Source: a virus (lineage: Duplodnaviria; Caudoviricetes). Taken from it: DNA of 64,000 nucleotides. Each line of letters opens with the position of its first letter. The first letter of the stretch is position 1. Below the pieces are notes generated by a model. The model was given only the letters and a program-made list of their open reading frames with translations, had not been told where the DNA came from and did not search any database. The DNA lies in the IMG/VR virus record IMGVR_UViG_3300021364_000005; one strand, given 5' to 3'. Made by a program: the position numbers and the translations under genes. Shown here piece after piece: positions 1 through 64,000 of the stretch.

Positions 1-774
1 AAAGTTATGGATCTAATTATTAGCACTGGTAGAGCTGATCAAGTAAACCTAGATATTTTCACTAATGTTAGTTGGGTACCAAAAGCAAAAGTATTAGATA
101 GGCTTAACCAATTTAAGGCTGTAAAAATTAATTTAAGTATTGACGGACTAGGTGCTGTCAACGATTATGTTAGATCACCAAGCGATTGGCCTACAGTTGA
201 AGAATCGGTTATTGAATGGATTAAAGAAGAAGCAAAGTATCCTGATAGATATGCAATTAAATGGGCACCTTGTTTGAGTATCTATAATGTGTGGCAGTTT
301 ACAGATATGGTAGACTGGTGGATAGATTTACAATTAAAATATAAAGGTAAAGATTTTTGGAATAGTATAACTAGAGATAATATTAGTCCTAGCGAAAGAG
401 TCAAACAACTTAATATGATTATAAATCTTGTACATGATCCAAAATATCTTTCTCCTACACTTTATCCTGAAAAGGAAATCCTTGTAGACAAAATACAAAA
501 ACAAAAAGATAAATTTTATAATTTACTTATGACTACGTTTAATGGTGACGACAGAGACAGATGGCTGCTTGGAATGCACTTTGATAGTTTATACGATAAA
601 GTTATTAGCACTGTCAAACGTCCAGTTAACGAAGATGACTTGAAAACGTTTATAGAATATACAGTAGATTTAGATAAGTTACGAAATCAAGATATTAGAA
701 CTGCTATTCCTCATGTTTGGGATAAGGTTAATGAATATTATGATTTAGAATATAAAGGAAGAATACCTGCATGA
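1..774 (+). CDS. Radical SAM protein, C-terminal part (5'-truncated by the window edge)
   Basis: Frame is open from base 1 (KVMDL...). LSIDG...DYVRSPSDW and DLDKLRNQ match the C-terminal half of the neighbouring twitch radical SAM paralogs. Confidence 0.75.
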   Translation, partial: KVMDLIISTGRADQVNLDIFTNVSWVPKAKVLDRLNQFKAVKINLSIDGLGAVNDYVRSPSDWPTVEESVIEWIKEEAKYPDRYAIKWAPCLSIYNVWQFTDMVDWWIDLQLKYKGKDFWNSITRDNISPSERVKQLNMIINLVHDPKYLSPTLYPEKEILVDKIQKQKDKFYNLLMTTFNGDDRDRWLLGMHFDSLYDKVISTVKRPVNEDDLKTFIEYTVDLDKLRNQDIRTAIPHVWDKVNEYYDLEYKGRIPA

Positions 775-2006
775 GTAACTTCTGTCCTATGCCCTGGGTG
801 CATATGAATTTAAAACAAGAAGGCAAAGTAAGTGCTTGCTGGAGATATCCTGATAGGATAGGCGACTATACACAAAGTTCATTAAAAGAAATTTGGAACG
901 GTGAGGAAGTAGTAAAACTTAGACAAGCATTACTGGATGGAGAGCGTCCTGAAGGCTGCCGTAGTTGTTGGGATATGGAAGACAGTGGTGTAAAAAGCAC
1001 AAGGCAACAAACAACAGAAGATTATAAAAATTTTATTACTGAAATAGGTGCAGAAGTTTTAGGCACTGAATTGCCTTTCAATAACGTTCAAAGTGTTGAA
1101 GTAAGGTTTGATAATATTTGTAATTTAATGTGTAGACACTGTAGTCCTGATTACAGCAGCAAGTGGGAAGTTGCTGTGAAAAAGGATCAGGCGCTAATGG
1201 ATAAAATGGTAGAATACGGAACATATAGAAAACAAAACTACCATGTGAAACTTACCGATGAAATTATAAACGAAATTACTCAAGAGCTTGCTCCTAACCT
1301 AAAAGAGATAATGCTTGCAGGTGGTGAACCATTATACCACGAAAAGCATTATGACTTTATAAAAGACTTACTTCCTCATGCTAAAAAAATACAACTAAGT
1401 TATAACAGTAACCTTACTACTACAGAATATAAAGGTGCAAGCATTATTGATTTATGGAAAAATTTTAGACGTGTATTGTTAAGAGTTAGTATTGATGGCG
1501 ATCCAAGTTGTTATGATTATGTAAGAGTTCATAACGATTTACAAAAAATTGAAAACAATATTAAAAAAGTATTACAATTATCAAATGTTAGATTGAGTGC
1601 AACTTGTACTACTAGTATATTAAACATTACTAGACTGACAAGTATTGCAGAATATTATTTAAGTTTAGGGGCTTATTTTCATACAAGCCTAGTGCAATAT
1701 CCTCGAGCATTAAATCCAAGGCTTTTACCTCAAGAACTTAAAGATAAAACTACAAGAGATTGGAACACTTGGCTTGAAGATGTAGACTTACATATTGATC
1801 GATGTGTTAGTAAAGAGTTTCCTGGTGATAAAGAATTACATAAATCAAGAATAGTTAAGTTTGGAAATAGTGTTATAAAATATATGAACAGTAAAGATGA
1901 ACATCAGTACTGGAATGAATTTGTTGATTATACCAAAGCATTAGATGCTTATCATAAAACTAGTCTTGTTGATGTCTATCCAGAATTTCAACCATACTTT
2001 GATTAA
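771..2006 (+). CDS. Radical SAM enzyme with N-terminal twitch/SPASM-like Cys motif
   Basis: FCPMPW..ACW and CRSCW; CNLMCRHC (CxxxCxxC); AGGEP; SIDG. Confidence 0.9.
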   Translation: MSNFCPMPWVHMNLKQEGKVSACWRYPDRIGDYTQSSLKEIWNGEEVVKLRQALLDGERPEGCRSCWDMEDSGVKSTRQQTTEDYKNFITEIGAEVLGTELPFNNVQSVEVRFDNICNLMCRHCSPDYSSKWEVAVKKDQALMDKMVEYGTYRKQNYHVKLTDEIINEITQELAPNLKEIMLAGGEPLYHEKHYDFIKDLLPHAKKIQLSYNSNLTTTEYKGASIIDLWKNFRRVLLRVSIDGDPSCYDYVRVHNDLQKIENNIKKVLQLSNVRLSATCTTSILNITRLTSIAEYYLSLGAYFHTSLVQYPRALNPRLLPQELKDKTTRDWNTWLEDVDLHIDRCVSKEFPGDKELHKSRIVKFGNSVIKYMNSKDEHQYWNEFVDYTKALDAYHKTSLVDVYPEFQPYFD

Positions 2007-3444
2007 ATGTTTCAATACTATCTAAGTATTGCATATCGTCAATAGGACTTTTGTATTCTATATACTTTATATTTGATCCTAATGTATCTATACCTGCTCT
2101 TAGTTTTTTAAGTAAGTTTTTCCTACCAAAGTTTATAGCATTAAAACTAAAGCCAGCTATATCACTAAAAGTGATAAGTGCTTTATCTTGTTCATTTAGT
2201 TTATATTTTACCTTGTACATTTCTGTAAGGCCGTTACATACAACATATTGATGATCTAAATTTTTGTAAACATTCCACGCTTCCAAAAACTTATCTTGAC
2301 CACCAAATGAATTGATTAGCTCAGTGTACATTTTATTGTCTTTACCTTCATAATCTTCTGTATAATTATTAGGTATTTGATCTGCTAAAATGTTTTTCAA
2401 GGACATAAAGTGTCCGTCCCAGTTATTATTTAGATAACGCCGAAATCTTATTATTTCATCATGATAATCGTAATGTACAATTTTTTTAATATTAGTTTTA
2501 TTGACTAAAGCAAGCTCCATTGCCTTGAAGCCGCTTGCTGTTGCAACTATTGTATTACAATCATTGTATATATTTTCATATTTCTTATTACTAAAATCGT
2601 TAGTATTGTTATCCCATACCCAAGTTGTTTCTGTATTCCAAACAAAATACGACCATGGTTCTAAATTGCTACTAAAGTCTTTTTTATGTGCAAGATGTGT
2701 TATTGCTTTTACTAAATTAGTTTCATGGATAGGATCAACTTGTTGCCACGCCTTCCAGAAATTGTTCCATTTATCTATACTTTTATCTGGATAGGTGTTA
2801 ATACATTCATTTCTTATATCTTGCGGAATGTTTTGTATTCGTAAGTTATGCTCTGCACTTGCTTGTATAAATCCACAGCCTTTGTCATTTTTTACCTTAA
2901 CAATATTCCTAGCACTTTGGTCCCAAGTTACTTCTAAAGGTGTATAATTGTCGTGTATGTTTTCGACACTAGACTTTAGTTTTCTTATTTCGATAGTGCC
3001 GCCGTCGGTAGTGTATTTAGGCGATCCTATTGATTTCCATTTTTTAAAATTTATAATCAATGTAATAGGAAAAATGTAATACTGGTTAAAGAAATGCTCT
3101 AAATGCTCTTTGTGATTAAACTTTGCCCATTCATATCTATCTATTAAGTGACCAGCAAATAACCAGTCATCGTCTTGTCTTTGTATGAACTTTATTACGT
3201 TACGTTGATATTCATACCAGCGTTGAAATATCACTCCACCGAATGTGACTAGTAAATAGTCAGGTTGGTCTTCTCTTTTTAAATATTCTTCTAGTAAAGA
3301 ATCAACATCTTTTGCGTGATGAAAGCCATAAAACGGAACATCAGCTTCGTTCATTTTACAAATTCTACTATAGAAAATATTAAAGTCTTCTTTTAAATCG
3401 TTATCGACTTCGTATTCCCAGACAAAACTGTGTGCAATTTTCAC
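1960..3444 (-). CDS. Hypothetical 494 aa protein, possibly two domains (GT-like N-terminus, Rossmann-like C-terminus)
   Basis: Long ORF coupled to the upstream gene by a 4-nt overlap at 3441-3444. The domain guess is weak. Confidence 0.6.
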   Translation of the reverse strand: MKIAHSFVWEYEVDNDLKEDFNIFYSRICKMNEADVPFYGFHHAKDVDSLLEEYLKREDQPDYLLVTFGGVIFQRWYEYQRNVIKFIQRQDDDWLFAGHLIDRYEWAKFNHKEHLEHFFNQYYIFPITLIINFKKWKSIGSPKYTTDGGTIEIRKLKSSVENIHDNYTPLEVTWDQSARNIVKVKNDKGCGFIQASAEHNLRIQNIPQDIRNECINTYPDKSIDKWNNFWKAWQQVDPIHETNLVKAITHLAHKKDFSSNLEPWSYFVWNTETTWVWDNNTNDFSNKKYENIYNDCNTIVATASGFKAMELALVNKTNIKKIVHYDYHDEIIRFRRYLNNNWDGHFMSLKNILADQIPNNYTEDYEGKDNKMYTELINSFGGQDKFLEAWNVYKNLDHQYVVCNGLTEMYKVKYKLNEQDKALITFSDIAGFSFNAINFGRKNLLKKLRAGIDTLGSNIKYIEYKSPIDDMQYLDSIETFNQSMVEILDRHQQD

Positions 3445-4175
3445 CCTGTAATTCCTATTTTATGCTTTAAGTATGATCTATAAACTAACCTATTCCAGTC
3501 GTCGTTTGTAATACCGTGTACAATCATATGATATCTATATTCGTCACTATGATTGTATACACAATGTACATTGTATAAATTTAAACTAATCATAGTTCCT
3601 TGCTTCCAAGGCAATATACCATGGCCGTCCATATAAAAATGGCAACCTTCAGGGTTATTTAATGCAATATTAGTAGGACCTATATGGTTTTCTTCTATAG
3701 CTACGCTATCCTTATGAGGCCAAATATACCCGCCTGGTGCTAATCTCATTATGCGTATTCTAAAGAATTTATCATACGGCATATTTTCTGTAAAGTATTT
3801 TTTAATATTTGGAGTAAAATCGCTAATGTCTGTCCAACGCCACGGAGCGTTTTCATTTGTCATACCATAAACATGGGGTGCCTCTGTATGAATACTACTT
3901 ATTCCGTGTAATACTAAACTGCTCCAGCCGCTATGTCTTTCATGGTGTCTATGTGGTATATAGTGCCTGTCAAATTGTTTTGCTTCTTCTAGCATAGCAT
4001 TCCAATCACAATCCCAATGATTGTCCGTTTCGATTGGCAAGTAGGGAATGTCACCGTGCCGTCTTACTTCTGATCCGTTTTGCAAGTCGCCTGGCAAAAC
4101 TAGTTCTTTATGAAACTTATTTCTCTCTGCAAAGTCTATTGCTGGTTCGTCACTAATACCATATTCGTTTATCAA
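3441..4175 (-). CDS. Aspartyl/asparaginyl beta-hydroxylase-like 2OG-Fe(II) oxygenase
   Basis: RIMRLAPGGYIWPHKD (HxD) ... HCVYN ... RYHMIVHG; TTG start with AGGAG SD. Confidence 0.85.
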   Translation of the reverse strand: MINEYGISDEPAIDFAERNKFHKELVLPGDLQNGSEVRRHGDIPYLPIETDNHWDCDWNAMLEEAKQFDRHYIPHRHHERHSGWSSLVLHGISSIHTEAPHVYGMTNENAPWRWTDISDFTPNIKKYFTENMPYDKFFRIRIMRLAPGGYIWPHKDSVAIEENHIGPTNIALNNPEGCHFYMDGHGILPWKQGTMISLNLYNVHCVYNHSDEYRYHMIVHGITNDDWNRLVYRSYLKHKIGITG

Positions 4176-4201
4176 CGATTTCTCCTAATTTATTATATAC
4201 G

Positions 4202-4220
4202 TATTTATATGTGATAAATA
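4202..4220. promoter_or_regulatory. Back-to-back T4-late-like promoters
   Basis: TATAAATA on minus (4202-4209) and ATAAATA on plus (4214-4220). Confidence 0.7.
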
Positions 4221-4225
4221 TTGCT

Positions 4226-5395
4226 ATGCAAAGATTAGACAGTACTAAAATTTTTTGTAGTGCAGCTTGGACTGACCTAAACATAGATTTTGGTAAACGT
4301 ACAAAAACACACTGCTGTAAAGCAAAAAAAGAAACTTTTCCAGATACTATTCCTATGGAGTTTTGGAATGAAAGTGATATGATACTCGACAGGAGAGAAA
4401 AACTTGTAGAAAAAGTACCTCATGGAGATTGTAGTTATTGCTGGATTGACTATAGTAAAACAGGGTTTGCTTACAGAGACATAAAAAATAAATGGGGCAA
4501 CATTCTGCCTTATGGAAATAACCATTTAGAATATATAGAAATTAATCTTGATAATATATGTGATATGAGCTGTTTGTACTGTAGTGCTATGTGCAGTTCT
4601 CAAATTGCAGCAGAAGAAGGAGTTTTAGATAAACGTAGGGAATTCGTTAAAGAAGAAGATTTTGATAGTTTTATGACCTTTCTAGAGAATACTCTTTCTA
4701 AAACAAAAAAACAGATTACTATAAACTTCATGGGCGGTGAACCTACACTTAGTCCTTACTTTTTCAAAATAATTTACAAATTGCATGAAAAGTTTTCTAG
4801 AAAAAAAATTAATTTAAGTTTACTTACTAACGGCAATAGCAATGAAAAAACTATGCAAAAAATGAAAGATGTGTTGGATTTTGTTAATAATTGGGACTGG
4901 CATATAGGACTTAGCCAAGAAGCTACAGGGGAAGTAGCTGAGCTTACTAGATGGGGGTGTAAGTGGGAAACTTGGCAAAAGAATTATGAGTTTTATCTTT
5001 TTCATAAATCTGTAAAACTTTTAATATTAGCTCCTACTCCTAATAGATTAAGTTTGCATGACTTACCTAATTTTGTTGATTACATTACAGAAAGCATTAG
5101 GCGTGTAAATCCAAAGAAAGAAATCGCCTGGGCAGGTAATTGGGTAAGTGATCCTAAGGTGTTAGATATTGCACATTTAGATGAAAGTAACAAAAAGTAT
5201 GTGAAAAGAGCTAAAAAGAAATTAAGCCGTCATAAGAAAAATATACAAGATTGGGATGATACTATGAAATGGATAGATACTTTAGAAAAACGTATTGGAA
5301 CAATGTCTCCCGACTACAAAGAGTTAAATGAATTTATAGACAATAAAGCTAAGAATAAGAAGACTACAAGATTGGAGCGATTTAAACATGGATAA
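4226..5395 (+). CDS. Radical SAM enzyme with N-terminal twitch-like motif
   Basis: FCSAAW..HCC, CSYCW, CDMSCLYC, GGEPT. ATG at 4226 preferred because the 4211 GTG overlaps the late promoter. Confidence 0.88.
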   Translation: MQRLDSTKIFCSAAWTDLNIDFGKRTKTHCCKAKKETFPDTIPMEFWNESDMILDRREKLVEKVPHGDCSYCWIDYSKTGFAYRDIKNKWGNILPYGNNHLEYIEINLDNICDMSCLYCSAMCSSQIAAEEGVLDKRREFVKEEDFDSFMTFLENTLSKTKKQITINFMGGEPTLSPYFFKIIYKLHEKFSRKKINLSLLTNGNSNEKTMQKMKDVLDFVNNWDWHIGLSQEATGEVAELTRWGCKWETWQKNYEFYLFHKSVKLLILAPTPNRLSLHDLPNFVDYITESIRRVNPKKEIAWAGNWVSDPKVLDIAHLDESNKKYVKRAKKKLSRHKKNIQDWDDTMKWIDTLEKRIGTMSPDYKELNEFIDNKAKNKKTTRLERFKHG

Positions 5396-6116
5396 GATAG
5401 GCGAAGCAAAAAGACATCAACAAGCAAATTACTGGTTCAATTGGATGCGGAGCGGTAAAGCAATGTACGAACCAACACCAGAAGATATAAAATGCGAACT
5501 ACAACTCCAGGCTATGTCTGATATGGAACCGTTGATGTTTACGGTTGATTACAATGACTTTGAAAAAGAAATAGAAAAGTGGAACGATAAGTGGGTTCCA
5601 TATCTTCCTCGGGAAGGCGTAAGTAATGATAGACAAGGATTACTACTAGTTGGGTTAGATGGCGACAGTCCTAGTGATAGTTTAAGTTTACCAGAGGCTA
5701 GGAAACGCACAGGAGATAATACTTTAATAGAAACAAGTTTTACACAGCCTACAGAATTGTTCAATGACTTAACTTGCTTACATCCTATATTAAAACATTG
5801 GTCTCCACTTGGCAGAACTATGCTTGTAAAAACTAATGCAGGCGGCTGGTTCCCGCCACATAAAGATTGGCCTTTTTTAACCAGACATTGCTTTAGAGTA
5901 ATTATGTTTATTGGACCAAATGTTGATCATGAAAGTTACGAATGGCACATGAATGGAAAAACATGGCCTATAAAGCAAAATGCATCCTACTATGTTGATA
6001 CTAGAAAAACGCATAGAACGCATAGTTGGAATAATGATAGTATACATTTAATAATGAACATTCCTAAAACTTGGGAAAATGTTTTAAAATTAATGAGTGT
6101 AACAAGGTACTTTTGA
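5388..6116 (+). CDS. Asp/Asn beta-hydroxylase-like 2OG-Fe(II) oxygenase
   Basis: GGWFPPHKD ... HRTHSW ... IHLIMNI. Confidence 0.8.
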   Translation: MDKIGEAKRHQQANYWFNWMRSGKAMYEPTPEDIKCELQLQAMSDMEPLMFTVDYNDFEKEIEKWNDKWVPYLPREGVSNDRQGLLLVGLDGDSPSDSLSLPEARKRTGDNTLIETSFTQPTELFNDLTCLHPILKHWSPLGRTMLVKTNAGGWFPPHKDWPFLTRHCFRVIMFIGPNVDHESYEWHMNGKTWPIKQNASYYVDTRKTHRTHSWNNDSIHLIMNIPKTWENVLKLMSVTRYF

Positions 6117-6643
6117 TGTTAATATCTGGAAACCCTAATTACGGAATTGCTAAAGCATTGCATGAAATATATCCAAATGCAACTTTTGCAAGCAGAGCTT
6201 CAGGGTATGATCTTACTACTAAACAGGGTAGAGACAAGTTTGCAAATGAAGCAGTTCATCATGATGTGATAATAATTAATGCAGCACTATGGCAATTTCA
6301 ACAAACTGTTTTACTAGATGCAGTTTATAAAAATGTAAGTGTTGAAACACATATAATTGTTATAGGTAGCACTACTGATAGAGTAAAAAATGGTAAACCC
6401 TGGTTATACAATGCAGAAAAGAAAGCCCTTAGAGACTATAGTAATACACTCGCTATAGGATCTGTTTGGGGTCAACAACCAAAAGTTAATTATATAAGTT
6501 TTGGTACTTTGAGTAATAATCAAGAAAAGCATCCTGAACGCAAATGTTTAGATATTAACGAAGCAGCTGAATGGATAGCAGTTTTAATTAATGCTCCTAA
6601 ACACTTAAATATTAATGAAATAAGTATAGATCCTGTACAATAA
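6116..6643 (+). CDS. Short-chain dehydrogenase/reductase (compact)
   Basis: MLISGNPNYGIAKAL Rossmann start; IINAA; YNAEK (YxxxK); TGATG coupling at 6114-6118. Confidence 0.8.
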   Translation: MLISGNPNYGIAKALHEIYPNATFASRASGYDLTTKQGRDKFANEAVHHDVIIINAALWQFQQTVLLDAVYKNVSVETHIIVIGSTTDRVKNGKPWLYNAEKKALRDYSNTLAIGSVWGQQPKVNYISFGTLSNNQEKHPERKCLDINEAAEWIAVLINAPKHLNINEISIDPVQ

Positions 6644-6646
6644 AAC

Positions 6647-6674
6647 TTGACAAAATTTAAAAAGGTGTTATAAT
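6647..6674 (+). promoter_or_regulatory. sigma70-type promoter, probably leaderless (ATG 6 nt after the -10)
   Basis: TTGACA-16nt-TATAAT with TG extension. Confidence 0.8.
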
Positions 6675-6680
6675 ATAAAT

Positions 6681-7811
6681 ATGACTGAAGATTTAAAATG
6701 GAGCAATTACGATTTTACTAAGATACCATTTAATGATATTGTTGGTGTTGGTCAACGCACTTTGCTTTATCGTGATATATTTACAGTATCATGGCTACTT
6801 GGTAGATTCTGCAATTACAGATGCTCCTACTGCTGGCCCTACGCAAGAAGCGATCGTAAAGACCACCGTCCTACCGAGCTCTGCCTGCTCACAGTGGATG
6901 AAATTAAACGTCAAGCCAGAGACAACGGCTTCAATTCTTTCCACTTCTCCTTGTCGGGAGGAGAGCCTACTTTCCATCCTGGATACTTGGACATACTAAA
7001 GCATTTGGCAGATGATGTAGAAAACACAAACTACACTAGCATACACATGACGTCAAACTGTTCACGTCCAATGAAATGGTTTGAAAAGTATGTTGATTAT
7101 GCAAAGCCATTTCATAGAGCTAGTATCACAGCAAGTTTGCATACAGAACATTTAGATACACAAGAAAAAATGCAAGACTTTGCAGACAAGTTGATATTGT
7201 GTCAGGAGCATGATGTACAAGTTACAATTAATATGGTTATGGTGCCAGACTGGTTTGAACGTGATTGGGAGAATGCTTTATTCTTTCATGAGCAAGGTAT
7301 CAACGTCACCCTTAAACCGCAGTCCGACCCTACGGCGTCGAGAGTCGTTGACGGATACACAGACGAAATGCTCAAGAGACTATGGAACGGAATGCCACAA
7401 CGTGCATATACAGAAAGCAAACGGCAATGGGCGGAAAGACCTAAACCGTCATTCGAAGTACCTAAAGGAATAATGGGTAAGAATGATGCAAGTGTTCCGT
7501 GGCATATGCAAGTAGAGTTTGAAGACTCTAAAGGCAAGAAGTGGTATATGGACCAGGCAGAGCGTTTCAATGCATTTAATTTTAATAAGTTCAAGGGATG
7601 GAATTGCAATGCAGGATATCAAGGTATTATTATTAGAGAGCCTGATGGAAGCATCAAGCGTAGTTATTCTTGTCATGATGTGCCACTTGGCAACATAGAA
7701 ACAGGATTTAAATTATTTGATGCTCCGGCACCGTGTATTACAGAAAGCTGTGTGAGCTCTGCTGATAGTAAAATTCCAAAAAGGAGAGGGCAATGGAATG
7801 GACAGACATAA
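6681..7811 (+). CDS. Radical SAM enzyme with C-terminal twitch domain
   Basis: CNYRCSYC; SGGEPT; C-terminal CNAG...YSC...PCITESC. Confidence 0.9.
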   Translation: MTEDLKWSNYDFTKIPFNDIVGVGQRTLLYRDIFTVSWLLGRFCNYRCSYCWPYARSDRKDHRPTELCLLTVDEIKRQARDNGFNSFHFSLSGGEPTFHPGYLDILKHLADDVENTNYTSIHMTSNCSRPMKWFEKYVDYAKPFHRASITASLHTEHLDTQEKMQDFADKLILCQEHDVQVTINMVMVPDWFERDWENALFFHEQGINVTLKPQSDPTASRVVDGYTDEMLKRLWNGMPQRAYTESKRQWAERPKPSFEVPKGIMGKNDASVPWHMQVEFEDSKGKKWYMDQAERFNAFNFNKFKGWNCNAGYQGIIIREPDGSIKRSYSCHDVPLGNIETGFKLFDAPAPCITESCVSSADSKIPKRRGQWNGQT

Positions 7812-8503
7812 TACAGAAACGTCATACTACGTTTGCTTGGGACGAAACTAGAATACCATCTAAAGATGATATTATAAGTGTATTACAAGAAGTTTACCAA
7901 CACATACCAAGCAAAAATTTACAATTTCCTTACCAAGTAAGACTACTGCGTAATGATGATTATGCAATAAAAAAAGAAATCTTTTCAATCTGTAAACGTA
8001 ATGGCCATGCTACAGAAGAAGAAGATAGAGGCAATCCGCAAGTGTTAGCACCTTGGTTACTTGGTATGAATTCAAGGTATGTTTCCGATCTTGAAGTAAG
8101 ATACGAAACAGAGTCTAAACGTGGCTTGTATAACGGACTAGGTGCAGGACAAGTTAGAGACAATGATCCTAATGGTTATCAGTCTAGAAGTGAAAATTTA
8201 GAGATTGGAATTTTTCTAGGATACGTAATGCTTGCTCTTGCAAACAGAGGAATACAGTCAGGTGTATGTCAAAATATATGTAATGATTTTGAACGTGCAA
8301 GTGAAATATTTAAACTTGCAGAAGATGAAAGGGCAATGGAATTTAGATTCATTATGGGAATAGGATACGGAAAAGATTCTAGTGCAGATGCTAGATATTT
8401 TGATCCTAGGATTAACAAAATGAAAGCAATTCCTTTTCCTCCTGACAGAGTAGAGGAAGTATATCCAAGACCCGATTTTGAGGATATATTTAAAATACTA
8501 TGA
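7793..8503 (+). CDS. Nitroreductase-family flavoprotein
   Basis: IIQKRHTTFAW (RxT/S), PSKNLQFPY, LALANRGIQSG, GIGY. Confidence 0.8.
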   Translation: MEWTDIIQKRHTTFAWDETRIPSKDDIISVLQEVYQHIPSKNLQFPYQVRLLRNDDYAIKKEIFSICKRNGHATEEEDRGNPQVLAPWLLGMNSRYVSDLEVRYETESKRGLYNGLGAGQVRDNDPNGYQSRSENLEIGIFLGYVMLALANRGIQSGVCQNICNDFERASEIFKLAEDERAMEFRFIMGIGYGKDSSADARYFDPRINKMKAIPFPPDRVEEVYPRPDFEDIFKIL

Positions 8504-9207
8504 GAAATAATCTACAAATACAAGAAATAAAAGATACACATTCTCATGCTGTACAACTACATAACATTGTTCCTGATTGGAAAATAGATTTTCTTAAAGA
8601 GCACTACGAAAATGCAGCTGATGTACGAAAAGTACAAAAAGAAACAGGACCTAAAGTTCTTTATGTAAGAGAAGGTGCAGAAGTTATCGATGATATTTTA
8701 ATGAGTTTACGTACAGAGTTTGGAAACTTTAGAGTGAGGTCAGCACATTTTTTCGAAGTAGAACATCCTCATGTAATACATAACGATGACGATTTTGATT
8801 ATCCTAAAGCATACAAAGCATTTACAATTCCTATTCATACAGAAGGGGCTAAGTCAGATAATGCTAAGTTAATTATGTTTAACCAATATTATTATGGAGG
8901 CCCTAGAAAGTTTATGAACGGGGGCCCTGTACAGAAAAAGAATTATTATAATAGTCATTTATACGAATATACAAAAGTTGAAAATAAAGATAACACAGGT
9001 ATTCCTGAAAAGTTTAAAAAATTTTATCTTAGTCATTTGAAAGAAAACTGGTTACAAGGATTAAGTGTAGATAGATACTTTCCTTGGCAAATTGGTTCTA
9101 TAATTGCTTTTGATAGTCTTCAGTTACATTGTGCAAGTGATTTTAGGCAAGCAGGCATAACAAAAAAATTAGGCTTGAGTATTTTTACGGAGTTAGAATG
9201 GAATTAG
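8500..9207 (+). CDS. Probable 2OG-Fe(II) oxygenase-like protein
   Basis: IHNDD (HxD) ... FDSLQLHCAS distal His. Confidence 0.6.
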   Translation: MRNNLQIQEIKDTHSHAVQLHNIVPDWKIDFLKEHYENAADVRKVQKETGPKVLYVREGAEVIDDILMSLRTEFGNFRVRSAHFFEVEHPHVIHNDDDFDYPKAYKAFTIPIHTEGAKSDNAKLIMFNQYYYGGPRKFMNGGPVQKKNYYNSHLYEYTKVENKDNTGIPEKFKKFYLSHLKENWLQGLSVDRYFPWQIGSIIAFDSLQLHCASDFRQAGITKKLGLSIFTELEWN

Positions 9208-9665
9208 AAATAAGCGACTTCCAGCTTCGCAGGCCTCACTGGAGAGGACGCAATAAATTGATTGCAGGATTAATGGAGCCTAATAAATCTGTAATTGATT
9301 TAGGATGCGGAGCAAAAAATTTGTTATGGTATTACAGAAATCCTTTGAGATATCTAGGACTAGATGGTATGCCTATCGAAGAAGTTGATATGGTTGTTGA
9401 TTTGGACAGTGACTGGAGAGATACTGTAGAACATAATTGGGACTATTCTGTAAACAGTGGAATATTAGAATGGTGCAACGGCAGACGATTATTAAAGCAT
9501 CAAAAGGGCATTGCAAAAGAATATATATTTACTTGGTGGCCTGCATCAAGACCTCCTGTTAGAGCTTCTTTTGATGCTTTTGAATCCTGGGTCGAAGAAG
9601 ATTACATAATTAATGAAGTGCATGATTGGGGACCACAAAAAGTTTACAAGTGTGTTAGTTTATGA
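9198..9665 (+). CDS. Class I SAM-dependent methyltransferase
   Basis: SVIDLGCGA motif I; YLGLD. Confidence 0.8.
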   Translation: MELEISDFQLRRPHWRGRNKLIAGLMEPNKSVIDLGCGAKNLLWYYRNPLRYLGLDGMPIEEVDMVVDLDSDWRDTVEHNWDYSVNSGILEWCNGRRLLKHQKGIAKEYIFTWWPASRPPVRASFDAFESWVEEDYIINEVHDWGPQKVYKCVSL

Positions 9666-10687
9666 AAAAATGTTTATACCCACAAAATGTTCTTATTGTA
9701 GGCAATGATGGAAGTACTATTAGTTGCCCACTTGAGTTTGCTAATGAAAAATTAGCAAATATTTCTGATGGGTTAGATAATGCGTGGAATAATCCTGCAT
9801 ATGACAACTTTAGAAATAATCTTGATACATATTTAGAAGATAAAACAAAAATTTGTTGGCAATGTAATAAGTTAGAAAAAAACGGAGCAATAAGTTTACG
9901 TACAGAAAACAAACCATTATCTGATAATGTCGAATTAAAAGCAATACAATTTAAATTAAGTAACAGATGTCAATTAGTATGTGCCCATTGCGGACCTTTA
10001 CTTAGTAGCAGTTGGGCAAAATTTATAGGAAGACCAGATATTATCGAAGATTTTGATCTTCCTGAAAGTGTTTTAGATGAACTAGCGGAAAAAATTAAAC
10101 ACTTAAAATATATTAGGTTTACAGGCGGCGAACCTTGGATGGATCCTATTCACTGGAAAATTTTAAAAAAACTTTCAACTGTTGATAAAGGAAATTGCGA
10201 ATTACATTATATTACAAACGGACTGTCGACTTATAGAAAAGAGCTATGGGAAGGTTGGAACAAAGTTCAAATAATGCTTAGTGTAGATGGGTGCAATGAA
10301 CACTATGAGTGGTTCCGTAGAGGCGCAGCTTGGGATAAATTATATCAAGCATACGAGAATTTAAAACTAATTAGTAATGTAAATATAAAAATTAATTACA
10401 GTCTCACACCTTGGACTATAGAATCGTTGGATAAAACGAGAAGTTATTTTGATGAAGAATTGGGTGTTGTGCCTATAATGTCTCCTGCTCATTGTAGTAT
10501 AGCAAGTATTACTACAGATGAATATGAATATTTGGGCTTGACAAATTATTCAGAATATAGTAATATAATAGGAAGTAATCCTAAGTCTTTGAAATCTTTA
10601 AAGTCTTGGGCAACAACATGGGATATACGATGGAAAACAAACAACTGGGCAGAACAGATTCACCCGTGGTTAAATCTTATAAATTAG
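9662..10687 (+). CDS. Radical SAM enzyme with N-terminal twitch-like motif
   Basis: CLYP..SCP, CWQC, CQLVCAHC, TGGEP, SVDG. Confidence 0.88.
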   Translation: MKKCLYPQNVLIVGNDGSTISCPLEFANEKLANISDGLDNAWNNPAYDNFRNNLDTYLEDKTKICWQCNKLEKNGAISLRTENKPLSDNVELKAIQFKLSNRCQLVCAHCGPLLSSSWAKFIGRPDIIEDFDLPESVLDELAEKIKHLKYIRFTGGEPWMDPIHWKILKKLSTVDKGNCELHYITNGLSTYRKELWEGWNKVQIMLSVDGCNEHYEWFRRGAAWDKLYQAYENLKLISNVNIKINYSLTPWTIESLDKTRSYFDEELGVVPIMSPAHCSIASITTDEYEYLGLTNYSEYSNIIGSNPKSLKSLKSWATTWDIRWKTNNWAEQIHPWLNLIN

Positions 10688-11259
10688 AAGATTATCCTAT
10701 GCAGGATATTTTAAAGTTTGCTGAAAGGGCAAGCTATTACAAAGAAGATCCTGCAAGTGTTAATATGTGGCATAGGCATTGGCATGACCGTCCTGAAACA
10801 TTGCCGTACTTGATTTTTTGTAGCGAACGATTTGCAAACGGAAATGGGCAATTTTTTGTAACAACCTTTGATGACAAGTTAGTTGCTATTAGTGGTATAC
10901 AGGTAAGCCCGTTCAGCAAAGAAATTGCTTTAGGTGGTGTAAGGTCTTGGGTCAATCCTGAGCTAAGAGGAAGATTTGTTATTGGTAGGCATTTATTACC
11001 TTTACAAAAACAATGGGCAATTGATAACGGTATTAAAGCAATATGTCTTACATTTAACAGTTATAATAAAAAACTAATTAATTATTTTAAACGTTCTGGT
11101 TTGGGTATAAAGAAAAACAGAAATCCTAACAGTATGTTTTTTAACGGTGTACACGAAGTACCGCATACTTGTAATATTCAATACACCGAACAATGGGTAA
11201 TTTATGATAAGATTGATTTAGATTTTGAATTCGACTGGAGTAAAATAAAACATGAATAA
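10606..11259 (+). CDS. GNAT-family N-acetyl/acyltransferase (start uncertain: 10630, 10666 or 10699)
   Basis: GGVRSWVNPELRGRFVIGRHLL acyl-CoA binding motif. Confidence 0.7.
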   Translation: MGNNMGYTMENKQLGRTDSPVVKSYKLEDYPMQDILKFAERASYYKEDPASVNMWHRHWHDRPETLPYLIFCSERFANGNGQFFVTTFDDKLVAISGIQVSPFSKEIALGGVRSWVNPELRGRFVIGRHLLPLQKQWAIDNGIKAICLTFNSYNKKLINYFKRSGLGIKKNRNPNSMFFNGVHEVPHTCNIQYTEQWVIYDKIDLDFEFDWSKIKHE

Positions 11260-12022
11260 ATACCATATGATGTTCCAATCTAAAACTAACACATTAAATG
11301 TAATACAAGCCGGCTGCTTAATTTTAGCACTAGCCGGTTTTCCATTTATTGAATTTACATTAGGAAATATTGTTATAGCAGTGTTATTCTTTTACGTGTT
11401 TAGTATTCTTGGTTTAAGTTTGACACTACATAGATATTATTCTCACAAAAGTTTTAAGTTTAAAAATGAAACACTTAGACAGATTTTTTCTCATATTGCT
11501 TTATTAGCAGGACGAGGAAGCCCTTTAGGCTGGGTGTATATACATAGGTTGCATCACAGATATTCTGATACAGAACAAGATCCACACGGACCTACTAGTA
11601 TGGGATTTAGATTGCTTGGGTTTGCTCCAAGAGACGAAGAGAAGGATAAAGTAAAAGTCTTTATGATTAAAGACATGATGACGCCTGAACATCTACGTTG
11701 GCATAATTATTACCTTCTATATATCCTTGGTTTTGTAATAGTTCTTGGATTAATCAATTTTGAATTGCTATATTTTATTTGGGTGCTTCCTGTTTTAGGA
11801 ATACAATTTAGTCAAAATTGTTTTAACTATTTTGCACACAAATGGGGTTATAGGAATCATGCTACAAAAGATGATAGTACAAATAATATTTGGCTATGGC
11901 CGTTCATTTGGGGCGATGCCTGGCACAATAACCATCATAACAATCTAGTAAAAATGACAACAAAGGAAAATTGGTGGGAATTTGATCCAGTAGTTCCTAT
12001 CTCTAGTATAATTAGGAAATAA
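11252..12022 (+). CDS. Delta-9-type membrane fatty acid desaturase
   Basis: His boxes HRYYSH, HRLHH, HNNHH; TM helices; WWEFD. Confidence 0.92.
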   Translation: MNKYHMMFQSKTNTLNVIQAGCLILALAGFPFIEFTLGNIVIAVLFFYVFSILGLSLTLHRYYSHKSFKFKNETLRQIFSHIALLAGRGSPLGWVYIHRLHHRYSDTEQDPHGPTSMGFRLLGFAPRDEEKDKVKVFMIKDMMTPEHLRWHNYYLLYILGFVIVLGLINFELLYFIWVLPVLGIQFSQNCFNYFAHKWGYRNHATKDDSTNNIWLWPFIWGDAWHNNHHNNLVKMTTKENWWEFDPVVPISSIIRK

Positions 12023-12025
12023 ATA
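12019..12025 (+). promoter_or_regulatory. T4-late-like promoter, leaderless
   Basis: ATAAATA-cgtt-ATG. Confidence 0.65.
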
Positions 12026-12029
12026 CGTT

Positions 12030-12803
12030 ATGCATTTATTAAAGAGTAATACACTTATTGCACAACTTGTGCTACTAATTTCAGCTATTGGTACAGCAAT
12101 AGGTTACTATACCTATGGTTTTACTTTAGGTACAATCCTATTACCTATATTAGGATATTTTCTATATGTAGGACTTGGAATAAGTGTAACCTTCCATAGG
12201 TATTTGACACACAAAGCATATGAAACTTATCCTATTTTAGTTAAAATTGGAACTTTGTTAGGATCACTTAGCAATACTGGTAGTAGTATTGTTTGGGTTG
12301 CAATACATATGAATCATCATCGTCATGCTGATACTGAAAAAGACCCACATAGTCCTAGACACCAAGGACTTAAAACTTTTGCATTAGAATACGATTTAGA
12401 TACCAGTCGTGTTAGATGGAAAATGAAACATCTGATCGGAGATCCATTCCATATGTTTTTGCATAAGTACTACTTTGCTGTTATTGCAGCTTGGAGTTTG
12501 CTTCTGTTTTTAATTGGTGGATTTTATTTAATGGTATTTTTACATTGGTTTCCTATGATCATTAGCGGCGTAATGAGTAATATTGTAAACTATATTGGCC
12601 ATAAGCCAGACTGGTGGGGCGGTTATAGACGTTATGATACTCGTGACGATAGCATAAACAATTGGTTATGGGCAATACCAAGTTGGGGCGAAACACTACA
12701 TAATAATCATCATAAACGCCCATACAGTGCTACTCATGGAGAACGCTGGTGGGAAATTGACATCGGTGGTTATATTGTAAGGATGATTCGTACGGATGTT
12801 TAA
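12030..12803 (+). CDS. Delta-9-type membrane fatty acid desaturase (second paralog)
   Basis: HRYLTH, HMNHH, HNNHH; WWEID. Confidence 0.92.
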   Translation: MHLLKSNTLIAQLVLLISAIGTAIGYYTYGFTLGTILLPILGYFLYVGLGISVTFHRYLTHKAYETYPILVKIGTLLGSLSNTGSSIVWVAIHMNHHRHADTEKDPHSPRHQGLKTFALEYDLDTSRVRWKMKHLIGDPFHMFLHKYYFAVIAAWSLLLFLIGGFYLMVFLHWFPMIISGVMSNIVNYIGHKPDWWGGYRRYDTRDDSINNWLWAIPSWGETLHNNHHKRPYSATHGERWWEIDIGGYIVRMIRTDV

Positions 12804-14370
12804 AGGTGTTAATTGTATTCTGTTCACAGGCAGTAGTAGAACAGATCCGTTCCGCACACAAGAAAAACTAGACAGTGCATATGCTCAAGTAATACGTCCT
12901 TTGGGTGCGTATCAAATTGCAAATTTACTTAGGCAAGAAGGATATACTGTACAAGTTATAGACAGATATCCTTGGATTATTAGGAATTCTGATGATTTGT
13001 TTCCTATTCTTGAAAGGTATCTAGGTGAAGATACATTATGGATAGGGTATAGTAATACCTTTTTTGAGCATAGAATACAACAAAGTAAAATAAAAGATGG
13101 TTATCAAAGTCCTGAAGCAGACAGTATTGTTCTTAGCGACAGGGGAGTTCGCTATCTGAAAAGAAAAGCGTATGAAGCAAATCCTAATATAAAATTTTTA
13201 GTAGGCGGAGCAAAGACTTGGAGATGGAGCCAAGGCGACGAAAGGTTATTTGATTACTATGTTGAAGGCTATGCAGACGAAGCAGTCATACGCTTAACTA
13301 ATTATTTGGCAGGCAAAGGCGAAAAGCCGCCTATGAAAAAGAATGATGATGAACATAGTTATACAATTAACTATGATCAAAAAGGCAGCCTGTTTGATTT
13401 CAACAATAGTCATCACCATTGGCACGAAAGTGATCATTTAATGTGGGGAGAATCTCTTCCTATCGAAATTGCAAGGGGTTGTATTTTTAAATGTGCTTAT
13501 TGTAGTTTTCCATTAAATGGAAAGAAGAAACTAGACTTTATACGTGATCCGCAAAAACTCATAGATGAGCTAACAGAAAATTACGAAAAGTACGGAGTCT
13601 ATCAATACATTTATAGTGACGATACACACAACGATAGTGTAGAAAAGTTAGAGTTGTTATATAACAAAGTTTATAGTAAACTACCTTTTAAAATTGAATT
13701 TAGCACTTACTTAAGATTAGACCTTTTAGCTGCTCATAGCCATACTATAGAATTACTTCACGCAAGCGGATTGAGAGGAACATTTTTTGGAATTGAAAGT
13801 TTCAATCATGAAGCAAATAAAACTGTGGGCAAAGGTGCAAGTGAACAAAAAATCTGGGATAACTTATACAAATGTAAAGAAGTATGGAAAGATGACGTTG
13901 TAATACATAGTGGTTTAATAGTAGGATTGCCAAATGATAGTGCAAAAACTATTACTGCTTGGCTTGAAAAAGCAGTTGCTCCTGATAGTCCTATAGACTT
14001 TAGTATGATAGCAGAATTACAAATATTTCCAAAGTGGGGTAGAGATAGTCACTGGATGAATAAGATAGAGTTAAATCCGGATTTTTACGGTTATAAATTT
14101 GATGATCCTGAAAATGACTGGAATTGGACAAATAATACAGGACTTACAAAAATTCAAGCTATGGACATTGCACAGGTTTATAGACAAAAACAACTTCTTA
14201 ATAAACCTAATATGGGATGGATGACTTATTTACGCTGTGCAAGTGTAGGGCAAACAGTTGAGCAATATAAAAATACAACAATGAAAGAACACGTAGTTAT
14301 ACGAGATAAAGTTTTTCGTGACTACTGTGACAAACTATTAAATGCAGACGTTTCAATTCACAGAAAATAA
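12796..14370 (+). CDS. B12-binding radical SAM enzyme (class B methylase-like)
   Basis: PLGAYQIANLLRQEGYTVQVID cobalamin-domain start; EIARGCIFKCAYC; FFGIESF. Confidence 0.85.
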   Translation: MFKGVNCILFTGSSRTDPFRTQEKLDSAYAQVIRPLGAYQIANLLRQEGYTVQVIDRYPWIIRNSDDLFPILERYLGEDTLWIGYSNTFFEHRIQQSKIKDGYQSPEADSIVLSDRGVRYLKRKAYEANPNIKFLVGGAKTWRWSQGDERLFDYYVEGYADEAVIRLTNYLAGKGEKPPMKKNDDEHSYTINYDQKGSLFDFNNSHHHWHESDHLMWGESLPIEIARGCIFKCAYCSFPLNGKKKLDFIRDPQKLIDELTENYEKYGVYQYIYSDDTHNDSVEKLELLYNKVYSKLPFKIEFSTYLRLDLLAAHSHTIELLHASGLRGTFFGIESFNHEANKTVGKGASEQKIWDNLYKCKEVWKDDVVIHSGLIVGLPNDSAKTITAWLEKAVAPDSPIDFSMIAELQIFPKWGRDSHWMNKIELNPDFYGYKFDDPENDWNWTNNTGLTKIQAMDIAQVYRQKQLLNKPNMGWMTYLRCASVGQTVEQYKNTTMKEHVVIRDKVFRDYCDKLLNADVSIHRK

Positions 14371-15295
14371 TTGGTCAAGTTGGCGATACAACGAAGGAGA
14401 TCTGCATAGTAGAAGTCCTAGTGACGATGCAGTCTTTGAAGTTGTATACAAGCAACAGCAAGTTAAAATAGGTACACTATGGCAAGAAGCAGTAAAAGGT
14501 GCTAAAAGCACTATTGATGCTCATCCTGGAAAAAAGCCTAGTTTATTTTTTAGTGGGGGTGTTGATAGTGAAGTTATGCTTAGAGCATTTATTCATATAG
14601 GTTCTAATCCCGATGTATATATTGTTAGATATAATAATGATATAAATTTGTACGATGTAAGTTATGCTGTGTCAATTTGTAATTCTCTTGGTGTTGACTT
14701 TAAAATTATTGATATTAATTTGTTTAAGTTTTTTGAAAATGATGCAGAACAAATAAGCGAACTTGCACAATGTGATAGACCAAGAATGCTTCCACAGTTA
14801 TCCTTTGCAGATTATGTAGATGGCCTTCCAATCTTATGTATGGCAGATATTACATGGCAGCGCAGCGATTCTGATTATACCAAAAAAGGCATTTGGAAAG
14901 CATGGGAAATAGAAAGCGACTGTGCGTGTGATAGGTATAATATTGCTGTTGGCAGGGAAGCAATTTATCAATGGGGCAGATGGTCACCTGGTATATTACT
15001 AGCGCACACAAGATGGGAATGGTTTCATAAACTTATAAATGACAAGTATTACGGAAAGTTAGGAAATAGCAGCACTAAGTTTGAAGGATTTAGCAGTGAA
15101 TTTCCTGATATGATTCCTAGAAAGAAAAAAGTTGGCTTCGAAAAATGCGAAGATGTTATAAGTGAATTTGAAAGTTTTCTAAAAAAGAAATATAATGGAT
15201 TACCATTTCGTAGGCAAAGTGAATACACATTAGACGAAATGTGGTTTAAAATTACTGGTAAGAACTACGCTGCCAATAACGTTTTGGCTCTGTAG
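14342..15295 (+). CDS. PP-loop (adenine nucleotide alpha-hydrolase) ATP pyrophosphatase-like protein
   Basis: LFFSGGVDSE. Confidence 0.75.
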   Translation: MQTFQFTENNWSSWRYNEGDLHSRSPSDDAVFEVVYKQQQVKIGTLWQEAVKGAKSTIDAHPGKKPSLFFSGGVDSEVMLRAFIHIGSNPDVYIVRYNNDINLYDVSYAVSICNSLGVDFKIIDINLFKFFENDAEQISELAQCDRPRMLPQLSFADYVDGLPILCMADITWQRSDSDYTKKGIWKAWEIESDCACDRYNIAVGREAIYQWGRWSPGILLAHTRWEWFHKLINDKYYGKLGNSSTKFEGFSSEFPDMIPRKKKVGFEKCEDVISEFESFLKKKYNGLPFRRQSEYTLDEMWFKITGKNYAANNVLAL

Positions 15296-16154
15296 AGTTT
15301 GTTAAGAAATTTATTGTTTCTTCAATGTTTAAGAATACTTGATTCTCTCTGTACCTGTGTTCCATACCATTAATGATATAATCTATTTTCTCACAACCTT
15401 GATATTTTGGTACATATATTAATTCATCTTTCCAATTCTTTCCGTAAAAGATTGGTTTGATAAACAAGTCCCAATAGTTAATAACACTAATAGGTTCTTC
15501 TTCTAAGTAAGACAGCCCTTTCATTTGGTAATAGTCCCATGCATTACAAAATGCTGTTACTGTGCCGTCTTGTAAAACACTAAGCAATATATGCTCGTCT
15601 TTTTCGAAACCCACTGCTGTACGGTCGTTACACAGCGTCTTGTGTGCCCTTAAACGTGCATACTCTACACTGTTTGCTGTTTCTAGCAGGTAGTGTTTTC
15701 CATTATGTACATAAGGATCTGGACCATTAAATCCTTCTACTAGTGTTGTATTTTTTGGAAGTTTATTTAAGAAAAATGCGTGTAGTATTTGATTAGGTGG
15801 GATTTGCAGATCTTCTGATGTAGCAATTATATCATCCTTCACTTCGTATGGATCTATCTTAATTATTGTTACATCTATATTAAACTTATCTACACAAGCC
15901 TTTACGTTTTCTAGTTCATTGTCATTGTAATTAGGAAGATGTAAAAACGCACAATCTATTTGAATGCCTGCATCTTGAAAAGCTAAAAGGGTTGCTTGAC
16001 TATCCAACCCTCCGCTAAAACTTAAAATTAAATTATTGTAATTATTTTTTATAAAGTTAGCCCGCTCAGTAAACTCCTGTCTAACAGAACCTACTGGGCG
16101 GGTAACTGGGTGCAAATCTATATAGAATTTGCCATCTTCAAAACCGTATGACAT
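15252..16154 (-). CDS. PP-loop ATP pyrophosphatase-like protein
   Basis: LSFSGGLDSQ. Confidence 0.75.
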   Translation of the reverse strand: MSYGFEDGKFYIDLHPVTRPVGSVRQEFTERANFIKNNYNNLILSFSGGLDSQATLLAFQDAGIQIDCAFLHLPNYNDNELENVKACVDKFNIDVTIIKIDPYEVKDDIIATSEDLQIPPNQILHAFFLNKLPKNTTLVEGFNGPDPYVHNGKHYLLETANSVEYARLRAHKTLCNDRTAVGFEKDEHILLSVLQDGTVTAFCNAWDYYQMKGLSYLEEEPISVINYWDLFIKPIFYGKNWKDELIYVPKYQGCEKIDYIINGMEHRYRENQVFLNIEETINFLTNSTEPKRYWQRSSYQ

Positions 16155-16669
16155 TATGCAGTTTTGGGTTTTCTACCACGTTTCTTAGGTGCTTCCTTCT
16201 TAGGTGCTTCCTCGGCTAAGCTAGGATCCATTAGCTCTGTAACGGTTCTCATCCAAGGGAAGATATTCCATACACGTTCGTGTGCATAATACAAGAACAT
16301 ATTAATAGCTGTTGAAAGTCCAGCAAAGATTGTTGCTGATCCCCAGCTTCCTGTTACTAAGAAAGGAATAATAAAATTATTAGATGTAATGACTGCACGC
16401 CATGTAATCATTTTTAAAACTGCACGAAATTCTCTTTCGTCAAATGTCTCGTCTTTTTGCTTTCTAAGCAGCGAGAAAAAATTCCAAATTCTTTCATGTA
16501 ACCAGTACAAGAAACTATTAATAATAGTAGCAATACCAGCAATCTTAAGCCCAACTAGTAAACTACCAGTTGCTAAGAAGCCATTTACTACATGAGAGAT
16601 TGTAAGTAATACTCTCCATGAAACCATCTTAGAGATAGTTCTGTATTGTCTTTCATTGAACTTTACCAT
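16154..16669 (-). CDS. Membrane protein with two DUF2061-like repeats
   Basis: RTISKMVSWR...YWLHERIWN repeated as RAVLKMITWR...YYAHERVWN; AAGGAG SD. Confidence 0.7.
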   Translation of the reverse strand: MVKFNERQYRTISKMVSWRVLLTISHVVNGFLATGSLLVGLKIAGIATIINSFLYWLHERIWNFFSLLRKQKDETFDEREFRAVLKMITWRAVITSNNFIIPFLVTGSWGSATIFAGLSTAINMFLYYAHERVWNIFPWMRTVTELMDPSLAEEAPKKEAPKKRGRKPKTA

Positions 16670-16697
16670 GAGATCTCCTTTTGTATAAAGTACGTAG

Positions 16698-17882
16698 TTA
16701 TTTATTGATGATTAATTTTTCAGGGATTATTTCTGAATTCATACGACCTACTTCAAATTGCTTTCCATGTATTTGTAATCCGTCTGCAAATCCGTGTTCG
16801 TAGGCTATAAAATTGCTTGCATTTTTCTTTACATAATCTAAACCTTCTAACCATATAGCGTGTTCTTTAGTTCCTTGATAGCCATTTATCCACCAATGAT
16901 CAAATTCAGAATACCAGTCTAAAGTTGCTTTATCTGCTTGCCACCAATTGTCATTCCACGTAGAATATATTAGTGGACGTAATTCTCTTTCGTGTATATG
17001 TCTATACACGTCAGCAGTCATATTTTTATGAAACCACCATTTTTGTTTGTTTGGATTAGCCTCTAACCATCGTTTAATTACGAATGCTTGTTTTGCTACA
17101 ATTGGTAATCCTTCAGGACACCAATAAAAATACTCAACTACACTGTTGTCATACTCTTTAATATGATTAGCAACGGTAATTATGTTAGTAGCTCTGTCAG
17201 CAAATCTTACGTAAAATTTACCATTTGAATGTATAAAACATCTAGGCTTTTCAATACCTAAAACAAGTGCAATTTTTTTCTCTTTATCAAAGCGTTTTCT
17301 AACTTCATTGAAATGCAAATAATTAAAACGTGTAACATTTAAAGGGTTAAGCCCTTCTTTTTTACCTTGTATCCAACTAGCATCTTTAGCAGTTAGCCAA
17401 TGTTCAAACAGGTATTCTGTCATATCAGTAACTGTAATTTTTATTTTAGGATATTTTTTATTGATTTCTTTTAATCTTGGTATAGTTTGTAAATCGTGTT
17501 CAGCTGCCGCATTCCTTGGATCTTTATTACTAGGATCTATTACAGTGTATTTTCTACTAGCAGATTCCATCGTATTACAAATTAATTCGTCAACGTGTAG
17601 TCCTTGACGTAAAAAGCTCATCAAAACATTATGGCTGTCAGCACCTCCGCTGTAACTTATCATTATATAATCGTATTCTTCTCTGAGTTGTTTTGCACGT
17701 TTATCATACAGTTGATCTAACGTCTCTTTTGGTTCTATATTCCAAGGAAACATATCCATAGCCAAATTATTAAAATGCCATTTGACTTCTGCATTTTGTG
17801 TTTGTGCATAAAAACAAGCATCTAGTTTGCTTTCAAACTCAATGCTATTAACAGAGTAATACCCTAGTTTTTTATTCATCAC
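16698..17882 (-). CDS. PP-loop ATP pyrophosphatase-like protein (paralog of 20571..21773)
   Basis: ISYSGGADSHN. Confidence 0.78.
   Translation of the reverse strand: MMNKKLGYYSVNSIEFESKLDACFYAQTQNAEVKWHFNNLAMDMFPWNIEPKETLDQLYDKRAKQLREEYDYIMISYSGGADSHNVLMSFLRQGLHVDELICNTMESASRKYTVIDPSNKDPRNAAAEHDLQTIPRLKEINKKYPKIKITVTDMTEYLFEHWLTAKDASWIQGKKEGLNPLNVTRFNYLHFNEVRKRFDKEKKIALVLGIEKPRCFIHSNGKFYVRFADRATNIITVANHIKEYDNSVVEYFYWCPEGLPIVAKQAFVIKRWLEANPNKQKWWFHKNMTADVYRHIHERELRPLIYSTWNDNWWQADKATLDWYSEFDHWWINGYQGTKEHAIWLEGLDYVKKNASNFIAYEHGFADGLQIHGKQFEVGRMNSEIIPEKLIINK
16699..16705 (-). promoter_or_regulatory. T4-late-like promoter
   Basis: ATAAATA, then a leader with AAGGAG. Confidence 0.6.
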
Positions 17883-17886
17883 AAGT

Positions 17887-17917
17887 TATTTACTCAAATA
17901 AAACACGTAGATAAATA
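17887..17917. promoter_or_regulatory. Back-to-back late-like promoters
   Basis: GTAAATA on minus (17887-17893) and ATAAATA on plus (17911-17917). Confidence 0.65.
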
Positions 17918-17923
17918 AAACTG

Positions 17924-18868
17924 ATGAGTAAAGTTTTTCCTTCAAAATATCCTATACTTGCTGCACCTATGAATCAAGTATCAGAGGTTAATTTAGCTGT
18001 TGCGTGTTATAACAGCGGAATTTTTCCTAGTATAAGCACATTATGTTTTGTAAATAATAGACAGATAGATTGGGAAGAATTAACTAGGCAACTTAATTTA
18101 TACAAAAGTCAAACACAAAGTAACAATTTATTGCTAAGTGTTCCTGACAAATTATTTTTCAGCGATACATTTCAGTGTTTAAAAGATCAAAAATTATTTT
18201 CTCATTTAGAGATTATTTGCACAGATCTAAGACTTAATGATAACATAACACTTAGTCAACATGATATTAACAATTTTAATAATTTAAACAATAAATTTCA
18301 ATCTTGGAAAAATAACGGCTATAAGTTTATCTATAAAAGTTTGGCTAGATTTGTAATTTATGATATCTATAAAAATTACAAAAATGATTTATTTGATGCA
18401 TTTGTTATTAAAGGTCCTGATGCAGCAGGAATGGTTATAGATAGGAAGAACGGTAATAACTTACTACAGGACTGTAATGAAGTTATTGAAAAATGTTCTG
18501 ATATAAAACTTATTGCATCGGGAGGTATAGGCTCAAAAAAAGATATAGATGATCTTTTACATATAGGAGTTGATAGTGTATCTTTAGGAACTATTTTTGC
18601 ATCTAGTAAGGAAAGTATATTGTCTGAAACAACAAAAACAAAAATGGTTAAGGCTGGCGCAAATAGTTTGAATAGATTTGCAAACTCCAATCAAAATGCA
18701 TTACAGTTTAGTGTTGTCAACAATGACGACTTTAATCATACTAATAGTTTAAAACAAGGAATATCTACTGGCAATCAAGGACATATTTTTGCAGGAAAGG
18801 GTATACAACACATAACGCAGATTCAATCTGTTAATAACATCGTTAAGGATTTAGTAAATGAAACGTAA
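17924..18868 (+). CDS. Nitronate monooxygenase (2-nitropropane dioxygenase)-family FMN enzyme
   Basis: YPILAAPM, KGPDAAG, LIASGGIG, LGTIF, AGKG. Confidence 0.8.
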   Translation: MSKVFPSKYPILAAPMNQVSEVNLAVACYNSGIFPSISTLCFVNNRQIDWEELTRQLNLYKSQTQSNNLLLSVPDKLFFSDTFQCLKDQKLFSHLEIICTDLRLNDNITLSQHDINNFNNLNNKFQSWKNNGYKFIYKSLARFVIYDIYKNYKNDLFDAFVIKGPDAAGMVIDRKNGNNLLQDCNEVIEKCSDIKLIASGGIGSKKDIDDLLHIGVDSVSLGTIFASSKESILSETTKTKMVKAGANSLNRFANSNQNALQFSVVNNDDFNHTNSLKQGISTGNQGHIFAGKGIQHITQIQSVNNIVKDLVNET

Positions 18869-20228
18869 TTTTAGTTTAGATACCTTCTGTCCAGAAGTAT
18901 ATAGTCAAATAGAGATAGATGCAGAAGGTGACTACAAAATATGTTGCCTAGCAAATTTTGATAAAGACTTTGGTATGTGTTTAGATGAAAATGGAGAAGT
19001 AATGAATGTTGCTACCCATTCTATTGAAGAAGCTATCAACAGTGAAACGCATAAGCAGCATAGATTACAACTAGCAAAAAATGAAAGACCGTTGAGGTGC
19101 AGAAGCTGCTATGATAGCGAGGATGCAACAAAAGGGTTGGCAGAATGGGGTAAAAGTGCTAAGAGGGGTAGAAGTAAGCGTCAACGTGTATTATGGCAAA
19201 CTGGTGCAAGTATACCTGAATATGTAAAGTTTGAACAAGCTGAACAAATGACAAATGCTGACGGAAGCACTTCTGCTAAAGTTGTTAATTTAGATCTACG
19301 TTTTGGTAATCTTTGTAACCAAAAATGTATCATGTGTAGTCCCCAGCACAGTAATTTATGGTACGATGATTGGGTTACGCTAGGCTATGGTGATCCTTTA
19401 TATAATAGAGATAAAGGTATCTATAAAAAAGGCGATGCAAAAACATTTAAATTTTACAAAGATGAACACGGAAAAACAAAAATGACAGGCACTGAGCGTT
19501 GGTGGGAAACTGATACTTGGTGGGAATCATTTGATAAGATTGCTCCCGACCTGCGATACATTTATTTTACTGGAGGCGAACCTTTGGTTGTTCCTGCGAT
19601 GCAAGAATGCTTAGATAGATTAATAAATGCGGGATATGCTGAAAACATACAGTTAAGATATGATACTAATTTAAGTGTAATAAACAAAAAAGTTATAGAT
19701 AAATGGAAGCATTTTAAAAAAGTTTGGTTGTGTGTTAGCATAGATGATACTGAAGAAAGATACAACCTTATAAGATTTCCTGGTAATTACGATAGAATAA
19801 AGGCAAATACTTTACAGTTAAAAGAAGCAGGAATACCTATTCATTACATAAGCACTTGTGTAGGTATTGCAAGTCCGTATAGTGTTATACGTATTAGTCA
19901 ACTTGCAAAAGAACTAGAAGTAGATACATATTTTAGATTTCTAGAAGGTCCTAACTGGTTAGATATTAGGAATTATCCTGCTAGTGCAAAACAAGAAATA
20001 ATAGAAAATTTACAAAAGCATAGCGGCGATCCACTTTATGACAAGTGGGCAAAAGGTGAAATAAAACTTTTACAAAAGTATATGGATCATAGTGAAGAAA
20101 AGTACCTAAAAGAATTCATTAGAGTAATGGATATACTCGATGAGAATCGGGGAACTAATTGGAGGTCTGTGTTAACAGATGTAGTAGATTTGTTTAAAAA
20201 TCATTGTCCTCATATATACAAAGATTAA
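18858..20228 (+). CDS. Radical SAM enzyme with N-terminal twitch-like motif
   Basis: FCPEV..ICC, CRSCY, CNQKCIMC, TGGEPL, SIDD. Confidence 0.9.
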   Translation: MKRNFSLDTFCPEVYSQIEIDAEGDYKICCLANFDKDFGMCLDENGEVMNVATHSIEEAINSETHKQHRLQLAKNERPLRCRSCYDSEDATKGLAEWGKSAKRGRSKRQRVLWQTGASIPEYVKFEQAEQMTNADGSTSAKVVNLDLRFGNLCNQKCIMCSPQHSNLWYDDWVTLGYGDPLYNRDKGIYKKGDAKTFKFYKDEHGKTKMTGTERWWETDTWWESFDKIAPDLRYIYFTGGEPLVVPAMQECLDRLINAGYAENIQLRYDTNLSVINKKVIDKWKHFKKVWLCVSIDDTEERYNLIRFPGNYDRIKANTLQLKEAGIPIHYISTCVGIASPYSVIRISQLAKELEVDTYFRFLEGPNWLDIRNYPASAKQEIIENLQKHSGDPLYDKWAKGEIKLLQKYMDHSEEKYLKEFIRVMDILDENRGTNWRSVLTDVVDLFKNHCPHIYKD

Positions 20229-20533
20229 AGATTTTCTTCCATAGTCCTTGAAATACAAACAATTTCACAAGCTGTGTTGTATTCTAATTCTCTAGCCTGT
20301 TCGGCCATCCATTCTGCATCATTTGTTACATCATTCAAGTCTACACTATCAACCCATTCGCTCACATATTGTATAACTAATTTAGAGTCATCTAAAAAAG
20401 ATGCTTCTCTAAACTTAGTGCATAGTCCTGTGTCAATAGCAATTTCTTGAATGTGATCTAAAAAAGACTGTTGTGGTGCATAAAATTCTACCTCTGTGTG
20501 AGGACGAATAAACTGTCTTGTAAATCTTTTCAT
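20225..20533 (-). CDS. Small acidic hypothetical protein
   Basis: ATG at 20533 with GGAG SD; fills the gap between a convergent and a divergent neighbour. Confidence 0.7.
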   Translation of the reverse strand: MKRFTRQFIRPHTEVEFYAPQQSFLDHIQEIAIDTGLCTKFREASFLDDSKLVIQYVSEWVDSVDLNDVTNDAEWMAEQARELEYNTACEIVCISRTMEENL

Positions 20534-20559
20534 TTTTAATCTATCTCCGTTTTGTTCCA

Positions 20560-20566
20560 ATAAATA
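20560..20566 (+). promoter_or_regulatory. T4-late-like promoter, leaderless
   Basis: ATAAATA-ctat-ATG. Confidence 0.65.
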
Positions 20567-20570
20567 CTAT

Positions 20571-21773
20571 ATGTTAAAACACAAAGCACTTGGTTACTAT
20601 GTTGTTAATGGCAAAACTTTTTCTAGTAAGATTGCTGCTTGTATTTATGCAACGCAAAATCATGCAAGTATAAGATGGCATTTTAACAATGAAATATTTG
20701 ATTATTATCCCTGGCACATAGAACCTGAAGAAAGTTTAGATGAACTTTATTATCGTAGAGCTAGGCAACTGCGTGAGCAGTACGATTATATCTGTTTAGC
20801 ATTTAGCGGAGGTGGTGATAGTAACAACATACTAGAAGCATTTTTGCGTCAAGGATTATTCATTGATGAAGTTGTAACAAACATCATGGATGATAAAAAT
20901 AAACTTACTACCAATAATAGTTTACAGATTAGTAATTGGAACGAAGGTGCTGAGTATAAACTCCAAACTGTAGATAGACTTAAAGAACTACAAAGTCGAT
21001 CTCCTAATACTAAAATAAGTGTTATTGATCTAAGTAAAGGATTGTTTGAAATATTTAATTCCTACGGAGATGCAGGTTGGATAGAAAAAACTAGAGAACG
21101 AATGAACCCTAGCGGATTTATGCGTCATAATTTTTTACACATGAAAGAAATACGTAAAAGATTTGATAAAGATAAAAAGATTTGTATGTTATTAGGAATC
21201 GAAAAACCTCGCACTTTTGTAAAAGATGGTATGTTTAAAATGGCTTTTAGCGATAAGGCTGTTAATATAGCTACAGTATCAGAGTTTATTGAAGACTACG
21301 ACAATACAGAAGTAGAATATTTTTATTGGCATCCTGATGCTGCTGCAATAATTGCCAAGCAATGTCATGTTATAAAGCGTTGGTTAGAATTCAATCCTAG
21401 ATTTTTAAAGTATTGGTTGCCTAAAGACACAGGCGAAATATGGAGTAACCATAGGAAGTATCACGAAAGGATACTTAGACCTTTGATATATAATTCAACA
21501 TGGCATGAAACTTATTGGCAGGCAAATAAAAGTACTAAAGATTGGTATTCTGAAATTGACGACTGGTTTTGGAAGCAACACAGCGGAACAAAGGAACACG
21601 CTATATGGAGAGCCGGTTTAGATTATGTCAAAGAAAATGCAAAAGATTGGATGATGCCTGGTGACACCGAAGGTTTAAAAGGATTTTTGCATAGTTATGA
21701 TATTGGAAAACTAAAAACTATTAATGCAGGTCAACCCACACACCGTTCGCATATGCTTGGACTTTATTCGTAG
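20571..21773 (+). CDS. PP-loop ATP pyrophosphatase-like protein (paralog of 16698..17882)
   Basis: LAFSGGGDSNN. Confidence 0.78.
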   Translation: MLKHKALGYYVVNGKTFSSKIAACIYATQNHASIRWHFNNEIFDYYPWHIEPEESLDELYYRRARQLREQYDYICLAFSGGGDSNNILEAFLRQGLFIDEVVTNIMDDKNKLTTNNSLQISNWNEGAEYKLQTVDRLKELQSRSPNTKISVIDLSKGLFEIFNSYGDAGWIEKTRERMNPSGFMRHNFLHMKEIRKRFDKDKKICMLLGIEKPRTFVKDGMFKMAFSDKAVNIATVSEFIEDYDNTEVEYFYWHPDAAAIIAKQCHVIKRWLEFNPRFLKYWLPKDTGEIWSNHRKYHERILRPLIYNSTWHETYWQANKSTKDWYSEIDDWFWKQHSGTKEHAIWRAGLDYVKENAKDWMMPGDTEGLKGFLHSYDIGKLKTINAGQPTHRSHMLGLYS

Positions 21774-23310
21774 TAGTATTGTAAATCATCATACCATTTT
21801 CGCCAGTCAGTGCATCTCTTGTAGTAGTATCCATATTTGCTAATTTAGCATAGTTACCGAACGTTGTTCCTTGGTCTGGTTTAAATGTAGCAGCTATTGC
21901 TGTACTACCTGCTGCATCTGTTGTGTGTATTTCTACATTAGTTGGTACTACATTAGTGCTAACTGTTCCATCTACCTTAGCTACAATTTTTGCACTATCT
22001 ATATAGTCAGTGCCGTCATGTCCTCTCCATTGGATTCTATGCAATACGTCAGTGTCTTGTACTGCTGCTGGAGCGGTAGTTGTTCCTCTACTAAATGCAA
22101 GTCCTAGTCTTGGACCAACGCCAGGAAAGTTTGTTGCGCCAATTGAATAGAAAGGCATTCCTGTTGGAGCTGATGTTATACCTGCATGAATACCAAAAGT
22201 TCTAAATGTTCCTGCACTGTCAATACTTGCTCGTGTAATTGGTGCACCTGAACTATTGTTAGTAACAAATTCAAGTAGGCCTGGTAATTGTTCGTCAGCT
22301 ACTGTGCCGTCAGGGTCAACACTTGCTTTGATACTTGCGTTAGAACTTATATCATTACCGTCCCAGCCGCCAAAGATAATTTGTCCTGTTGCGTCACCTG
22401 CTTGTACAGGTGCCGGACTGTCTATAGTGCCTCTATTGAATAGTACACTTATAGTTGCTCCGCCGTTGTCATCATAGAATCTCTCAAAACGTCCAGCTGC
22501 AAAAGCATAGTTGTCTGCTTCACTTTTAACTAGTATTCTGTCTAATGTTGCTGTTCCTTTTACAGCTTCTGCTAGTAAACTACCCGCAACACCGTCTACT
22601 AGTAATGTGCTACCGTCTGAATAAACACTACCTGTTAAGTCGCCATCTACACTACCAGTTACATCTCCAGTTAAGTTACCAGTTACATTACCAGTTACAG
22701 AACCTGTATATTGAGCAGACGCTCCATCGGCACTTGGATTTAAAACTGTTACTAGACCGTCGTTAGATTTAACAGGACCTAGTAGTTCTCCAGTTACTGT
22801 TCCGTTAACATCACCTACTAAGTCACCTTGAAAGTTTGTTGAAACAACATTTGTTGCAACAACATTACCTGTTAAATCACCAGTAACGTTACCTGTTAAG
22901 TCACCTATAAAATCGTTTGCTGTCATGGTTGACGCTGCCATTTCTAAATTGCCAGTATCTACCATTGTTGAGCTGTCGCTGCCTAAAATGTTTATTTCGT
23001 AAGAATTGCCTGCAACAACACCATCTCCTGTACCGCCTGATGGTGCCGGAACTGTTACCCATGCACTTTGTGATGCATTATATTGTAAGTACTCACCGTC
23101 GGCTACTGCTCCTGCTTCTACATCGGTAAGGTCTGTTAATACAGTAGCACCGCCACCGCCGCCACCTGTAGTATCAACTGCAACACCGCCTGCTGTTGTT
23201 CCGTCTCCTACAAATAATTTTTTGGTATCAGTTACATAAACTAATTCACCTTCTGCTGGTGTAACTAGTAAACGTTCTGCGTCTGTTCCTCTTCTTAAGC
23301 GTAATGCCAT
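21721..23310 (-). CDS. Tail fibre / fibre-like virion protein
   Basis: MALRLRRGT..TPAEGELVYVTDTKKLFVGDG N-terminal anchor; G-x-(L/V)-x repeats; two FxRGTxxxP.VQxxD repeats. Confidence 0.8.
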   Translation of the reverse strand: MALRLRRGTDAERLLVTPAEGELVYVTDTKKLFVGDGTTAGGVAVDTTGGGGGGATVLTDLTDVEAGAVADGEYLQYNASQSAWVTVPAPSGGTGDGVVAGNSYEINILGSDSSTMVDTGNLEMAASTMTANDFIGDLTGNVTGDLTGNVVATNVVSTNFQGDLVGDVNGTVTGELLGPVKSNDGLVTVLNPSADGASAQYTGSVTGNVTGNLTGDVTGSVDGDLTGSVYSDGSTLLVDGVAGSLLAEAVKGTATLDRILVKSEADNYAFAAGRFERFYDDNGGATISVLFNRGTIDSPAPVQAGDATGQIIFGGWDGNDISSNASIKASVDPDGTVADEQLPGLLEFVTNNSSGAPITRASIDSAGTFRTFGIHAGITSAPTGMPFYSIGATNFPGVGPRLGLAFSRGTTTAPAAVQDTDVLHRIQWRGHDGTDYIDSAKIVAKVDGTVSTNVVPTNVEIHTTDAAGSTAIAATFKPDQGTTFGNYAKLANMDTTTRDALTGENGMMIYNTTTNKVQAYANGVWVDLH

Positions 23311-23341
23311 GCTGACAACTCCTAAAATACATTCTATAATG

Positions 23342-23348
23342 TATTTAT
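23342..23348 (-). promoter_or_regulatory. T4-late-like promoter for the tail fibre
   Basis: ATAAATA, then AGGAG SD. Confidence 0.7.
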
Positions 23349-23352
23349 GCCT

Positions 23353-23697
23353 TTATCTTCTTTTCTTCATGAATAAAGCAGTGCGTTTTTGTATATCTGC
23401 TTTAACCTTTTTAGTATCTAGTCTAAAGTCAACATTGTCGATATTTTCTCCGTATTCATCAAAAAAATCACCAACAATGGTTTCTAAATCAGTTTTACCT
23501 TTGCGAGCTTTAGGACGTAAATCTACTTCCCAAATTTTGCCATCTTTAAAACTGACTCGGATAGCAGCCAAGTACTCAAGGGGTACAACTTTAACGTCAA
23601 TATCCTTGAGTACTTCTGGCCAATGCTGAACAACATCTTGGGGGAGTTTTCCTGTTTTTTTAGGCACTGCTCTTAGTTTTACGCTTTGTAGGAACAA
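23353..23697 (-). CDS. Hypothetical phage protein (start uncertain, possibly GTG 23667)
   Basis: In-strand tiling ORF. Confidence 0.65.
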   Translation of the reverse strand: MFLQSVKLRAVPKKTGKLPQDVVQHWPEVLKDIDVKVVPLEYLAAIRVSFKDGKIWEVDLRPKARKGKTDLETIVGDFFDEYGENIDNVDFRLDTKKVKADIQKRTALFMKKRR

Positions 23698-24277
23698 GTT
23701 CTTCTGCTTGTTCTCTTAGCTTTTTAGCTTCCTTAAATAGGGCGTCTGCTTGCGAACGATACTGTGCGGCAAGATCTTCATCAGTTAATACACCGTCAGT
23801 ACTAGGTTGTGCTTCGCTTACAGGTTGTTCTACTTTTTCTGGCTGTTCAGCTACAGATGGTTCTCCTAAATCTCTTTGTCTAGGGGCTTGCTCACTCATA
23901 GCAAGATCTTCAATTGAAATACCTTTTTGCTCAGCAATCAACCTGTTAAGTTCATCTAAACTTACACTTGTTTGTGTATTAGGTACCATTTCGATTTCAC
24001 TTGTTTTCATTTTAACAAGTTTTTGGCTAGCATGAAAACGTGGCAGCATTCTACTACCATCATTTAAAAGTGCTCTATCCATTGCTTGGCCAAACTCTTG
24101 TGCAGTTTGACCTGCATTACTTTCAAGAAGATTAATCACAGCATCATGATCTTCTGGTGAAAGATTTTCTGTTGGCAGTATTAAACAACTATTCGGATCG
24201 CCTGGAATAGTTCTAAATACTACTGCACATTTTCTCTGGTTGGACTTAATACGTCCAACGTGATTGAGATTAGCCAT
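23660..24277 (-). CDS. Hypothetical phage protein
   Basis: 205 aa ORF with a coupled start. Confidence 0.75.
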   Translation of the reverse strand: MANLNHVGRIKSNQRKCAVVFRTIPGDPNSCLILPTENLSPEDHDAVINLLESNAGQTAQEFGQAMDRALLNDGSRMLPRFHASQKLVKMKTSEIEMVPNTQTSVSLDELNRLIAEQKGISIEDLAMSEQAPRQRDLGEPSVAEQPEKVEQPVSEAQPSTDGVLTDEDLAAQYRSQADALFKEAKKLREQAEELVPTKRKTKSSA

Positions 24278-24554
24278 TCACTGCTGCCTCAACTGCTGCG
24301 TCGGTAGTAGCTTCTGCTTGTGCTTCATTAGCTTGCTGTGATGCCGCAATGGCAGCTAAGAAGTTTTCTAGTTTGGTGTAGGTTTGTCCTACAACGGTCA
24401 TTTCGTTTGGTTTAAATGCACCGCGTTGGCTTGCTACATCAATAATAGTTTTTAATGCACTCAAGTCCTGTACTGTAAGATCTACAGGAGGAGCAGCAGC
24501 TTCTGTTGCTTGCTCGGTCTGAGGTGCTTGAGTTTCAGTTGTTTGTTCAGACAT
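24270..24554 (-). CDS. Hypothetical Ala/Glu-rich protein
   Basis: Late promoter and AAGGAG SD before ATG 24554. Confidence 0.75.
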   Translation of the reverse strand: MSEQTTETQAPQTEQATEAAAPPVDLTVQDLSALKTIIDVASQRGAFKPNEMTVVGQTYTKLENFLAAIAASQQANEAQAEATTDAAVEAAVNG

Positions 24555-24576
24555 TATTTTATCTCCTTTGTGCAAA

Positions 24577-24583
24577 TATTTAT
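24577..24583 (-). promoter_or_regulatory. T4-late-like promoter
   Basis: ATAAATA, then AAGGAG SD. Confidence 0.65.
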
Positions 24584-24593
24584 TGTGTCTAAA

Positions 24594-24872
24594 TTAGTTA
24601 TACTTTAAAAGTGGACAAGCTAACATGAAATAACTAAGTTCTTTTTGATTTTCAAATCCAACTGTAAGTTTTGTTTGCATTGTTCCATCCTTTACTACGG
24701 TTCTTGGAGTAACAAAGTATCTACCTTTTAAGTTTGTATCAATCCATCTTGTGATAGAATCTTGTAAGTTATACCTTTGTTCTAAATCAACAGTGTCAAA
24801 AAACTCCGGCAAGAAATCTACTTTCCTGTTACCGAATATATTTAATGGATTTGGTTCTTTAAGCCGCGTCAT
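24594..24872 (-). CDS. Hypothetical phage protein
   Basis: ATG 24872 overlaps the end of the VWA gene. Confidence 0.65.
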   Translation of the reverse strand: MTRLKEPNPLNIFGNRKVDFLPEFFDTVDLEQRYNLQDSITRWIDTNLKGRYFVTPRTVVKDGTMQTKLTVGFENQKELSYFMLACPLLKYN

Positions 24873-26172
24873 AGTGAACTGTCTGACCAAATGGTCCTTC
24901 TAAGTTTTTATCTCTGTTGCTGTGAATTAAAAATACTGTATCGCAGTAGTCTGGGTCACCCCATGAATCCCAAGCATACCCGTCTGTAAACATAATAAAC
25001 TTTTTAGGTTGTATGTCTTGTTCTTTCATATAGTTCCAGTTGCACATAAAATCAGTGCCGCCACCGCCATAAATTTCATAATCGGTTAACGTTTCTCCGC
25101 CGTCTGCTGTAAATGTTTGTTCGTTGTATACAGCAGTATCAAAACACCATACAGTAATTTTGTAATCTTTGTATTCGTCCATAATGCCTTTAATTTCACT
25201 TAAGAAATCTTTAGCTTGTGCATCACCAATAGACCCGCTCATATCAATACTAACACAAAGATCAATAGTGTCCTCAAAGTTCATACCTGGAAGTATTGCA
25301 CCAGTATGCCATGCTTTGCGTGATGGGCGACTAAATGTATAATCATTGCGTATTGTGCTTTGAATCTGTTGACGCAAAATTTCACGCCAATTCATTTTAG
25401 GCTCAGTAAGCTCTTTAATCATACGCTGTACTTCACCAGGCGTATTGCCAGCACCTGCTGCCTGTGCAGCCTGCATTACACCTTCTTTAATTTCATCTTT
25501 AATTTTGCGAAGTTCTTCTTTAGAATACTTAGGTTTGCCTTTAGAAACAGCGTTGCCGTTGCTGTCAGTAGTTTCTTCACTACCGCCACCTTCGCCTTCG
25601 TCGTCTCCGTCTAGGTCTAGGTGCTCGTCTAACAGTTCACCTAATTGCTTAAGGTATTCTTCACCATTCTTCTTTGCTTCTTCGTAAATGTCATCATACA
25701 CATCTTCTGATGACCAGTTATCATATTTAAAGTCTTGGAAGCAATCTACAAGTTTAGGTTTTTCACCAATACGATCACGTACAAGCAAGTTGTTTACAAT
25801 ATAGTCGGCAGCAATGTTATAGATAAGTGGTATTCTATCACCTCTACGTCCTAAATGATCAAATACGCAATGTAGGATTTCGTGTGCAATAACAAACTCA
25901 ATTTCCTTGTTTGACATTGCATTAAAAAATTGTGTGTTGTAGTAAAGGTTACGCCCATCAACCGCCGCTGTAGGACACCAATCATCACCGCATACAATTC
26001 TAAGACGTGTAGCCATGTTACCAAAGAACGGATGTCGAAGCAACAAACCAACTCGTGCAACGACAATTCTGTCTAAGACTTCTACACGCATTGCTTCTAA
26101 TGCTTCTTGCGAAATATCCGGATCAGGTGTCCAGTGTTTCGTGCCCTCTAAGTTTCTCATTGGATATGCCAT
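24859..26172 (-). CDS. Metallopeptidase-like (HExxH) plus VWA domain protein, MoxR partner
   Basis: IAHEILH; VSIDMSGS MIDAS; GGGGTDF; MFTDG. Confidence 0.88.
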   Translation of the reverse strand: MAYPMRNLEGTKHWTPDPDISQEALEAMRVEVLDRIVVARVGLLLRHPFFGNMATRLRIVCGDDWCPTAAVDGRNLYYNTQFFNAMSNKEIEFVIAHEILHCVFDHLGRRGDRIPLIYNIAADYIVNNLLVRDRIGEKPKLVDCFQDFKYDNWSSEDVYDDIYEEAKKNGEEYLKQLGELLDEHLDLDGDDEGEGGGSEETTDSNGNAVSKGKPKYSKEELRKIKDEIKEGVMQAAQAAGAGNTPGEVQRMIKELTEPKMNWREILRQQIQSTIRNDYTFSRPSRKAWHTGAILPGMNFEDTIDLCVSIDMSGSIGDAQAKDFLSEIKGIMDEYKDYKITVWCFDTAVYNEQTFTADGGETLTDYEIYGGGGTDFMCNWNYMKEQDIQPKKFIMFTDGYAWDSWGDPDYCDTVFLIHSNRDKNLEGPFGQTVHYDAA

Positions 26173-26200
26173 GTTCTAACCCTTTTGCTACTATACTTAT

Positions 26201-26228
26201 ATTATATAGTCTTTCAATTAAAAGTCAA
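26201..26228 (-). promoter_or_regulatory. sigma70-type promoter for the VWA gene
   Basis: TTGACT-16nt-TATAAT. Confidence 0.7.
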
Positions 26229-26230
26229 GA

Positions 26231-26258
26231 GAAAATGGGTAGTTTCCTACCCATTTTC
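26231..26258 (-). terminator. Rho-independent terminator after the MoxR ATPase
   Basis: Perfect 12-bp stem GAAAATGGGTAG/CTACCCATTTTC with a GAAA loop on the minus strand and a U-rich tail. Confidence 0.85.
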
Positions 26259-26262
26259 GATA

Positions 26263-27348
26263 TTAATCAGCTTGTGCGGCAGTAATATACTTGCCAAACC
26301 GATCATGGAACTCATCAAAGCATTCAACTTCATCAGGATCGATTGGAAGTTGATATTGTGTAAGAGCAAGTTTGATACCCATTACAACAAGTTCGGTTTC
26401 AAAATTGTCCATTGCAAAGCGTAAGAAGTTGTTAACTTTATCGTCAAACTTCTTATCATTTGCATCACACGCTTCTTTTAGTTCATAGCAAAGACTCACA
26501 GTTAAGGAATACATGGCACTGATTTCTTTAGTACCGATCGTCTCTACTTTCCCGTCAAGGATGTCAGTTGGATTAGGCATACTGGCAGCAATTTTACGGT
26601 GAGCCATAAATTTAACTGCAAGTCCTTCACCGACTGCACCACTGACAAGATCTGTTGTTGTATTCTCATCATCATCGTCATCTAACAGTTCTGAAACAAA
26701 CGACCAAGAACGAGGCGTTGCAAAAGAACGGCTTGGCGACTTAGGATCAAAGTCATACAAATCTTTTTTACTAAATGTCAAATAACCAACAACATCGTTG
26801 TGAATACGGTTATCAACTGCCCACTGAAACCAATCATCAAAGTTTACAGCAAGCTCTAAGTGTACAAAACGGTTAGCCAACGGAGCAGGCATACGATATG
26901 TTACACCTTTGTCAGCTTCGCGGTTACCAGCCGCAACAATAAGAACATTGTCTGGTAGTTTGTATTGACCAACCTTACGATTAAGAATTAGCTGATATGC
27001 AGCCGCTTGTACAGCAGGCGCAGCCGAATTCATTTCGTCTAAGAATAAAATAATCCATTTATGTTGTTTTGCAGTTTCTTCGTCTGGAAGTTCTGCAGGT
27101 GCAGCCCACACCATTTTATTATCGTTTGCGGCATAATAGGGGATGCCTTTAATGTCTGTAGGTTCCCAAAGAGACAAACGAACATCAATTACAAGTGCTT
27201 CCATATCAACACCAATTTGATGAATAATGTCCGACTTACCAATACCTGGAGGACCCCAAAGAAACAGAGGACGCTTTTTCTTAAAAGCTCGTGTAATTGA
27301 TTTTTTAGCCTGGTTAGGGCTTACAGTACGTAGTGCTACGCTTTCCAT
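26263..27348 (-). CDS. MoxR-like AAA+ ATPase
   Basis: GPPGIGKS Walker A, LFLDEMN Walker B, AAGNR, LANRF. Confidence 0.9.
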   Translation of the reverse strand: MESVALRTVSPNQAKKSITRAFKKKRPLFLWGPPGIGKSDIIHQIGVDMEALVIDVRLSLWEPTDIKGIPYYAANDNKMVWAAPAELPDEETAKQHKWIILFLDEMNSAAPAVQAAAYQLILNRKVGQYKLPDNVLIVAAGNREADKGVTYRMPAPLANRFVHLELAVNFDDWFQWAVDNRIHNDVVGYLTFSKKDLYDFDPKSPSRSFATPRSWSFVSELLDDDDDENTTTDLVSGAVGEGLAVKFMAHRKIAASMPNPTDILDGKVETIGTKEISAMYSLTVSLCYELKEACDANDKKFDDKVNNFLRFAMDNFETELVVMGIKLALTQYQLPIDPDEVECFDEFHDRFGKYITAAQAD

Positions 27349-27396
27349 TTTGTATTCCTTTTACTAGTGCCATTTGTTATTACTAACTATACATAT

Positions 27397-27425
27397 AATA
27401 TAGCACCGCTTTAGTAAAAGGTCAA
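27397..27425 (-). promoter_or_regulatory. sigma70-type promoter for MoxR
   Basis: TTGACC-17nt-TATATT. Confidence 0.7.
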
Positions 27426-27814
27426 CCTTTTTCTGCGTTTTTTTGTCGAGAAATTGCTTTTGTTAGTCCAAATTTTCTTACATCGCCACTAAAAAGACTA
27501 AGCTCTAATGCTTTCTTTTCGTTCGTTACACAAATACTTCTTGGACCTAAGTAATATGGACAGTCGATAAACTGATCTAACCATATAATTACATTTGTCG
27601 TAAACTCCATATCTTTGGGATATGGTACATCGTAAATCTTTAAGTCTAATTTTTCTACCAGAAAGTCATAGCCATCTTCTGTCAATCGAAGTCCACCGCT
27701 TTCCTTGTTTCTAGTATTTTTCCAAAGTCTGTGTAAGTAGTCTTTTACTGTAGCTTCATTTATAGAAATATCAGCTTGCTTCAGAAAAATTTTAGTATAA
27801 AGTTCTTTATTCAT
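27422..27814 (-). CDS. Hypothetical phage protein
   Basis: In-strand tiling ORF. Confidence 0.7.
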   Translation of the reverse strand: MNKELYTKIFLKQADISINEATVKDYLHRLWKNTRNKESGGLRLTEDGYDFLVEKLDLKIYDVPYPKDMEFTTNVIIWLDQFIDCPYYLGPRSICVTNEKKALELSLFSGDVRKFGLTKAISRQKNAEKG

Positions 27815-28103
27815 TGTTTTCTGTCACTTTTTCGCCGTCTGTTAGTTTAACAACGCAAAACTGATCAGTATTAAATAATTCATTCAGTCTAGTAGCAAGA
27901 TTAAATGCATGACCGGGATTAGAAAAACTAGTCTTCTTATACTTAGGTCCGGGGTAATTTGTTAATGCATTAGAACTTTTTAAATTAAATGGAGCATCAT
28001 TATAAAATACAGCCCAAATAGAATCTGCCTCTAAAACTTGCTCCATTCTGTAAGTTTTTTTATTTATGTACTCTAAAATTACTTTGGGCTTAGGTCTGCT
28101 CAT
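27807..28103 (-). CDS. Hypothetical phage protein
   Basis: Late promoter (28128-28134) and AAGGA SD. Confidence 0.75.
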   Translation of the reverse strand: MSRPKPKVILEYINKKTYRMEQVLEADSIWAVFYNDAPFNLKSSNALTNYPGPKYKKTSFSNPGHAFNLATRLNELFNTDQFCVVKLTDGEKVTENNE

Positions 28104-28141
28104 ATACGTATCCTTTATATACGTATATATTTATCTCTTTT

Positions 28142-28384
28142 TTACCAAGAATTCCCACCGTCAACGGAGATATTGACTACTTCGTTTTGTCCTGAATATT
28201 GCTTTTGAAGTAATTGTTCTAAGTCACCATTTAGTCTTGACATAACTTCACCTAAAGTAAATGCTAAACCTTTTGCTTGTTGCATTGTAAGTTTAACTTC
28301 TTTGGCATTACTTGAATCTGCTGCCTTTACATTTTGAATAAACGATGTTATAGGAAATGTATTAATTGGTTGATCTGACTGCAT
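28142..28384 (-). CDS. Hypothetical phage protein
   Basis: In-strand tiling ORF. Confidence 0.65.
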   Translation of the reverse strand: MQSDQPINTFPITSFIQNVKAADSSNAKEVKLTMQQAKGLAFTLGEVMSRLNGDLEQLLQKQYSGQNEVVNISVDGGNSW

Positions 28385-28841
28385 ATGATAACTCCTCTCT
28401 CATTACACTAGATGTTTTAAAGGGTCCTTTATAATTATACTTTTGTAAAGTTACTAGTTTCGGACAGAAACTTTTAACCCAACCTTTATCAAATTGGATA
28501 ATGTAATAACCAGCACAATACAGACTTTTAGATTTCTCACTTTTCGTAAATAAAGGAAGTTTGTTTTTTACATCATAAATGATATTATAAGGTGTAGTGC
28601 TTGTAGGGAAATCATATGCAATTTTATCTACTGACTCAGCATCACTGACAGTGTTCTGTGACCATTGTATTTTTGTTCCAAGGTCTTTAGTAAGAGCATT
28701 TTTTGTAGGATAAAGTTTTGTACCTGTATCGCAAGTGTACATATATTGTTCATCTGATACAGAAAGAGTACCGATATTACTACCGTTACTTTCTAATATC
28801 CAAAACTTGTTATCAATAATTGTTTTTGCTTTAATTGTCAT
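28362..28841 (-). CDS. Hypothetical phage protein
   Basis: ATGA overlap with the RNase H stop places the start at 28841. Confidence 0.7.
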   Translation of the reverse strand: MTIKAKTIIDNKFWILESNGSNIGTLSVSDEQYMYTCDTGTKLYPTKNALTKDLGTKIQWSQNTVSDAESVDKIAYDFPTSTTPYNIIYDVKNKLPLFTKSEKSKSLYCAGYYIIQFDKGWVKSFCPKLVTLQKYNYKGPFKTSSVMREELSYAVRSTN

Positions 28842-29821
28842 ATAGGTAGCCTCGCTTGTAATGGTTCTGAAAATGTCTGTACTTGGTCTGCTACTCGTTG
28901 CATATCCCACTTAGCACAGAACTTTAATAACCGTACCCCTACGGTATTAATTTGTTTTTGTTCTACTTGATTGATAGTAGTATTAATTATCTCTCTAATA
29001 TCTTCTGGTTGTGCTGTTAAGTCGCACAATGTTACATTGCGGTTGTAGTCGTCCAAAACACGGTGCTCAACGCCATTATGATCAACCCAACGCTGTAGCA
29101 TAAGATTATTCCAGTTATAACCTTTCGTAGATTTATCTTCAAATGCTTCAATTAGTCCTACCTTATTCTTTGTGCCTTTCTTACGTACACCAGGATATGC
29201 GGAGAACACATTATCACTTGTGTCGCCACGCATACACTTTTCAAATAACATCCATTCAGGATGCGGTGCAGGCTTAGGTTCTTTAGTTTTCTTATCAATA
29301 ACCTCTTTGCCTTTGTCGTCAAAGTAACCTTCATGTGTAATAGTTGTGTTACTAACACCATTATATTGACGCACATTAGGTGCAATTAACTGTGCGAAGT
29401 CACCATCAGTTGAAATAATAACATGATTGTCATTAGGGTGTGTCTGCACCCATCCTGCAATAAGATCATCTGCTTCTAGCACCTTATTATGTAATACAGT
29501 GCAGTTAGTTTTTTCAGATACAAATGCTTTAAACTCGTCAAATACTTCAAAGAAAATTTTATCTTCTTCTGCTTCTCGTGGGCTCATAGCATCACGATGC
29601 TCTTTGCGGTTGCGTTTGTAAGGCTCATAATAGTCTTTACGCCAACTACGTCCTTCTAAGCAAAAAACAACATGATCAGCATTAAAGTCATTCCATGCTT
29701 TTCTGATACTCTGTAGAGTAACGTGTAATGCCATGCCTACTTTCGTGTCAATATCTCCACGCACTACATGACGGGCACGGAAAAACGTATTCATTGTGTC
29801 TACAAGTACATAAGTTGCCAT
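28838..29821 (-). CDS. rnh: T4-type RNase H / 5'-3' flap exonuclease
   Basis: LVDTMN, CLEGRSWR, EADDLI, STDGDF, GDTSDN. Confidence 0.88.
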   Translation of the reverse strand: MATYVLVDTMNTFFRARHVVRGDIDTKVGMALHVTLQSIRKAWNDFNADHVVFCLEGRSWRKDYYEPYKRNRKEHRDAMSPREAEEDKIFFEVFDEFKAFVSEKTNCTVLHNKVLEADDLIAGWVQTHPNDNHVIISTDGDFAQLIAPNVRQYNGVSNTTITHEGYFDDKGKEVIDKKTKEPKPAPHPEWMLFEKCMRGDTSDNVFSAYPGVRKKGTKNKVGLIEAFEDKSTKGYNWNNLMLQRWVDHNGVEHRVLDDYNRNVTLCDLTAQPEDIREIINTTINQVEQKQINTVGVRLLKFCAKWDMQRVADQVQTFSEPLQARLPI

Positions 29822-29854
29822 AATTATAACCTATCTATATTAATTATATGTACT

Positions 29855-29883
29855 ATTATTACATATATGTGTTAATTTGTCAA
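29855..29883 (-). promoter_or_regulatory. sigma70-type promoter for rnh
   Basis: TTGACA-17nt-AATAAT (TAATAA at 16 nt). Confidence 0.6.
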
Positions 29884-30270
29884 GCAAAATTCTTCCTCAA
29901 TATACCGTTTTAGTTCATGATCCCCGACATTTTCAGGTAGTTCTTTTTTATAAAATAGTCTATAACTGTCTGATCCGTACTTACCAATTCCGTATAGTTC
30001 TGTTGCATCATTTCCGTCCCAGTCACCGAACTGTTCACTCATGCGATATAGTCTTTCTGCTCTTATCCTACGCATACCAAGTGGTGCAATTACTTCTTCA
30101 ATCTCTTTGCGTGTTGCATAAAGCAATGCTTCATGGGTTGGCCAGCGTTTGAAAAATTTAGGAAGTACAGATTTAACTTGTTTTCTTCCAGTTTGGTTGA
30201 GACATATGACACCTACCATATGCTGCCATATGTTATCTACCTGTTGTTGTACCATTAAATCGTCACGCAT
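29872..30270 (-). CDS. MBD4-like HhH-GPD DNA glycosylase
   Basis: ICLNQT, PLGM, ELYGIGKYGSDSYRLF, VGDHEL; GAGG SD before ATG 30270. Confidence 0.82.
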   Translation of the reverse strand: MRDDLMVQQQVDNIWQHMVGVICLNQTGRKQVKSVLPKFFKRWPTHEALLYATRKEIEEVIAPLGMRRIRAERLYRMSEQFGDWDGNDATELYGIGKYGSDSYRLFYKKELPENVGDHELKRYIEEEFCLTN

Positions 30271-30277
30271 GGTTTCC

Positions 30278-30859
30278 TCATACATAGCTAGTGTTGAAAC
30301 TTATTACTTGTCTTTTCTCAGTGCTTGTTTCCATTTTAGTCTCATGTTCTAACCAGCTAGGAAAGATGTAAAGCGTTAAAGGTTTTGGTTTGACATAGTG
30401 ATAGTATGTATTATGTTCATTCTCGCCATCGAATAAGTCAAACATCCTGTAAGGTTTAAGAGGGCTATGAAACATCAGTTCGGCACTATCATCTGCGCCT
30501 TGCACATACAATGCACCACTGCATACACTTCCTTCGTGTCTATGCGGCATCACTTTTGCACCTTTAGATGTTATGTTAGTCCAACAATTTGTAATGCCTA
30601 ATTTGCGCAAGTTTAATAGTTTCTCGTATTCTGCAATACAAGTAAACAAAATATCACCTAACCAATCAAAACCTTCTGCATCAGTTAATAAATTTTGATA
30701 CACAGCATAAGTGCTTACACCATCTCTTATTAAGTCGTGTGTCTCGCAAACTGATTCTAAATTTTTTAACTGTTCTATTTGGCTTTCATTTATAACTTCT
30801 TCTAAATTATATTCTAATATGCTAGTCGGAAAGACGCTATGTAAGCCAATTTGTATCAT
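30278..30859 (-). CDS. Putative 2OG-Fe(II) oxygenase (TIGR02466-like)
   Basis: CWTN, PHRH..CSGALYV, IFPSWLEH, ISFN. Confidence 0.8.
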   Translation of the reverse strand: MIQIGLHSVFPTSILEYNLEEVINESQIEQLKNLESVCETHDLIRDGVSTYAVYQNLLTDAEGFDWLGDILFTCIAEYEKLLNLRKLGITNCWTNITSKGAKVMPHRHEGSVCSGALYVQGADDSAELMFHSPLKPYRMFDLFDGENEHNTYYHYVKPKPLTLYIFPSWLEHETKMETSTEKRQVISFNTSYV

Positions 30860-31257
30860 GAAACTTCGCTTTTGCCTTTATCAATTGGTACAACGTTAAT
30901 AAACCCTGCACCTCTATCGGTGCTTTGTCCCTCTGCTTCTAACATATTGTAAACAATATCACGGAACCAACGATCCACAATTTCTTCTTCTGGATCACCT
31001 TCACTACCGTATCCTGCTGTCATTAGTTCTTGTATAAAATATTCATTCCAATCTAATTCAAAAAAGCCATTGCGAACATTTTCTTCGTTTACTTTAACAT
31101 CAAGTACACTTACCCAAGGTTCTTTACGCTTTGTTGCATACGCTTTAGGATCTTTCTTTTTAAGAAGTTCAGCTTTTTCAGTTTCTATTTGTTTTTTTTC
31201 TGCTTCTAAACGCTCTTCTTCTTTTTTGTCTCTTACGAGTTTATTCCACCAACCCAT
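30856..31257 (-). CDS. Hypothetical phage protein
   Basis: In-strand tiling ORF. Confidence 0.7.
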   Translation of the reverse strand: MGWWNKLVRDKKEEERLEAEKKQIETEKAELLKKKDPKAYATKRKEPWVSVLDVKVNEENVRNGFFELDWNEYFIQELMTAGYGSEGDPEEEIVDRWFRDIVYNMLEAEGQSTDRGAGFINVVPIDKGKSEVS

Positions 31258-31412
31258 TATAGTCCTGCCTCCCTAGCACGTTTTTCTAAATCTACGTCTG
31301 CTTCTTTACGATTAACTGCATCGTATGAAGGATAACCTTTTTCAAATACAGGAGCTTCAAATGCTTGTTCATGCTTCTTTGCTTTCTCCACAGTCTTAGG
31401 TCCCCCATGCAT
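31257..31412 (-). CDS. Possible 51 aa hypothetical protein
   Basis: The 3' part of track ORF 31257..31814 fills the gap after queE; ATG at 31412. Confidence 0.4.
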   Translation of the reverse strand: MHGGPKTVEKAKKHEQAFEAPVFEKGYPSYDAVNRKEADVDLEKRAREAGL

Positions 31413-32289
31413 TTCCGAATAAGCTAATGTGGAGTCTTGGACTGAATCGCCATCCTCGCTCCATGCACGAGTTGGCCACTTCTGCCACGTTAAGATTATA
31501 CTCTTCCGAACGTCCGCCAAGCGGCATAAGATATACTGGACACTCGACGCCTGCATCACGATATTCTTGAACAGCACGACCAACTTCTTCAAAGTCGTCC
31601 ATACTAGCCACGACAAATTTAAAATACTGGCTACTGTTAGTAACACTGGCGTAATCACTAGCAACATCAGGCAAGATAGCATCACTCCAAGATTCTCCTG
31701 AAACGGAGAGTTTAGGCGAACAACTAAATGTTGTTTTGAATCTTGCATTGTCTGAAAGATATCGCTTGAAATCTTTGTGTAAAGGTTGTGTAGTGTTTGT
31801 TTCAAATGTAACATTTTTTAAGTCCCTCATTTTCGGATGTTCAAACAGCTCGACATACAGTCGTTGCCAAGCAAGTAATGGCTCACCGCCAGTAAGAATA
31901 AGATGAATGTCTTGTCCATTATCCATAGTCCATTTACCTTCTGGTAGTAAACTAATCAAATGATCAACAACTTCATCTACTTCTGCTAGTTTGTTAAAGT
32001 GTTTAAACTCTGGATAGATGCTTGCATATGTATCACAGCCTGTATGAATGATAGGCAAGTCCTCAAACTTTTCTGTAGTCTCGTGTACACCTGCATCGAG
32101 CAATGCTTTTACTTCTGCATTGTAACGCTGACCTTCTGCGTGCTGTTCCCAACGATCTTTTTTAGTATCAACACCAAAGTTCATACAACGAAAGTTACAA
32201 CCAAAGGTACGTAGGAACACACTAGGTACTCCTACGTATTTGCCTTCGCCTTGTACGCTATAGAACGCTTCACTATACCTCAGTTTCAT
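31396..32289 (-). CDS. queE: 7-carboxy-7-deazaguanine synthase QueE (radical SAM)
   Basis: EAFYSVQGEG, VFLRTFGCNFRC...GCDT, LTGGEPL, ETN, SPKLS, RLH; GGAGG SD. Confidence 0.88.
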   Translation of the reverse strand: MKLRYSEAFYSVQGEGKYVGVPSVFLRTFGCNFRCMNFGVDTKKDRWEQHAEGQRYNAEVKALLDAGVHETTEKFEDLPIIHTGCDTYASIYPEFKHFNKLAEVDEVVDHLISLLPEGKWTMDNGQDIHLILTGGEPLLAWQRLYVELFEHPKMRDLKNVTFETNTTQPLHKDFKRYLSDNARFKTTFSCSPKLSVSGESWSDAILPDVASDYASVTNSSQYFKFVVASMDDFEEVGRAVQEYRDAGVECPVYLMPLGGRSEEYNLNVAEVANSCMERGWRFSPRLHISLFGNAWGT

Positions 32290-32557
32290 CAACGTCCTCC
32301 ATAATATTTTCTAAATCATCAAACGATGCTACATATTTTTTATTTGATCGATCATCTAGTACTTCTACTAATCGACTAGCAGTATCACGTGCAACCAATG
32401 CACCTGTGCTTGTGTAATTACCGTATTTTGCAACAGGTAAGTCTGCCATGCTATACATACCACCTGGACGACCAAATTGATCTAGTGGAATATCTTTTAC
32501 TGTAAATGTACAGTTGTAAGATTTACCTGGGGTAATATTTTCAATTGAAATACTCAT
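32273..32557 (-). CDS. Hypothetical protein
   Basis: TAATG coupling with folE. Confidence 0.65.
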   Translation of the reverse strand: MSISIENITPGKSYNCTFTVKDIPLDQFGRPGGMYSMADLPVAKYGNYTSTGALVARDTASRLVEVLDDRSNKKYVASFDDLENIMEDVDETEV

Positions 32558-33240
32558 TAGCAAGCAAACTCCTGTTGCAGTTTAATATTGTCAAAGAACT
32601 CTTTCTTTGTACCCGGATCGTCTTTAAATGCACCTTTTAGTACAGTTGTTTGTGTTAAACTACTATGTGCCATAATGCCACGGTTCTCACAACAACCATG
32701 TGTTGCTTGAATATACACACCTAAGTGTTCTGCATTAGTTGCTAGTTGAATTTGCTTTGCAATTTCGTTTGCAAGTTCTTCTTGCAGTGTTCCACGTCTA
32801 GCACACCACTGTGCAATACGTGTATACTTACTAAGTCCAATAAGTTTCTCAGCGGCAATAATACCAATGTATGCAGTACCTACTACTGGCTGATGATGAT
32901 GTGAACACATACTTTTTAGTTCTGATCGAACTACAAGCATACCTTCGTATCGTTCTTCTGAATCATTTGGAAATGCTGTTGCACCCGGCTTTGGATCGTA
33001 ACGTCCTGCCATAATTTCATTAAAGTACATTTTAGCAAGGCGTCTTGCTGTACCTTCTGAATTTGGGTCATTAAGACGATCAATTACAAGTGCATCTAGC
33101 ACACTTTCGAATGCTCTAGTAGCATCGTTAATTAATTCTTCTTTATCACCACGTTGTAAGACTTGTGAAATATTATCGCCAGCCCAGTAACGGATGCCAG
33201 CGTCTTCTAGTTTTTGTTTAATTTGTCTTGCTTTGCTCAA
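32557..33240 (-). CDS. folE: GTP cyclohydrolase I
   Basis: SMCSHH, GLSKYTRIA, LQEEL, HGCCENRG; TTG start with GGAG SD. Confidence 0.93.
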   Translation of the reverse strand: MSKARQIKQKLEDAGIRYWAGDNISQVLQRGDKEELINDATRAFESVLDALVIDRLNDPNSEGTARRLAKMYFNEIMAGRYDPKPGATAFPNDSEERYEGMLVVRSELKSMCSHHHQPVVGTAYIGIIAAEKLIGLSKYTRIAQWCARRGTLQEELANEIAKQIQLATNAEHLGVYIQATHGCCENRGIMAHSSLTQTTVLKGAFKDDPGTKKEFFDNIKLQQEFAC

Positions 33241-33280
33241 TTTGTTTCTCCGAGTTATAGACGAGGATGTCTATTGTTTT

Positions 33281-33309
33281 AATATACAGTATATTTAGGT
33301 TTTTGTCAA
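33281..33309 (-). promoter_or_regulatory. sigma70-type promoter for folE-queE
   Basis: TTGACA-17nt-TATATT with TG extension. Confidence 0.8.
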
Positions 33310-33312
33310 CCA

Positions 33313-33558
33313 TTAACCGTTCAATTGTTCTTTTTCATCCAACATATCATCAAGAAAGTATCTTTCAACAATGTCCATTTGATCTTGATATGTTGCCATT
33401 TCTGCAAGTTCTTTTTCAATTGCGTCCATGATGTCCGGGTGTTCGCCAACACCTACAGCATTTTCTAAATATACTTCAATGTTGATTTTATGTTTTTGAA
33501 TATGTGCATCTGCATGAGCCATTATAGTCTCTAGCATTTTTTGTTTCATAGTTTTCAT
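33313..33558 (-). CDS. Small conserved T4-like phage protein
   Basis: VGVGEHPDI motif; AAGGA SD. Confidence 0.7.
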   Translation of the reverse strand: MKTMKQKMLETIMAHADAHIQKHKINIEVYLENAVGVGEHPDIMDAIEKELAEMATYQDQMDIVERYFLDDMLDEKEQLNG

Positions 33559-33571
33559 GTTAATTTTCCTT

Positions 33572-34141
33572 TTAATAACTTCCCACGTTTTCCCATGGGT
33601 ACACTAACCATACATCTTTTTCTTCTTTATTAACTTCATCGCAGTAATAGTTAACCTTGTGCGAAAAGTTACTAGACAAGTTATCCGTTAGTACGGCAAA
33701 ACGGACATTATTACCGAATACATTATTCCAAACATCATCGCCTGGTAAACAACTAGATTTCCAATCCTTTATAAGCCAATTAAATGTTGCACCTGTATCG
33801 TTGATGTCATCTACAATAAGTATGTTCTTTTTCTTTTGAGGATTATGGGTAGATGTTGGATAAAGATCATCTCTATCTCTAACTTCTTCGTAACCGTATG
33901 CATCTTCGGCCATCCAACAATTACTTTCTAAATGACTATCATCGTCACGTAAAGCTATTTTAAGTGCTTCGCAACGGATACCAGTCATATTACTTATAAT
34001 AGTTGCAGGCACATTGCCTCCTCTGGTTATTCCTATGATGTAATCCGGGCGCCAATTATCAGCATACATTTGATTAACTATGCTGACACACATATTTTCT
34101 ACATCAGTCCATGAATAAATCTTCTTAGAAGGGGATGTCAT
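33572..34141 (-). CDS. Type I phosphoribosyltransferase
   Basis: IGITRGG; ILIVDDINDTGAT PRPP loop; WLVYPWE. Confidence 0.88.
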   Translation of the reverse strand: MTSPSKKIYSWTDVENMCVSIVNQMYADNWRPDYIIGITRGGNVPATIISNMTGIRCEALKIALRDDDSHLESNCWMAEDAYGYEEVRDRDDLYPTSTHNPQKKKNILIVDDINDTGATFNWLIKDWKSSCLPGDDVWNNVFGNNVRFAVLTDNLSSNFSHKVNYYCDEVNKEEKDVWLVYPWENVGSY

Positions 34142-34541
34142 CGTCTAAACCTCGTTCTTTTAATTTGCCTTTGTAATCCTGTTCGCACATTTTATATATT
34201 GTTTTGAAATTATCATATGCTTTTTTAAGTGCAGGATATTCATCACACATATTATCTATTTTCTCTAATTCTGGCATCACATCCTTAAACTCAGTTGCAG
34301 TAATTGTAATGTTATTTAGGTCAAAAGTTACATCACTTGAGTCAACTATGCCATCTAAACTTATTGTATACATACCGTCAACGTTTGATGTTGCTAAAGT
34401 ATCAGTAGTATTAATAGTAATAGTGCTTGGACTTACTGTATCATATGCAACACTATAAGTCATATCGTCATAAGGAGAAAAGGAACTTGCCTCTTCTAGG
34501 GTGATATAAACTTGATCATCGTCGTCTTTCTTTTTAGACAT
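34125..34541 (-). CDS. Hypothetical protein
   Basis: Start at ATG 34541, overlapping the glycosyltransferase end. Confidence 0.65.
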   Translation of the reverse strand: MSKKKDDDDQVYITLEEASSFSPYDDMTYSVAYDTVSPSTITINTTDTLATSNVDGMYTISLDGIVDSSDVTFDLNNITITATEFKDVMPELEKIDNMCDEYPALKKAYDNFKTIYKMCEQDYKGKLKERGLDDDIPF

Positions 34542-35580
34542 CTGATATGGTCCTATATAATGCGTTTCCACTAAAATAATCTTTGTTCAGTTTCATACGC
34601 TGCTTTTCTAAACTTACAATATAATCATCGTAATTTTCCATATAGTCAACAATCTTAGCAGTAACATTGCCTCTATATTTTCTATATGAAGAATAATCTT
34701 CAGTCCAATCACTTGGATATTTGAATTCAGGAAGTGCCATTTCGCTATAGCTTAGTCTATCTGGAACCATTGGAATAGCATCTACAAGAGCACCTTCATA
34801 CCAACTAATACCAAGTGTTTCTTGTAAGTTAGCACTAAACACAAGTTTTGCTTCACCTAGCAAATTATGGTATTCATTCTTTGTAAGTGTTTGTTCTTGA
34901 CAAACTATAAACTCGTATTGTGGTAATTGTGCTTTAAGATCATGGAATATATCTACTTGTTTTTCCGGAGCAATACGATGCGGGAAAAGAATAAGATCAC
35001 GCTTTTCCATACCTTTGTAACTATCTAAACTGTTCTTTAGATACTCCATAGGCCAGCCTACACGATGAGTTTTATCATCATCTATATCTAAACTTTCAGC
35101 AAATAGATCTATATGGAAGTCACTTGCAAAGAAGTTATCGTCATAGCATTCATACATTGACTGCTCGGCATGACGTACCCAAGGCTTGTCGCCAATTAAT
35201 CTTCCGAGGAAGTCTTGGGGATCATAACTTCCGGCGTGCCATAAGCCCCCAATACGGACATCCACGCCGAGTAATTCTGCCATGTAGCGTAGTTGTATAA
35301 CAGTAGGGTTCCAAGCATCTGTGTATAAAAAGTAGTCATCGGTTTTAACTGTTCCATTACAAAACATTTCTCCAATTTGTTCTAGTTGTTTTGATTTATA
35401 AACATTAGTTCCGCCAAAATTGAGAAAAGCCCCAGGCGTAGTAGCCTGCGGCGTTTCCCCTCCGCTGATAACAACGACATCTTCATTTGTAGATCGTTCG
35501 AGCTGTTGTGGAAGGTGATCCTTCCATTGCTTAGTATAGCGTGTGTCAACTGCTTCTATATCTACAATATAAATAGTCAT
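34534..35580 (-). CDS. GT-B (GT4-like) glycosyltransferase
   Basis: FPHRIAPEKQ; ANLQETLGISWYEG (E-x7-E); PDRLSYSEM. Confidence 0.82.
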   Translation of the reverse strand: MTIYIVDIEAVDTRYTKQWKDHLPQQLERSTNEDVVVISGGETPQATTPGAFLNFGGTNVYKSKQLEQIGEMFCNGTVKTDDYFLYTDAWNPTVIQLRYMAELLGVDVRIGGLWHAGSYDPQDFLGRLIGDKPWVRHAEQSMYECYDDNFFASDFHIDLFAESLDIDDDKTHRVGWPMEYLKNSLDSYKGMEKRDLILFPHRIAPEKQVDIFHDLKAQLPQYEFIVCQEQTLTKNEYHNLLGEAKLVFSANLQETLGISWYEGALVDAIPMVPDRLSYSEMALPEFKYPSDWTEDYSSYRKYRGNVTAKIVDYMENYDDYIVSLEKQRMKLNKDYFSGNALYRTISDV

Positions 35581-35792
35581 TAATTACTCCGTTGTTGAAA
35601 CTTTCGTTGTGCGTGACGGTTCTTTGCACGAATCCAATTTAGGTGCTTCTGATATGCTTCCCATATAGGAGCTCCTTTTTTATACAAATCGGCTTCGTCA
35701 AACTTCTTGCCTTCAAAGCGGCAATAGTCACGAAACTTATCCAAATCGTTAAACACCTTAGTGTACGCTTCACGATTGAATTTAATAGACAT
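35580..35792 (-). CDS. Hypothetical protein
   Basis: Coupled ORF with GAGGA SD. Confidence 0.65.
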   Translation of the reverse strand: MSIKFNREAYTKVFNDLDKFRDYCRFEGKKFDEADLYKKGAPIWEAYQKHLNWIRAKNRHAQRKFQQRSN

Positions 35793-35807
35793 TTTCTCAT
35801 ATTCCTC

Positions 35808-36260
35808 TTATGATTGCTTAGGATAAATGTTGTGGCAGCCATTTTCTCCATCTTCGGAGACTTCGATAACAACAAAGCGGCCTGGATACTTTGTGTTAAT
35901 TTCTTCATATAGGTCATCTGCAATCATCTCGCAAGACTTATAATCAAGATTTAGTACATCATCTTTATAAAGATTTTCTAACCAGCGTTTGAACTGGATA
36001 AATTCAATTTCTCTGTCACTGTGTTTGACACTAATTGTAACTTTAAAATGGAACATATGGCGATGAGGATAACCTAAAAAGCTAACATCATACTCATCGC
36101 CTGTTGCTAGAGCAGGATCTTCTAGTGCCGCAGGATATTTATGAATTCCTTCCTTTTGAAAAGTGACCCAAATACTGCGGTTTACTTTCGATTCCATATA
36201 AATTTTCTTATCTTCTTCTCGCATCATGCGTAACATACCTTCATAATAACGTTCTTGCAT
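35808..36260 (-). CDS. QueD-like (6-pyruvoyl-tetrahydropterin synthase / T-fold) protein
   Basis: EGIH; PHRHMFH metal His motif; EIEFI; SCEMIA; context beside folE/queE. Confidence 0.68.
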   Translation of the reverse strand: MQERYYEGMLRMMREEDKKIYMESKVNRSIWVTFQKEGIHKYPAALEDPALATGDEYDVSFLGYPHRHMFHFKVTISVKHSDREIEFIQFKRWLENLYKDDVLNLDYKSCEMIADDLYEEINTKYPGRFVVIEVSEDGENGCHNIYPKQS

Positions 36261-36267
36261 TGTTTAT

Positions 36268-36296
36268 AGTATACTTTCATAGTAAGATCTTGTCAA
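36268..36296 (-). promoter_or_regulatory. sigma70-type promoter, near-leaderless, for the QueD-like gene
   Basis: TTGACA-17nt-TATACT, ATG 7 nt downstream. Confidence 0.78.
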
Positions 36297-36810
36297 GTCC
36301 ATATTTGCTCCAATCTGTAAATTTTTCTCTATCTAACAGATCGTGCAAACTATGACACCAGACACCTGGGTTGGACGCCTTAAAGTCTTTATCATCAATT
36401 TTCAACATAGTGTTGTAATTCCACTGTTTCACGTAAGGCACCGGAACGCGAAGTTGTGGGATAAAATTGTCATATTCAATTAAGCCTGATTCTAAAAATG
36501 CTTCAGCAAGTGCAATAGGAATATCTAAACTACAAAGATAACCTTCATCAAGGAACTCTGTAATCATATCTTCCCATTCACTCCATTCGTCTGCATCTTC
36601 TGGAAAATTAGTACCAGGATTAAAACTATGATTTGCACCAAAGAACAAGTGCTGACACTTTTCTTTTGTAAAGAATGTCATAATTTCTTCAGTATCTTGA
36701 ATACCTTCAATAAAAAGTGTTTTCATTTTATATGCAGGAGTCTTTTCTACTTCGTAACCTGTAAAGTAGCAAACCTTTTCTACAATACCTTCTTCGTAAT
36801 CTCTTTTCAT
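36277..36810 (-). CDS. Hypothetical protein in the deazaguanine cluster
   Basis: 177 aa coupled ORF (FTGYEVEKTP, FFGANHSF). Confidence 0.72.
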   Translation of the reverse strand: MKRDYEEGIVEKVCYFTGYEVEKTPAYKMKTLFIEGIQDTEEIMTFFTKEKCQHLFFGANHSFNPGTNFPEDADEWSEWEDMITEFLDEGYLCSLDIPIALAEAFLESGLIEYDNFIPQLRVPVPYVKQWNYNTMLKIDDKDFKASNPGVWCHSLHDLLDREKFTDWSKYGLDKILL

Positions 36811-37010
36811 CCTAATGCCTTTAGTTCAGTTTCGAGTCTGTGTATTTCATCTTTGAGCCAAAGTTTTTGAGTTTTAAGCCTGTTTACTTTGTTATCATCT
36901 TCCCACTTATTATACAACTCTTTTACTTCGTCGTCAAGTGCTCTATGTTTCCGATATAATTCTTGTAAATGGGTTGCAATTTTATTGTGCTTCTCAGTAA
37001 AATTACTCAT
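36807..37010 (-). CDS. DUF465/YdcH-like coiled-coil protein
   Basis: HRALDDEV...RLKTQKLWLKDEI. Confidence 0.65.
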   Translation of the reverse strand: MSNFTEKHNKIATHLQELYRKHRALDDEVKELYNKWEDDNKVNRLKTQKLWLKDEIHRLETELKALG

Positions 37011-38461
37011 TCAAACAACTCCCCAAATTTAGTTTGTGCATTTACAGTTTTCTTACCAGTGGCACCCCGTGTGCCAATGATGCTCATCCAGAAGCGGCTG
37101 TATTCTTCTACAAGTGCTTCTGCTTTTTGCCGGTCATCCGTTGCGAATATTTCGTCCACAACATCTCTGAAAAATAGCCTGTCAAAACGCTCTTCCACAA
37201 GCATTGCCGGAAGTATTCCGTTGTCGTATTGTCTATTTGCTTCTTGTACTGCATTAATGTGCATCCATACGTTATGCCCCATCATGATAGCATATGAAAA
37301 ACTATCCCATGAGGTCTTGCCTTCTTTGCCTATTTTATTTAGATCACCTGGACCATATATACAAATATCTTTGGCTTGAAGTTCTGCTGTAATCGGACTA
37401 TCCATAAAGCTAGGATGTTTGCCTTCTCGAACGAATGCTTGCCCGAACTGAGTAGTATCTTGTGCAAGTGACTTATCATCTATACTAGGCACCATTCGAT
37501 ATACCCATTTAGTGCGATCTTGTGTTTCAAGTTCACAATAAATCTGTCCATTAGCAGTTGCAAGGAATGGAGAAGCACAATCAAACGTAATAGTAAAGTT
37601 TTCATTGTGATATTTGCGTACTGCTCTTTGGATATCTGTTAATAATGTAGCCCATTCGAGCTTTGAAGTACCTAAGAAGTGCATTACATCATGTATGCCT
37701 TTCTCAAGCAATCCGTCAAATCGCAGTGCAACCAAACGCTTGAGTGCAAGATGAACATCACACATATTTTGTCCACCCATCGACCAACCGTTGAAATGAT
37801 CATTTGGATATTTCTTAGGATCACAATAATCCTTCATCTGGTTGTACCAGTCATCCGCATCGGCGTGATTTTCACCTTGGAGAACATTAAGGAACTTACA
37901 AGCACCTGTTCGATGTTTCATCCAATAATCATTGTTAATACGTGTTGCTTTTACTGCTTCTGCATATGTACTAATGCCTGTTGCTTTTGCACCTTCCGGA
38001 GAACGTGCAACCCAGGCTGGAATATCAAGTATCATTCCATAGTCCATATATGCGTCCATCCACTTCAAAACGCCATCACGTTTCTTTTGTGCCTTTGGAC
38101 AATTTGGATCTTTCCAGTCACCTTCCCAAACACCCTTACCAATTTGGAAGCCACCTGAGTCACCAAGTAGCCAAGTGTTTTGTCTATCTCTATTACGCAC
38201 CATGTCTTCTTTAGGAGCAAACTTATTGACATCTAAGTCAGCGTGTCCGGCACTATACAAACTCCATTTGTAAGTAAACTGTCCTTCCTGTGCATTTAGA
38301 TAATTTAAACTTTCAACTCCGTGTGTAAGGTTAGAAGGTATTCTGGACTTATCCACATATTCTTCATGACGTTGCTTACCTACATAGGTAGCATAAAAGC
38401 CACTTAGTGCGGGCAAAAAACGTGCATAATCATTTTGTGTTGCGGTTAAATCTTTATTCAT
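37007..38461 (-). CDS. dpdA: tRNA-guanine transglycosylase-like DNA deazapurine transglycosylase (DpdA-like)
   Basis: LGDSGGFQ, MILDIP, VLQG, HFLG, FDCASP, GHNVW TGT-fold motifs; linked to folE/queE. Confidence 0.75.
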   Translation of the reverse strand: MNKDLTATQNDYARFLPALSGFYATYVGKQRHEEYVDKSRIPSNLTHGVESLNYLNAQEGQFTYKWSLYSAGHADLDVNKFAPKEDMVRNRDRQNTWLLGDSGGFQIGKGVWEGDWKDPNCPKAQKKRDGVLKWMDAYMDYGMILDIPAWVARSPEGAKATGISTYAEAVKATRINNDYWMKHRTGACKFLNVLQGENHADADDWYNQMKDYCDPKKYPNDHFNGWSMGGQNMCDVHLALKRLVALRFDGLLEKGIHDVMHFLGTSKLEWATLLTDIQRAVRKYHNENFTITFDCASPFLATANGQIYCELETQDRTKWVYRMVPSIDDKSLAQDTTQFGQAFVREGKHPSFMDSPITAELQAKDICIYGPGDLNKIGKEGKTSWDSFSYAIMMGHNVWMHINAVQEANRQYDNGILPAMLVEERFDRLFFRDVVDEIFATDDRQKAEALVEEYSRFWMSIIGTRGATGKKTVNAQTKFGELFE

Positions 38462-38658
38462 TAATCTTTCACGTTTAAATTGCTTGGGCTATATTGTTCA
38501 CCATTATAGCCACTTCCAGATCCATCTACACCTGAGTTGCAAGCAAATACAACTAAGCATAGAAAGAAAGCACTCCACAGTGTAGCTCGTTTACTCCAAA
38601 GGATGAATCCATCCATTGCTTCTTCGGCTTGTTTCTGTGCTTGCTCTGCTGGTGTCAT
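38461..38658 (-). CDS. Small membrane protein
   Basis: One hydrophobic segment; TAATG coupling on both sides. Confidence 0.55.
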   Translation of the reverse strand: MTPAEQAQKQAEEAMDGFILWSKRATLWSAFFLCLVVFACNSGVDGSGSGYNGEQYSPSNLNVKD

Positions 38659-39386
38659 TACTTACTCTGTGCTGGCAGGATATAGTCATACTTGGCCATA
38701 CCGCTGTCTACTGAAATCATCATTGCACCTTGATCTGAGATACTCATTGTTGCATCACCATCTAAGTTTAAAATACTTTGAACTTGTGCTACTGGCCAAC
38801 TCCATGTATGTGCAAGTGTTCCTTCAATACCATGTTGGAAAACAAACTCACCTGCGTGTGTACTTGCATCACCAAAGCTAAACACTAGATTTCCGTCTTT
38901 AGTACTAACATTAAATGTTGGTTCTTCTGAGTGTGCAGCACTCATTAGCTTCATACGTGCAATACTTGCTACACTTGGACTAAAAGTAATCTGCCATTGT
39001 GCGCCTTTAAACTTTACAGTTTTAAGTTTTTCTTCAATAATTGCTTTGTTCATAAAGCGATAATCATTTTGAAAGTCGCCTGCTGCGTTTTCAAAGTGAA
39101 TGTGTGTTGGAACAACCTCTCCATTACGTTCTGCTGTTACAACTTCAATTTTTGCATCCTTTTGATATTCCGGATTTTTCAAATGCAAGCTAAGTTTGTC
39201 TAAATTTGGCATACCAAATGTGTCAACAAACTCTGATACAGGCGAGTGTGTTTCTGCACTTAGGATAACACTTCGATCGTCTGCCATTGAATCAATTAAA
39301 GTGCCTTCGTCGTTCTGCACTTTTACAATGCTTAGGAAGCCTAATGCATGGGTGTGTGCAACAATGTCTTGTAAGATATCTTTCAT
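38658..39386 (-). CDS. Probable DNA polymerase sliding clamp (gp45-like)
   Basis: 242 aa with a two-fold repeated alpha/beta pattern, C-terminal YILPA, own sigma70 promoter, near polB. Confidence 0.6.
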   Translation of the reverse strand: MKDILQDIVAHTHALGFLSIVKVQNDEGTLIDSMADDRSVILSAETHSPVSEFVDTFGMPNLDKLSLHLKNPEYQKDAKIEVVTAERNGEVVPTHIHFENAAGDFQNDYRFMNKAIIEEKLKTVKFKGAQWQITFSPSVASIARMKLMSAAHSEEPTFNVSTKDGNLVFSFGDASTHAGEFVFQHGIEGTLAHTWSWPVAQVQSILNLDGDATMSISDQGAMMISVDSGMAKYDYILPAQSK

Positions 39387-40132
39387 ACTGTTTCTCCATT
39401 CTTAAATTCTATTATATTGCCTAATTTGTTGTTTGTCAAGAGTTTTTCTACTGAGTATTTAGGTTTAAAGCCTAAACTTTTTATTTTATCCATATTGGCG
39501 CAAGTCCAACTCCGTTCATTCGGGGTATTTAGACGAATTGGCAAGTCAGGTGCAAAGTCACGGATTCTAAATGGATGGCCTGTGCCTATGTCTATTTCGC
39601 CTGTTAGTTTACTATTCATACAAAGTTCTATTGCATCACATAAATCTTCTATATGTATAAAGTCTCTGTAATGATTAGTTACATAATCTAGTTCATTGTC
39701 TATAAGTTTTTGCAAAAACATACCTTTTCTAGGAGCATATGAGAAAACTGTATGAAATCTCATGCATAATGTATTAACATAACAAGCTGCTGCTTCTTCG
39801 ACAATGTATTTGCTTGCAGCGTAAGGATTTAAATGTGGTTCGTAAATAGAACTAGAACTTGCAATTAACATACGTGTTTCTGGATAACGTTCTAATAGTC
39901 TTTTTGTGACCTCTACGTTATTACGCCAGTAGCCTGCAGGATCGTCCATACTTTCACGCACACCGCTTTTACCAGCAAGATGTATTATTAGGTCAAAGTT
40001 TTCACGTAAAGGAATATCTAATAGATCCTGACCGTCTATTAAGTCAAAGCCTACGACACTATGGTGTCGTGTGAGCCGTTTAAGCAAGTGACTTCCTATA
40101 AATCCTCTATGACCCGTTAGACATATATGCAT
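39383..40132 (-). CDS. NAD-dependent epimerase/dehydratase
   Basis: TGHRGFIGS, HLAG, ASSSSIY, YAASK. Confidence 0.9.
   Translation of the reverse strand: MHICLTGHRGFIGSHLLKRLTRHHSVVGFDLIDGQDLLDIPLRENFDLIIHLAGKSGVRESMDDPAGYWRNNVEVTKRLLERYPETRMLIASSSSIYEPHLNPYAASKYIVEEAAACYVNTLCMRFHTVFSYAPRKGMFLQKLIDNELDYVTNHYRDFIHIEDLCDAIELCMNSKLTGEIDIGTGHPFRIRDFAPDLPIRLNTPNERSWTCANMDKIKSLGFKPKYSVEKLLTNNKLGNIIEFKNGETV
39411..39439 (-). promoter_or_regulatory. sigma70-type promoter for the clamp-dpdA operon
   Basis: TTGACA-17nt-TATAAT (perfect consensus). Confidence 0.85.
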
Positions 40133-40814
40133 TTAATTTACTCCAAGTGTCTTGCCAACCATTGACACTATAATTCATACCATTTTTATTTGCTTGAGCT
40201 AATGGAAAATCATTACCATCTTCATCCATTCTATCACCAAAAAACAAGATAGTATCGTTTTGGCTAAAATCTCGCATTATTTGGCTTTTATCTGCTCCTA
40301 CAGGAAAAATATCTATTCCTGTTTCTCCGCCTACCACAGCTTCTATATCTGGAAACTTTTGTTTAAACATTTTTGCTATAGTAACTCGTTCTTCTGTTCT
40401 TTCGTCATGCTGAACATACAATTTGCGCTCACCAAGAGTTGCGTTTCTTCCTACAACACTAAAATTACACATACCAGGCCTGTCTTCTATGTGTAATCCT
40501 GTACGTAGAGGAAACTTACTTAGTGCTAATTCTTCACGCAGCCACGCTTCTGCCTCTTCTGGTATACTCCATGTATTTGTAAAAACATTATTATTTTGCT
40601 CCCATACATCATTACCGGAACAGTTGTAAACCTTAACTGCTAAGTTGTATATTGTTGCGCCTACCTGTTCTATAGTTTTGTCTCTATCTGATCCAGTCAC
40701 AAGGTACACAGCATTATGGGTTGCAAATTGTTCAAACCAAGCTGCAAATTCTTTATCCATTTTTCCACGGCTTGGGGTAAGTGTGCCGTCTACATCAAAT
40801 ATAAATTTAGACAT
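40107..40814 (-). CDS. HAD-type (eukaryote-like) phosphomannomutase
   Basis: FDVDGTLT, VTGSD, NFSVVGRNA..ER, GGETGID, FFGDR...GND. Confidence 0.85.
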   Translation of the reverse strand: MSKFIFDVDGTLTPSRGKMDKEFAAWFEQFATHNAVYLVTGSDRDKTIEQVGATIYNLAVKVYNCSGNDVWEQNNNVFTNTWSIPEEAEAWLREELALSKFPLRTGLHIEDRPGMCNFSVVGRNATLGERKLYVQHDERTEERVTIAKMFKQKFPDIEAVVGGETGIDIFPVGADKSQIMRDFSQNDTILFFGDRMDEDGNDFPLAQANKNGMNYSVNGWQDTWSKLNAYMSNGS

Positions 40815-41226
40815 TGTTTTGCCTTTCTGCTACCCGCTTTCGCAAATCACTGGACGAGAAGCGGTGATCTCTTTTGTTAAAGTATAGCTGGATACCCCGC
40901 TTCTTGCAAATATCCTTGCCCGTAAAATCCTTTTCACGATACTCTTCTCCTAATATTCTAACATCAATTTGGTACATTGTCAAGATATCATTTAGGTCTT
41001 CTTCAGTGCCGTAAGGAATAATTTCATCTACGTACCCTACTGCTTTAAGTTGTGTATACCTTTCTACAATAGTTTGTATAGGAGAATTTTTTTCTGATCT
41101 ATCTATGCTTGGATCAACCTGCAATCCACATATTAGATAGTCGCATTGTTCTTTTGCTTCACGTAACATTTGTACGTGACCTGCGTGTAATAAATCAAAT
41201 GTTGAACAAGTAAATCCTACTTTCAT
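40807..41226 (-). CDS. Cytidylyltransferase (TagD-like)
   Basis: FDLLHAGH (HxGH); RDHRFSSSDL. Confidence 0.88.
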   Translation of the reverse strand: MKVGFTCSTFDLLHAGHVQMLREAKEQCDYLICGLQVDPSIDRSEKNSPIQTIVERYTQLKAVGYVDEIIPYGTEEDLNDILTMYQIDVRILGEEYREKDFTGKDICKKRGIQLYFNKRDHRFSSSDLRKRVAERQNNV

Positions 41227-41939
41227 GATACAAATGCCTTTTCTTGTACAAAAGTTCCTGCTTGCTTTTTGTTACCTTCATTCCAGCCCCAGTCATTCAA
41301 CATATCTTTAACATCATTATTAAAAGGCATACTACCACATATCATAACTTTATCCTTTTCAGGTGTAGCACCAGTTAGTATTACGCCGGCACTCATTGCT
41401 GTTGTTATACGTTTATTTAGGCCCTGCCATTCTCTGTCTTGTGTAACAATGGGTGTGTAATCGATAGGAAGTTCTTGTAAGAAATCATTATATGCAAGCA
41501 ATTCCGGCATACTTCGCACACTCCAAACAACATGAATATTATCAAAACTATCAAAAGTTTCCGGATCTCTTAGTAAACTGATAAATGGAGCGATTCCAGT
41601 ACCAGTTGCTAACATCCATAAGTCTCCTTTTAATTCTAAATTTGCTAAAATTAAAGTACCTGTTGCTTTAGAACCTACCTCTAATTGGTCTCCAACTTTT
41701 ATGTGTTGTAACTTACTTGTTAATGGGCCGTCTTGCACCTTAATGCTATAAAACTCTAAGTAGTCATCGTATGGTCCGCTTGTAATGCTGTATGCTCTGC
41801 GTATGTCATCATCAGGAAATCCTATCATTACAAATTCTCCTGCTGTAAATCTATATGATTTAGGACGATTACATTGTATTTTAAATAACCTATCAGTGTA
41901 GTGTTCAACACTTGTCACTGTAAGAGTTTCATAGCTCAT
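41223..41939 (-). CDS. fpr: Ferredoxin-NADP+ reductase
   Basis: RAYSI, GPLTSKL, ATGTGIAPF, MICGS, EKAFV. Confidence 0.9.
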   Translation of the reverse strand: MSYETLTVTSVEHYTDRLFKIQCNRPKSYRFTAGEFVMIGFPDDDIRRAYSITSGPYDDYLEFYSIKVQDGPLTSKLQHIKVGDQLEVGSKATGTLILANLELKGDLWMLATGTGIAPFISLLRDPETFDSFDNIHVVWSVRSMPELLAYNDFLQELPIDYTPIVTQDREWQGLNKRITTAMSAGVILTGATPEKDKVMICGSMPFNNDVKDMLNDWGWNEGNKKQAGTFVQEKAFVS

Positions 41940-42202
41940 TTATCTTCCTCTGGTAGTTTTATTACATTATTTTCATTAGCAAGCATATTTTCCTTAATGT
42001 CATATACTTGCTCGCTTTTAATCATATTAATAATTGTATTTGTCAAACTTACTTCTTGGCGTAAGTATCCAATCTTACGTTGCAATTCTTCTAGCTCTTT
42101 TAGATAAAATTCTAATTCTTGTTCCTTACGTAACTTCTGTTCAATAAAGTCAGTAATTAGAATTAGTTTTTGTTCTTCGCTCATTGCACTAGCGTACTCC
42201 AT
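41936..42202 (-). CDS. Coiled-coil hypothetical protein
   Basis: In-strand tiling ORF. Confidence 0.6.
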   Translation of the reverse strand: MEYASAMSEEQKLILITDFIEQKLRKEQELEFYLKELEELQRKIGYLRQEVSLTNTIINMIKSEQVYDIKENMLANENNVIKLPEEDK

Positions 42203-42459
42203 TTACGAAGTTTTTCACGTTTGACGTTAGCTCTATCTTCCAAGTCAATCCATTTGCAAACATTATGTTGCACCATAAGTTCTAGCATACAATAAACGTC
42301 ACCAAGTTCTTCGATTAGCTTTTGCTCTTGATCGTATTCAATTTCGTTTACAGTGTTGTATTTCCGCATAATTTTACTACAACGTTGTGTTAGTTCACCA
42401 CATTCTTCCATAGTAATACACATAAGTTGTTGTAAATCATTGATAGGGCTGTCTTCCAT
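42181..42459 (-). CDS. MazG-like nucleotide pyrophosphohydrolase
   Basis: EECGEL ... EELGDV; GGAG SD before ATG 42459. Confidence 0.78.
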   Translation of the reverse strand: MEDSPINDLQQLMCITMEECGELTQRCSKIMRKYNTVNEIEYDQEQKLIEELGDVYCMLELMVQHNVCKWIDLEDRANVKREKLRKWSTLVQ

Positions 42460-42460
42460 T

Positions 42461-45154
42461 TTAATCTCCAAAGTCAAATAAACTTGTAAATGTGTTAGAT
42501 TGTTTTGTGCTATCGATATCATAGTTTAGCACACCAATTAAGTTATCAATTTTATTATCAATAATAGTTGCTTCCATAGCATCGCCATCAAATGGCAATT
42601 CTTTGAACCAATCTGGCAAACGCAATTCATCTGTTGGATATGCAACACTTGTATACCCTAATGGATTCTGCTTGAGTTTGCACACAATAACTTTCATACC
42701 ATCTACAATCTCTTGCGAATACTTGTCACCATTCATACGCTTCAGTGTGTTCCAGTTAATGCTTGCTCTAACGTGCCCTGGCATATTTGCCTTGCCTTGC
42801 TTTTCTTCAAGACGCTGATAGTGCCCAATTTTGTTAGCACGTTTAGGAGCACCTTTTTCCCAACCCGGTCTATTTTTAAAATCACGCCTAAAGTCAGTAA
42901 TACGTTCTAGTATTTCTTTTTCGCCTTTTTCTTGTAGTACCATCATCAGCACTTCGCTTAGAAACTCTTGCATATACACAGGTGTGTCTGATCTACGCAA
43001 GTCTAAGCCCATTGCTTTTACTTTGCCTGGCTTGCCATCTGTGTCTGAACGGAAGCCTTCAACATCATATACCAATGCTGCATAACGTTTCTTTGTAATG
43101 TACAAGCCGCTTTCAGCAACAATCTCTCTACCTGCTGCAATAACGTCTGATCGGCTCTTTGGACAGTGAAATGCTTTTTGCATAAAGTCTTGGAATGTGC
43201 TATTTGCCTCTTCTGCGACTTGATCATATAGAGTAATTACATTGTCTTTACTCCATGGAATAGATCCGTTGTCAATTTGTTGTTTTAATACAGGATATGC
43301 ACTAAAATACACAGAGTCTGTATCACCATATATTACGCTTTCACCTACATGATCATAGGATCCTGTAATAACTTTGTTAACTTCTGCTGACATATGCTTT
43401 ACAATAGTACGGCCTGATAATGTAGTACTTTGTCCAATACGTTTATCAAAAAAGCGACAGCCAGGGTTAAGAATGGCACCATAAAGACTGTTAAGGTTAA
43501 TTTTCTTAACCAACTGACGTTTGTCCCAAAAAGCGATTTCTGCTTCATTTCCTGCATCCTTTGCTTTCTTAAGCATTTTCTGTAGATCTTTTCTTTCCGC
43601 ATACCACCTCTTTAGAATTCCAGGAATAACACCTTCAAATTCTGTTGTAAAAATTGTGCCATTTGAACTTAGCATCCAAGGCATATTACTGTCAAATATT
43701 AGTTTGTAAATTTCTGCTCCACTTAGTACGTCTGAACGACCGTCTTCCCAGTCAATAGTTAGAGCAATGTCTTTGCGTTGGTCCATAACTGCTTCATATT
43801 CTTCTGTACTGAAGCGTCCTTCCCATGAACCTGCAAATGACTTTTTCTTAAGCGTCATATCTTCATGAACACGAGCTTCTGACATCTCAGGACGTATTTG
43901 TCCTACAATAGTTTCTGGAGCCATATTCAATGCACGAATCACACTTGGATACAGACTGTTCAAGTCCATTGAACCAATCCATTTGTGAACACCTTTTTTA
44001 GGAAATGCAACATAAGCACCAGCGGCTGCTGTATTCTCATCATCACGCTTTGGACGATTAGGAACTTGTAATCCTCTATCATGTGCTTCATTAATAATTG
44101 CTTGTTCTGTAACAGCAACAGCACCCATAGTTGTTTGTAGCAAAACAGTATTTGCGTGTGCCAGCTCGTTTGAAAGATCAATAAATCTTAGTTTTTTGTC
44201 CAGCTTGTCTAGTAGTGCAACGTCTTGTCTATTATATTCGATAAATGTTTCAAAGTCGTTGTTGTATAACTGATCAAGTGTTCCTTCATATACTGTTTTA
44301 CGTTCACCAACTTCAAGTTCGCCAATAGCATCAAGACGATATGTGTGTCTTTCTTCATATGTGTATTTGCGATATAATTCTAAACTGTCTAAATGCACTC
44401 TGCCCACAAAGTCATAAGTTTCACTTGTTTTTCCAAACTTTTCGTATTCACGTTTTTTAGGCAGTTGTCCCCATAAGCAAAAACGTCTTGTGTCATCTGT
44501 ACTTAAAACACGTTTAATTCTGTTAACAGTATACGGAACATCATAACCTTCACTATTCCAGCCACTAAAGATATCTGCATCCTCTAGCAAATCAAGGAAT
44601 GTAAGAAGCATTTGTCTCTCACCATTTCCTTCTTTGTCGTTTGGATATAAAATAACATCATCGCCCCAGCGATCTTTACACATTTTTTGTGCTTCTTCAA
44701 AAGGTAATCCCTTTGGCGGAACTGCAAGTGTAATAAGTGCATCGAGCCATTGTAAATGTACAGTGATAGCTGTAATTGGCATAAACGGATCTTCAACTGG
44801 AGCAAATCCTCGCTCTGGATCAAAGTCGGTCTCGATATCCCAAAACGCAACATTTAATTTAGGTGCGTCTTGATTAAGATAATTTTCACTTAAACATTGA
44901 AATATTGGATTAATATCGCTTTCGAATAAGTCTTTGCCTTTGTTTATTGCAATTTCTTTACGAAAGTCTTTTGTATTTTTGCAAACAATACGTGTTAGAT
45001 TGTCGCCATATACACTTTTGTATTTGCCACGTTCGTCTTTATAATAAAACGTGTATTTTGCTTGGTATTCTCTAAAATCTCTTTTACCATCTTTGCGTTC
45101 AACACATCTAATAATGTCTTGGTCGCGATCAAAGAAAGCATCTACGTAACTCAT
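42461..45154 (-). CDS. polB: Family B DNA polymerase (gp43-like)
   Basis: Exonuclease DIETD, NSEGYD, YNRQD; polymerase DLNSLYPS, KINLNSLYG, YGDTDS; no intein. Confidence 0.96.
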   Translation of the reverse strand: MSYVDAFFDRDQDIIRCVERKDGKRDFREYQAKYTFYYKDERGKYKSVYGDNLTRIVCKNTKDFRKEIAINKGKDLFESDINPIFQCLSENYLNQDAPKLNVAFWDIETDFDPERGFAPVEDPFMPITAITVHLQWLDALITLAVPPKGLPFEEAQKMCKDRWGDDVILYPNDKEGNGERQMLLTFLDLLEDADIFSGWNSEGYDVPYTVNRIKRVLSTDDTRRFCLWGQLPKKREYEKFGKTSETYDFVGRVHLDSLELYRKYTYEERHTYRLDAIGELEVGERKTVYEGTLDQLYNNDFETFIEYNRQDVALLDKLDKKLRFIDLSNELAHANTVLLQTTMGAVAVTEQAIINEAHDRGLQVPNRPKRDDENTAAAGAYVAFPKKGVHKWIGSMDLNSLYPSVIRALNMAPETIVGQIRPEMSEARVHEDMTLKKKSFAGSWEGRFSTEEYEAVMDQRKDIALTIDWEDGRSDVLSGAEIYKLIFDSNMPWMLSSNGTIFTTEFEGVIPGILKRWYAERKDLQKMLKKAKDAGNEAEIAFWDKRQLVKKINLNSLYGAILNPGCRFFDKRIGQSTTLSGRTIVKHMSAEVNKVITGSYDHVGESVIYGDTDSVYFSAYPVLKQQIDNGSIPWSKDNVITLYDQVAEEANSTFQDFMQKAFHCPKSRSDVIAAGREIVAESGLYITKKRYAALVYDVEGFRSDTDGKPGKVKAMGLDLRRSDTPVYMQEFLSEVLMMVLQEKGEKEILERITDFRRDFKNRPGWEKGAPKRANKIGHYQRLEEKQGKANMPGHVRASINWNTLKRMNGDKYSQEIVDGMKVIVCKLKQNPLGYTSVAYPTDELRLPDWFKELPFDGDAMEATIIDNKIDNLIGVLNYDIDSTKQSNTFTSLFDFGD

Positions 45155-45223
45155 GTTGTCTCCTGTTGTTTTTGGCCAACTATACCTTCAACCTGTTCGT
45201 AAGTGAACGACTCTATAATGTAT

Positions 45224-45252
45224 ATATTACTATATATTGATGACGCTGTCAA
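45224..45252 (-). promoter_or_regulatory. sigma70-type promoter for polB
   Basis: TTGACA-17nt-TAATAT. Confidence 0.72.
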
Positions 45253-45574
45253 TCTCGGCTTGGTCTTTTTGATACTGATCTTCAAAATATTTTTCCACAT
45301 TTTGTGCTTTATCATCGATCCATATATCGTAATGGGGTTTTCCAACATTTGCTGATGTGTATTTTACACCCCATTTGTGTAATTGCTCTAGTGTAAGTTC
45401 TTTATAATCTATACCAGACTCAGAACCACGAGCTGTGTAATAATGTACTTCGTGGCCTTTTTCGTATAGATCATTAAAATGAGCAATTCTTTCTGTATAT
45501 GGCTTACTCAAATTGTATGGACGTCCTACTTCTTGGTCACAAATTGTACCATCTATATCTACATAGTAGATCAA
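45230..45574 (-). CDS. Small HAD phosphatase (capsule-biosynthesis phosphatase-like)
   Basis: VDIDGTI, YTARG, GKP, IDDKA. Confidence 0.82.
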   Translation of the reverse strand: MIYYVDIDGTICDQEVGRPYNLSKPYTERIAHFNDLYEKGHEVHYYTARGSESGIDYKELTLEQLHKWGVKYTSANVGKPHYDIWIDDKAQNVEKYFEDQYQKDQAEIDSVINI

Positions 45575-46305
45575 AGTTCGTTCTCCTTTATGTACTTGAT
45601 CATTTTTTGTTTGAATCTTGCATTTAAAAATGCGTCATAGCATTGCTTTAACGGTGTGGGCAATAGTTTATTCTGTTTTAACTCTTTAAATGTTGTGCAT
45701 TGTAAAACTATATGTTTAGGATCACTCATTAAGCTATTCGCATCAAATTTTACCATACGTATTTTTTCGTTAGTATTGAATTTAAAATAACTAATATGAT
45801 CACCTTCTTTCAAGTTTAGGCTATTCATACCTTTTTTAAATTTAAATGCAGGACGAACAGGTCTAATCCATTTTGATATATTATATGTACCGCTTATCCC
45901 CATACAATTTTCAGTAAAATTATTTTCTGCATAATATGGATGAAGCTGTGTCATAGTAATATCAGCTTCTGTGAAAAATATGTATGCTGGGTCTGCCATC
46001 TGATGAACTCTCTCCGCATTAGGAGGAGTTAGAAATCTGATAAAATATTCTTGATCAAGATTTGATAATGTCTTTGCTGAATTGTTTTCGTAATCTATTT
46101 CTATGTCTATATCCAGAGGAGATTTAATTACAAATGTATTTTTTAACTCATCAGAAATAGCTGGACATCTAGATGTAAATTCACCAAAAAATTCTTGGTG
46201 GTTAATTTCTTTAATTAACGGAGTCGGAACACTATACCTTAATTCACTTAGACTATCAAAGTCATCGAAATAACTAATTATTGGACTCCAATATACTGTA
46301 ATCAT
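45571..46305 (-). CDS. Hypothetical protein
   Basis: 244 aa coupled ORF. Confidence 0.7.
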   Translation of the reverse strand: MITVYWSPIISYFDDFDSLSELRYSVPTPLIKEINHQEFFGEFTSRCPAISDELKNTFVIKSPLDIDIEIDYENNSAKTLSNLDQEYFIRFLTPPNAERVHQMADPAYIFFTEADITMTQLHPYYAENNFTENCMGISGTYNISKWIRPVRPAFKFKKGMNSLNLKEGDHISYFKFNTNEKIRMVKFDANSLMSDPKHIVLQCTTFKELKQNKLLPTPLKQCYDAFLNARFKQKMIKYIKENEL

Positions 46306-46306
46306 T

Positions 46307-46588
46307 TTACCACCAATTCATTGCTACACCAAAGCCGAACACGTTTACAATTACAAACCATCCTGTAAGCATCATAGGCCAAGCAAGTTTTCTCCTGATA
46401 TATCCCATTAATCCTGTTACACTTCCTATAAAAAAGAAAGGATAAACAATACGCATATCAGGTTGATCTGCTGTAAATGCTAGTGTAGCACTTGCGCCTA
46501 CAGTAAAAATGAAACTTAACACTTCATATGTAAATGCAATCTTATCTGTTTGGTAACTGTGTAACCAAAACTCTTTTATTTTATTCAT
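46307..46588 (-). CDS. Small membrane protein (about 3 TM)
   Basis: Hydrophobic segments; ATGA coupling. Confidence 0.7.
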   Translation of the reverse strand: MNKIKEFWLHSYQTDKIAFTYEVLSFIFTVGASATLAFTADQPDMRIVYPFFFIGSVTGLMGYIRRKLAWPMMLTGWFVIVNVFGFGVAMNWW

Positions 46589-46845
46589 TTATCATAGCCT
46601 AGTGTTGCGACAAGGGTTTCTAGATCTTCGTGTGCATCAGCGTGTGCGTCCCAGTCACGATTCTTTGCTATTTTAATTGCTTTGGTAATAAGGCTTGGTT
46701 TAATATCTAGCTCTTCTGCAACAGCTTTTACAGTTTCTTTTAAACCTGCATTAAGATCTTCTACTTCCTGCAATACTGTAACACCTTCACGTACTAGACG
46801 TTCAAGTTTTGCTTTTTCTTCAGCACCATAGGTACGGTCACTCAT
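46585..46845 (-). CDS. DsbA/GapR-like dsDNA-binding protein
   Basis: Helical pattern LKETVKAVAEELDIKPSLITKAIK resembles T4 DsbA; GGAG SD. Confidence 0.65.
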   Translation of the reverse strand: MSDRTYGAEEKAKLERLVREGVTVLQEVEDLNAGLKETVKAVAEELDIKPSLITKAIKIAKNRDWDAHADAHEDLETLVATLGYDK

Positions 46846-46873
46846 TAGATTCTCCAATTAGTTAATATATTTT

Positions 46874-46902
46874 ATTATACAACAAAGTTATGTATATGTC
46901 AA
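46874..46902 (-). promoter_or_regulatory. sigma70-type promoter
   Basis: TTGACA-17nt-TATAAT (perfect consensus). Confidence 0.85.
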
Positions 46903-47673
46903 TCTATTTTGAATAAGATTGTATGTTTTTTCTGCAAATGCTTTTTGAGACAAAGGACCAAAATGTTCGTTATCAGTTGCTCTATCTATGTCGGGAATAT
47001 ATCTATCGTTTTTATCGTCATGATATAAAGTATCATATTCGTCACATAAAGATACTAAATCAGATTCTTTTTCGTGCCAACCCCAGTAATTAAAAATATT
47101 AGGAATATTCTTTGATTTTATTAGACTAAAAACGCTTCTTAAATTTTGTAGTGCTGTAATATACTGAGTGTCATTCATACCTGCAAAATATAATTTTCGC
47201 CATTTTGTAAGCACAGAAGGATCTGTATCTCTGTCAAAATCTCCAGTTGGATATATTATTCCTATACTGTCATCATTTCTAAAATATTCCACTCTATCGG
47301 GAGTTGAACAATACCACACCACCATATCTACTTTATATAAGTCTAAAGCCCATACTGCATTTGTACAACAAACACCTACTGAGGCGCCTGGTGTACCTAC
47401 ATTTATTAGTTTGTAACCTAATTTGTTAGCAAGTTGTTCTGCCCACGTTTCTTTTGTTTGTAATCCTGTTCCAAAAGTATGGCTGCATCCTACTGTAAGC
47501 AAGGTTTTATTACCTGAAGTATCATGCTTACGTAAGCCAAACTCATTTGTTTGATAAATTCCAGATTTATAGTTTGGTGTTAGATGACTTCTTGGAAATT
47601 GTCTAATACTATCTTTAGTTTGCCAAATATGTGGAGTCTCAAGACCACGAGTATCGTTTGCTCTTTTGTTCAT
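46888..47673 (-). CDS. SGNH/GDSL hydrolase-like protein
   Basis: VGCSHTFG block I, NVGTPGAS, DNEHFG (DxxH). Confidence 0.72.
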   Translation of the reverse strand: MNKRANDTRGLETPHIWQTKDSIRQFPRSHLTPNYKSGIYQTNEFGLRKHDTSGNKTLLTVGCSHTFGTGLQTKETWAEQLANKLGYKLINVGTPGASVGVCCTNAVWALDLYKVDMVVWYCSTPDRVEYFRNDDSIGIIYPTGDFDRDTDPSVLTKWRKLYFAGMNDTQYITALQNLRSVFSLIKSKNIPNIFNYWGWHEKESDLVSLCDEYDTLYHDDKNDRYIPDIDRATDNEHFGPLSQKAFAEKTYNLIQNRLTYT

Positions 47674-47678
47674 AAAGA

Positions 47679-47685
47679 TATTTAT
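47679..47685 (-). promoter_or_regulatory. T4-late-like promoter, leaderless
   Basis: ATAAATA-tcttt-ATG. Confidence 0.65.
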
Positions 47686-47697
47686 TAGTAATATTTT

Positions 47698-47898
47698 TTA
47701 ATCTATTTTATTTTGGCGTTCCCAGGCCTCTTCAAACTGTTCTGCATAGTCATATAAAGGAGCACCATTGGCACCGTCATACCAAAGGCGTTTGAAATAT
47801 CCTTCTGCACTTGCTATTACTGTTTCAGGGGATGCATTGAGATGACCTTTAACCATATAGAATAATCTGTATTCTTCTTTAAGGTCGTTCCTTAACAT
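47698..47898 (-). CDS. Hypothetical protein
   Basis: Late promoter 4 nt before the ATG. Confidence 0.7.
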   Translation of the reverse strand: MLRNDLKEEYRLFYMVKGHLNASPETVIASAEGYFKRLWYDGANGAPLYDYAEQFEEAWERQNKID

Positions 47899-47902
47899 AC
47901 TG

Positions 47903-47909
47903 TATTTAC
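47903..47909 (-). promoter_or_regulatory. Late-like promoter, leaderless
   Basis: GTAAATA-cagt-ATG. Confidence 0.6.
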
Positions 47910-47935
47910 ATTGTTACAGTATTATAACGCTAACA

Positions 47936-48088
47936 TTAGGCTTTTTTAGCCATATTTGTAGCAGTGCCGTATTTTACAGCTTCCCAGTCTTTACCATAAC
48001 GTTTTTTGAATTCTTTGTCAGGGAGATCGTCTGCGTAATCGTCACGCTTCTTAATTTCTTTTTTTGTAAGTTTACGTTCGCTTGTTAC
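47936..48088 (-). other. Start-less 50-codon reading frame, candidate -1 frameshift extension of 48085..49005
   Basis: VTSERKLTKKEIKKRDDYADDLPDKEFKKRYGKDWEAVKYGTATNMAKKA*; no start codon between the upstream in-frame TAA and GTA. Confidence 0.7.
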
Positions 48089-49005
48089 TTTTTTTTTGAT
48101 TCTGCGAGTTTTGCATGAAGTGCCTTTTTATATGGATCGTTTGTTTCTTTTGTAACGATCTTAGGCTTTGCATTTGTTTCAGGCATAGCTGCTTCAGAAG
48201 CTTCTTCATAATCCATATGATGATATACGCTTCCTATATCATTAGCTGCTTTTGTAATTTTACTTTGAACCCATCCGTCGAGTCCTTCTGCTTCTGAAAC
48301 ACCTTTAAGCAAGTCGTGTAGCTTTATTGCGTATTTTGCAATTTTATATAGTTCTGCACGAGCCATTTGAACTTCATGATCTTGTTCAGCACGATGAGCG
48401 AGATCGCCTAAACCTTCATTAGTTTTTTTCTTACCTAAAATTTGGTCTTTAATTTTACCCTTTTCTTCTTCGCTTGCACCATCACGTCCTGCTTTTTGTA
48501 ATTTTTCAAAGCCTTTTTTACCGTATTTTTTTATTCCGGTATAACGCTGTAAACCGCTTTCTGTAGTATCTGTATCGCTCATATCACTTTCTCGCTTTAT
48601 TGGTTTGTATGCTCTGCCATCTTTAAGGGCATCAATGTACATTTTAAATGCACTATTATTATTTATCTGTCCACCTTGCCAACCGCCTGGCATTTTCTTA
48701 ACCCAACTTTGTCCTGCCCATTGCCACATAATACCTTTAGGATCTTTAAACCCTGTGCCTGGAGGAATTTCTTTGACACTTTTTGGAATAGGTATATTAG
48801 GATCAACTTTTACAGGAGTTACAGGAATAGGTTTCCATTCTGCCTTTTTTGGTTGCGGTTTGTCGTCACCATATGTGTCAGGATCTAAAGCCTTATCAAC
48901 AGCTCTGTTTAAAGCATCAGGGCTTTTTTTACCTGCTTGAAATCCTTTAGCGAAACCTTTGGCTACACTTTTGAAAGGATTTTCATTTAGTTCTGACTTT
49001 CTCAT
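48085..49005 (-). CDS. Putative head-internal/scaffold-type protein
   Basis: MRKSELNE N-terminus; internal TTE/TNE/LAE sites; late promoter; ends A_AAA_AAG_TAA. Confidence 0.7.
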   Translation of the reverse strand: MRKSELNENPFKSVAKGFAKGFQAGKKSPDALNRAVDKALDPDTYGDDKPQPKKAEWKPIPVTPVKVDPNIPIPKSVKEIPPGTGFKDPKGIMWQWAGQSWVKKMPGGWQGGQINNNSAFKMYIDALKDGRAYKPIKRESDMSDTDTTESGLQRYTGIKKYGKKGFEKLQKAGRDGASEEEKGKIKDQILGKKKTNEGLGDLAHRAEQDHEVQMARAELYKIAKYAIKLHDLLKGVSEAEGLDGWVQSKITKAANDIGSVYHHMDYEEASEAAMPETNAKPKIVTKETNDPYKKALHAKLAESKKK

Positions 49006-49009
49006 ACAG

Positions 49010-49016
49010 TATTTAT
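49010..49016 (-). promoter_or_regulatory. T4-late-like promoter, leaderless
   Basis: ATAAATA-ctgt-ATG. Confidence 0.68.
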
Positions 49017-49246
49017 GCCTTCTTCTTTTTCTTTTTAGGATTCCGTGACTTCATATTTCCAATTGGCATTGCTACACTTGCAACACCGCCTGCTGCTGTT
49101 GTTTCCGAAACTGTAGGATCATTACAGTTGCAGTGCTTACAAGTTGGAGGACATTTGCAATCTTCGGCCTTTGTGTCTGCTCCGCAACATTTATCTGAGC
49201 AATATTTGTCCTTTTTTTCTTCAGCTAATAGTTCATTGATTTTCAT
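49013..49246 (-). CDS. Small protein with an 8-Cys metallothionein-like segment
   Basis: MKINELLAE...CSDKCCGADTKAEDCKCPPTCKHCNCN...VSETT; GGAGG SD. Confidence 0.7.
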   Translation of the reverse strand: MKINELLAEEKKDKYCSDKCCGADTKAEDCKCPPTCKHCNCNDPTVSETTAAGGVASVAMPIGNMKSRNPKKKKKKA

Positions 49247-49503
49247 TAAAAATCCTCCATGTTCCATCCAGTTTCTGGATCTAATCTTCGTAATTGTTTT
49301 TTATACTTTTTATATGTTTTCCAATATTCTTCACGTTCATTTGCTCTTGCCCGTCGAGCTTCGTGTTCTTTTAATTTGGCAACATAGTGTGCCCATTCAA
49401 TATCATCTATACTGTTATCTTCGTGTTCTCTCCACGTTTTGCTATACCCGTCTGGATATAGTTCTACTACTTTTTCTTCCCGCCCTTCATATTTGCGCAC
49501 CAA
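49246..49503 (-). CDS. Hypothetical protein (independent TTG start, or -1 extension of the upstream gene)
   Basis: 85-codon frame; GAGGA 7 nt before the TTG. Confidence 0.55.
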   Translation of the reverse strand: MVRKYEGREEKVVELYPDGYSKTWREHEDNSIDDIEWAHYVAKLKEHEARRARANEREEYWKTYKKYKKQLRRLDPETGWNMEDF

Positions 49504-50732
49504 TGATACATCCTCGCTTTCTCACCTGAGCTATTCTTAGCTCTCTTTCGTAAATCTGTAACACTACCGTTGCAACTAGCACCTGAACGTTTTACACGCC
49601 CTGGTCTGCTTTTGCCTTTTTTCTTACCGTCAGCAAAGTTTTCGCCTACTGCTTGTTTAATTGCTTTTGCTGTGCGTTCGAATTTATGGTCTTTGTACTT
49701 AAATCCTATACCGCCTGCAGATTCCCATGCATTTATGTTTACGCCGTAGTCGTCAATTAATATATTAGGAGTACCATTTTCGTTTTTTGCATATTGTGGT
49801 TTATTATGAGTTATGTATATATTTTTTGGAGGGAAGAAACTAAGATGCTTTTTGATCCATTGTTTCTTGTGTGGCTCTGATCTAGGGTCATCTGCTAATG
49901 GACTAGAACAAATATTATAACTGCCTTTAACTTGCTTTATTAACATAAGCAATTCTTTAGCTTGAGGCAACATAGGCAGTTTCAACCAAAAATCATCTAC
50001 AGTTTTAATTTTCTTTAAAGCAGCTTGTGGATCTTTAATATCTCTAAAATTTTTCTTACCTGCAACTTTTGCCCATTCTCCAAAAAAGTCTGCAAGCACT
50101 CCGTCCATATCGACGTAAATCTCTGTGCTTGGATCTAATTCGCCTAATGCTTCGGATAAGTCATAGGCAGCAAGCTCTTGCATTATTGCGCTCATTCTTT
50201 TTTGAGGACGTTGTGGAACTTCGTGTCCACCTTCCATTAGTGCTAGTTCATATGCGGAGTAATTTTCATGATATGCTTTATCAGTTGCTGTTTTTGCTTT
50301 TTCAGCATCAGGGTGTTTTGGATTAATAGTAACTACTTCGCCATTAATTAGTTCTGCAACATTTGCACTTTTGCCAATTGTGTCTAATAGCTGATGTAAA
50401 TCATCATTAGGATCATAGTTACCACTTTCATATCCTAACTTTCCTCTTACTTCTGTACGCCTACCTGTATCAGTATTAGTAATGTTAAGGACAAGCATTT
50501 CTTTATCTCTTTCAAGTTGTAATTTATACCCTTCTGCAAGTCCTAGATTAAAAAGAACATTTGTTGATTTGCCTTTTACTTTGCTACTCAGCGTAGGAGG
50601 CTTTCCGTCTTTATCTACTTTGTTTCCAAACTTAGCTGCTTCGATAGAAGTTTGATTAACACCAACATCGTGTGTTGTATTAACACCTTTTACTATTCTT
50701 CCAACTGCTTCATCTAAATGTTCAATTTTCAT
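49467..50732 (-). CDS. Multidomain head-internal-type protein with a 5'(3')-deoxyribonucleotidase HAD domain
   Basis: MKIEHLDE start (ATGA overlap); YVDMDGVLADF ... CSSP ... LIDDY; basic C-terminal ENFADGK domain. Confidence 0.78.
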   Translation of the reverse strand: MKIEHLDEAVGRIVKGVNTTHDVGVNQTSIEAAKFGNKVDKDGKPPTLSSKVKGKSTNVLFNLGLAEGYKLQLERDKEMLVLNITNTDTGRRTEVRGKLGYESGNYDPNDDLHQLLDTIGKSANVAELINGEVVTINPKHPDAEKAKTATDKAYHENYSAYELALMEGGHEVPQRPQKRMSAIMQELAAYDLSEALGELDPSTEIYVDMDGVLADFFGEWAKVAGKKNFRDIKDPQAALKKIKTVDDFWLKLPMLPQAKELLMLIKQVKGSYNICSSPLADDPRSEPHKKQWIKKHLSFFPPKNIYITHNKPQYAKNENGTPNILIDDYGVNINAWESAGGIGFKYKDHKFERTAKAIKQAVGENFADGKKKGKSRPGRVKRSGASCNGSVTDLRKRAKNSSGEKARMYHWCANMKGGKKK

Positions 50733-50947
50733 TTTTTCTTGCGTCCCCTGAATTGAGGAACTCCTGTCATATATGGTTTTGAAAACCATAATTTGAACCA
50801 GTCTTTATCTCCTGGTTTTAAATTTAATCTTTTTTCTTTCTTTTTTAATTCAGCAGCTGTCTCGGAAGGGTTTTCGTCAATGTGATATTCTGAGTATCCT
50901 TTGAATTCATTTATACCTGCTAGTCTTTTTAAAGTATCTAAATCCAT
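50729..50947 (-). CDS. Small head-associated-type protein
   Basis: LKRLAGINE motif; TAATG coupling. Confidence 0.65.
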   Translation of the reverse strand: MDLDTLKRLAGINEFKGYSEYHIDENPSETAAELKKKEKRLNLKPGDKDWFKLWFSKPYMTGVPQFRGRKKK

Positions 50948-52017
50948 TAGTCTGCATTCCTGATTTGATATTTTATTCCTAAGTTATCAAACAGTTTACT
51001 AGCTTGTGCAATATTTGTCAATGCCTGTTTTACTTGTGGTAGATATTCTTCATTATCTTCTACTTTACGCATAAACTTCTTTGCCTGATCTGGCATAATC
51101 CAAATAAGTTTGCCACTCCATGCAGCACCTTTGCGGTAAAAACTTAAGAAGTGTTCTTTGTTATCCTGTCTATTAGCAATCCAGTCTAATACCTTAAGTT
51201 TGTTTGGATCCTGTTCTTTAATACTAGGTGCTGTGCTTTTGGATTTAAAAACATCAAGTTCGTCTGTTCTACCTTTATGCTTTTGGTATCCTTGTTTAGC
51301 AAGTCTTTTTTTGTCTTTGTGCGCACCCATTGCACCGCTCTTACGCAAATCTTGCATAGTTTGTGCATTTGGATCTCTTGGCTTGATTAGCTTGGGTTTA
51401 GATGCTTCGGTCTGTTCGCTTAGTGCTTGATTTAATAATTGCACTGCTGTTTCGGCACCCTTACCATACATTTGTTGTGCAGCCTTTAACTTATCTTCAT
51501 CTGACATTTCAGGCCAAGTAGCTCTTAGTTCGCTTGCACTTTTTATCTGCATACCTGAAAAATTGAAGTTAATTGTTGGACCATATGCCATGTATCCTGC
51601 TACTTCACTAGGTTCTAAATCTTTATTCTTATAACTTCTTAGGTATCCTGGTTCGCCATTCTTTTTTATTTGATCAGGTAAAGGTTGGGATGTTTTATCT
51701 TTTTCGCTACGGATAAACACTAGTGCTTTAGAATCATCTAATATATCTAAATAACTCTTAGCATTAAACGGTGATTTTACTTGTATAAATCTTTGTTCTG
51801 GAACGCCTGCCATTGCAGCAAGTTTTTTCTTTACATCGAAAGGAAATGGTCTTGAACTAGTATCGTTTGTAGCAGCTACGTATACATTAGCTTTTCCAAA
51901 CTCTTTAACTGCCCAGTCATACAAACTTTTATGTCCAGGATGGAACGGATGAAACCCGCCAGGCATAATTGCTACAACGCCATTTGCTGATTGTTCAAAC
52001 AGTTCCCTTAGTAGCAT
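50947..52017 (-). CDS. Cytidylyltransferase-superfamily (HxGH) nucleotidyltransferase-like protein
   Basis: MLLRELFE; MPGGFHPFHPGH; SASELR. Confidence 0.75.
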   Translation of the reverse strand: MLLRELFEQSANGVVAIMPGGFHPFHPGHKSLYDWAVKEFGKANVYVAATNDTSSRPFPFDVKKKLAAMAGVPEQRFIQVKSPFNAKSYLDILDDSKALVFIRSEKDKTSQPLPDQIKKNGEPGYLRSYKNKDLEPSEVAGYMAYGPTINFNFSGMQIKSASELRATWPEMSDEDKLKAAQQMYGKGAETAVQLLNQALSEQTEASKPKLIKPRDPNAQTMQDLRKSGAMGAHKDKKRLAKQGYQKHKGRTDELDVFKSKSTAPSIKEQDPNKLKVLDWIANRQDNKEHFLSFYRKGAAWSGKLIWIMPDQAKKFMRKVEDNEEYLPQVKQALTNIAQASKLFDNLGIKYQIRNAD

Positions 52018-52343
52018 TAGTAATCACCTTTTCTCAGTGCTTCTATTTCATCCTCGTATATACGATTGATTATATCATCATAATCTTCAGTTGTCAACAA
52101 GTCTTCAGGTAATTTATTAATTTTGTAACATTCTACATAACCTTTAGTAGCAAGTTCTACCATAGGTCCTATTAAATCTTTAGCATTGTTTTGACTTTTT
52201 AACTCGTCCTGCATTTTACACATTGTTGGATAATAAACCTTGCGGTAAAACATTGGATCGTTTTTCATATACTGTTGAACATCATCTACAACATCAAAAG
52301 GCATTTGATCCTGATGTGATGTAAATTCTAGTATCTTTACCAT
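52017..52343 (-). CDS. Hypothetical phage protein
   Basis: Coupled ORF. Confidence 0.7.
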   Translation of the reverse strand: MVKILEFTSHQDQMPFDVVDDVQQYMKNDPMFYRKVYYPTMCKMQDELKSQNNAKDLIGPMVELATKGYVECYKINKLPEDLLTTEDYDDIINRIYEDEIEALRKGDY

Positions 52344-52903
52344 TTTCTACAACTCCAGTATCTTGCTTTTGTTCTTGGACCTGGATTATCACAGTTGTGT
52401 CTAGCACGGAATGAACGTCTACGAGCAGGATTAGATTTCTTAATCTTCATGTTAGGATCACCAAAGTTTACTTTCTTAACATTCTTAGTCTTTGGATCTC
52501 TAACATAAACTTTAAACTTTTTGACATCGCCCTGCATTGGTTTACCAAGTTTTACTTTACGGCCTTGATATTCTGCTTCGTCCATTTCTTCATCTTCGTT
52601 GTACCACATTACGCCGTACTCTTCGAAGAAGTCATTACCGTCATATGTTTCTTCATCAAGCATTTCTTCATTAGTAGAAATTTCAATATCAAAATCATCA
52701 TATCCTGACTCAGTCATAAACGCAACTAATCTATCAGCATATTCATCTGCTTCAGATTCTGTTAATTCTCTTGCTAAAGGAATATGAATTACAGTTGCAC
52801 CTTGTTCTGATTCTAAAAGTTCCATGCCTGGAAAGATACTTTCATTTATCATTCCATTTATTTCATCTTGTTTTTCCATTACAACTCTTACAAAATGTTC
52901 CAT
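52337..52903 (-). CDS. Phage protein with an acidic N-terminus and a basic C-terminal domain
   Basis: EAEYQGRKVKLGKP...SFRARHNC...ARYWSC; late promoter 52921-52927. Confidence 0.75.
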   Translation of the reverse strand: MEHFVRVVMEKQDEINGMINESIFPGMELLESEQGATVIHIPLARELTESEADEYADRLVAFMTESGYDDFDIEISTNEEMLDEETYDGNDFFEEYGVMWYNEDEEMDEAEYQGRKVKLGKPMQGDVKKFKVYVRDPKTKNVKKVNFGDPNMKIKKSNPARRRSFRARHNCDNPGPRTKARYWSCRKW

Positions 52904-52930
52904 AATTGTTTCCTTTTTAGTATTTATCTA

Positions 52931-53674
52931 CTATACTGTTCCTAAGTATTCTACAGTGATGGTCCATGCGTCTATGTCACCTGTTACAGATCCGCTATTT
53001 CGACGGTTTCTATCTTCACTTGTTAGTCTGTCACCTCGTGTAACTCTAAATCTAGTTTCTTTATGTTCCCACGCTGCATTCCAATCGGTTGCATCACTTG
53101 ATGTGTCTTTGATAGTAAACTCTACTTGTGTAATCGTACCTGGAAAGGCTTCTGTTTGTCCGAGGTTGCCAAAGTCTGTAAAGTCTATTGAATTACTAGG
53201 TGCAAACTGTCCTTCCATTGCAAAGTATACATGATTACTGCTAGTAGTTGTTGCTCCTGCTGTTGGTTGACTTTCAGTAGAACGCCAGCGGGTGTCTGCT
53301 GTAATTGTAGGATAAGTAAAGCTACCTACAGTAATATCTATATCGTACACCATTATCCAGGCACTAGGCTGTATATATGGATCAACTATTTTACCAGGCA
53401 TATAAGTTCCGTTAGGAAAAGCAAAAGAAAGTCCTGAATATTCTGCTGAAGAACTTGGGTTATCCCATTTGTCCCACGCCCAGTTACCCGAAAATTCATT
53501 TGCATAAAATTCAGTTTTACTATGATAAAGTAATCCCGGTGTGCTACTACCACTGTTAACACCTAATGAAATCGGTCCACCTAAGCCTGTAGTTGTAATA
53601 GAAAGTGCATCTTCTAGGTTTACAGCAGGTCTACGTCCGGCCCTAAAACTATGCGTAAAACTACCAAAAGCCAT
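52931..53674 (-). CDS. Probable virion structural protein
   Basis: Ser/Thr/Gly-rich beta composition, in the structural block. Confidence 0.6.
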   Translation of the reverse strand: MAFGSFTHSFRAGRRPAVNLEDALSITTTGLGGPISLGVNSGSSTPGLLYHSKTEFYANEFSGNWAWDKWDNPSSSAEYSGLSFAFPNGTYMPGKIVDPYIQPSAWIMVYDIDITVGSFTYPTITADTRWRSTESQPTAGATTTSSNHVYFAMEGQFAPSNSIDFTDFGNLGQTEAFPGTITQVEFTIKDTSSDATDWNAAWEHKETRFRVTRGDRLTSEDRNRRNSGSVTGDIDAWTITVEYLGTV

Positions 53675-54960
53675 TATGAAAAGTCCACTAGTTGTCCGAG
53701 TATATGATAAGTTGCACCAATTACGATAATACTAAAACTTACAACGTCAACACCATTTGCTGTACCTGTTGGCGGAGTTCCGCCTTGCCATCTTATAGTC
53801 TGTGGGGCTCCCATGATTTGTACTGCTGAAGGAATAAAAGGCTGTGACTCTTGTATGATTGCTAGTGTTACGTTTCTTGCACTATCTAGTGGTACATTTA
53901 TATTAATAAAGTTTGCTGTCCAATCTGCTGCTGGTTGAATGTTCCACCAAACATTTGTTGCATTACAGTCATATGTTACAACACCTGTCGGATTGTTAAC
54001 CTGTACTAATTGTTCTAATATGCCGTGATTAAGTATATGTAAGTCTGCGCCTCCAACAGTCATACCAGCTTGGAAATCAATAAGGTCTGTAGTGGTTGCA
54101 CCCCTAGTTGTTACATCTTGTAAAGTGTCAGCAGATTGTGCTACCCAGGAATAATCTCCATTACCTGAAAGAGCACTAGCGTCCCAACTTAGAACATATC
54201 CGTCTGTTGGTGCTGTGCTACCTGACCATAGATGATTATTAATTACAGGATTAAATGCACTTCCGCCAGCGATAGTTGCACTACCAAAATGAATTGTTGT
54301 ACCTTGTAAATCATATGTTCCGCCAGGTTGAGCATTTATGCCTCCTGTACCAATATCTATAGTGGTTACAGCTATTTTGCCAGTTACACTTACACCATAA
54401 GTTTCGTCTTGAATATTATTTAAACTTGAACCTGATGATTGTGCAACCCATGCATAATCTGAGCCGTCCCAACTTAATACTTCGTTACTAGTTGCAGTGC
54501 TTGTGTTTAAATGAGCATCAATGTCTGCATTCAAGTTGCCTACTGGCTGATATTGTGATAGATCTGGGGGAGCATAAGTAAAAACTCCAGTTGTATTATC
54601 ATAAGAAATACCGCCATCGCCTGAAGCAGGATCTTCAGCACCTACACTTAAATCACCTAAGGCAATGCCTGCTGCTGGTATTGTTGGCTTGTTTGTTAAA
54701 CTATCATAGTCTCCGTCAAATGTACTAAATGAACTTAAATCGGGCGGAGTATATGTAAATACACCTGTAGTGTTATTGTACGAAAGAGCTGCTGTGCCTG
54801 CAGGATTTGTAGATATACTTAGATCTGTAAGTGCAATACCGCCGCCGCTTGATATATACAATTCATCAAAGTTGTCATTGATTTTGTCAAACGCTGAACG
54901 AAGGCTTTCACCGTCCCCTGCTAGTTCTGCTGATCCAATGTTAATTGTTTGCTTTGCCAT
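53674..54960 (-). CDS. Baseplate/fibre structural protein with T4 gp9/gp10-like N-terminus
   Basis: MAKQTINIG...DGESLRSAFDKINDNFDELY; repeats of SYxNTTGVFTYxPPDLS and VLSWDG. Confidence 0.72.
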   Translation of the reverse strand: MAKQTINIGSAELAGDGESLRSAFDKINDNFDELYISSGGGIALTDLSISTNPAGTAALSYNNTTGVFTYTPPDLSSFSTFDGDYDSLTNKPTIPAAGIALGDLSVGAEDPASGDGGISYDNTTGVFTYAPPDLSQYQPVGNLNADIDAHLNTSTATSNEVLSWDGSDYAWVAQSSGSSLNNIQDETYGVSVTGKIAVTTIDIGTGGINAQPGGTYDLQGTTIHFGSATIAGGSAFNPVINNHLWSGSTAPTDGYVLSWDASALSGNGDYSWVAQSADTLQDVTTRGATTTDLIDFQAGMTVGGADLHILNHGILEQLVQVNNPTGVVTYDCNATNVWWNIQPAADWTANFININVPLDSARNVTLAIIQESQPFIPSAVQIMGAPQTIRWQGGTPPTGTANGVDVVSFSIIVIGATYHILGQLVDFS

Positions 54961-54969
54961 TTGCCCACC

Positions 54970-55377
54970 TTAATGATTTAACTTGATATAATTTACTGTA
55001 CCTGTAGTCCAATTAGATACATAAGCTCTAATCCATACATAATTGCCGGTAAAGTTGTATGTTTTAGTATTTGTAGTTGCATCAGTGTATTCTATAAAAG
55101 TTATGTTTTCTTCTGAAATAAGTCCTGTGGTATCTACAGATAATCCACCAGTACCTAGCTCTACAGTAAACCAGTCATCTGCTGTAGGGTTAACAGCTAG
55201 TGTTGCTTGAATCTCAATCTTGCCTACAAATCCGTTAAGATTTGCTTGCATGGTGTGTAGACCGTCTGAGCGGCCGTAATACCCATCCCCGCGATATTGG
55301 TCACCAGTTACTGTCGTAACAGTGCTATCATCTGGATGTGTGTTCTGTGTTAAAATATCTATACTATTACTCGGCAT
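54970..55377 (-). CDS. Probable virion structural protein
   Basis: Late promoter 5 nt before ATG 55377; beta-sandwich-like composition. Confidence 0.65.
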   Translation of the reverse strand: MPSNSIDILTQNTHPDDSTVTTVTGDQYRGDGYYGRSDGLHTMQANLNGFVGKIEIQATLAVNPTADDWFTVELGTGGLSVDTTGLISEENITFIEYTDATTNTKTYNFTGNYVWIRAYVSNWTTGTVNYIKLNH

Positions 55378-55381
55378 ACTA

Positions 55382-56053
55382 CTATTTATCAATAGTAGGG
55401 TCAACAACTACTTCTTCAATTTTACGGATATTGTTACCTATGAAAATATTTAATAAAGATAGTACTTTTGGACTTTTTACATAAAAATAGTAACCATGAC
55501 AAAACCCTGATGTTTTAATATATTCATATGCACGAGTACCTATTTTAATTTTATCCCTATTTGCATCAATCCATGCTGCAAAATCTGTACTTACTCTGTT
55601 TTTTAAAGTAACTCTATACTTAAAATCAGTAGGTCTTTTTAATATAGCTACTCTTGGGATTTCGTTTATTAGGTCTTTTAAATTATCACTTGGGCTGTAG
55701 TATTTGCATTCTTTATAAAGTTTGTCAGATATGCCAAATAAAAACTTAGGACTATTGGCATATAAACTAATAGATCCCATTTCTATTCTAATCATGTAAT
55801 CTGTTTTAGTTTGGCTTAGTTTTTGTAAAAGGTATTTTGCATCCAAAAAGTCTTCCATACTTACTGGAATTTCTATATATGCTTTTCGCAGTATAAGTTC
55901 AGTTCCCTTATCATATTCGTGTTGAATACTTTCTAGCATAGATCTAGCATAGGCAAAATTTTTATCTCTAAAAATATGCGCTATGCTATTAAAAAATTCT
56001 AGTTTATACCAATATTTCTCATAATATTTTTTAGGTGAATTAAACTTCTTCAA
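55382..56053 (-). CDS. Hypothetical phage protein
   Basis: GGAG SD; coupled to the clpA end. Confidence 0.7.
   Translation of the reverse strand: MKKFNSPKKYYEKYWYKLEFFNSIAHIFRDKNFAYARSMLESIQHEYDKGTELILRKAYIEIPVSMEDFLDAKYLLQKLSQTKTDYMIRIEMGSISLYANSPKFLFGISDKLYKECKYYSPSDNLKDLINEIPRVAILKRPTDFKYRVTLKNRVSTDFAAWIDANRDKIKIGTRAYEYIKTSGFCHGYYFYVKSPKVLSLLNIFIGNNIRKIEEVVVDPTIDK
55383..55389 (-). promoter_or_regulatory. T4-late-like promoter, leaderless
   Basis: ATAAATA-gtagt-ATG. Confidence 0.68.
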
Positions 56054-58292
56054 CTAAAATCTCTCCGGTTCTTAAAGATATAGTATTTTCATCTGCATCA
56101 TGCACAATTTCTACTACACCCCCATCTTTAAGATTTCCAAAAAGTAATTCTCTTGATAGAGGACGTTTAATTTCCTTGTCAATAACACGTTGTAAAGGTC
56201 TTGCTCCCATTTTAGGATCAAAGCCTTTTTCTACAAGGTAGTCTAATGCATCATCGGAAATGGTAATTTTAACATTTTTATCTTTGACCATTGTTTTTAA
56301 TTCTAACAAGAACTTGCCAACAATTTTCATCATTGTTTCTTTACCAAGTTTTGCAAATGTAATTGTAGCATCTAATCTGTTACGGAACTCAGGAGCAAAA
56401 AAGTTCTTAAGTTCTTTATCATCATACTCGTTATCATTATCATTGCCAAACCCGATAGTATTCTTTTCAGCTTCCTTAGCACCTAAATTAGTTGTTAATA
56501 TAAGAACACTATTTCTAGCATCTGCTTCCTTGCCATTTGAGCTTGTTACTTTTCCGTTGTCCATAATCTGCAAAAGGATCTGAGACACGTCTGGGTGAGC
56601 TTTTTCAATTTCGTCTAGCAATAACACACAGTTAGGATTTTCTTGTAGTTTTTCAATTAATAATCCACTAGTTTCTTCATGCCCAACATAGCCTGGAGGC
56701 GAACCAATAAGTTTTGCGACAGAGTGTTTTTCTTGATATTCACTCATATCAAATCTTACAAGCTCTACTCCTAAATGTGAAGCAAGTTGTTTTGCAGTTT
56801 CTGTTTTACCAGTACCTGTTGGCCCCATAAACACAAATGAACCAATCGGGCTTGTTGGTGCTTTTAGCCCTGCTTGGGCAACAAGGATTTTGTCAACAAT
56901 ATTTTCGATAGCTTCATCTTGTCCATAAACAACAGACTTCATATTCTTTTCTAAATTAGCAAGATTTTCTGTTTCTTTTTCAGCAACCTGTTCAGGTGGC
57001 AATTTAACATACTTTGCAAGCTCAAATTGAATGTTCTTTTCGCTTACAATTTTGTCACCTTCAAACTCGATCAAATTAAATCTAGAACAAGCAGCATCAA
57101 TTAGATCAATTGCTTTGTCAGGAAGTTTTTTGTCTGGCTGATATTTTACACTAAGTTTAATACTAGCATCAATAGCTTCTTCGGTAATTGTTGCATTATG
57201 ATATTCTTCGTAGTATTGTTTGATGCCGTTTAGAATATCTTTAGTTACGGATTCACTAGGCTCTTCAACTGTAACTCTTTGGAATCTACGCATTAATGCT
57301 CTATCTGATTCAAAGTATTTTCTGTATTCTTCCCAAGTTGTTGATGCAACAACTTTAAGATTGCCTTTAGTGAGAGCTGGCTTCAGCATATTTGCTAAAT
57401 CGTTTGAGCTATTACCTCCGCCAGCACCTGCACCGTTCATCATGTGAGCTTCATCTACAAACATGATGGCTTTGTCTTTCTTTGTAAGTGCATGAAGCAC
57501 TAATTTAAACCGCTCCTCAAAATCACCTCGGTACTTGGAGCCTGCAAGCATTGCGCCGATGTCTAAATTATATACTTCATATTCTGCTAAGAAAGGCGGA
57601 ACATTGCCATTTACAATATTCCATGATAAGCCTTCTGCAATAGCAGTTTTACCAACTCCAGGGTCACCTACAAGTAAGACGTTATTCTTATTTCTGCGTC
57701 CTAGAGCAAGTGCAATACTGTCTAGTTCTTCAGAACGTCCGATTACTGGATCAATTTTTCCTTTTTTAACTTGAGCATTTAGATCAGTAGTAAATGCACG
57801 TAGAGCCTTTTGTGCTTGGCTATTAGTTTCTGAATCTTCTGCTTCTTCTGCAACTTCATTACTTACATATTCGTTAAATGCTTCTTTATCAACTCCGCCT
57901 TTATTTAAGTAGTAGCAAGCAGGTGTTTTCTTTTCTGCAAGTATACTACTCATAACATCCTGAAGCTGAATAGTATTACGACCGTTGAATAAAACTTGTG
58001 TAAACGCACGATTTAAGATACGTTCTACAGTTTGTGTTTTTTTAGGTTTGAATTTCTTTGGCTCACCATCTTCGATAATTTTAATTTCTTCTGCATTCTT
58101 AAGATGATGTTCTAAACTAGATTTGATAAAATCTACTTCTGCACCGAACCCTATTAAAAGTTGTGCAAAATTCTTTTCGCAAAGCATACTGAACAATAGA
58201 TGTTCTACTGTTACATATTCGTGTCTCAATTTTTGTGCGTCTTTAATTGCTTTATCAAATACTGCTTGTAGTTCGTTACTTGGCTCTACCAA
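56040..58292 (-). CDS. clpA: ClpA-type Hsp100 chaperone/protease ATPase subunit
   Basis: N-domain HEYVTVEHLL; GDPGVGKT/FVDE; GPTGTGKT/LDEIEKAH; IGF loop; no M-domain; TTG start with AGGAG. Confidence 0.9.
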   Translation of the reverse strand: MVEPSNELQAVFDKAIKDAQKLRHEYVTVEHLLFSMLCEKNFAQLLIGFGAEVDFIKSSLEHHLKNAEEIKIIEDGEPKKFKPKKTQTVERILNRAFTQVLFNGRNTIQLQDVMSSILAEKKTPACYYLNKGGVDKEAFNEYVSNEVAEEAEDSETNSQAQKALRAFTTDLNAQVKKGKIDPVIGRSEELDSIALALGRRNKNNVLLVGDPGVGKTAIAEGLSWNIVNGNVPPFLAEYEVYNLDIGAMLAGSKYRGDFEERFKLVLHALTKKDKAIMFVDEAHMMNGAGAGGGNSSNDLANMLKPALTKGNLKVVASTTWEEYRKYFESDRALMRRFQRVTVEEPSESVTKDILNGIKQYYEEYHNATITEEAIDASIKLSVKYQPDKKLPDKAIDLIDAACSRFNLIEFEGDKIVSEKNIQFELAKYVKLPPEQVAEKETENLANLEKNMKSVVYGQDEAIENIVDKILVAQAGLKAPTSPIGSFVFMGPTGTGKTETAKQLASHLGVELVRFDMSEYQEKHSVAKLIGSPPGYVGHEETSGLLIEKLQENPNCVLLLDEIEKAHPDVSQILLQIMDNGKVTSSNGKEADARNSVLILTTNLGAKEAEKNTIGFGNDNDNEYDDKELKNFFAPEFRNRLDATITFAKLGKETMMKIVGKFLLELKTMVKDKNVKITISDDALDYLVEKGFDPKMGARPLQRVIDKEIKRPLSRELLFGNLKDGGVVEIVHDADENTISLRTGEILVEEV

Positions 58293-58322
58293 AATAAATG
58301 CTCCTGTTTTATTATTGTATTT

Positions 58323-58351
58323 ACTTTAACATAAAATTGTTGTAATGTCAA
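58323..58351 (-). promoter_or_regulatory. sigma70-type promoter for clpA, overlapping a late GTAAATA (58318-58324)
   Basis: TTGACA-17nt-TAAAGT. Confidence 0.65.
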
Positions 58352-59157
58352 TTGGACTGGTAACCAAAAATGTTTTCTAATTGTAGTAATTGCATTTCGG
58401 TTAACTTTGGCATCACAGTGTCTATTTTAATATACGCATTTCCACGTTGTCTATTGTTAAGTGGTAACCCGTGTCCTGTTATACTTAATGTGGTTCCAGG
58501 TTTTGTGCCTCTTGGAATATTAACTTTTATATCACTGCCTTCTAACGATTTTACAAATATGTGTGTGCCTTTTAATAAACTAATTAATGGAATTGTTTCT
58601 TTAGCTTTTAAATGGGGACCATCAATGTTCCAATAATGATGTCTTATGTAATTTACTAGGACATTTAAATTGCCTCTAGGAAAATCAGATACTGCGTTAT
58701 CTCCTAATCCTCTAAACTGAACAGTTTGACCGTTTTGGATGTAAGGGGGAATAGTAACCTCAGCCTCTTCTATACCTCTTGTTGTTTTATATCTTAGTCT
58801 TAAATTTTTTCCACTGAATACTTCTTCTAGACTAAGTTTTACTGGTATAGAAATATCCTTGTTTCTTGGTCCGTGTCTTTGTTGAAATCCTCCTCCGAAC
58901 ATATTGGAAAATATATCATTAAAATTTCCAAAATTATCACTAAAGGCATTTGAATTGAACTGTGCTTGTGGATTATCATACGCTGCTTTTTTTTGTGGAT
59001 CTTTTAAAACATCGTATGCTTCGTTTATTTGTTTAAATTTGGTATCGTCACCACCTGTACGATCAGGATGATGCTCCATAGCAAGTTTTCTATATGCTTG
59101 TTTTATTTCTTTGTCAGAGGCTGTTCTATTTACGCCAAGTACACTATAATGGTCCAT
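58348..59157 (-). CDS. dnaJ: DnaJ co-chaperone lacking the Zn finger (class II, CbpA-like)
   Basis: J-domain HHPD, G/F-rich linker, C-terminal domain. Confidence 0.9.
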   Translation of the reverse strand: MDHYSVLGVNRTASDKEIKQAYRKLAMEHHPDRTGGDDTKFKQINEAYDVLKDPQKKAAYDNPQAQFNSNAFSDNFGNFNDIFSNMFGGGFQQRHGPRNKDISIPVKLSLEEVFSGKNLRLRYKTTRGIEEAEVTIPPYIQNGQTVQFRGLGDNAVSDFPRGNLNVLVNYIRHHYWNIDGPHLKAKETIPLISLLKGTHIFVKSLEGSDIKVNIPRGTKPGTTLSITGHGLPLNNRQRGNAYIKIDTVMPKLTEMQLLQLENIFGYQSN

Positions 59158-59161
59158 ACTG

Positions 59162-59168
59162 TACTTAG
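59162..59168 (-). promoter_or_regulatory. Variant late-like promoter, leaderless, for dnaJ
   Basis: CTAAGTA-cagt-ATG. Confidence 0.5.
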
Positions 59169-59177
59169 CGTGTTATA

Positions 59178-59543
59178 TTAGCCTTTCTTGCTAGTTCCGG
59201 CGTATAGTCCGAACCAAGCAGCACCTGCACCGACTACTACACTTATTAGTCCTGATTGCTCCATAGTCGGGTCTGGTAAGTCCATATACCAAATAACACA
59301 TTTGTAAAGTAATATTATGTAAACAGTAATAAAAATACGAGGGAAAATTCTCCAAGCATCTACTGCTTTAGCTAAATGTATTATTTTTGCATAAGGATTA
59401 GGTCCTAGGTCTTTAACACTTGTATCTACTTCTAAATCTAGCTTCACTTTTTTAGTAGCACCTTCTGAACTTGCTGGAACTACTACTTCTGCGTCATGCT
59501 TTTCTGCTGGAACATCTAAGTCTTCAAGTTTTCTTCTTGGCAT
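59178..59543 (-). CDS. Two-TM membrane protein (holin candidate)
   Basis: FPRIFITVYIILLY and LISVVVGAGAAWFGLY; in the lysis block. Confidence 0.55.
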   Translation of the reverse strand: MPRRKLEDLDVPAEKHDAEVVVPASSEGATKKVKLDLEVDTSVKDLGPNPYAKIIHLAKAVDAWRIFPRIFITVYIILLYKCVIWYMDLPDPTMEQSGLISVVVGAGAAWFGLYAGTSKKG

Positions 59544-59820
59544 TTTTGCCCTCCAATTTCTCTAAACGTTTTTCTATTTCATCTATTTTTGATGTTATTT
59601 TAGGATACTTTACACGCCAAGCATTTGGATCGTTTTGTAGCCAGGTCCATCCCCAACGTATTGCTAGATATTCTAATGTTGCATCAAATTTACTTACTGC
59701 CCATGTTGCCATTCTTGTGTCTTTAAACCAAAACAAAAATGCCGCACCAAACAGTGAACCTGCAAGTGCTGTGTAAATCCACAGTCTATCGCTTGCCATA
59801 CGTTCAATCATTTCCCACAT
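59524..59820 (-). CDS. Single-TM membrane protein (holin/antiholin candidate)
   Basis: N-terminal TM, C-terminal coiled coil; AGGAGG SD; late promoter. Confidence 0.55.
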   Translation of the reverse strand: MWEMIERMASDRLWIYTALAGSLFGAAFLFWFKDTRMATWAVSKFDATLEYLAIRWGWTWLQNDPNAWRVKYPKITSKIDEIEKRLEKLEGKNAKKKT

Positions 59821-59843
59821 AGTACCCTCCTACTATGTTGTAT

Positions 59844-60320
59844 TTATTCTATATGACGCCTAATACTTATCGCACGACCGGGATAATATAAACTGTATTT
59901 TACTTGGTTATTTTGATTGCCACCTAGTATTATCCATTCGCCCGAAGGTGGGTACGTGCCTACATAAAACCCTACGTGCCCTTTCCATCCTTCATTTCCT
60001 CTTGGAAATACTACTATGTCTCCGTACTGTATTTTTGTATAATGTACTTCTTCGCCCCAATCTAAAAAACTTCTCGCCATTAAAGGATATTCCGATACAC
60101 TTTCACTACCAGGAATTCCTGCATTATTCAACATTGCATTAACAAATGCTGCACACCATTCAGTACGCACTGGATCTACACCTACAAGTTGTTTTATTTC
60201 TTGTCTGTCTTTTGTTTCAGTCAATCCTATAAAACCTTTTGCTCTATCAAGAGGCGAGGCATTTATTGTCTGACAAGCAGATAGTGCCACAAGGATGGCC
60301 GGAAGAAATTTCCTAAGCAT
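59844..60320 (-). CDS. NlpC/P60-CHAP-like peptidoglycan peptidase (TIGR02594-like), possible lipoprotein
   Basis: WCAAFVN, ARSF, GHVGFY, LGGNQ; LSAC lipobox. Confidence 0.8.
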   Translation of the reverse strand: MLRKFLPAILVALSACQTINASPLDRAKGFIGLTETKDRQEIKQLVGVDPVRTEWCAAFVNAMLNNAGIPGSESVSEYPLMARSFLDWGEEVHYTKIQYGDIVVFPRGNEGWKGHVGFYVGTYPPSGEWIILGGNQNNQVKYSLYYPGRAISIRRHIE

Positions 60321-60325
60321 ACAGA

Positions 60326-60332
60326 TATTTAT
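60326..60332 (-). promoter_or_regulatory. T4-late-like promoter, leaderless
   Basis: ATAAATA-tctgt-ATG. Confidence 0.65.
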
Positions 60333-60781
60333 TTAAATGGGTTTAGCTTATCTAATGTAGATTCTGCAGGTCTGCTATTTTCTGCTTCAACTTCTACTTG
60401 TGCATTTTCAATTTGTTGATTGGCATCTTCTAATGCTTTTTCGGATTGTTCGTAGTAGTTTTGATAGGCAGCAATTATTTCTTTTTGCTGTTGTAATAAC
60501 ACCATTATATCACTCATGTTTAACGATAGTTTTTCATAACCGTCATCTGTCAATGCAATTAAAGCAGGGTCTTTTTTGTCCTTAATTAATTTGGCAAAAA
60601 CTTCTTCAGCATTTTCTTTGTTAATTACAATCCATTCTACGTCCTTTAGACGTAGTTGTTCTACAGGAGGTAAAACTAGTGCTGGCTTATCAATTGGCTT
60701 GGCACTTATTTCTATTTGTCTCGGAGTTGATGTGCATCCTACTAATAATAGTGTCGCAACTAAAATTGTTATGAGTTTCAT
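60329..60781 (-). CDS. o-spanin-like lipoprotein (Rz1-like)
   Basis: MKLITILVATLLLVGC lipobox; Pro-rich segment; ATGA overlap with the i-spanin. Confidence 0.7.
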   Translation of the reverse strand: MKLITILVATLLLVGCTSTPRQIEISAKPIDKPALVLPPVEQLRLKDVEWIVINKENAEEVFAKLIKDKKDPALIALTDDGYEKLSLNMSDIMVLLQQQKEIIAAYQNYYEQSEKALEDANQQIENAQVEVEAENSRPAESTLDKLNPFK

Positions 60782-61275
60782 AAATTCTTCCTTTTCCAAG
60801 CATCGCTTTGAATGTTAGGATCAAAGTTAGGATTTGCTGTTCTCCAACATTCAGGATTAATTTCACTTGGCTTTGTTGCTGACTTTTCTTTATCTGTCAG
60901 TTCCGCCCCACTCATTATTTCTAAACAACGCTGCACATTTGAAGTTGCACCGTTTAATACTTTTTCAGTAAGCCCTGGTTTAGCAACTGCCGCGGCTCCT
61001 ATATCATGTCGCGACAGTCTATCTTCTAAAGCTCTATTACGATCACTTATTGCTTTCCATTCAGTTTGTAATCTTGCATTTTCTATTTGCATACTTTGAA
61101 ATGCAGCCTGTTGTGCTACAAGAGCTTGTTCATTGGTTTGTACGGCTGTCTCTAACTTAGCATTATTTTCCTGCAGAATTGCAATACGCTCTTGTGTGTC
61201 ATTATAATACCACGCACCAGCAGCTGCCATGCCTGCCATTAAAAAGAAAAATACGATTGCTAATTTGGCACCCAT
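60778..61275 (-). CDS. i-spanin-like protein (Rz-like)
   Basis: N-terminal TM plus long coiled coil, immediately after the endolysin. Confidence 0.68.
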   Translation of the reverse strand: MGAKLAIVFFFLMAGMAAAGAWYYNDTQERIAILQENNAKLETAVQTNEQALVAQQAAFQSMQIENARLQTEWKAISDRNRALEDRLSRHDIGAAAVAKPGLTEKVLNGATSNVQRCLEIMSGAELTDKEKSATKPSEINPECWRTANPNFDPNIQSDAWKRKNL

Positions 61276-61280
61276 ACCAC

Positions 61281-62138
61281 CTACCCTAGTAATTTTCCCA
61301 ATGTCTTGGGTCCTACTATGCCGTCAGCAACAAGTCCATTTGCACTTTGCCATTCTTTTACAATGCGCTCTGTGCCTGGACCAAAGATACCGTCTGCTGG
61401 AGAAATATCAAGTTTTTCTTGTACCTCTGCAACTAATGGCCCTCTGCTGCCTTTACGTATAGTTTGATTTAAGTTAAGTTCTTGCTCTTCAGGTTCTTCG
61501 TAATCGCCGCCTAATACATCCATTGCATGAAGATAGTGTTTCTTACGATCGTCTAAACCAATAGTGCCACCGTTAATACGCTTTGTTGCACCTACAACAT
61601 CCATATCATCACAGTACCTATTAATGCCATTTGTGTCCCAGAACCAACACGCTGAGTCGAGCGCACCTTTTTTGGTACGTACATAGTCTACTGCTTCTTC
61701 AGGTGACATATCTACTTCTTTGCCGAACTTTGTGTAGTTGTAACGTCCGGTAAGCTGAAGAATACCTCCGCCTCTAAACATCCAGCCGTCACCGGAATCG
61801 GTGTCACCGTTGTCCATTCTATTTGCGTAAATAACGTTTGCAATTTTTTCAGGCTGTCTGTGATACTCATTTGCATCCCTTCCTGCTCTTTTAAAGTATT
61901 TAGGGAATATAGTGTTAAGAGCTTTTGCACTATAGTTTAAGTTTTCACTTAATACTCTAAAGCCACCGCTTTCATGTCCACATTGTGCAACAAACATTGC
62001 TACACGTTCGATTGTATCTACTTCCCATAGAGGAAGGATTTCGCACATTGCTTCATACCAATCCTCCCAATCATCTCTATGGATTAACTCCTCTGCCATC
62101 CACGGCTCGAAGTCAAACTTAAAATGTTCTTTTGCCAT
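61281..62138 (-). CDS. GH19 chitinase-like endolysin with C-terminal peptidoglycan-binding domain
   Basis: AQCGHESG, ENLNYS, RGGGILQLTG, INGG; DGIFGPGT / DGIVGPKT. Confidence 0.9.
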   Translation of the reverse strand: MAKEHFKFDFEPWMAEELIHRDDWEDWYEAMCEILPLWEVDTIERVAMFVAQCGHESGGFRVLSENLNYSAKALNTIFPKYFKRAGRDANEYHRQPEKIANVIYANRMDNGDTDSGDGWMFRGGGILQLTGRYNYTKFGKEVDMSPEEAVDYVRTKKGALDSACWFWDTNGINRYCDDMDVVGATKRINGGTIGLDDRKKHYLHAMDVLGGDYEEPEEQELNLNQTIRKGSRGPLVAEVQEKLDISPADGIFGPGTERIVKEWQSANGLVADGIVGPKTLGKLLG

Positions 62139-62139
62139 A

Positions 62140-62844
62140 CTATGTCCTTTTGACTACAAGGGCTTTGCCCTGATTTTCGAAGACTAATTCGTCTCCATAC
62201 TTACTTATATTGTAGTCGCCGATATACTTAGTTAAAAAGAGTATTTCAGGATAAGCATCTATGTTAAATGCTTCTGTCATAAATAATTTATTACTATTCA
62301 CAAATTTAATAAATTCAAAAACTAGAGGCTCAGCATATGCTTTTTTTACAACTATTTTGTTTGCTTTCATATGTACTGACTCTAACATACTTTGATCAAA
62401 AAACTTAGTGTAATTATTAACTTTTGATTCTTGTATTGCTTTTTCATAAGTGTCGTTATCTAATGGAATAACGCCTAAATTTTCTAATGTTGCTTCTTCG
62501 CTTTTAAAGCTCTTATAATATCTAAATCTTAATTTTTCTAGTCCAGCAAGGTCTTGGATACCATATACCATTTCTGCAATTTGTTCTGGAACATCTCTAT
62601 TTCTTTCTATTTCAATAAAGACTTTGTATGTGCCGTCCGATTGTTCGCCTGTGCTTACATCTGCGTCTAACACAAAAGGATAGCCTTTTTCACAAAAGTT
62701 CATTAGATCTTTAGCTGCTTCTCTTTCATGAACACTAAAACTTACAGTAACAATATCCTTATCTTCTCCCATTTTAGAAGAAAAACTGTCCACTTCAAAA
62801 ACATCATCTACAAGGTGTATCAAGTCATCTTTTTGTAGACCCAT
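62140..62844 (-). CDS. Hypothetical phage protein
   Basis: Coupled ORF, 234 aa. Confidence 0.72.
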   Translation of the reverse strand: MGLQKDDLIHLVDDVFEVDSFSSKMGEDKDIVTVSFSVHEREAAKDLMNFCEKGYPFVLDADVSTGEQSDGTYKVFIEIERNRDVPEQIAEMVYGIQDLAGLEKLRFRYYKSFKSEEATLENLGVIPLDNDTYEKAIQESKVNNYTKFFDQSMLESVHMKANKIVVKKAYAEPLVFEFIKFVNSNKLFMTEAFNIDAYPEILFLTKYIGDYNISKYGDELVFENQGKALVVKRT

Positions 62845-63359
62845 TACACTGCTCCTTCAGGTGCTGGCGTATCTGTTGCTGCATCTGCATTAGCTTGAAC
62901 ATCTGCTTCTTGTGGAGCAGAATCTGCTGGCTTAGGATTTATTTGATTATACCCGCCATAAACTTCACCAATTAATGATGTAGGCATTTTAATTTCAACT
63001 ACCCAAATTGGCTTACGGTCAAGTTTACCTTTTTTTGTACCTGGACGAATATCTTCTTCTTTGCGTATTTTACGAGGTACTAGAATATTATCTTTCCCCA
63101 TACGTACTTTACAGTCATAATCTAACAGACGCTTTGCTCCCATTGGATCTGGCATTTTTTCTCTTGGCCACATAAACTGGCAAGTAACCCAATGCCGATC
63201 AATGTCTGGTCCCATAGCTAATTCACCCTCTGACCAGTTCTCATATACATACAAATCTAGTTCGTCAATGACTCTTTCAAAGTCCTTCAAAACATTAAAC
63301 GATGTATCTGATTCATATATTGATTCTATATTTTTTACAATATCTAAAACGTCTTTCAT
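62844..63359 (-). CDS. Hypothetical phage protein
   Basis: Start moved to ATG 63359, downstream of the late promoter at 63383-63389. Confidence 0.72.
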   Translation of the reverse strand: MKDVLDIVKNIESIYESDTSFNVLKDFERVIDELDLYVYENWSEGELAMGPDIDRHWVTCQFMWPREKMPDPMGAKRLLDYDCKVRMGKDNILVPRKIRKEEDIRPGTKKGKLDRKPIWVVEIKMPTSLIGEVYGGYNQINPKPADSAPQEADVQANADAATDTPAPEGAV

Positions 63360-63382
63360 ATCATAAATCCTATCTACTATGT

Positions 63383-63410
63383 TATTTATCCAATCCATCG
63401 ATGCTAAATA
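63383..63410. promoter_or_regulatory. Back-to-back late-like promoters
   Basis: ATAAATA on minus (63383-63389) and CTAAATA on plus (63404-63410). Confidence 0.6.
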
Positions 63411-63473
63411 CATTTGTAGGGCAACAGCCCGAACGGGCAAAGCTCTACTTCCTATTCCAATAAGGAGGACTTA

Positions 63474-64000
63474 ATGGGAGCTAAAAGAAAGGCCGCAAGG
63501 CAGCACAATAAATATGACAATGTTGTCAATATTAACACTTTCCAAAAAAAACAAACCGTAACAATACTTCCACGTAACAGAAATCAAGAACAATATGTAC
63601 TAAAACTGCTCGATACTGACAAAGATATAGTCTTTGGAATCGGACCAGCTGGTACAGGTAAAACTTTGTTAGCAGTGCAAGTAGCTGTAAAACTTTTCAA
63701 ACAAGGCACAATCGATAAGATTATTGTCACTAGACCAGCAGTGTCCGTTGATGAAGATCTAGGGTTTCTACCAGGAACACTAGAACAAAAAATGGCACCA
63801 TGGACTAGACCTATTTTTGATGTGTTAAGAGAATATTTTAACGCTAGAGAAATAGAAGGCATGATAGAAGAGGGCATTATCGAAATTGCTCCTCTTGCTT
63901 ATATGAGAGGCCGTACATTCAAGCATAGCTTTATTTTAGCAGACGAAATGCAGAATGCTACACCTAATCAAATGAAAATGTTATTGACCAGACTTGGCGA
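63474..64000 (+). CDS. phoH: PhoH-family ATPase (3'-truncated by the window edge; absent from the ORF track)
   Basis: Manual translation MGAKRKAAR...GPAGTGKT...TRPAV...LGFLPG...YMRGRTF...DEMQN; AAGGAGG SD. Confidence 0.93.
   Translation, partial: MGAKRKAARQHNKYDNVVNINTFQKKQTVTILPRNRNQEQYVLKLLDTDKDIVFGIGPAGTGKTLLAVQVAVKLFKQGTIDKIIVTRPAVSVDEDLGFLPGTLEQKMAPWTRPIFDVLREYFNAREIEGMIEEGIIEIAPLAYMRGRTFKHSFILADEMQNATPNQMKMLLTRLG

What the first reader, a model, noticed from the sequence alone, without database searches (positions are those of the whole stretch)
1..21773. A >21 kb phage-encoded tailoring-enzyme island resembling a biosynthetic gene cluster with no known product
Seen: 24 contiguous genes, nearly all enzymes. 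They include 7 radical SAMs (4 complete with N-terminal twitch-like Cys motifs, 1 with a C-terminal twitch, 1 B12-binding, 1 partial), 3 2OG-Fe(II) oxygenases, 4 PP-loop adenylating enzymes, 2 desaturases, an SDR, a nitroreductase, a methyltransferase, a GNAT and an FMN monooxygenase. Most are translationally coupled. Established: these families perform C-H activation, methylation, hydroxylation, adenylation/amidation and desaturation in RiPP, cofactor and lipid pathways. Inference: this is a concerted phage pathway that decorates a virion protein, glycan or host lipid. I recognise no characterised pathway with this combination.
Basis: partly seen in the sequence, partly recalled or inferred. 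Interest (0 to 1): 0.85.

Follow-up and report, generated by a model that had tools for sequence, protein, structure and literature searches.

The report
Phage radical-SAM tailoring island by tail fibres
An uncultured 300-kb marine phage devotes about 38 kb next to its tail-fibre genes to some 40 tightly packed enzyme genes, 13 of them radical-SAM enzymes. The block is built from conserved modules shared with many other marine phages and with predatory bacteria, and its product is still unknown.

Summary
Window 1-21773 carries 24 contiguous, mostly overlapping genes with intact catalytic motifs, and the enzyme inventory is essentially as listed.

The block is only the right 57% of an island of about 38 kb. 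That island has 13 radical-SAM genes (14 domains) and lies between two tail-fibre-like genes.

It is neither a random gene dump nor one linear pathway. It is a mosaic of conserved modules:
- A radical-SAM core recurs in about 30 marine phage contigs and, at 57-65% identity, in chromosomes of predatory Bdellovibrionota.
- A hydroxylase plus glycosyltransferase/methyltransferase pair is fused into one protein in those bacteria.
- A 'lipid-flavoured' right-hand module (g10-g24) recurs in three other phage contigs, once rearranged and again ending at an Mtd_N fibre gene.

Two perfect sigma-70 promoters head the long operons, which suggests early expression. Only three proteins are membrane proteins.

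The product is unknown. My best guess is stepwise cytoplasmic tailoring of a glycoconjugate or fibre-linked decoration.

The kind of island is already described (host recognition cluster of pelagimyophages; multi-radical-SAM phages). This scan has also met it before on other DNA (Bdellovibrionota, CPR bacteria, other phages). Interest is moderate-high, not 0.85.

The parts
1..774 (+). g01: last 257 aa of an 804-aa protein with two radical-SAM domains (u19). Its N-half is u11-type and its C-half is N-terminal-twitch type.
771..2006 (+). g02: N-terminal-twitch radical SAM (NF033640, 327 bits against cutoff 170); CNLMCRHC at 117. Last gene of the 18-gene operon that starts left of the window.
1960..3444 (-). 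g03: two-domain protein. Residues 1-235 have a GT-A glycosyltransferase fold and residues 240-494 a class I methyltransferase fold. It is fused to the g04-type hydroxylase in Bdellovibrionota.
3441..4175 (-). g04: Asp/Asn beta-hydroxylase-family 2OG/Fe(II) oxygenase
4202..4209 (-). TATAAATA (T4 late-promoter-like) 27 nt before the g04 start, followed by AGGAGA
4211..5395 (+). g05: N-terminal-twitch radical SAM (NF033640 166 bits, just under cutoff). Other gene callers start it at 4226.
5388..6116 (+). g06: unknown. An HKD...H pattern suggests a cupin/2OG oxygenase but this is unverified. Conserved in L038, L039 and L019.
6071..6643 (+). g07: short SDR-like protein (Gly-rich N-terminus, YxxxK). 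Part of the widely conserved core.
6647..6674 (+). Perfect sigma-70 consensus promoter TTGACA-16-TGnTATAAT, ending 6 nt before the g08 ATG. Conserved before g08 orthologues in other phages.
6681..7811 (+). g08: radical SAM, the most conserved gene of the island. It shows 78-89% identity in phage loci, belongs to 4840 90%-identity clusters, and is 57-69% identical in Bdellovibrionota.
7793..8503 (+). g09: nitroreductase-like flavoenzyme (indirect evidence)
8500..9207 (+). g10: 2OG/Fe(II)-oxygenase-like (DUF6445-type), paralogue of u18
9198..9665 (+). g11: small SAM-methyltransferase-like protein (weak)
9662..10687 (+). g12: N-terminal-twitch radical SAM (NF033640 160 bits, just under cutoff)
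10606..11259 (+). g13: GNAT acyltransferase
11252..12803 (+). g14 (11252-12022) and g15 (12030-12803): paralogous membrane di-iron FA_desaturase-family proteins. His boxes and TM segments are present.
12796..14370 (+). g16: B12-binding-type radical SAM (putative C- or P-methylase class)
14342..15295 (+). g17: PP-loop ATP pyrophosphatase (SGGVDS). Not QueC.
15252..16154 (-). g18: PP-loop ATP pyrophosphatase (SGGLDS)
16154..16669 (-). g19: DUF2061 membrane protein
16698..17882 (-). g20: 394-aa PP-loop protein of an unannotated family, paralogue of g24
17924..18868 (+). g21: NMO/FabK-like FMN TIM-barrel oxidoreductase
18858..20228 (+). g22: N-terminal-twitch radical SAM (NF033640, 293 bits)
20225..20560 (-). 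g23: 111-aa unknown, conserved (33-35%) in L038 and L039
20571..21773 (+). g24: 400-aa PP-loop protein. Its family has 274 clusters, all 'hypothetical', with no Pfam.
21721..23310 (-). g25: tail-fibre protein with an Mtd_N domain. It is the right boundary and converges on g24 here and in L120.

Best explanation
What it is. The stretch is the right-hand part of an enzyme island of about 38 kb. The island sits in the tail-fibre (host-recognition) variable region of an uncultured marine T4-type jumbo phage of about 300 kb. It is a mosaic of at least three conserved tailoring modules, not one linear pathway.

The three modules.
1. A radical-SAM core: u08 (a SAM-dependent transferase), u09, u11, u15-u19, g02, g07 and g08.
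2. A hydroxylase plus glycosyltransferase/methyltransferase pair: g04 and g03.
3. A module g09/g10-g24, which joins:
   - radical SAMs;
   - four PP-loop adenylating enzymes;
   - a GNAT;
   - two membrane desaturases;
   - a DUF2061 membrane protein;
   - a FabK/NMO-like flavoenzyme.

How it is expressed. The genes are read as very long translationally coupled operons from consensus sigma-70 promoters, so probably early, by host RNA polymerase. Almost all products are soluble.

Inferred mechanism.
- In the cytoplasm the radical-SAM enzymes perform successive C-H activations on one scaffold. These could be epimerisation, C-methylation, dehydrogenation or C-C/C-X bond formation.
- Oxygenases, adenylating/amidating enzymes, methyl- and acyl-transferases then finish that scaffold.
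- The scaffold is most likely a sugar-type or glycoconjugate moiety.
- The GT-A domain of g03 then places it on a hydroxylated acceptor, plausibly a fibre or other surface protein.

Shown versus inferred. The gene content, the modularity, the promoters and the shared core are shown. The substrate, the order of steps and the acceptor are inferred.
For: Content and motifs.
- Families and motifs.
- The left extension adds six more radical-SAM genes and a tail-fibre-like u01.
- Paralogy: eight N-terminal-twitch domains, four u11-type domains, plus g08 and g16.

The core co-occurs.
- It is found in L001-L026 and L035-L037, with partly shuffled order.
- u17 is 74-85% identical there and g08 is 78-89%.
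- In Bdellovibrionota contigs of up to 936 kb, u17 is 59-61%, g08 57-65%, u11 43-45% and u16 36-48% identical.
- g08 orthologues are in 15 of 301 sampled genomes of that phylum.

The right module co-occurs.
- It is syntenic in L038 and L039 at 33-84% identity, with motifs kept.
- It is present but rearranged in L120, again ending at an Mtd_N fibre gene.

g04 and g03.
- They are fused in L044, L073, L098 and L117.
- The g03 fold matches the PBCV-1 capsid glycosyltransferase (Z 10.2), LH3/ColGalT1 (Z 9.0) and many other GT-A enzymes, plus methyltransferases.

Sugar genes beside homologous islands.
- NeuB and a CMP-sugar synthetase (L035).
- UDP-glucose dehydrogenase and a mannose-1-P nucleotidyltransferase (L036).
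- SIS, NeuB, CTP_transf_3, GT2 and HAD in Bdellovibrionota loci.
- An epimerase, an ArnB-type aminotransferase and a carbamoyltransferase in pelagiphage Mosig.

Promoters.
- The perfect TTGACA-N16-18-TATAAT occurs 4 times in the window against 0.14 expected.
- It stands at the heads of both long operons.
- It is conserved before g08 orthologues.

Only g14, g15 and g19 have TM segments.
Against: - No substrate is identified. This island holds no nucleotide-sugar synthesis gene, no initiating transferase, no flippase and no polymerase.
- The sugar link rests on neighbours of related islands. It is absent around some Bdellovibrionota copies.
- The commonest accessory families in phage relatives fit peptide or small-molecule chemistry as well as sugar chemistry. 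They are nitroreductase, Asp/Asn hydroxylase, PP-loop, AMP-binding, a tryptophan halogenase and an SbmA/BacA transporter.
- The GT-A assignment comes from a medium-confidence model (pLDDT 71), and Z 8-10 is only modestly above background.
- Early-type promoters do not fit a purely late, virion-decorating role.
- Desaturases, an FA hydroxylase (in L120) and a FabK-like enzyme point to a lipid substrate for module 3.
Confidence: 0.4

Rival explanations
1. Protein or peptide maturation (RiPP-like). The radical-SAM enzymes with auxiliary-cluster domains, the hydroxylases, the nitroreductase-fold dehydrogenase and the PP-loop enzymes directly modify a ribosomal product. The most plausible target is the adjacent tail fibres or another virion or surface protein, with cross-links, epimerisation, methylation or hydroxylation followed by glycosylation.
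For: - SPASM/twitch radical SAMs mostly act on peptides (established knowledge; many weak NCBIfam hits to peptide maturases).
- The island is bracketed by fibre genes, and g24 converges on an Mtd_N fibre in two phages.
- The g04+g03 architecture resembles collagen lysyl hydroxylase/glycosyltransferase LH3.
- Relatives carry an SbmA/BacA transporter, a tryptophan halogenase and AMP-binding enzymes.
Against: - No precursor-like small ORF was found. Gaps are 41 nt or less.
- The only conserved small protein, u09, is conserved along its whole length and has no Cys.
- No leader peptidase, no exporter and no recognisable RRE were found.
- The Bdellovibrionota copies do not sit beside fibre genes.
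- The promoters are of the early type.
Confidence: 0.25
2. Host-envelope remodelling. At least module 3 (desaturases, DUF2061, FabK/NMO-like, GNAT, B12 radical SAM, PP-loop enzymes) alters a host membrane lipid or a lipid-linked molecule during infection. This would be an auxiliary metabolic or superinfection-exclusion function and would leave the virion untouched.
For: - The only membrane proteins of the island are here.
- The FA_desaturase His boxes are intact and conserved.
- L120 adds an FA_hydroxylase.
- g16 hits a lipid-type B12 radical-SAM family (TIGR04072) and HpnJ.
- The sigma-70 early-type promoter heads the g08-g17 operon.
- Pelagiphage and cyanophage islands carry desaturases (PMC7029224).
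Against: - Four PP-loop enzymes and two twitch radical SAMs have no obvious place in lipid desaturation.
- The module keeps its link to an Mtd_N fibre gene.
- It has no acyl-carrier or acyl-transfer machinery apart from a GNAT.
Confidence: 0.2
3. A hypervariable collection of unrelated auxiliary genes. The genes sit together only because this region tolerates insertions, and there is no shared substrate between or within modules.
For: - The region is variable. Strains 99.2% identical from u07 onward share nothing to its left.
- Gene order in the core is shuffled, and cassettes such as g04-g03 come and go.
- The literature describes the host recognition cluster as non-syntenic and under-recruiting (PMC7029224).
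Against: - Sets of 9-17 genes recur together at 33-89% identity in diverged phages, even after rearrangement, and in Bdellovibrionota.
- The genes are translationally coupled in operons of 10 and 18 genes.
- A gene fusion links g04 and g03.
Confidence: 0.1
4. Nucleic-acid hypermodification. The radical SAMs, PP-loop enzymes, GNAT and flavoenzyme build a modified base, perhaps feeding the 7-deazaguanine (dpdA) cluster elsewhere in the window, which lacks queC.
For: - g17 and g18 give weak QueC hits.
- Phage thymidine hypermodification uses radical SAM, flavin and acetyltransferase enzymes (my own knowledge, not checked here).
Against: - The QueC hits cover only the PP-loop (profile positions 3-79 of 210) and fall below the cutoff.
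- The island lies among fibre genes, not DNA-metabolism genes.
- The core also occurs in bacterial chromosomes.
- The island has no base-exchange or kinase gene.
Confidence: 0.05

Closest known systems
Host recognition cluster (HRC) of pelagimyophages and cyanomyophages (Zaragoza-Solas et al. 2020, PMC7029224); cultured example: Pelagibacter phage Mosig EXVC030M, MT647606
   Same: - It is a large variable island among tail-fibre genes of marine T4-type phages.
- It carries radical-SAM cassettes, Asp/Asn hydroxylases, nitroreductases, a desaturase, a GNAT and methyltransferases.
- It varies between close relatives.
- Its product is unknown.
   Different: - The phage here is a jumbo phage of about 300 kb. 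Its polymerase is closest to Atu_ph07 and Phosso.
- It has 13 radical-SAM genes, against 3 in Mosig.
- The sugar genes typical of the HRC (aminotransferase, epimerase, carbamoyltransferase, ordinary glycosyltransferases) are absent from this island.
- The VrlC/gp14 borders that define the HRC were not found.
- No close homologue of g02, g08 or g24 exists in any GenBank phage.
NCBIfam NF033640, 'twitch domain-containing radical SAM protein' (N_Twi_rSAM), a computational family with no characterised member known to me
   Same: g02 and g22 score above the family cutoff. g05, g12, u14, u16, u17 and the C-half of u19 are clear relatives. All have the Cys-rich domain before the CX3CX2C core.
   Different: The family name says nothing about substrate. 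Here eight such domains sit in one island together with a second radical-SAM family (u11-type), g08 and a B12 type.
Radical-SAM-rich islands of Bdellovibrionota
   Same: They share the core u17, u11, g08, u16 and u08 at 31-65% identity, the g04+g03 unit and many N_Twi paralogues. In seven of those bacterial loci, 53 of 116 ORFs are radical SAM.
   Different: The bacterial copies are chromosomal and not next to fibre genes. g04 and g03 are fused there. The right-hand module g13-g24 is essentially absent. Only 5% of the sampled genomes of the phylum have g08.
Multi-radical-SAM phages in the literature: Campylobacter phages CP220 and CPt10 (11-12 genes, PMC2853527) and a marine T4-like environmental genome with 12 (PMC5332604)
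   Same: These phage genomes have about a dozen radical-SAM genes, some in an interchangeable module, and the function is unknown.
   Different: CP220-type phages gave no hit to g02 at E 1e-5, so they probably hold different radical-SAM families. Whether the Tara genome holds the same core was not tested.
Collagen lysyl hydroxylase/glycosyltransferase LH3 and viral protein glycosyltransferases (PBCV-1 A64R)
   Same: They combine a 2OG/Fe(II) hydroxylase with a GT-A glycosyltransferase. This is fused in LH3 and in the Bdellovibrionota g04+g03 proteins. g03's best fold match is A64R.
   Different: The likeness is of fold only (7-9% identity). g04 belongs to the Asp/Asn hydroxylase family, not the lysyl hydroxylases. 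g03 adds a methyltransferase domain. No activity or acceptor is known.

Membership tests
NCBIfam NF033640 N_Twi_rSAM | Whole-protein score at or above the curated cutoff (170 bits) | tested here: met
   g02 scores 326.9 bits and g22 scores 292.8 bits. g05 (165.7) and g12 (160.1) fall just below and are relatives by profile-profile comparison.
NCBIfam NF033640 N_Twi_rSAM | Cys-rich auxiliary-cluster (twitch/SPASM) domain N-terminal to an intact CX3CX2C radical-SAM core | tested here: met
   Pfam SPASM lies at residues 4-85 and Radical_SAM downstream in g02, g12 and g22. C23, C63, C66, C117, C121 and C124 are invariant in 48 homologues.
Host recognition cluster (HRC) of marine T4-like myophages | Large variable island that contains or abuts tail-fibre genes | tested here: met
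   u01 (tail-fibre PHROGs) lies on the left and g25 (Mtd_N, fibre PHROGs) on the right. Variability is shown.
Host recognition cluster (HRC) of marine T4-like myophages | Position between VrlC and the neck gene gp14 | tested here: inconclusive
   The right flank is an unknown gene, a VWA-like protein, a MoxR-type ATPase and an exonuclease, with no recognised gp14. The DNA left of u00 was not examined, and VrlC was not searched for.
Host recognition cluster (HRC) of marine T4-like myophages | Pelagimyophage or cyanomyophage (Kyanoviridae) genome | tested here: inconclusive
   The polymerase is T4-type (phrog_262). Its best matches are jumbo phages Phosso and Atu_ph07 at 46-49%. The longest contig carrying the window's own g02 is 303,728 bp, far larger than the 141-kb Mosig genome.
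RiPP biosynthetic gene cluster | Precursor peptide gene next to the maturases | tested here: not met
   No intergenic space exceeds 52 nt inside the island. The small conserved u09 has no Cys and is conserved end to end. This does not exclude a distant or large protein substrate.
RiPP biosynthetic gene cluster | Leader peptidase and/or exporter | tested here: not met
   No peptidase or transporter family was found. Only g14, g15 and g19 have TM segments.
Surface-polysaccharide (O-antigen or capsule) gene cluster | Glycosyltransferase(s) | tested here: inconclusive
   There is one GT-A-fold domain (g03), assigned by structure only (Z 10.2, pLDDT 71). No Pfam glycosyltransferase family was hit.
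Surface-polysaccharide (O-antigen or capsule) gene cluster | Nucleotide-sugar synthesis genes, initiating transferase, flippase or polymerase | tested here: not met
   None is in window 1-21773 or in the left extension. Sugar-activation genes occur only beside related islands.
QueC (7-cyano-7-deazaguanine synthase) | Full-length match above the Pfam cutoff | tested here: not met
   g17 scores 18.2 bits and g18 scores 19.3 bits, against a cutoff of 22. Only profile positions 3-79 of 210 (the PP-loop) are matched.
Membrane fatty-acid desaturase/hydroxylase superfamily (PF00487) | Score above cutoff, histidine boxes and membrane segments | tested here: met
   g14 scores 52.7 bits and g15 scores 62.5 bits, against a cutoff of 29.7. 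HxxHH and HxxxH boxes are kept in orthologues. The DesA equivalog cutoff is not reached, so regiospecificity and substrate are unknown.

The most novel reading that the evidence does not exclude
Marine phages and predatory Bdellovibrionota both must recognise Gram-negative cell surfaces. The novel reading is that they share an exchangeable radical-SAM 'core' (u08, u11, u16, u17, g08). This core would make a so far undescribed, heavily C-H-functionalised decoration. Through a hydroxylase-glycosyltransferase-methyltransferase unit, that decoration would be attached to fibre or adhesin proteins and would tune host or prey recognition. That would be a new class of post-translational glyco-modification with new radical chemistry.
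Probability: 0.2. Interest if true: 0.85.

Novelty: new variant of a known kind. Interest (0 to 1): 0.6.

Why it matters
Radical-SAM-rich islands are among the largest blocks of unexplained enzymology in abundant ocean phages. The g08 family alone has more than 4800 90%-identity clusters in public metagenomes.

This analysis shows that the island is modular and defines a compact conserved core. It shows that the core also lives in Bdellovibrionota chromosomes. It finds a hydroxylase-glycosyltransferase fusion and early-type promoters. Together these turn 'a pile of enzymes' into a short list of testable units. If the product proves to be a fibre or surface decoration, it would bear on how phages and bacterial predators change host range.

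Tried and rejected
Searches that found nothing.
- Nucleotide search of the island against GenBank phages: no match.
- tblastn of g08 and g24 against GenBank phages: no match.
- g02: only about 21% identity to KVP40-type and RsoM2USA radical SAMs.
- Pfam (E up to 5) and PHROGs on g03, g06, g07, g09, g10, g20, g23 and g24: nothing.
- PDB sequence search with g08, u17, u07 and u08: nothing useful.
- IMG/VR scan with g20: no relative.
A 12-sequence alignment worked.

Contexts that did not help.
- A cellular N_Twi homologue on a 925-kb contig stood alone among unrelated genes.
- The neighbourhood of one Bdellovibrionota core copy held no sugar genes.

Ideas considered and rejected.
- u09 as a RiPP precursor: rejected because of its conservation pattern.
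- g17 and g18 as the 'missing QueC' of the window's dpdA cluster: rejected.
- TATAAATA as the main promoter of the island: it is depleted, with 3 copies against 10 expected, and only the copy before g04 is well placed.

Weak evidence.
- A DNase-treated metatranscriptome holds seven short exact contigs over 3052-7552. Contigs cannot prove transcription.
- A 'joint' 9781->18264 in one metagenome has only 20 nt on one side. I take it for a paralogue artefact.

Not run. No complex prediction was run, because I claim no specific protein-protein contact.

Full report
**Setting**

The window comes from an uncultured marine phage.
- It carries a T4-type family-B DNA polymerase (phrog_262). The best matches are jumbo phages Phosso and Atu_ph07 at 46-49%.
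- No whole genome is held for it.
- The longest public contig that carries its proteins is 303,728 bp.
- Near-identical DNA occurs in seawater, marine, marsh and estuary metagenomes of at least nine studies.
- The island has a G+C of 32-37% and a + strand skew. The backbone to its right is transcribed on the - strand.

**Observation**

Packing.
- ORF calling gives 24 contiguous genes in 1-21773.
- Junctions are overlaps of 1-82 nt, apart from five short gaps.

Families (Pfam and NCBIfam).
- Six complete radical-SAM genes (g02, g05, g08, g12, g16, g22) and one fragment (g01).
- An Asp/Asn beta-hydroxylase-family oxygenase (g04).
- A GNAT (g13).
- Two FA_desaturase proteins (g14, g15).
- A DUF2061 membrane protein (g19).
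- An NMO/FabK-like flavoenzyme (g21).
- Two weak QueC-type PP-loop hits (g17, g18).

Motif scans.
- CX3CX2C is present in every complete radical SAM.
- SGGxDS is present in g17, g18, g20 and g24. g20 and g24 are 49% identical.

- g10 matches u18 by profile comparison, and the Atlas model of u18 resembles 2OG-FeII_Oxy_3/DUF6445.
- g09 has nitroreductase-family relatives in related islands.
- g11 has a weak MetW hit.
- g07 is SDR-like by motif.
- g06 is unverified.

The inventory is accurate.

**Extension to the left**

Exact-protein look-ups returned public contigs that overlap the window. L031 coordinates equal window coordinates plus 18482, as verified. They add:
- a tail-fibre-like gene, u01;
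- nine proteins without family (u02-u10);
- radical-SAM genes u11, u12, u14, u15, u16, u17 and the full 804-aa u19, of which g01 is the tail.

Profile-profile comparison sorts the radical SAMs into four groups:
- eight N-terminal-twitch domains (g02, g05, g12, g22, u14, u16, u17, u19 C-half);
- four 'u11-type' domains with an N-terminal CX3CX2C and C-terminal Cys (u11, the split pair u12+u13, u15, u19 N-half);
- g08;
- the B12-type g16.

The whole island therefore has 13 radical-SAM genes (14 domains) in about 38 kb. It lies between u01 and the Mtd_N fibre gene g25.

**Is it a pathway or a dump?**

Core module.
- An IMG/VR scan with g02 gave 27 loci.
- Mapping all island proteins on them shows a recurrent set: u11, u15, u16, u17 (74-85% identity), u18, u19, g02, g07 and g08 (78-89%).
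- Gene order in this set is partly shuffled. It usually ends at the same backbone genes (g26-g28).
- Pfam-annotated neighbourhoods of two more homologues show arrays of up to ten consecutive radical-SAM genes.

Right-hand module.
- The part g06, g08, g10-g24 was absent from those loci.
- It is fully syntenic, at 33-84% identity and with all motifs kept, in L038 and L039.
- It is present in rearranged order, without g16, in the 217-kb contig L120. There it again ends at a convergent Mtd_N fibre gene.

Strain-level variation.
- A strain 99.2% identical from u07 onward has unrelated DNA to the left of it.

Conclusion.

**Cellular relatives**

- The N_Twi family is very large: 9840 50%-identity representatives at E up to 0.001.
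- A scan of one genome per prokaryotic species returned 77 loci, about 55 of them from Bdellovibrionota.
- Several chromosomal contigs, up to 936 kb, hold u17 (59-61%), g08 (57-65%), u11 (43-45%), u16 (36-48%) and u08 (31-37%) side by side.
- In seven such loci, 53 of 116 ORFs are radical SAM. The rest include three Asp/Asn hydroxylases, two SIS proteins, NeuB, a CMP-sugar synthetase, a GT2 and a HAD.
- g08 orthologues (61-69%) occur in 15 of 301 sampled genomes of that phylum.
- g08 itself has 4840 90%-identity clusters, and the best 120 are all at least 85% identical. Its nearest ESM-Atlas clusters are 88-100% viral.
- g08 has no match in any GenBank phage.
- This confirms independently what earlier notes of this scan reported on other genomes.

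**New functional leads**

g04 and g03.
- They are adjacent in several phages and fused into one 650-810-aa protein in Bdellovibrionota.
- A model of g03 (pLDDT 71) has an N-terminal GT-A glycosyltransferase fold. Matches include PBCV-1 A64R (Z 10.2), LH3/ColGalT1 (Z 9.0) and many others.
- Its C-terminal domain has a class I methyltransferase fold.
- Hydroxylase plus glycosyltransferase is the logic of collagen LH3. This is a resemblance, not membership.

u08.
- It folds as a class I SAM-dependent transferase.
- Matches include methyltransferases, nicotianamine synthase, CntL and spermidine synthase.

Membrane proteins.
- Only g14, g15 and g19 have membrane segments.
- There is no transporter, peptidase, flippase or polymerase.

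Sugar-activation genes.
- They are absent from this island.
- They flank homologous islands elsewhere, including in the cultured pelagiphage Mosig.
- The commonest accessory families in phage relatives are nitroreductase (9), Asp/Asn hydroxylase (5) and PP-loop (4).

**Regulation**

- A perfect sigma-70 consensus (TTGACA-N16-18-TATAAT) occurs four times in the window against 0.14 expected.
- One copy lies 6 nt before the g08 ATG and heads the ten-gene operon g08-g17.
- Another, in the left extension, precedes u03 and heads the 18-gene operon u03-g02.
- The same promoter is conserved before g08 orthologues in L007, L010, L025 and L039.
- TATAAATA is depleted (3 copies against 10 expected). One copy sits 27 nt before g04.
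- I read this as early, host-polymerase-driven expression of the main operons and possibly late expression of g04-g03. This is inference from sequence only.
- A DNase-treated marsh metatranscriptome contains seven short exact contigs over g03-g08. These cannot prove transcription.

**Interpretation**

What is shown:
- a real, conserved, modular enzyme island beside fibre genes;
- intact catalysts;
- operon structure;
- a core shared with predatory bacteria.

What is inferred:
- multi-step cytoplasmic tailoring of one scaffold, most likely a glycoconjugate that a GT-A enzyme attaches to a hydroxylated acceptor (confidence about 0.4).

Rivals:
- direct maturation of fibre or other proteins (0.25);
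- host-lipid remodelling by the right-hand module (0.2);
- unrelated genes sharing a permissive region (0.1);
- nucleic-acid modification (0.05).

These are not mutually exclusive across modules.

**Comparison with the known**

The kind of island is already described.
- The host recognition cluster of pelagimyophages and cyanomyophages has radical-SAM cassettes (PMC7029224).
- A marine T4-like genome has 12 radical-SAM genes (PMC5332604).
- Campylobacter phages have 11-12 (PMC2853527).
- Pelagiphage Mosig shows the same enzyme classes between VrlC and its tail fibres.

What differs here:
- the jumbo-phage host genome;
- the number and families of radical SAMs;
- the lack of ordinary sugar genes;
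- the conserved PP-loop/desaturase module.

I rate it a new variant of a known, functionally unsolved kind.

Noticed in passing
window 6647-6674, 39411-39439(-), 46874-46902(-), 52069-52097(-); L031 3356-3384: Perfect sigma-70 consensus promoters (TTGACA-N16-18-TATAAT) occur 4 times in the window against 0.14 expected. This looks like a distinct early-promoter class of this phage. The copy before g08 ends 6 nt from the ATG, so the transcript would be nearly leaderless, and it is conserved in other phages.
   Followed up: partly
window 6671-7337 (g08): In three DNA metagenomes the summed contig depth over g08 is 4-20 times that of its neighbours, with many variant contigs ending at its borders. 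Many co-occurring phages share this one gene at 90% nucleotide identity or more.
   Followed up: partly
L031 1-5768 versus L033 (window about -18481 to -12714): A strain 99.2% identical from u07 onward has unrelated sequence to the left. The fibre-proximal edge of the island (u02-u06) is replaced between strains.
   Followed up: partly
window 21721-23310(-): The tail-fibre gene g25 has a 37-aa Mtd_N (major tropism determinant N-terminal) domain. It overlaps g24 by 53 nt, convergently. I did not look for a diversity-generating retroelement.
   Followed up: no
window 24859-27348(-): The backbone pair right of the island is a VWA-like/DUF2201-type protein (PHROGs calls it 'HNH endonuclease') and a MoxR/CobS-like AAA ATPase. 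The pair is conserved at 45-76% in the related phage loci.
   Followed up: partly
L121 8788-11161: Two paralogues of the unannotated PP-loop family g20/g24 lie side by side in another phage contig, next to TctC-like proteins and away from any radical SAM. The two may work as a pair.
   Followed up: no
window, 4-27 nt before the ATG of g04(-), g05, g15, g21, g24; also u01 in L031: ATAAATA-type motifs recur immediately upstream of start codons inside the island. They could be late-type promoters or an A/T-rich initiation signal. This is unresolved.
   Followed up: partly
L031 10001-10997 (u12+u13): u12 (243 aa) and u13 (93 aa) together match the N- and C-terminal parts of a u11-type radical SAM. 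This is a split, or frameshifted, paralogue. The same split is kept in L007 and L011 at 44-45% identity.
   Followed up: partly

Follow-up and report, generated by a model that had tools for sequence, protein, structure and literature searches.

A QueC-free 7-deazaguanine DNA-modification cluster with a linked GT4-type glycosyltransferase, predicted in a large marine phage

The bacterial Dpd system comprises DpdA, DpdB and DpdC together with the restriction genes DpdD-K, and its products are dPreQ0 and dADG. Glycosylation of nucleic-acid bases is encountered elsewhere, in the T4-type glucosyl-5hmC and in the glycosylated queuosine of tRNA; the human mannosyl-queuosine enzyme was reported to be GT4-like. 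Among the closest described phage systems is that of Cellulophaga phage phiST, whose gene set includes FolE, QueD, QueE, DpdL, DpdA3 and a MazG-like protein (Cui, Hutinet et al. 2023, PMC10516641). DpdL, for which CDG decarboxylation is an activity only proposed, explains a QueC-less pathway ending in dDG (2'-deoxy-7-deazaguanosine), and plain dDG is what phiST, devoid of a glycosyltransferase (GT), makes (PMC10516641). Plain 7-deazaguanine was found in Vibrio phage VP1 too. For Acidovorax phage ACP17, dpdL and dpdA alone produced no dDG in E. coli and a missing enzyme was suggested by the authors (PMC10516641). In the Pseudomonas jumbo phage PA5oct, restriction sites that contain G resist cleavage, following a GA/GG pattern, and the DNA is cut by nucleases sensing hypermodified G; a modified G is all that is reported of its product (PMC12191111).

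The window considered here, i.e. the whole 64,000-nt stretch analysed, stems from a large, uncultured and abundant marine phage. An initial annotation had placed in it a QueC-free deazaguanine cluster with dpdA-, DUF465-, queD-, GT-, phosphoribosyltransferase- (PRTase), folE- and queE-like genes, and all of these were found at their positions on the minus strand, packed tightly or overlapping. The block and its upstream neighbours are as follows.

31396..32292, minus strand: QueE-like radical SAM enzyme (CDG synthase); phrog_2076, E 1.9e-50
32273..32563, minus strand: 96-aa ORF; present in 8/80 marine relatives only
32557..33240, minus strand: GTP cyclohydrolase I (FolE); Pfam 132.5 bits, NCBIfam FolE
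33313..33558, minus strand: phrog_1811 protein, 81 aa; PHROG match
33572..34141, minus strand: type-I purine PRTase (Gpt/Hpt-like), 189 aa; Pfam Pribosyltran 36.4 bits
34125..34571, minus strand: very acidic protein, 148 aa (138 aa from ATG); weak match to PA5oct EST35_0319
34534..35580, minus strand: GT4-type (GT-B, retaining) glycosyltransferase, 348 aa; AF2 model and conserved motifs
35580..35792, minus strand: basic 70-aa protein, pI 9.9; kept in 80/80 marine relatives
35808..36260, minus strand: DpdL, 150-aa T-fold QueD paralogue; signature, phrog_17812
36277..36810, minus strand: acidic 177-aa protein recurring in the module; homologues in ACP17 and L093
36807..37010, minus strand: DUF465 coiled-coil protein, 67 aa; Pfam DUF465 44 bits, E 1.8e-11
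37007..38461, minus strand: divergent DpdA-family (TGT-superfamily) transglycosylase, 484 aa; motifs invariant in homologues
38658..39386, minus strand: clamp-like protein, 242 aa, directly upstream; homologues in Phosso ('sliding clamp') and PA5oct (EST35_0314)
39383-40132, minus strand: SDR epimerase/dehydratase; Pfam Epimerase, PHROG nucleotide-sugar epimerase
40107-40814, minus strand: HAD-IIB phosphomannomutase-like protein; Pfam PMM
40807-41226, minus strand: sugar-phosphate nucleotidyltransferase, 139 aa; Pfam CTP_transf_like, PHROG heptose-1-P adenylyltransferase
41223-41939, minus strand: Fpr-like ferredoxin-NADP reductase; NCBIfam and Pfam matches
42181-42522, minus strand: MazG-like NTP pyrophosphohydrolase; NCBIfam and Pfam matches, PHROG NTP pyrophosphohydrolase

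Apart from its homologues in Phosso and PA5oct, the putative clamp matched only a PHROG without functional annotation. The order PolB, clamp, DpdA-like gene was common to the source phage, PA5oct and Vibrio phage 2.275.O; Phosso shared PolB and clamp, its DpdA-like gene lying ~170 kb away. Co-transcription of the block with the clamp gene, as initially annotated, is plausible, no convincing terminators having been found inside the block; against it, near-consensus sigma-70-like sites precede the clamp, DpdL and FolE genes, in a sequence whose promoter-like total was no higher than that of shuffled sequence.

The cluster resembles that of phiST in being QueC-free, in its FolE, QueE, DpdL bearing LxxxHRHxF and TGT-superfamily DNA transglycosylase, and in its place beside the genes for replication, close to one for a MazG-like protein (PMC10516641). 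It differs in that phiST has no GT, PRTase or 177-aa protein and carries QueD within its cluster, and DpdA3 of phiST is a protein of 259 aa whose kinship to the 484-aa protein is only remote (hhalign probability 59%). ACP17 and PA5oct display adjacent orthologues of the GT (40-45% identity) and DpdL (57-61%) and a DSGG-motif transglycosylase, all annotated there as hypothetical; in PA5oct a PRTase, a small acidic protein, PolB and the clamp follow the order seen here as well. The GT was tied to the pathway neither in the DpdL paper of 2023 (PMC10516641) nor in the PA5oct preprint of 2025 (PMC12191111).

FolE and QueE are shown by family assignment, and the CDG chemistry attributed to them is drawn from established knowledge. 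The QueE-like protein displayed a split cluster motif (Cx3C, followed by CDT ~49 residues later); C32, C36 and the TGG of the TGGEP motif were invariant in seven phage QueEs, and NCBIfam QueE models matched below their own cut-offs. The T-fold gene at 35808-36260, first taken as queD-like, had to be reassigned to DpdL. Its LGYPHRHMF motif fits the published signature LxxxHRHxF, it lacks the catalytic cysteine of PTPS and QueD, the 150-aa protein had no Pfam PTPS match, and its identities were 57% to DpdL of ACP17 and 31% to that of phiST. QueD must consequently come from the genome outside the window or from the host. Relatives carry it about 55-60 kb away, and it was found in PA5oct (two copies), Phosso and one marine relative.

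QueC, QueF and Gat-QueC were not found on searching the window, as the initial annotation had stated. The sole QueC trace was a PP-loop ATPase of 317 aa (14342-15295, plus strand), which lies inside an unrelated radical-SAM island and whose match to the N-terminal PP-loop of QueC stayed below threshold (18 bits against a cut-off of 22). QueC was likewise absent from the complete genomes of the cultured relatives PA5oct and Phosso and from three marine relatives of 200-275 kb. Together with the family assignments, these queC-free genomes support a 7-deazaguanine DNA-modification cluster without QueC. The presence of DpdL gives the missing QueC a known explanation in the phiST-type dDG route, and the pathway need not stop at CDG, as had been proposed.

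The 484-aa DpdA-like protein had no Pfam match of its own. DSGGFQ, LDIP (D146), HFLG and FDCASP (D294) were invariant across 26 homologues down to 20% identity; the homologue of metagenomic lineage L093 matched Pfam TGT (30.9 bits) and the archaeosine TGT 1IQ8 (E 4e-6). Alignment with the 424-aa DSGG-motif protein of ACP17 reached an hhalign probability of 95.7%, Atlas features gave 0.93 for TGT and 0.89 for DpdA, and the homologue of Vibrio phage 2.275.O stands beside queF, queC, gat and folE. The protein is shown by these motifs to be a TGT-superfamily member with conserved catalytic aspartates. Its substrate would be DNA, judging from its context and from the motif-dependent G modification of PA5oct.

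The GT (34534-35580) had no Pfam match. Its AF2 model displayed a GT-B fold (pLDDT 96.2), with BshA, MshA, GlgM, glycogen synthase and PimB' as top PDB/Swiss-Prot matches, GT4 enzymes being nearest all round. Across 55 diverse homologues, conservation of E254-x7-E262 (EX7E), R202 and K207 was 90% or higher. With these donor-binding residues kept on a GT-B model, the enzyme looks catalytically competent.

Linkage of the GT to the deazaguanine genes extended to distant relatives, whereas an unlinked GT would have spoken against the initial proposal. Orthologues 40-47% identical adjoin DpdL in Phosso, PA5oct and ACP17, in Phosso DpdL only. Of 43 prokaryote genome-assembly loci with a GT orthologue, 32 had a transglycosylase of the DpdA family next to it and 25 had DpdL; 17 of 22 records of cultured phages with a GT match displayed DpdL, and GT and DpdL lay within a few kb in those records where both positions were inspected. 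Linkage to DpdA and DpdL was found in ACP17, PA5oct, X1-type phages and two metagenomic lineages, in varying order: DpdA-GT-DpdL in ACP17 and PA5oct, GT-DpdA-DpdL in X1, DpdL-GT-x-DpdA in L091 and DpdL-177-GT-DpdA-FolE in L093. Isolates carried compact GT-DpdL-DpdA or DpdA-YhhQ-GT units devoid of phage structural genes; bacterial GT-DpdA units stood beside a nuclease-like gene, among integrase/resolvase and AAA-ATPase genes. In 80 marine relatives GT, DpdA, FolE and QueE were all ~80% conserved, while small neighbours drifted to 35-50%. By gene neighbourhood, then, the GT is a fixed partner of the module and no accidental neighbour, its tie to the deazaguanine genes recurring in numerous phages and bacteria that are not related to each other. 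Such linkage shows a shared pathway; the chemistry itself is not read from it.

As in the bacterial Dpd system, a TGT-family enzyme would insert 7-deazaguanine in DNA and a further enzyme would tailor the base. The TGT-family enzyme is instead accompanied here by a GT4 enzyme together with DpdL or a YhhQ-type transporter, complete genomes of related phages lack QueC, and DpdB/DpdC-type Pfam families were not among the most frequent neighbour families of GT loci.

The 177-aa protein was assigned to no family by searches; homologues were encountered in ACP17 (ASD50402) and, between DpdL and GT, in metagenome L093. Its AF2 model (pLDDT 84) matched no known fold convincingly and bore a faint likeness to a QueE-type partial barrel; hhalign against QueE was negative. 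The DUF465 protein was kept in 66/80 marine relatives and is poorly conserved (median identity 52%). The 70-aa basic protein (35580-35792) and the 96-aa ORF (32273-32563) had no family match. The 148-aa acidic protein is poorly conserved (median 42%), its weak PA5oct match occupying the same position. The phrog_1811 protein, whose DNA is similar to pelagiphage and cyanophage genes, is probably outside the pathway.

The best NCBIfam match of the PRTase was xanthine PRTase, and it displayed the PRPP-loop motif IVDDINDTG. It was kept in 74/80 marine relatives, and the same slot in PA5oct is held by EST35_0321. In the biosynthesis of tubercidin and toyocamycin, a PRTase acts on CDG or preQ0. The enzyme might similarly convert free deazaguanine into a nucleotide, to be turned into a dNTP by host or phage kinases and ribonucleotide reductase and used by the polymerase, with the MazG-like protein lowering dGTP and the DpdA-like enzyme left a secondary or proof-reading role. 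Its conservation in the marine lineage and PA5oct would suit such a pre-replicative route, as would MazG adjoining PolB and the fact that phiST and VP1 have all their G replaced, which would be more easily achieved before replication. We consider it improbable: the PRTase is absent from the ACP17, X1, L091 and L093 modules and present in only 4/43 bacterial loci, whereas DpdA is almost always present; the modification of PA5oct seems to depend on a motif (GA/GG), in keeping with a transglycosylase acting on DNA; salvage of guanine is a simpler explanation for the PRTase; and the GT would be left without a role.

Sugar-nucleotide genes were kept in most marine relatives (SDR in 52/80, nucleotidyltransferase in 50/80 and PMM in 40/80 loci), placed between PolB and clamp in those inspected. 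The best NCBIfam match of the nucleotidyltransferase was rfaE domain II/TagD-like. From their families, the SDR, PMM-like protein and nucleotidyltransferase constitute a candidate NDP-sugar donor pathway. By analogy with cyanophages, where sugar genes were proposed to serve cell-surface or virion glycosylation (PMC7824862), they could alternatively be used for such glycosylation. The Fpr-like reductase and MazG-like genes, variable among marine relatives, may have helper roles, as reductant for radical SAM enzymes and in dGTP control, respectively.

Biopterin glucosides are known from cyanobacteria, and N2-glycosylated 7-deazaguanines include huimycin and dapiramicin. GT, T-fold protein, FolE and SDR might correspondingly make a small molecule, a pteridine glycoside or glycosylated 7-deazapurine, and no DNA base: the gene set for pteridine glycosides is similar to the combination of FolE, PTPS-like fold, SDR and GT-B enzyme, the proteins structurally closest to the GT (BshA, MshA, LmbT, GlgM) use small acceptors, and the GT's pI of 4.7 is unusual for a DNA-binding enzyme. 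This seems very improbable, since the T-fold protein lacks the catalytic cysteine and the constant partners are QueE and a TGT-family enzyme. The phage module moreover lies among replication genes, PA5oct DNA is modified at G, and the surroundings of the bacterial module (nuclease-like, integrase/resolvase and AAA-ATPase genes) speak against it as well.

The main rival is that the final base is plain dDG, as in phiST and VP1, the GT serving a sugar-dependent step, helping DpdL or DpdA, or glycosylating another acceptor. DpdL, FolE, QueE and DpdA without QueC are the gene set published for dDG, no other product has been demonstrated in a DpdL phage, and a MazG-like gene is nearby as in phiST. 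A sugar-bearing product would share with glucosyl-5hmC and glycosylated queuosine the principle of a GT-B enzyme placing sugar on an already modified base; base, acceptor group and enzyme families differ, and the genes of this cluster could provide no hydroxymethyl or cyclopentenediol acceptor. GT4 enzymes normally form O-glycosides and decarboxylated 7-deazaguanine has no hydroxyl; no GT acceptor was found on the base, plain 7-deazaguanine offering no obvious one for a GT4 enzyme. DpdL phages without the GT are known in the phiST group, to which BLAST added Bakedbeans, Ahp1, BUCT-ZZ01, D479 and RHph_I1_18 as further cases. Plain dDG nevertheless appears somewhat unlikely. An apparently active GT4 staying with DpdA and DpdL, in phages as in minimal three-gene bacterial units, would be unexplained; the GT is unneeded for dDG as such, which phiST makes without a homologue; and END nucleases treat PA5oct as hypermodified. 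In ACP17, the GT sits between dpdL and dpdA.

We therefore tentatively favour a QueC-independent deazaguanine DNA-modification module having the GT as third fixed partner and a glycosylated product, which retains the initial proposal of a QueC-free cluster with linked GT and departs from it in the T-fold gene, no longer seen as QueD. FolE, QueE and a QueD encoded elsewhere in the genome or by the host would convert GTP to CDG (7-carboxy-7-deazaguanine), which DpdL, in place of QueC, would turn into a 7-deazaguanine-type base. After replication, the DpdA-family enzyme would exchange guanine in phage DNA for this deazaguanine, and the Gpt-like PRTase would most simply recycle the displaced guanine to GMP. 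The GT4 enzyme, using an NDP-sugar for which the neighbouring mutase, epimerase and nucleotidyltransferase genes are perhaps the source, would act on the deazaguanine, free or in DNA; attachment of the sugar to the base itself is a possibility we hold with slightly more reserve. The QueC-free dDG-type route being already known, the GT is the new part; a literature search found no description of a glycosylated 7-deazaguanine in DNA. The modified DNA would be guarded against restriction, like that carrying other 7-deazaguanines, and, if this reading is true, its final base would be a sugar-bearing guanine analogue.

The gene block claimed in the initial annotation was borne out. All of its genes were located on the minus strand, and their start and stop codons overlapped or nearly abutted.

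Genes of the block, with coordinates in the window, strand, product and basis of assignment
38658-39386, minus: clamp-like protein, 242 aa; a gene of phage Phosso annotated as sliding clamp is homologous, and the one other match was a PHROG of unknown function
38461-38658, minus: ORF, 65 aa
37007-38461, minus: DpdA-like protein, 484 aa; conserved TGT motifs
36807-37010, minus: DUF465 protein; family match
36277-36810, minus: 177-aa protein; no Pfam, PHROG or NCBIfam family
35808-36260, minus: DpdL, T-fold protein, 150 aa; LxxxHRHxF signature and homology
35580-35792, minus: basic ORF, 70 aa
34534-35580, minus: glycosyltransferase (GT), 348 aa; GT-B model and conserved motifs
34125-34571, minus: acidic ORF, 148 aa
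33572-34141, minus: Gpt-like PRTase
33313-33558, minus: phrog_1811 protein, 81 aa; PHROG match
32557-33240, minus: FolE; Pfam, 132 bits
32273-32563, minus: ORF, 96 aa
31396-32292, minus: QueE-like radical SAM enzyme; match to phrog_2076 (E 2e-50), below the cut-off of the NCBIfam QueE models

Sites of the type TTGACA-17-TATAAT, perfect or 11/12, were found immediately upstream of the genes for clamp, DpdL and FolE (39439-39411, 36296-36268 and 33309-33281, minus strand), so that several early-type promoters may serve the block in place of a single transcript; in total, promoter-like sites were no more numerous than in shuffled controls. Downstream of the module, a stand-alone HhH-GPD glycosylase domain of the endonuclease III/MutY type (137 aa, 29872-30285) was encoded, which was also present in 20 of the 80 marine relatives (IMG/VR loci of the same phage lineage). 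A gene annotated as glycosylase lies between the DpdL and clamp genes of Phosso; no similarity was detected between its product and the HhH-GPD protein of the window.

The 150-aa protein, initially described as queD-like, is instead assigned by its sequence to DpdL. At the position of the QueD motif CxxxHGH it displayed LGYPHRHMF, which fits the signature LxxxHRHxF, and tblastn comparisons gave 57 % identity to DpdL from phage ACP17 (E 8e-36) and 31 % to that from phiST (E 2e-8). The same motif was encountered in DpdL from two metagenome loci, L091 and L093. Cui, Hutinet and colleagues used this signature to define DpdL, a QueD paralogue proposed to decarboxylate 7-carboxy-7-deazaguanine (CDG) and so to yield 2'-deoxy-7-deazaguanosine (dDG) in phiST; heterologous tests failed, the reconstitution with dpdL plus dpdA from ACP17 being negative (PMC10516641). 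CDG decarboxylation is putative for the whole family. DpdL occurs alongside FolE, QueE and DpdA in genomes devoid of QueC, and this published QueC-free route accounts for the missing QueC.

The reported absence of queC held both in the window and elsewhere in the lineage. Three queries with QueD and one with QueC retrieved nothing from the window but one PP-loop fragment, and no QueF, Gat-QueC or QueC family was matched above cut-off, the QueC-like fragment scoring 18 bits. Searches for QueC and QueD were extended to two complete genomes, PA5oct and Phosso, as well as to three marine IMG/VR relatives of 200-275 kb; QueC was not matched above the Pfam cut-off in any of these, with a single weak fragment of 15 bits. 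The PP-loop ATPase at 14342-15295 (plus strand, 317 aa) was considered as a hidden QueC and discarded: its sub-threshold match covered only the PP-loop, no QueC from PDB was matched, and the gene was not found in the cluster flanks of the 80 relatives. It belongs to an opposite-strand island (1-21773) with at least four radical SAM enzymes, two fatty-acid desaturase-like proteins and a GNAT protein, and without any link to the deazaguanine genes; one of its PP-loop proteins gives the only QueC-like signal of the window, a spurious one.

QueD (Pfam PTPS) was detected far from the cluster in Phosso and in PA5oct (two copies, one with CxxxHGH), and ~60 kb from it in one marine relative. FolE, QueD and QueE are therefore all available in the lineage, QueD lying outside the 64-kb window. 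On the 275-kb marine contig L090, a QueD-like gene with the motif CxxxHGY directly adjoins a ferredoxin-NADP reductase-like gene (L090:777-2013), an adjacency which hints at a role of the reductase in the deazaguanine pathway; a similar reductase is encoded in the window between MazG and the sugar genes. The QueE-like enzyme matched PHROG QueE-like proteins over its full length (E 1.9e-50) and NCBIfam QueE models with 35-47 bits, where the cut-offs are at 200 or higher. It displayed TGGEP and a split cysteine triad, Cx3C...CDT, with ~49 inserted residues. In the alignment (~residues 32-88), an invariant phenylalanine occupies the usual place of the third cysteine after Cx3C and is followed by the insert and CDT; the same layout was present in the QueE consensus of PA5oct, ACP17, phiST, Vibrio phage 2.275.O, X1 and Phosso.

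The DpdA-like protein matched nothing by itself in Pfam, NCBIfam, PHROG or PDB sequence searches, and its seven-sequence profile retrieved nothing useful from PDB. It displayed the motifs DSGGFQ, LDIP, HFLG and FDCASP, and ten residues (D101, S102, G103, G104, Q106, D146, P148, H261, G264 and D294), including the aspartates expected for catalysis and substrate binding in the TGT superfamily, were invariant in an alignment of 26 phage and bacterial homologues, some of the bacterial ones being only 20-30 % identical. The homologue from L093, 26 % identical to the window protein, matched Pfam TGT (PF01702) with 30.9 bits (cut-off 26.3) and aligned to the archaeosine tRNA-guanine transglycosylase 1IQ8 (E 4e-6); it carried the same motifs together with a CSCPVC zinc site. 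This site, CxCxxC...H, was absent from the window protein, where a single cysteine (C367) and a histidine (H396) remain. Atlas features scored 0.93 for TGT and 0.89 for DpdA, and hhalign gave a probability of 95.7 % against the 424-aa DSGG-motif protein of ACP17 and a weak 59.5 % against DpdA3 from phiST. In Vibrio phage 2.275.O, the homologue adjoins queF, a YhhQ-type transporter, queC, a glutamine amidotransferase and folE. The dpdA-like label was accepted from the motif conservation, the TGT match of L093, the hhalign result and the context in 2.275.O. In that phage, the one relative using QueC, a different 370-aa protein (gp469, L003:10035-11147) fills the slot beside the DpdA-like gene, and QueC, QueF and Gat replace DpdL and the GT. 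By sequence criteria the window protein belongs to a divergent subfamily, distinct from DpdA3 of phiST and without the classical zinc site. From the gene context and the modification of G in PA5oct, it would exchange guanine in DNA for a 7-deazaguanine. The block very probably represents a DpdL-type, QueC-independent 7-deazaguanine DNA-modification module with a new DpdA subfamily.

The 177-aa protein encoded beside DpdL was less informative. An Atlas feature search gave nothing and Foldseek found nothing in PDB below E 0.09. With its fairly confident model (pLDDT 84), VIA-align and the Atlas shape search returned nothing beyond generic partial barrels, of which only those of the QueE type recurred (Z 5.2-5.8 for three QueE structures, TM 0.58 for QueE clusters of the Atlas). 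No cysteine motif for an Fe-S cluster was present, and hhalign against a QueE alignment detected no profile similarity. Judging by the model, the protein may be a cluster-less, substrate-binding relative of QueE, or the likeness may just be that of a common fold.

The GT itself displayed no match to Pfam (Glycos_transf_1, Glyco_trans_1_4) or NCBIfam, weak matches being confined to more distant homologues, and its sequence found nothing useful in PDB. An exhaustive HMMER search returned 1192 representative clusters, including 265 below 1e-30. Modeled by AlphaFold2 on the homologue alignment, it adopted a two-Rossmann GT-B fold (pLDDT 96.2, pTM 0.93) which Foldseek placed among the GT4 enzymes BshA, MshA, GlgM, archaeal glycogen synthase, PimB' and LmbT; BshA, MshA, GlgM and PimB' were matched with probability 1.00 and TM 0.6-0.7. 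An E-x7-E motif and an Arg/Lys pair binding the NDP-sugar are hallmarks of retaining GT4 enzymes, and the corresponding residues (E254, E262, R202 and K207) were invariant or at least 90 % conserved in 55 full-length homologues of 28-52 % identity. The GT-B assignment of the initial annotation was thereby confirmed. Most of the closest structures belong to enzymes with small acceptors, which hints at the kind of acceptor without assigning one. That the module makes a small-molecule product, as these structural neighbours might suggest, is very improbable.

Linkage of the GT to a transglycosylase was found well beyond the window. The whole gene order was kept in the 80 marine relatives, with median identities of 83 % for GT, 79 % for DpdA, 83 % for FolE and 78 % for QueE, and 40-50 % for the small ORFs; the GT is constrained to the same degree as the three enzymes. 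Among cultured phages, GT orthologues were 40-47 % identical in Phosso, eleven PA5oct-like records and ACP17, and 25 % identical in X1, BUDD and BCSR5. All of these also carried DpdL, within a few kb of the GT where both positions were inspected. Seventeen of 22 GT records had DpdL, and 17 of 29 DpdL records had the GT. Gene orders differed: DpdA-GT-DpdL-QueE in ACP17, DpdA-GT-DpdL-small protein-SDR-PRTase-QueE in PA5oct, GT-TGT-DpdL-QueE in X1, and DpdL-GT-x-DpdA or DpdL-177-like-GT-TGT-FolE in two metagenomic lineages with GTs 28-33 % identical.

A scan of prokaryotic assemblies, limited to one genome per species, yielded 43 GT loci (L100-L142). In 32 of these the GT was flanked by a DpdA-like gene, and in 25 by DpdL; the loci without them were mostly short contigs. 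Isolates of Magnetospirillum, Methylobacterium and Aurantimonas displayed a compact GT-DpdL-DpdA unit; in Ochrobactrum, DpdA was followed by a Vut_1/YhhQ transporter and then the GT, while Pelagibacterium, Devosia, Shimia and Sulfitobacter harbored DpdA and GT without detectable DpdL. Examples are the units of Magnetospirillum aberrantis (L121:6324-12823) and Ochrobactrum sp. (L108:6055-9053), beside 41 further loci. The Magnetospirillum unit neighbored a CoiA-like nuclease and a HEPN protein. Across 15 sampled loci, Vut_1 genes occurred in five, PTPS and a radical SAM enzyme were sometimes nearby, and recurrent neighbors were response regulators (8 hits), MASE1 histidine kinases (5), integrases, resolvases and AAA_15/AAA_21 ATPases; phage structural families were not among the frequent neighbors. 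Compared with the known dpdA-K system, these units look like a mobile modification(-restriction) island of different composition. Four loci (L100, L102, L103 and L105) came from records whose titles name MAGs of Neomarinimicrobiota, Legionellales, Methanobacteriota and Pacearchaeota. They carry PolB, clamp, DpdA, DpdL, GT and FolE in the order of the phage lineage, most with QueE as well, and their GTs are 62-77 % identical to that of the window; they are probably phage contigs misbinned into MAGs.

The co-occurrence of GT and dpdA thus held in cultured phages, metagenomic lineages and most prokaryotic loci. That their adjacency persisted through rearrangement and change of host argues strongly for a common pathway, and the GT can be attributed to the deazaguanine module with high confidence. 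A complex prediction for DpdA-like protein and GT scored 0.00 and is evidence neither way. As the GT stays with DpdA when a precursor importer replaces DpdL, its acceptor is probably not the C7 substituent and rather a feature common to different 7-deazaguanines, or the DNA product.

Genes between PolB and the clamp may supply the donor. They encode a MazG-like pyrophosphohydrolase, a ferredoxin-NADP reductase of the Fpr type, a nucleotidyltransferase, a phosphomannomutase-like protein of the HAD-IIB group and an SDR epimerase/dehydratase. The nucleotidyltransferase has 139 aa and most resembles heptose-1-phosphate adenylyltransferase and TagD. The SDR was present in 52, the nucleotidyltransferase in 50 and the phosphomannomutase in 40 of the 80 marine relatives, between PolB and clamp in those inspected. 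Nucleotidyltransferase, phosphomannomutase-like protein and SDR could convert a sugar phosphate into an NDP-sugar for the GT, and the Fpr-like reductase may feed the radical SAM enzymes. A 2OG-Fe(II) oxygenase (30278-30859), examined as a possible maker of a hydroxyl acceptor, gained no support, being found in only eight of the 80 relatives at ~26 % identity. The PRTase recurs in PA5oct; it is missing from ACP17, X1 and most bacterial units and is therefore accessory. Its simplest role would be to recycle the guanine released at each base exchange. Alternatively it would drive a pre-replicative nucleotide route to the modified base, which we consider improbable.

The chemistry of the product can be weighed against published phages. 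A 2023 study listed eight 7-deazaguanine derivatives in viral DNA, none of them glycosylated, and its main text did not mention glycosyltransferases (PMC10516641). Complete replacement by plain 7-deazaguanine is found in Vibrio phage VP1. A system for synthesis and incorporation of deazaguanine in PA5oct was pointed out by Iyer et al. 2021 (PMC7824862). According to a 2025 preprint, PA5oct DNA resists cleavage at several G-containing restriction sites with a GA/GG pattern and is targeted by END nucleases sensing hypermodified G, the modified G not being identified there (PMC12191111). Our full-text literature searches, of incomplete coverage, turned up no account of a 7-deazaguanine in DNA that carries a sugar; an earlier prediction of the GT link is possible.

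The initial proposal that the GT gives rise to a glycosylated 7-deazaguanine in DNA is a reasonable but still tentative one, in which the role of the GT is what we infer. It is favored by the intact catalytic residues, by the presence of the GT next to DpdA even in minimal bacterial units, by the sugar-nucleotide genes between polymerase and clamp, and by the hypermodified behavior of PA5oct. However, plain 7-deazaguanine offers no hydroxyl, phiST makes dDG although it has no GT, and the GT of the window is acidic and closer to small-molecule GTs than to enzymes acting on DNA. That the module makes plain dDG and the GT has another role appears rather unlikely. The glycosylated base remains the preferred reading, and somewhat more tentatively it can be generalized: a portable module of DpdA-family transglycosylase, GT4 and either DpdL or a YhhQ-type importer may place a sugar-bearing 7-deazaguanine in DNA.

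The finding was real and wider than could be seen at first, DpdL already explaining part of it; the consistent link of the GT to the transglycosylase in many lineages appears to be undescribed. It offers a candidate reason for two published loose ends, namely the failed reconstitution of ACP17 dpdL with dpdA and the modified G of PA5oct, a therapeutic candidate phage. DNA modifications with 7-deazaguanines form an expanding class of anti-restriction chemistry. Each search of 90 %-identity protein clusters returned thousands of related ones (more than 7,700), for the most part of marine metagenomic origin; given this abundance, the modification could influence the extent to which viral DNA from the sea is cut, sequenced or detected. 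A portable module of this kind, if real, would act in one of the most abundant lineages of large marine phages, in the cultured phages PA5oct, ACP17, X1 and Phosso, and on mobile islands of bacteria. The bacterial copies suggest a self/non-self system of new composition and, where they stand beside nuclease-like genes, may then be a new kind of modification-restriction system.
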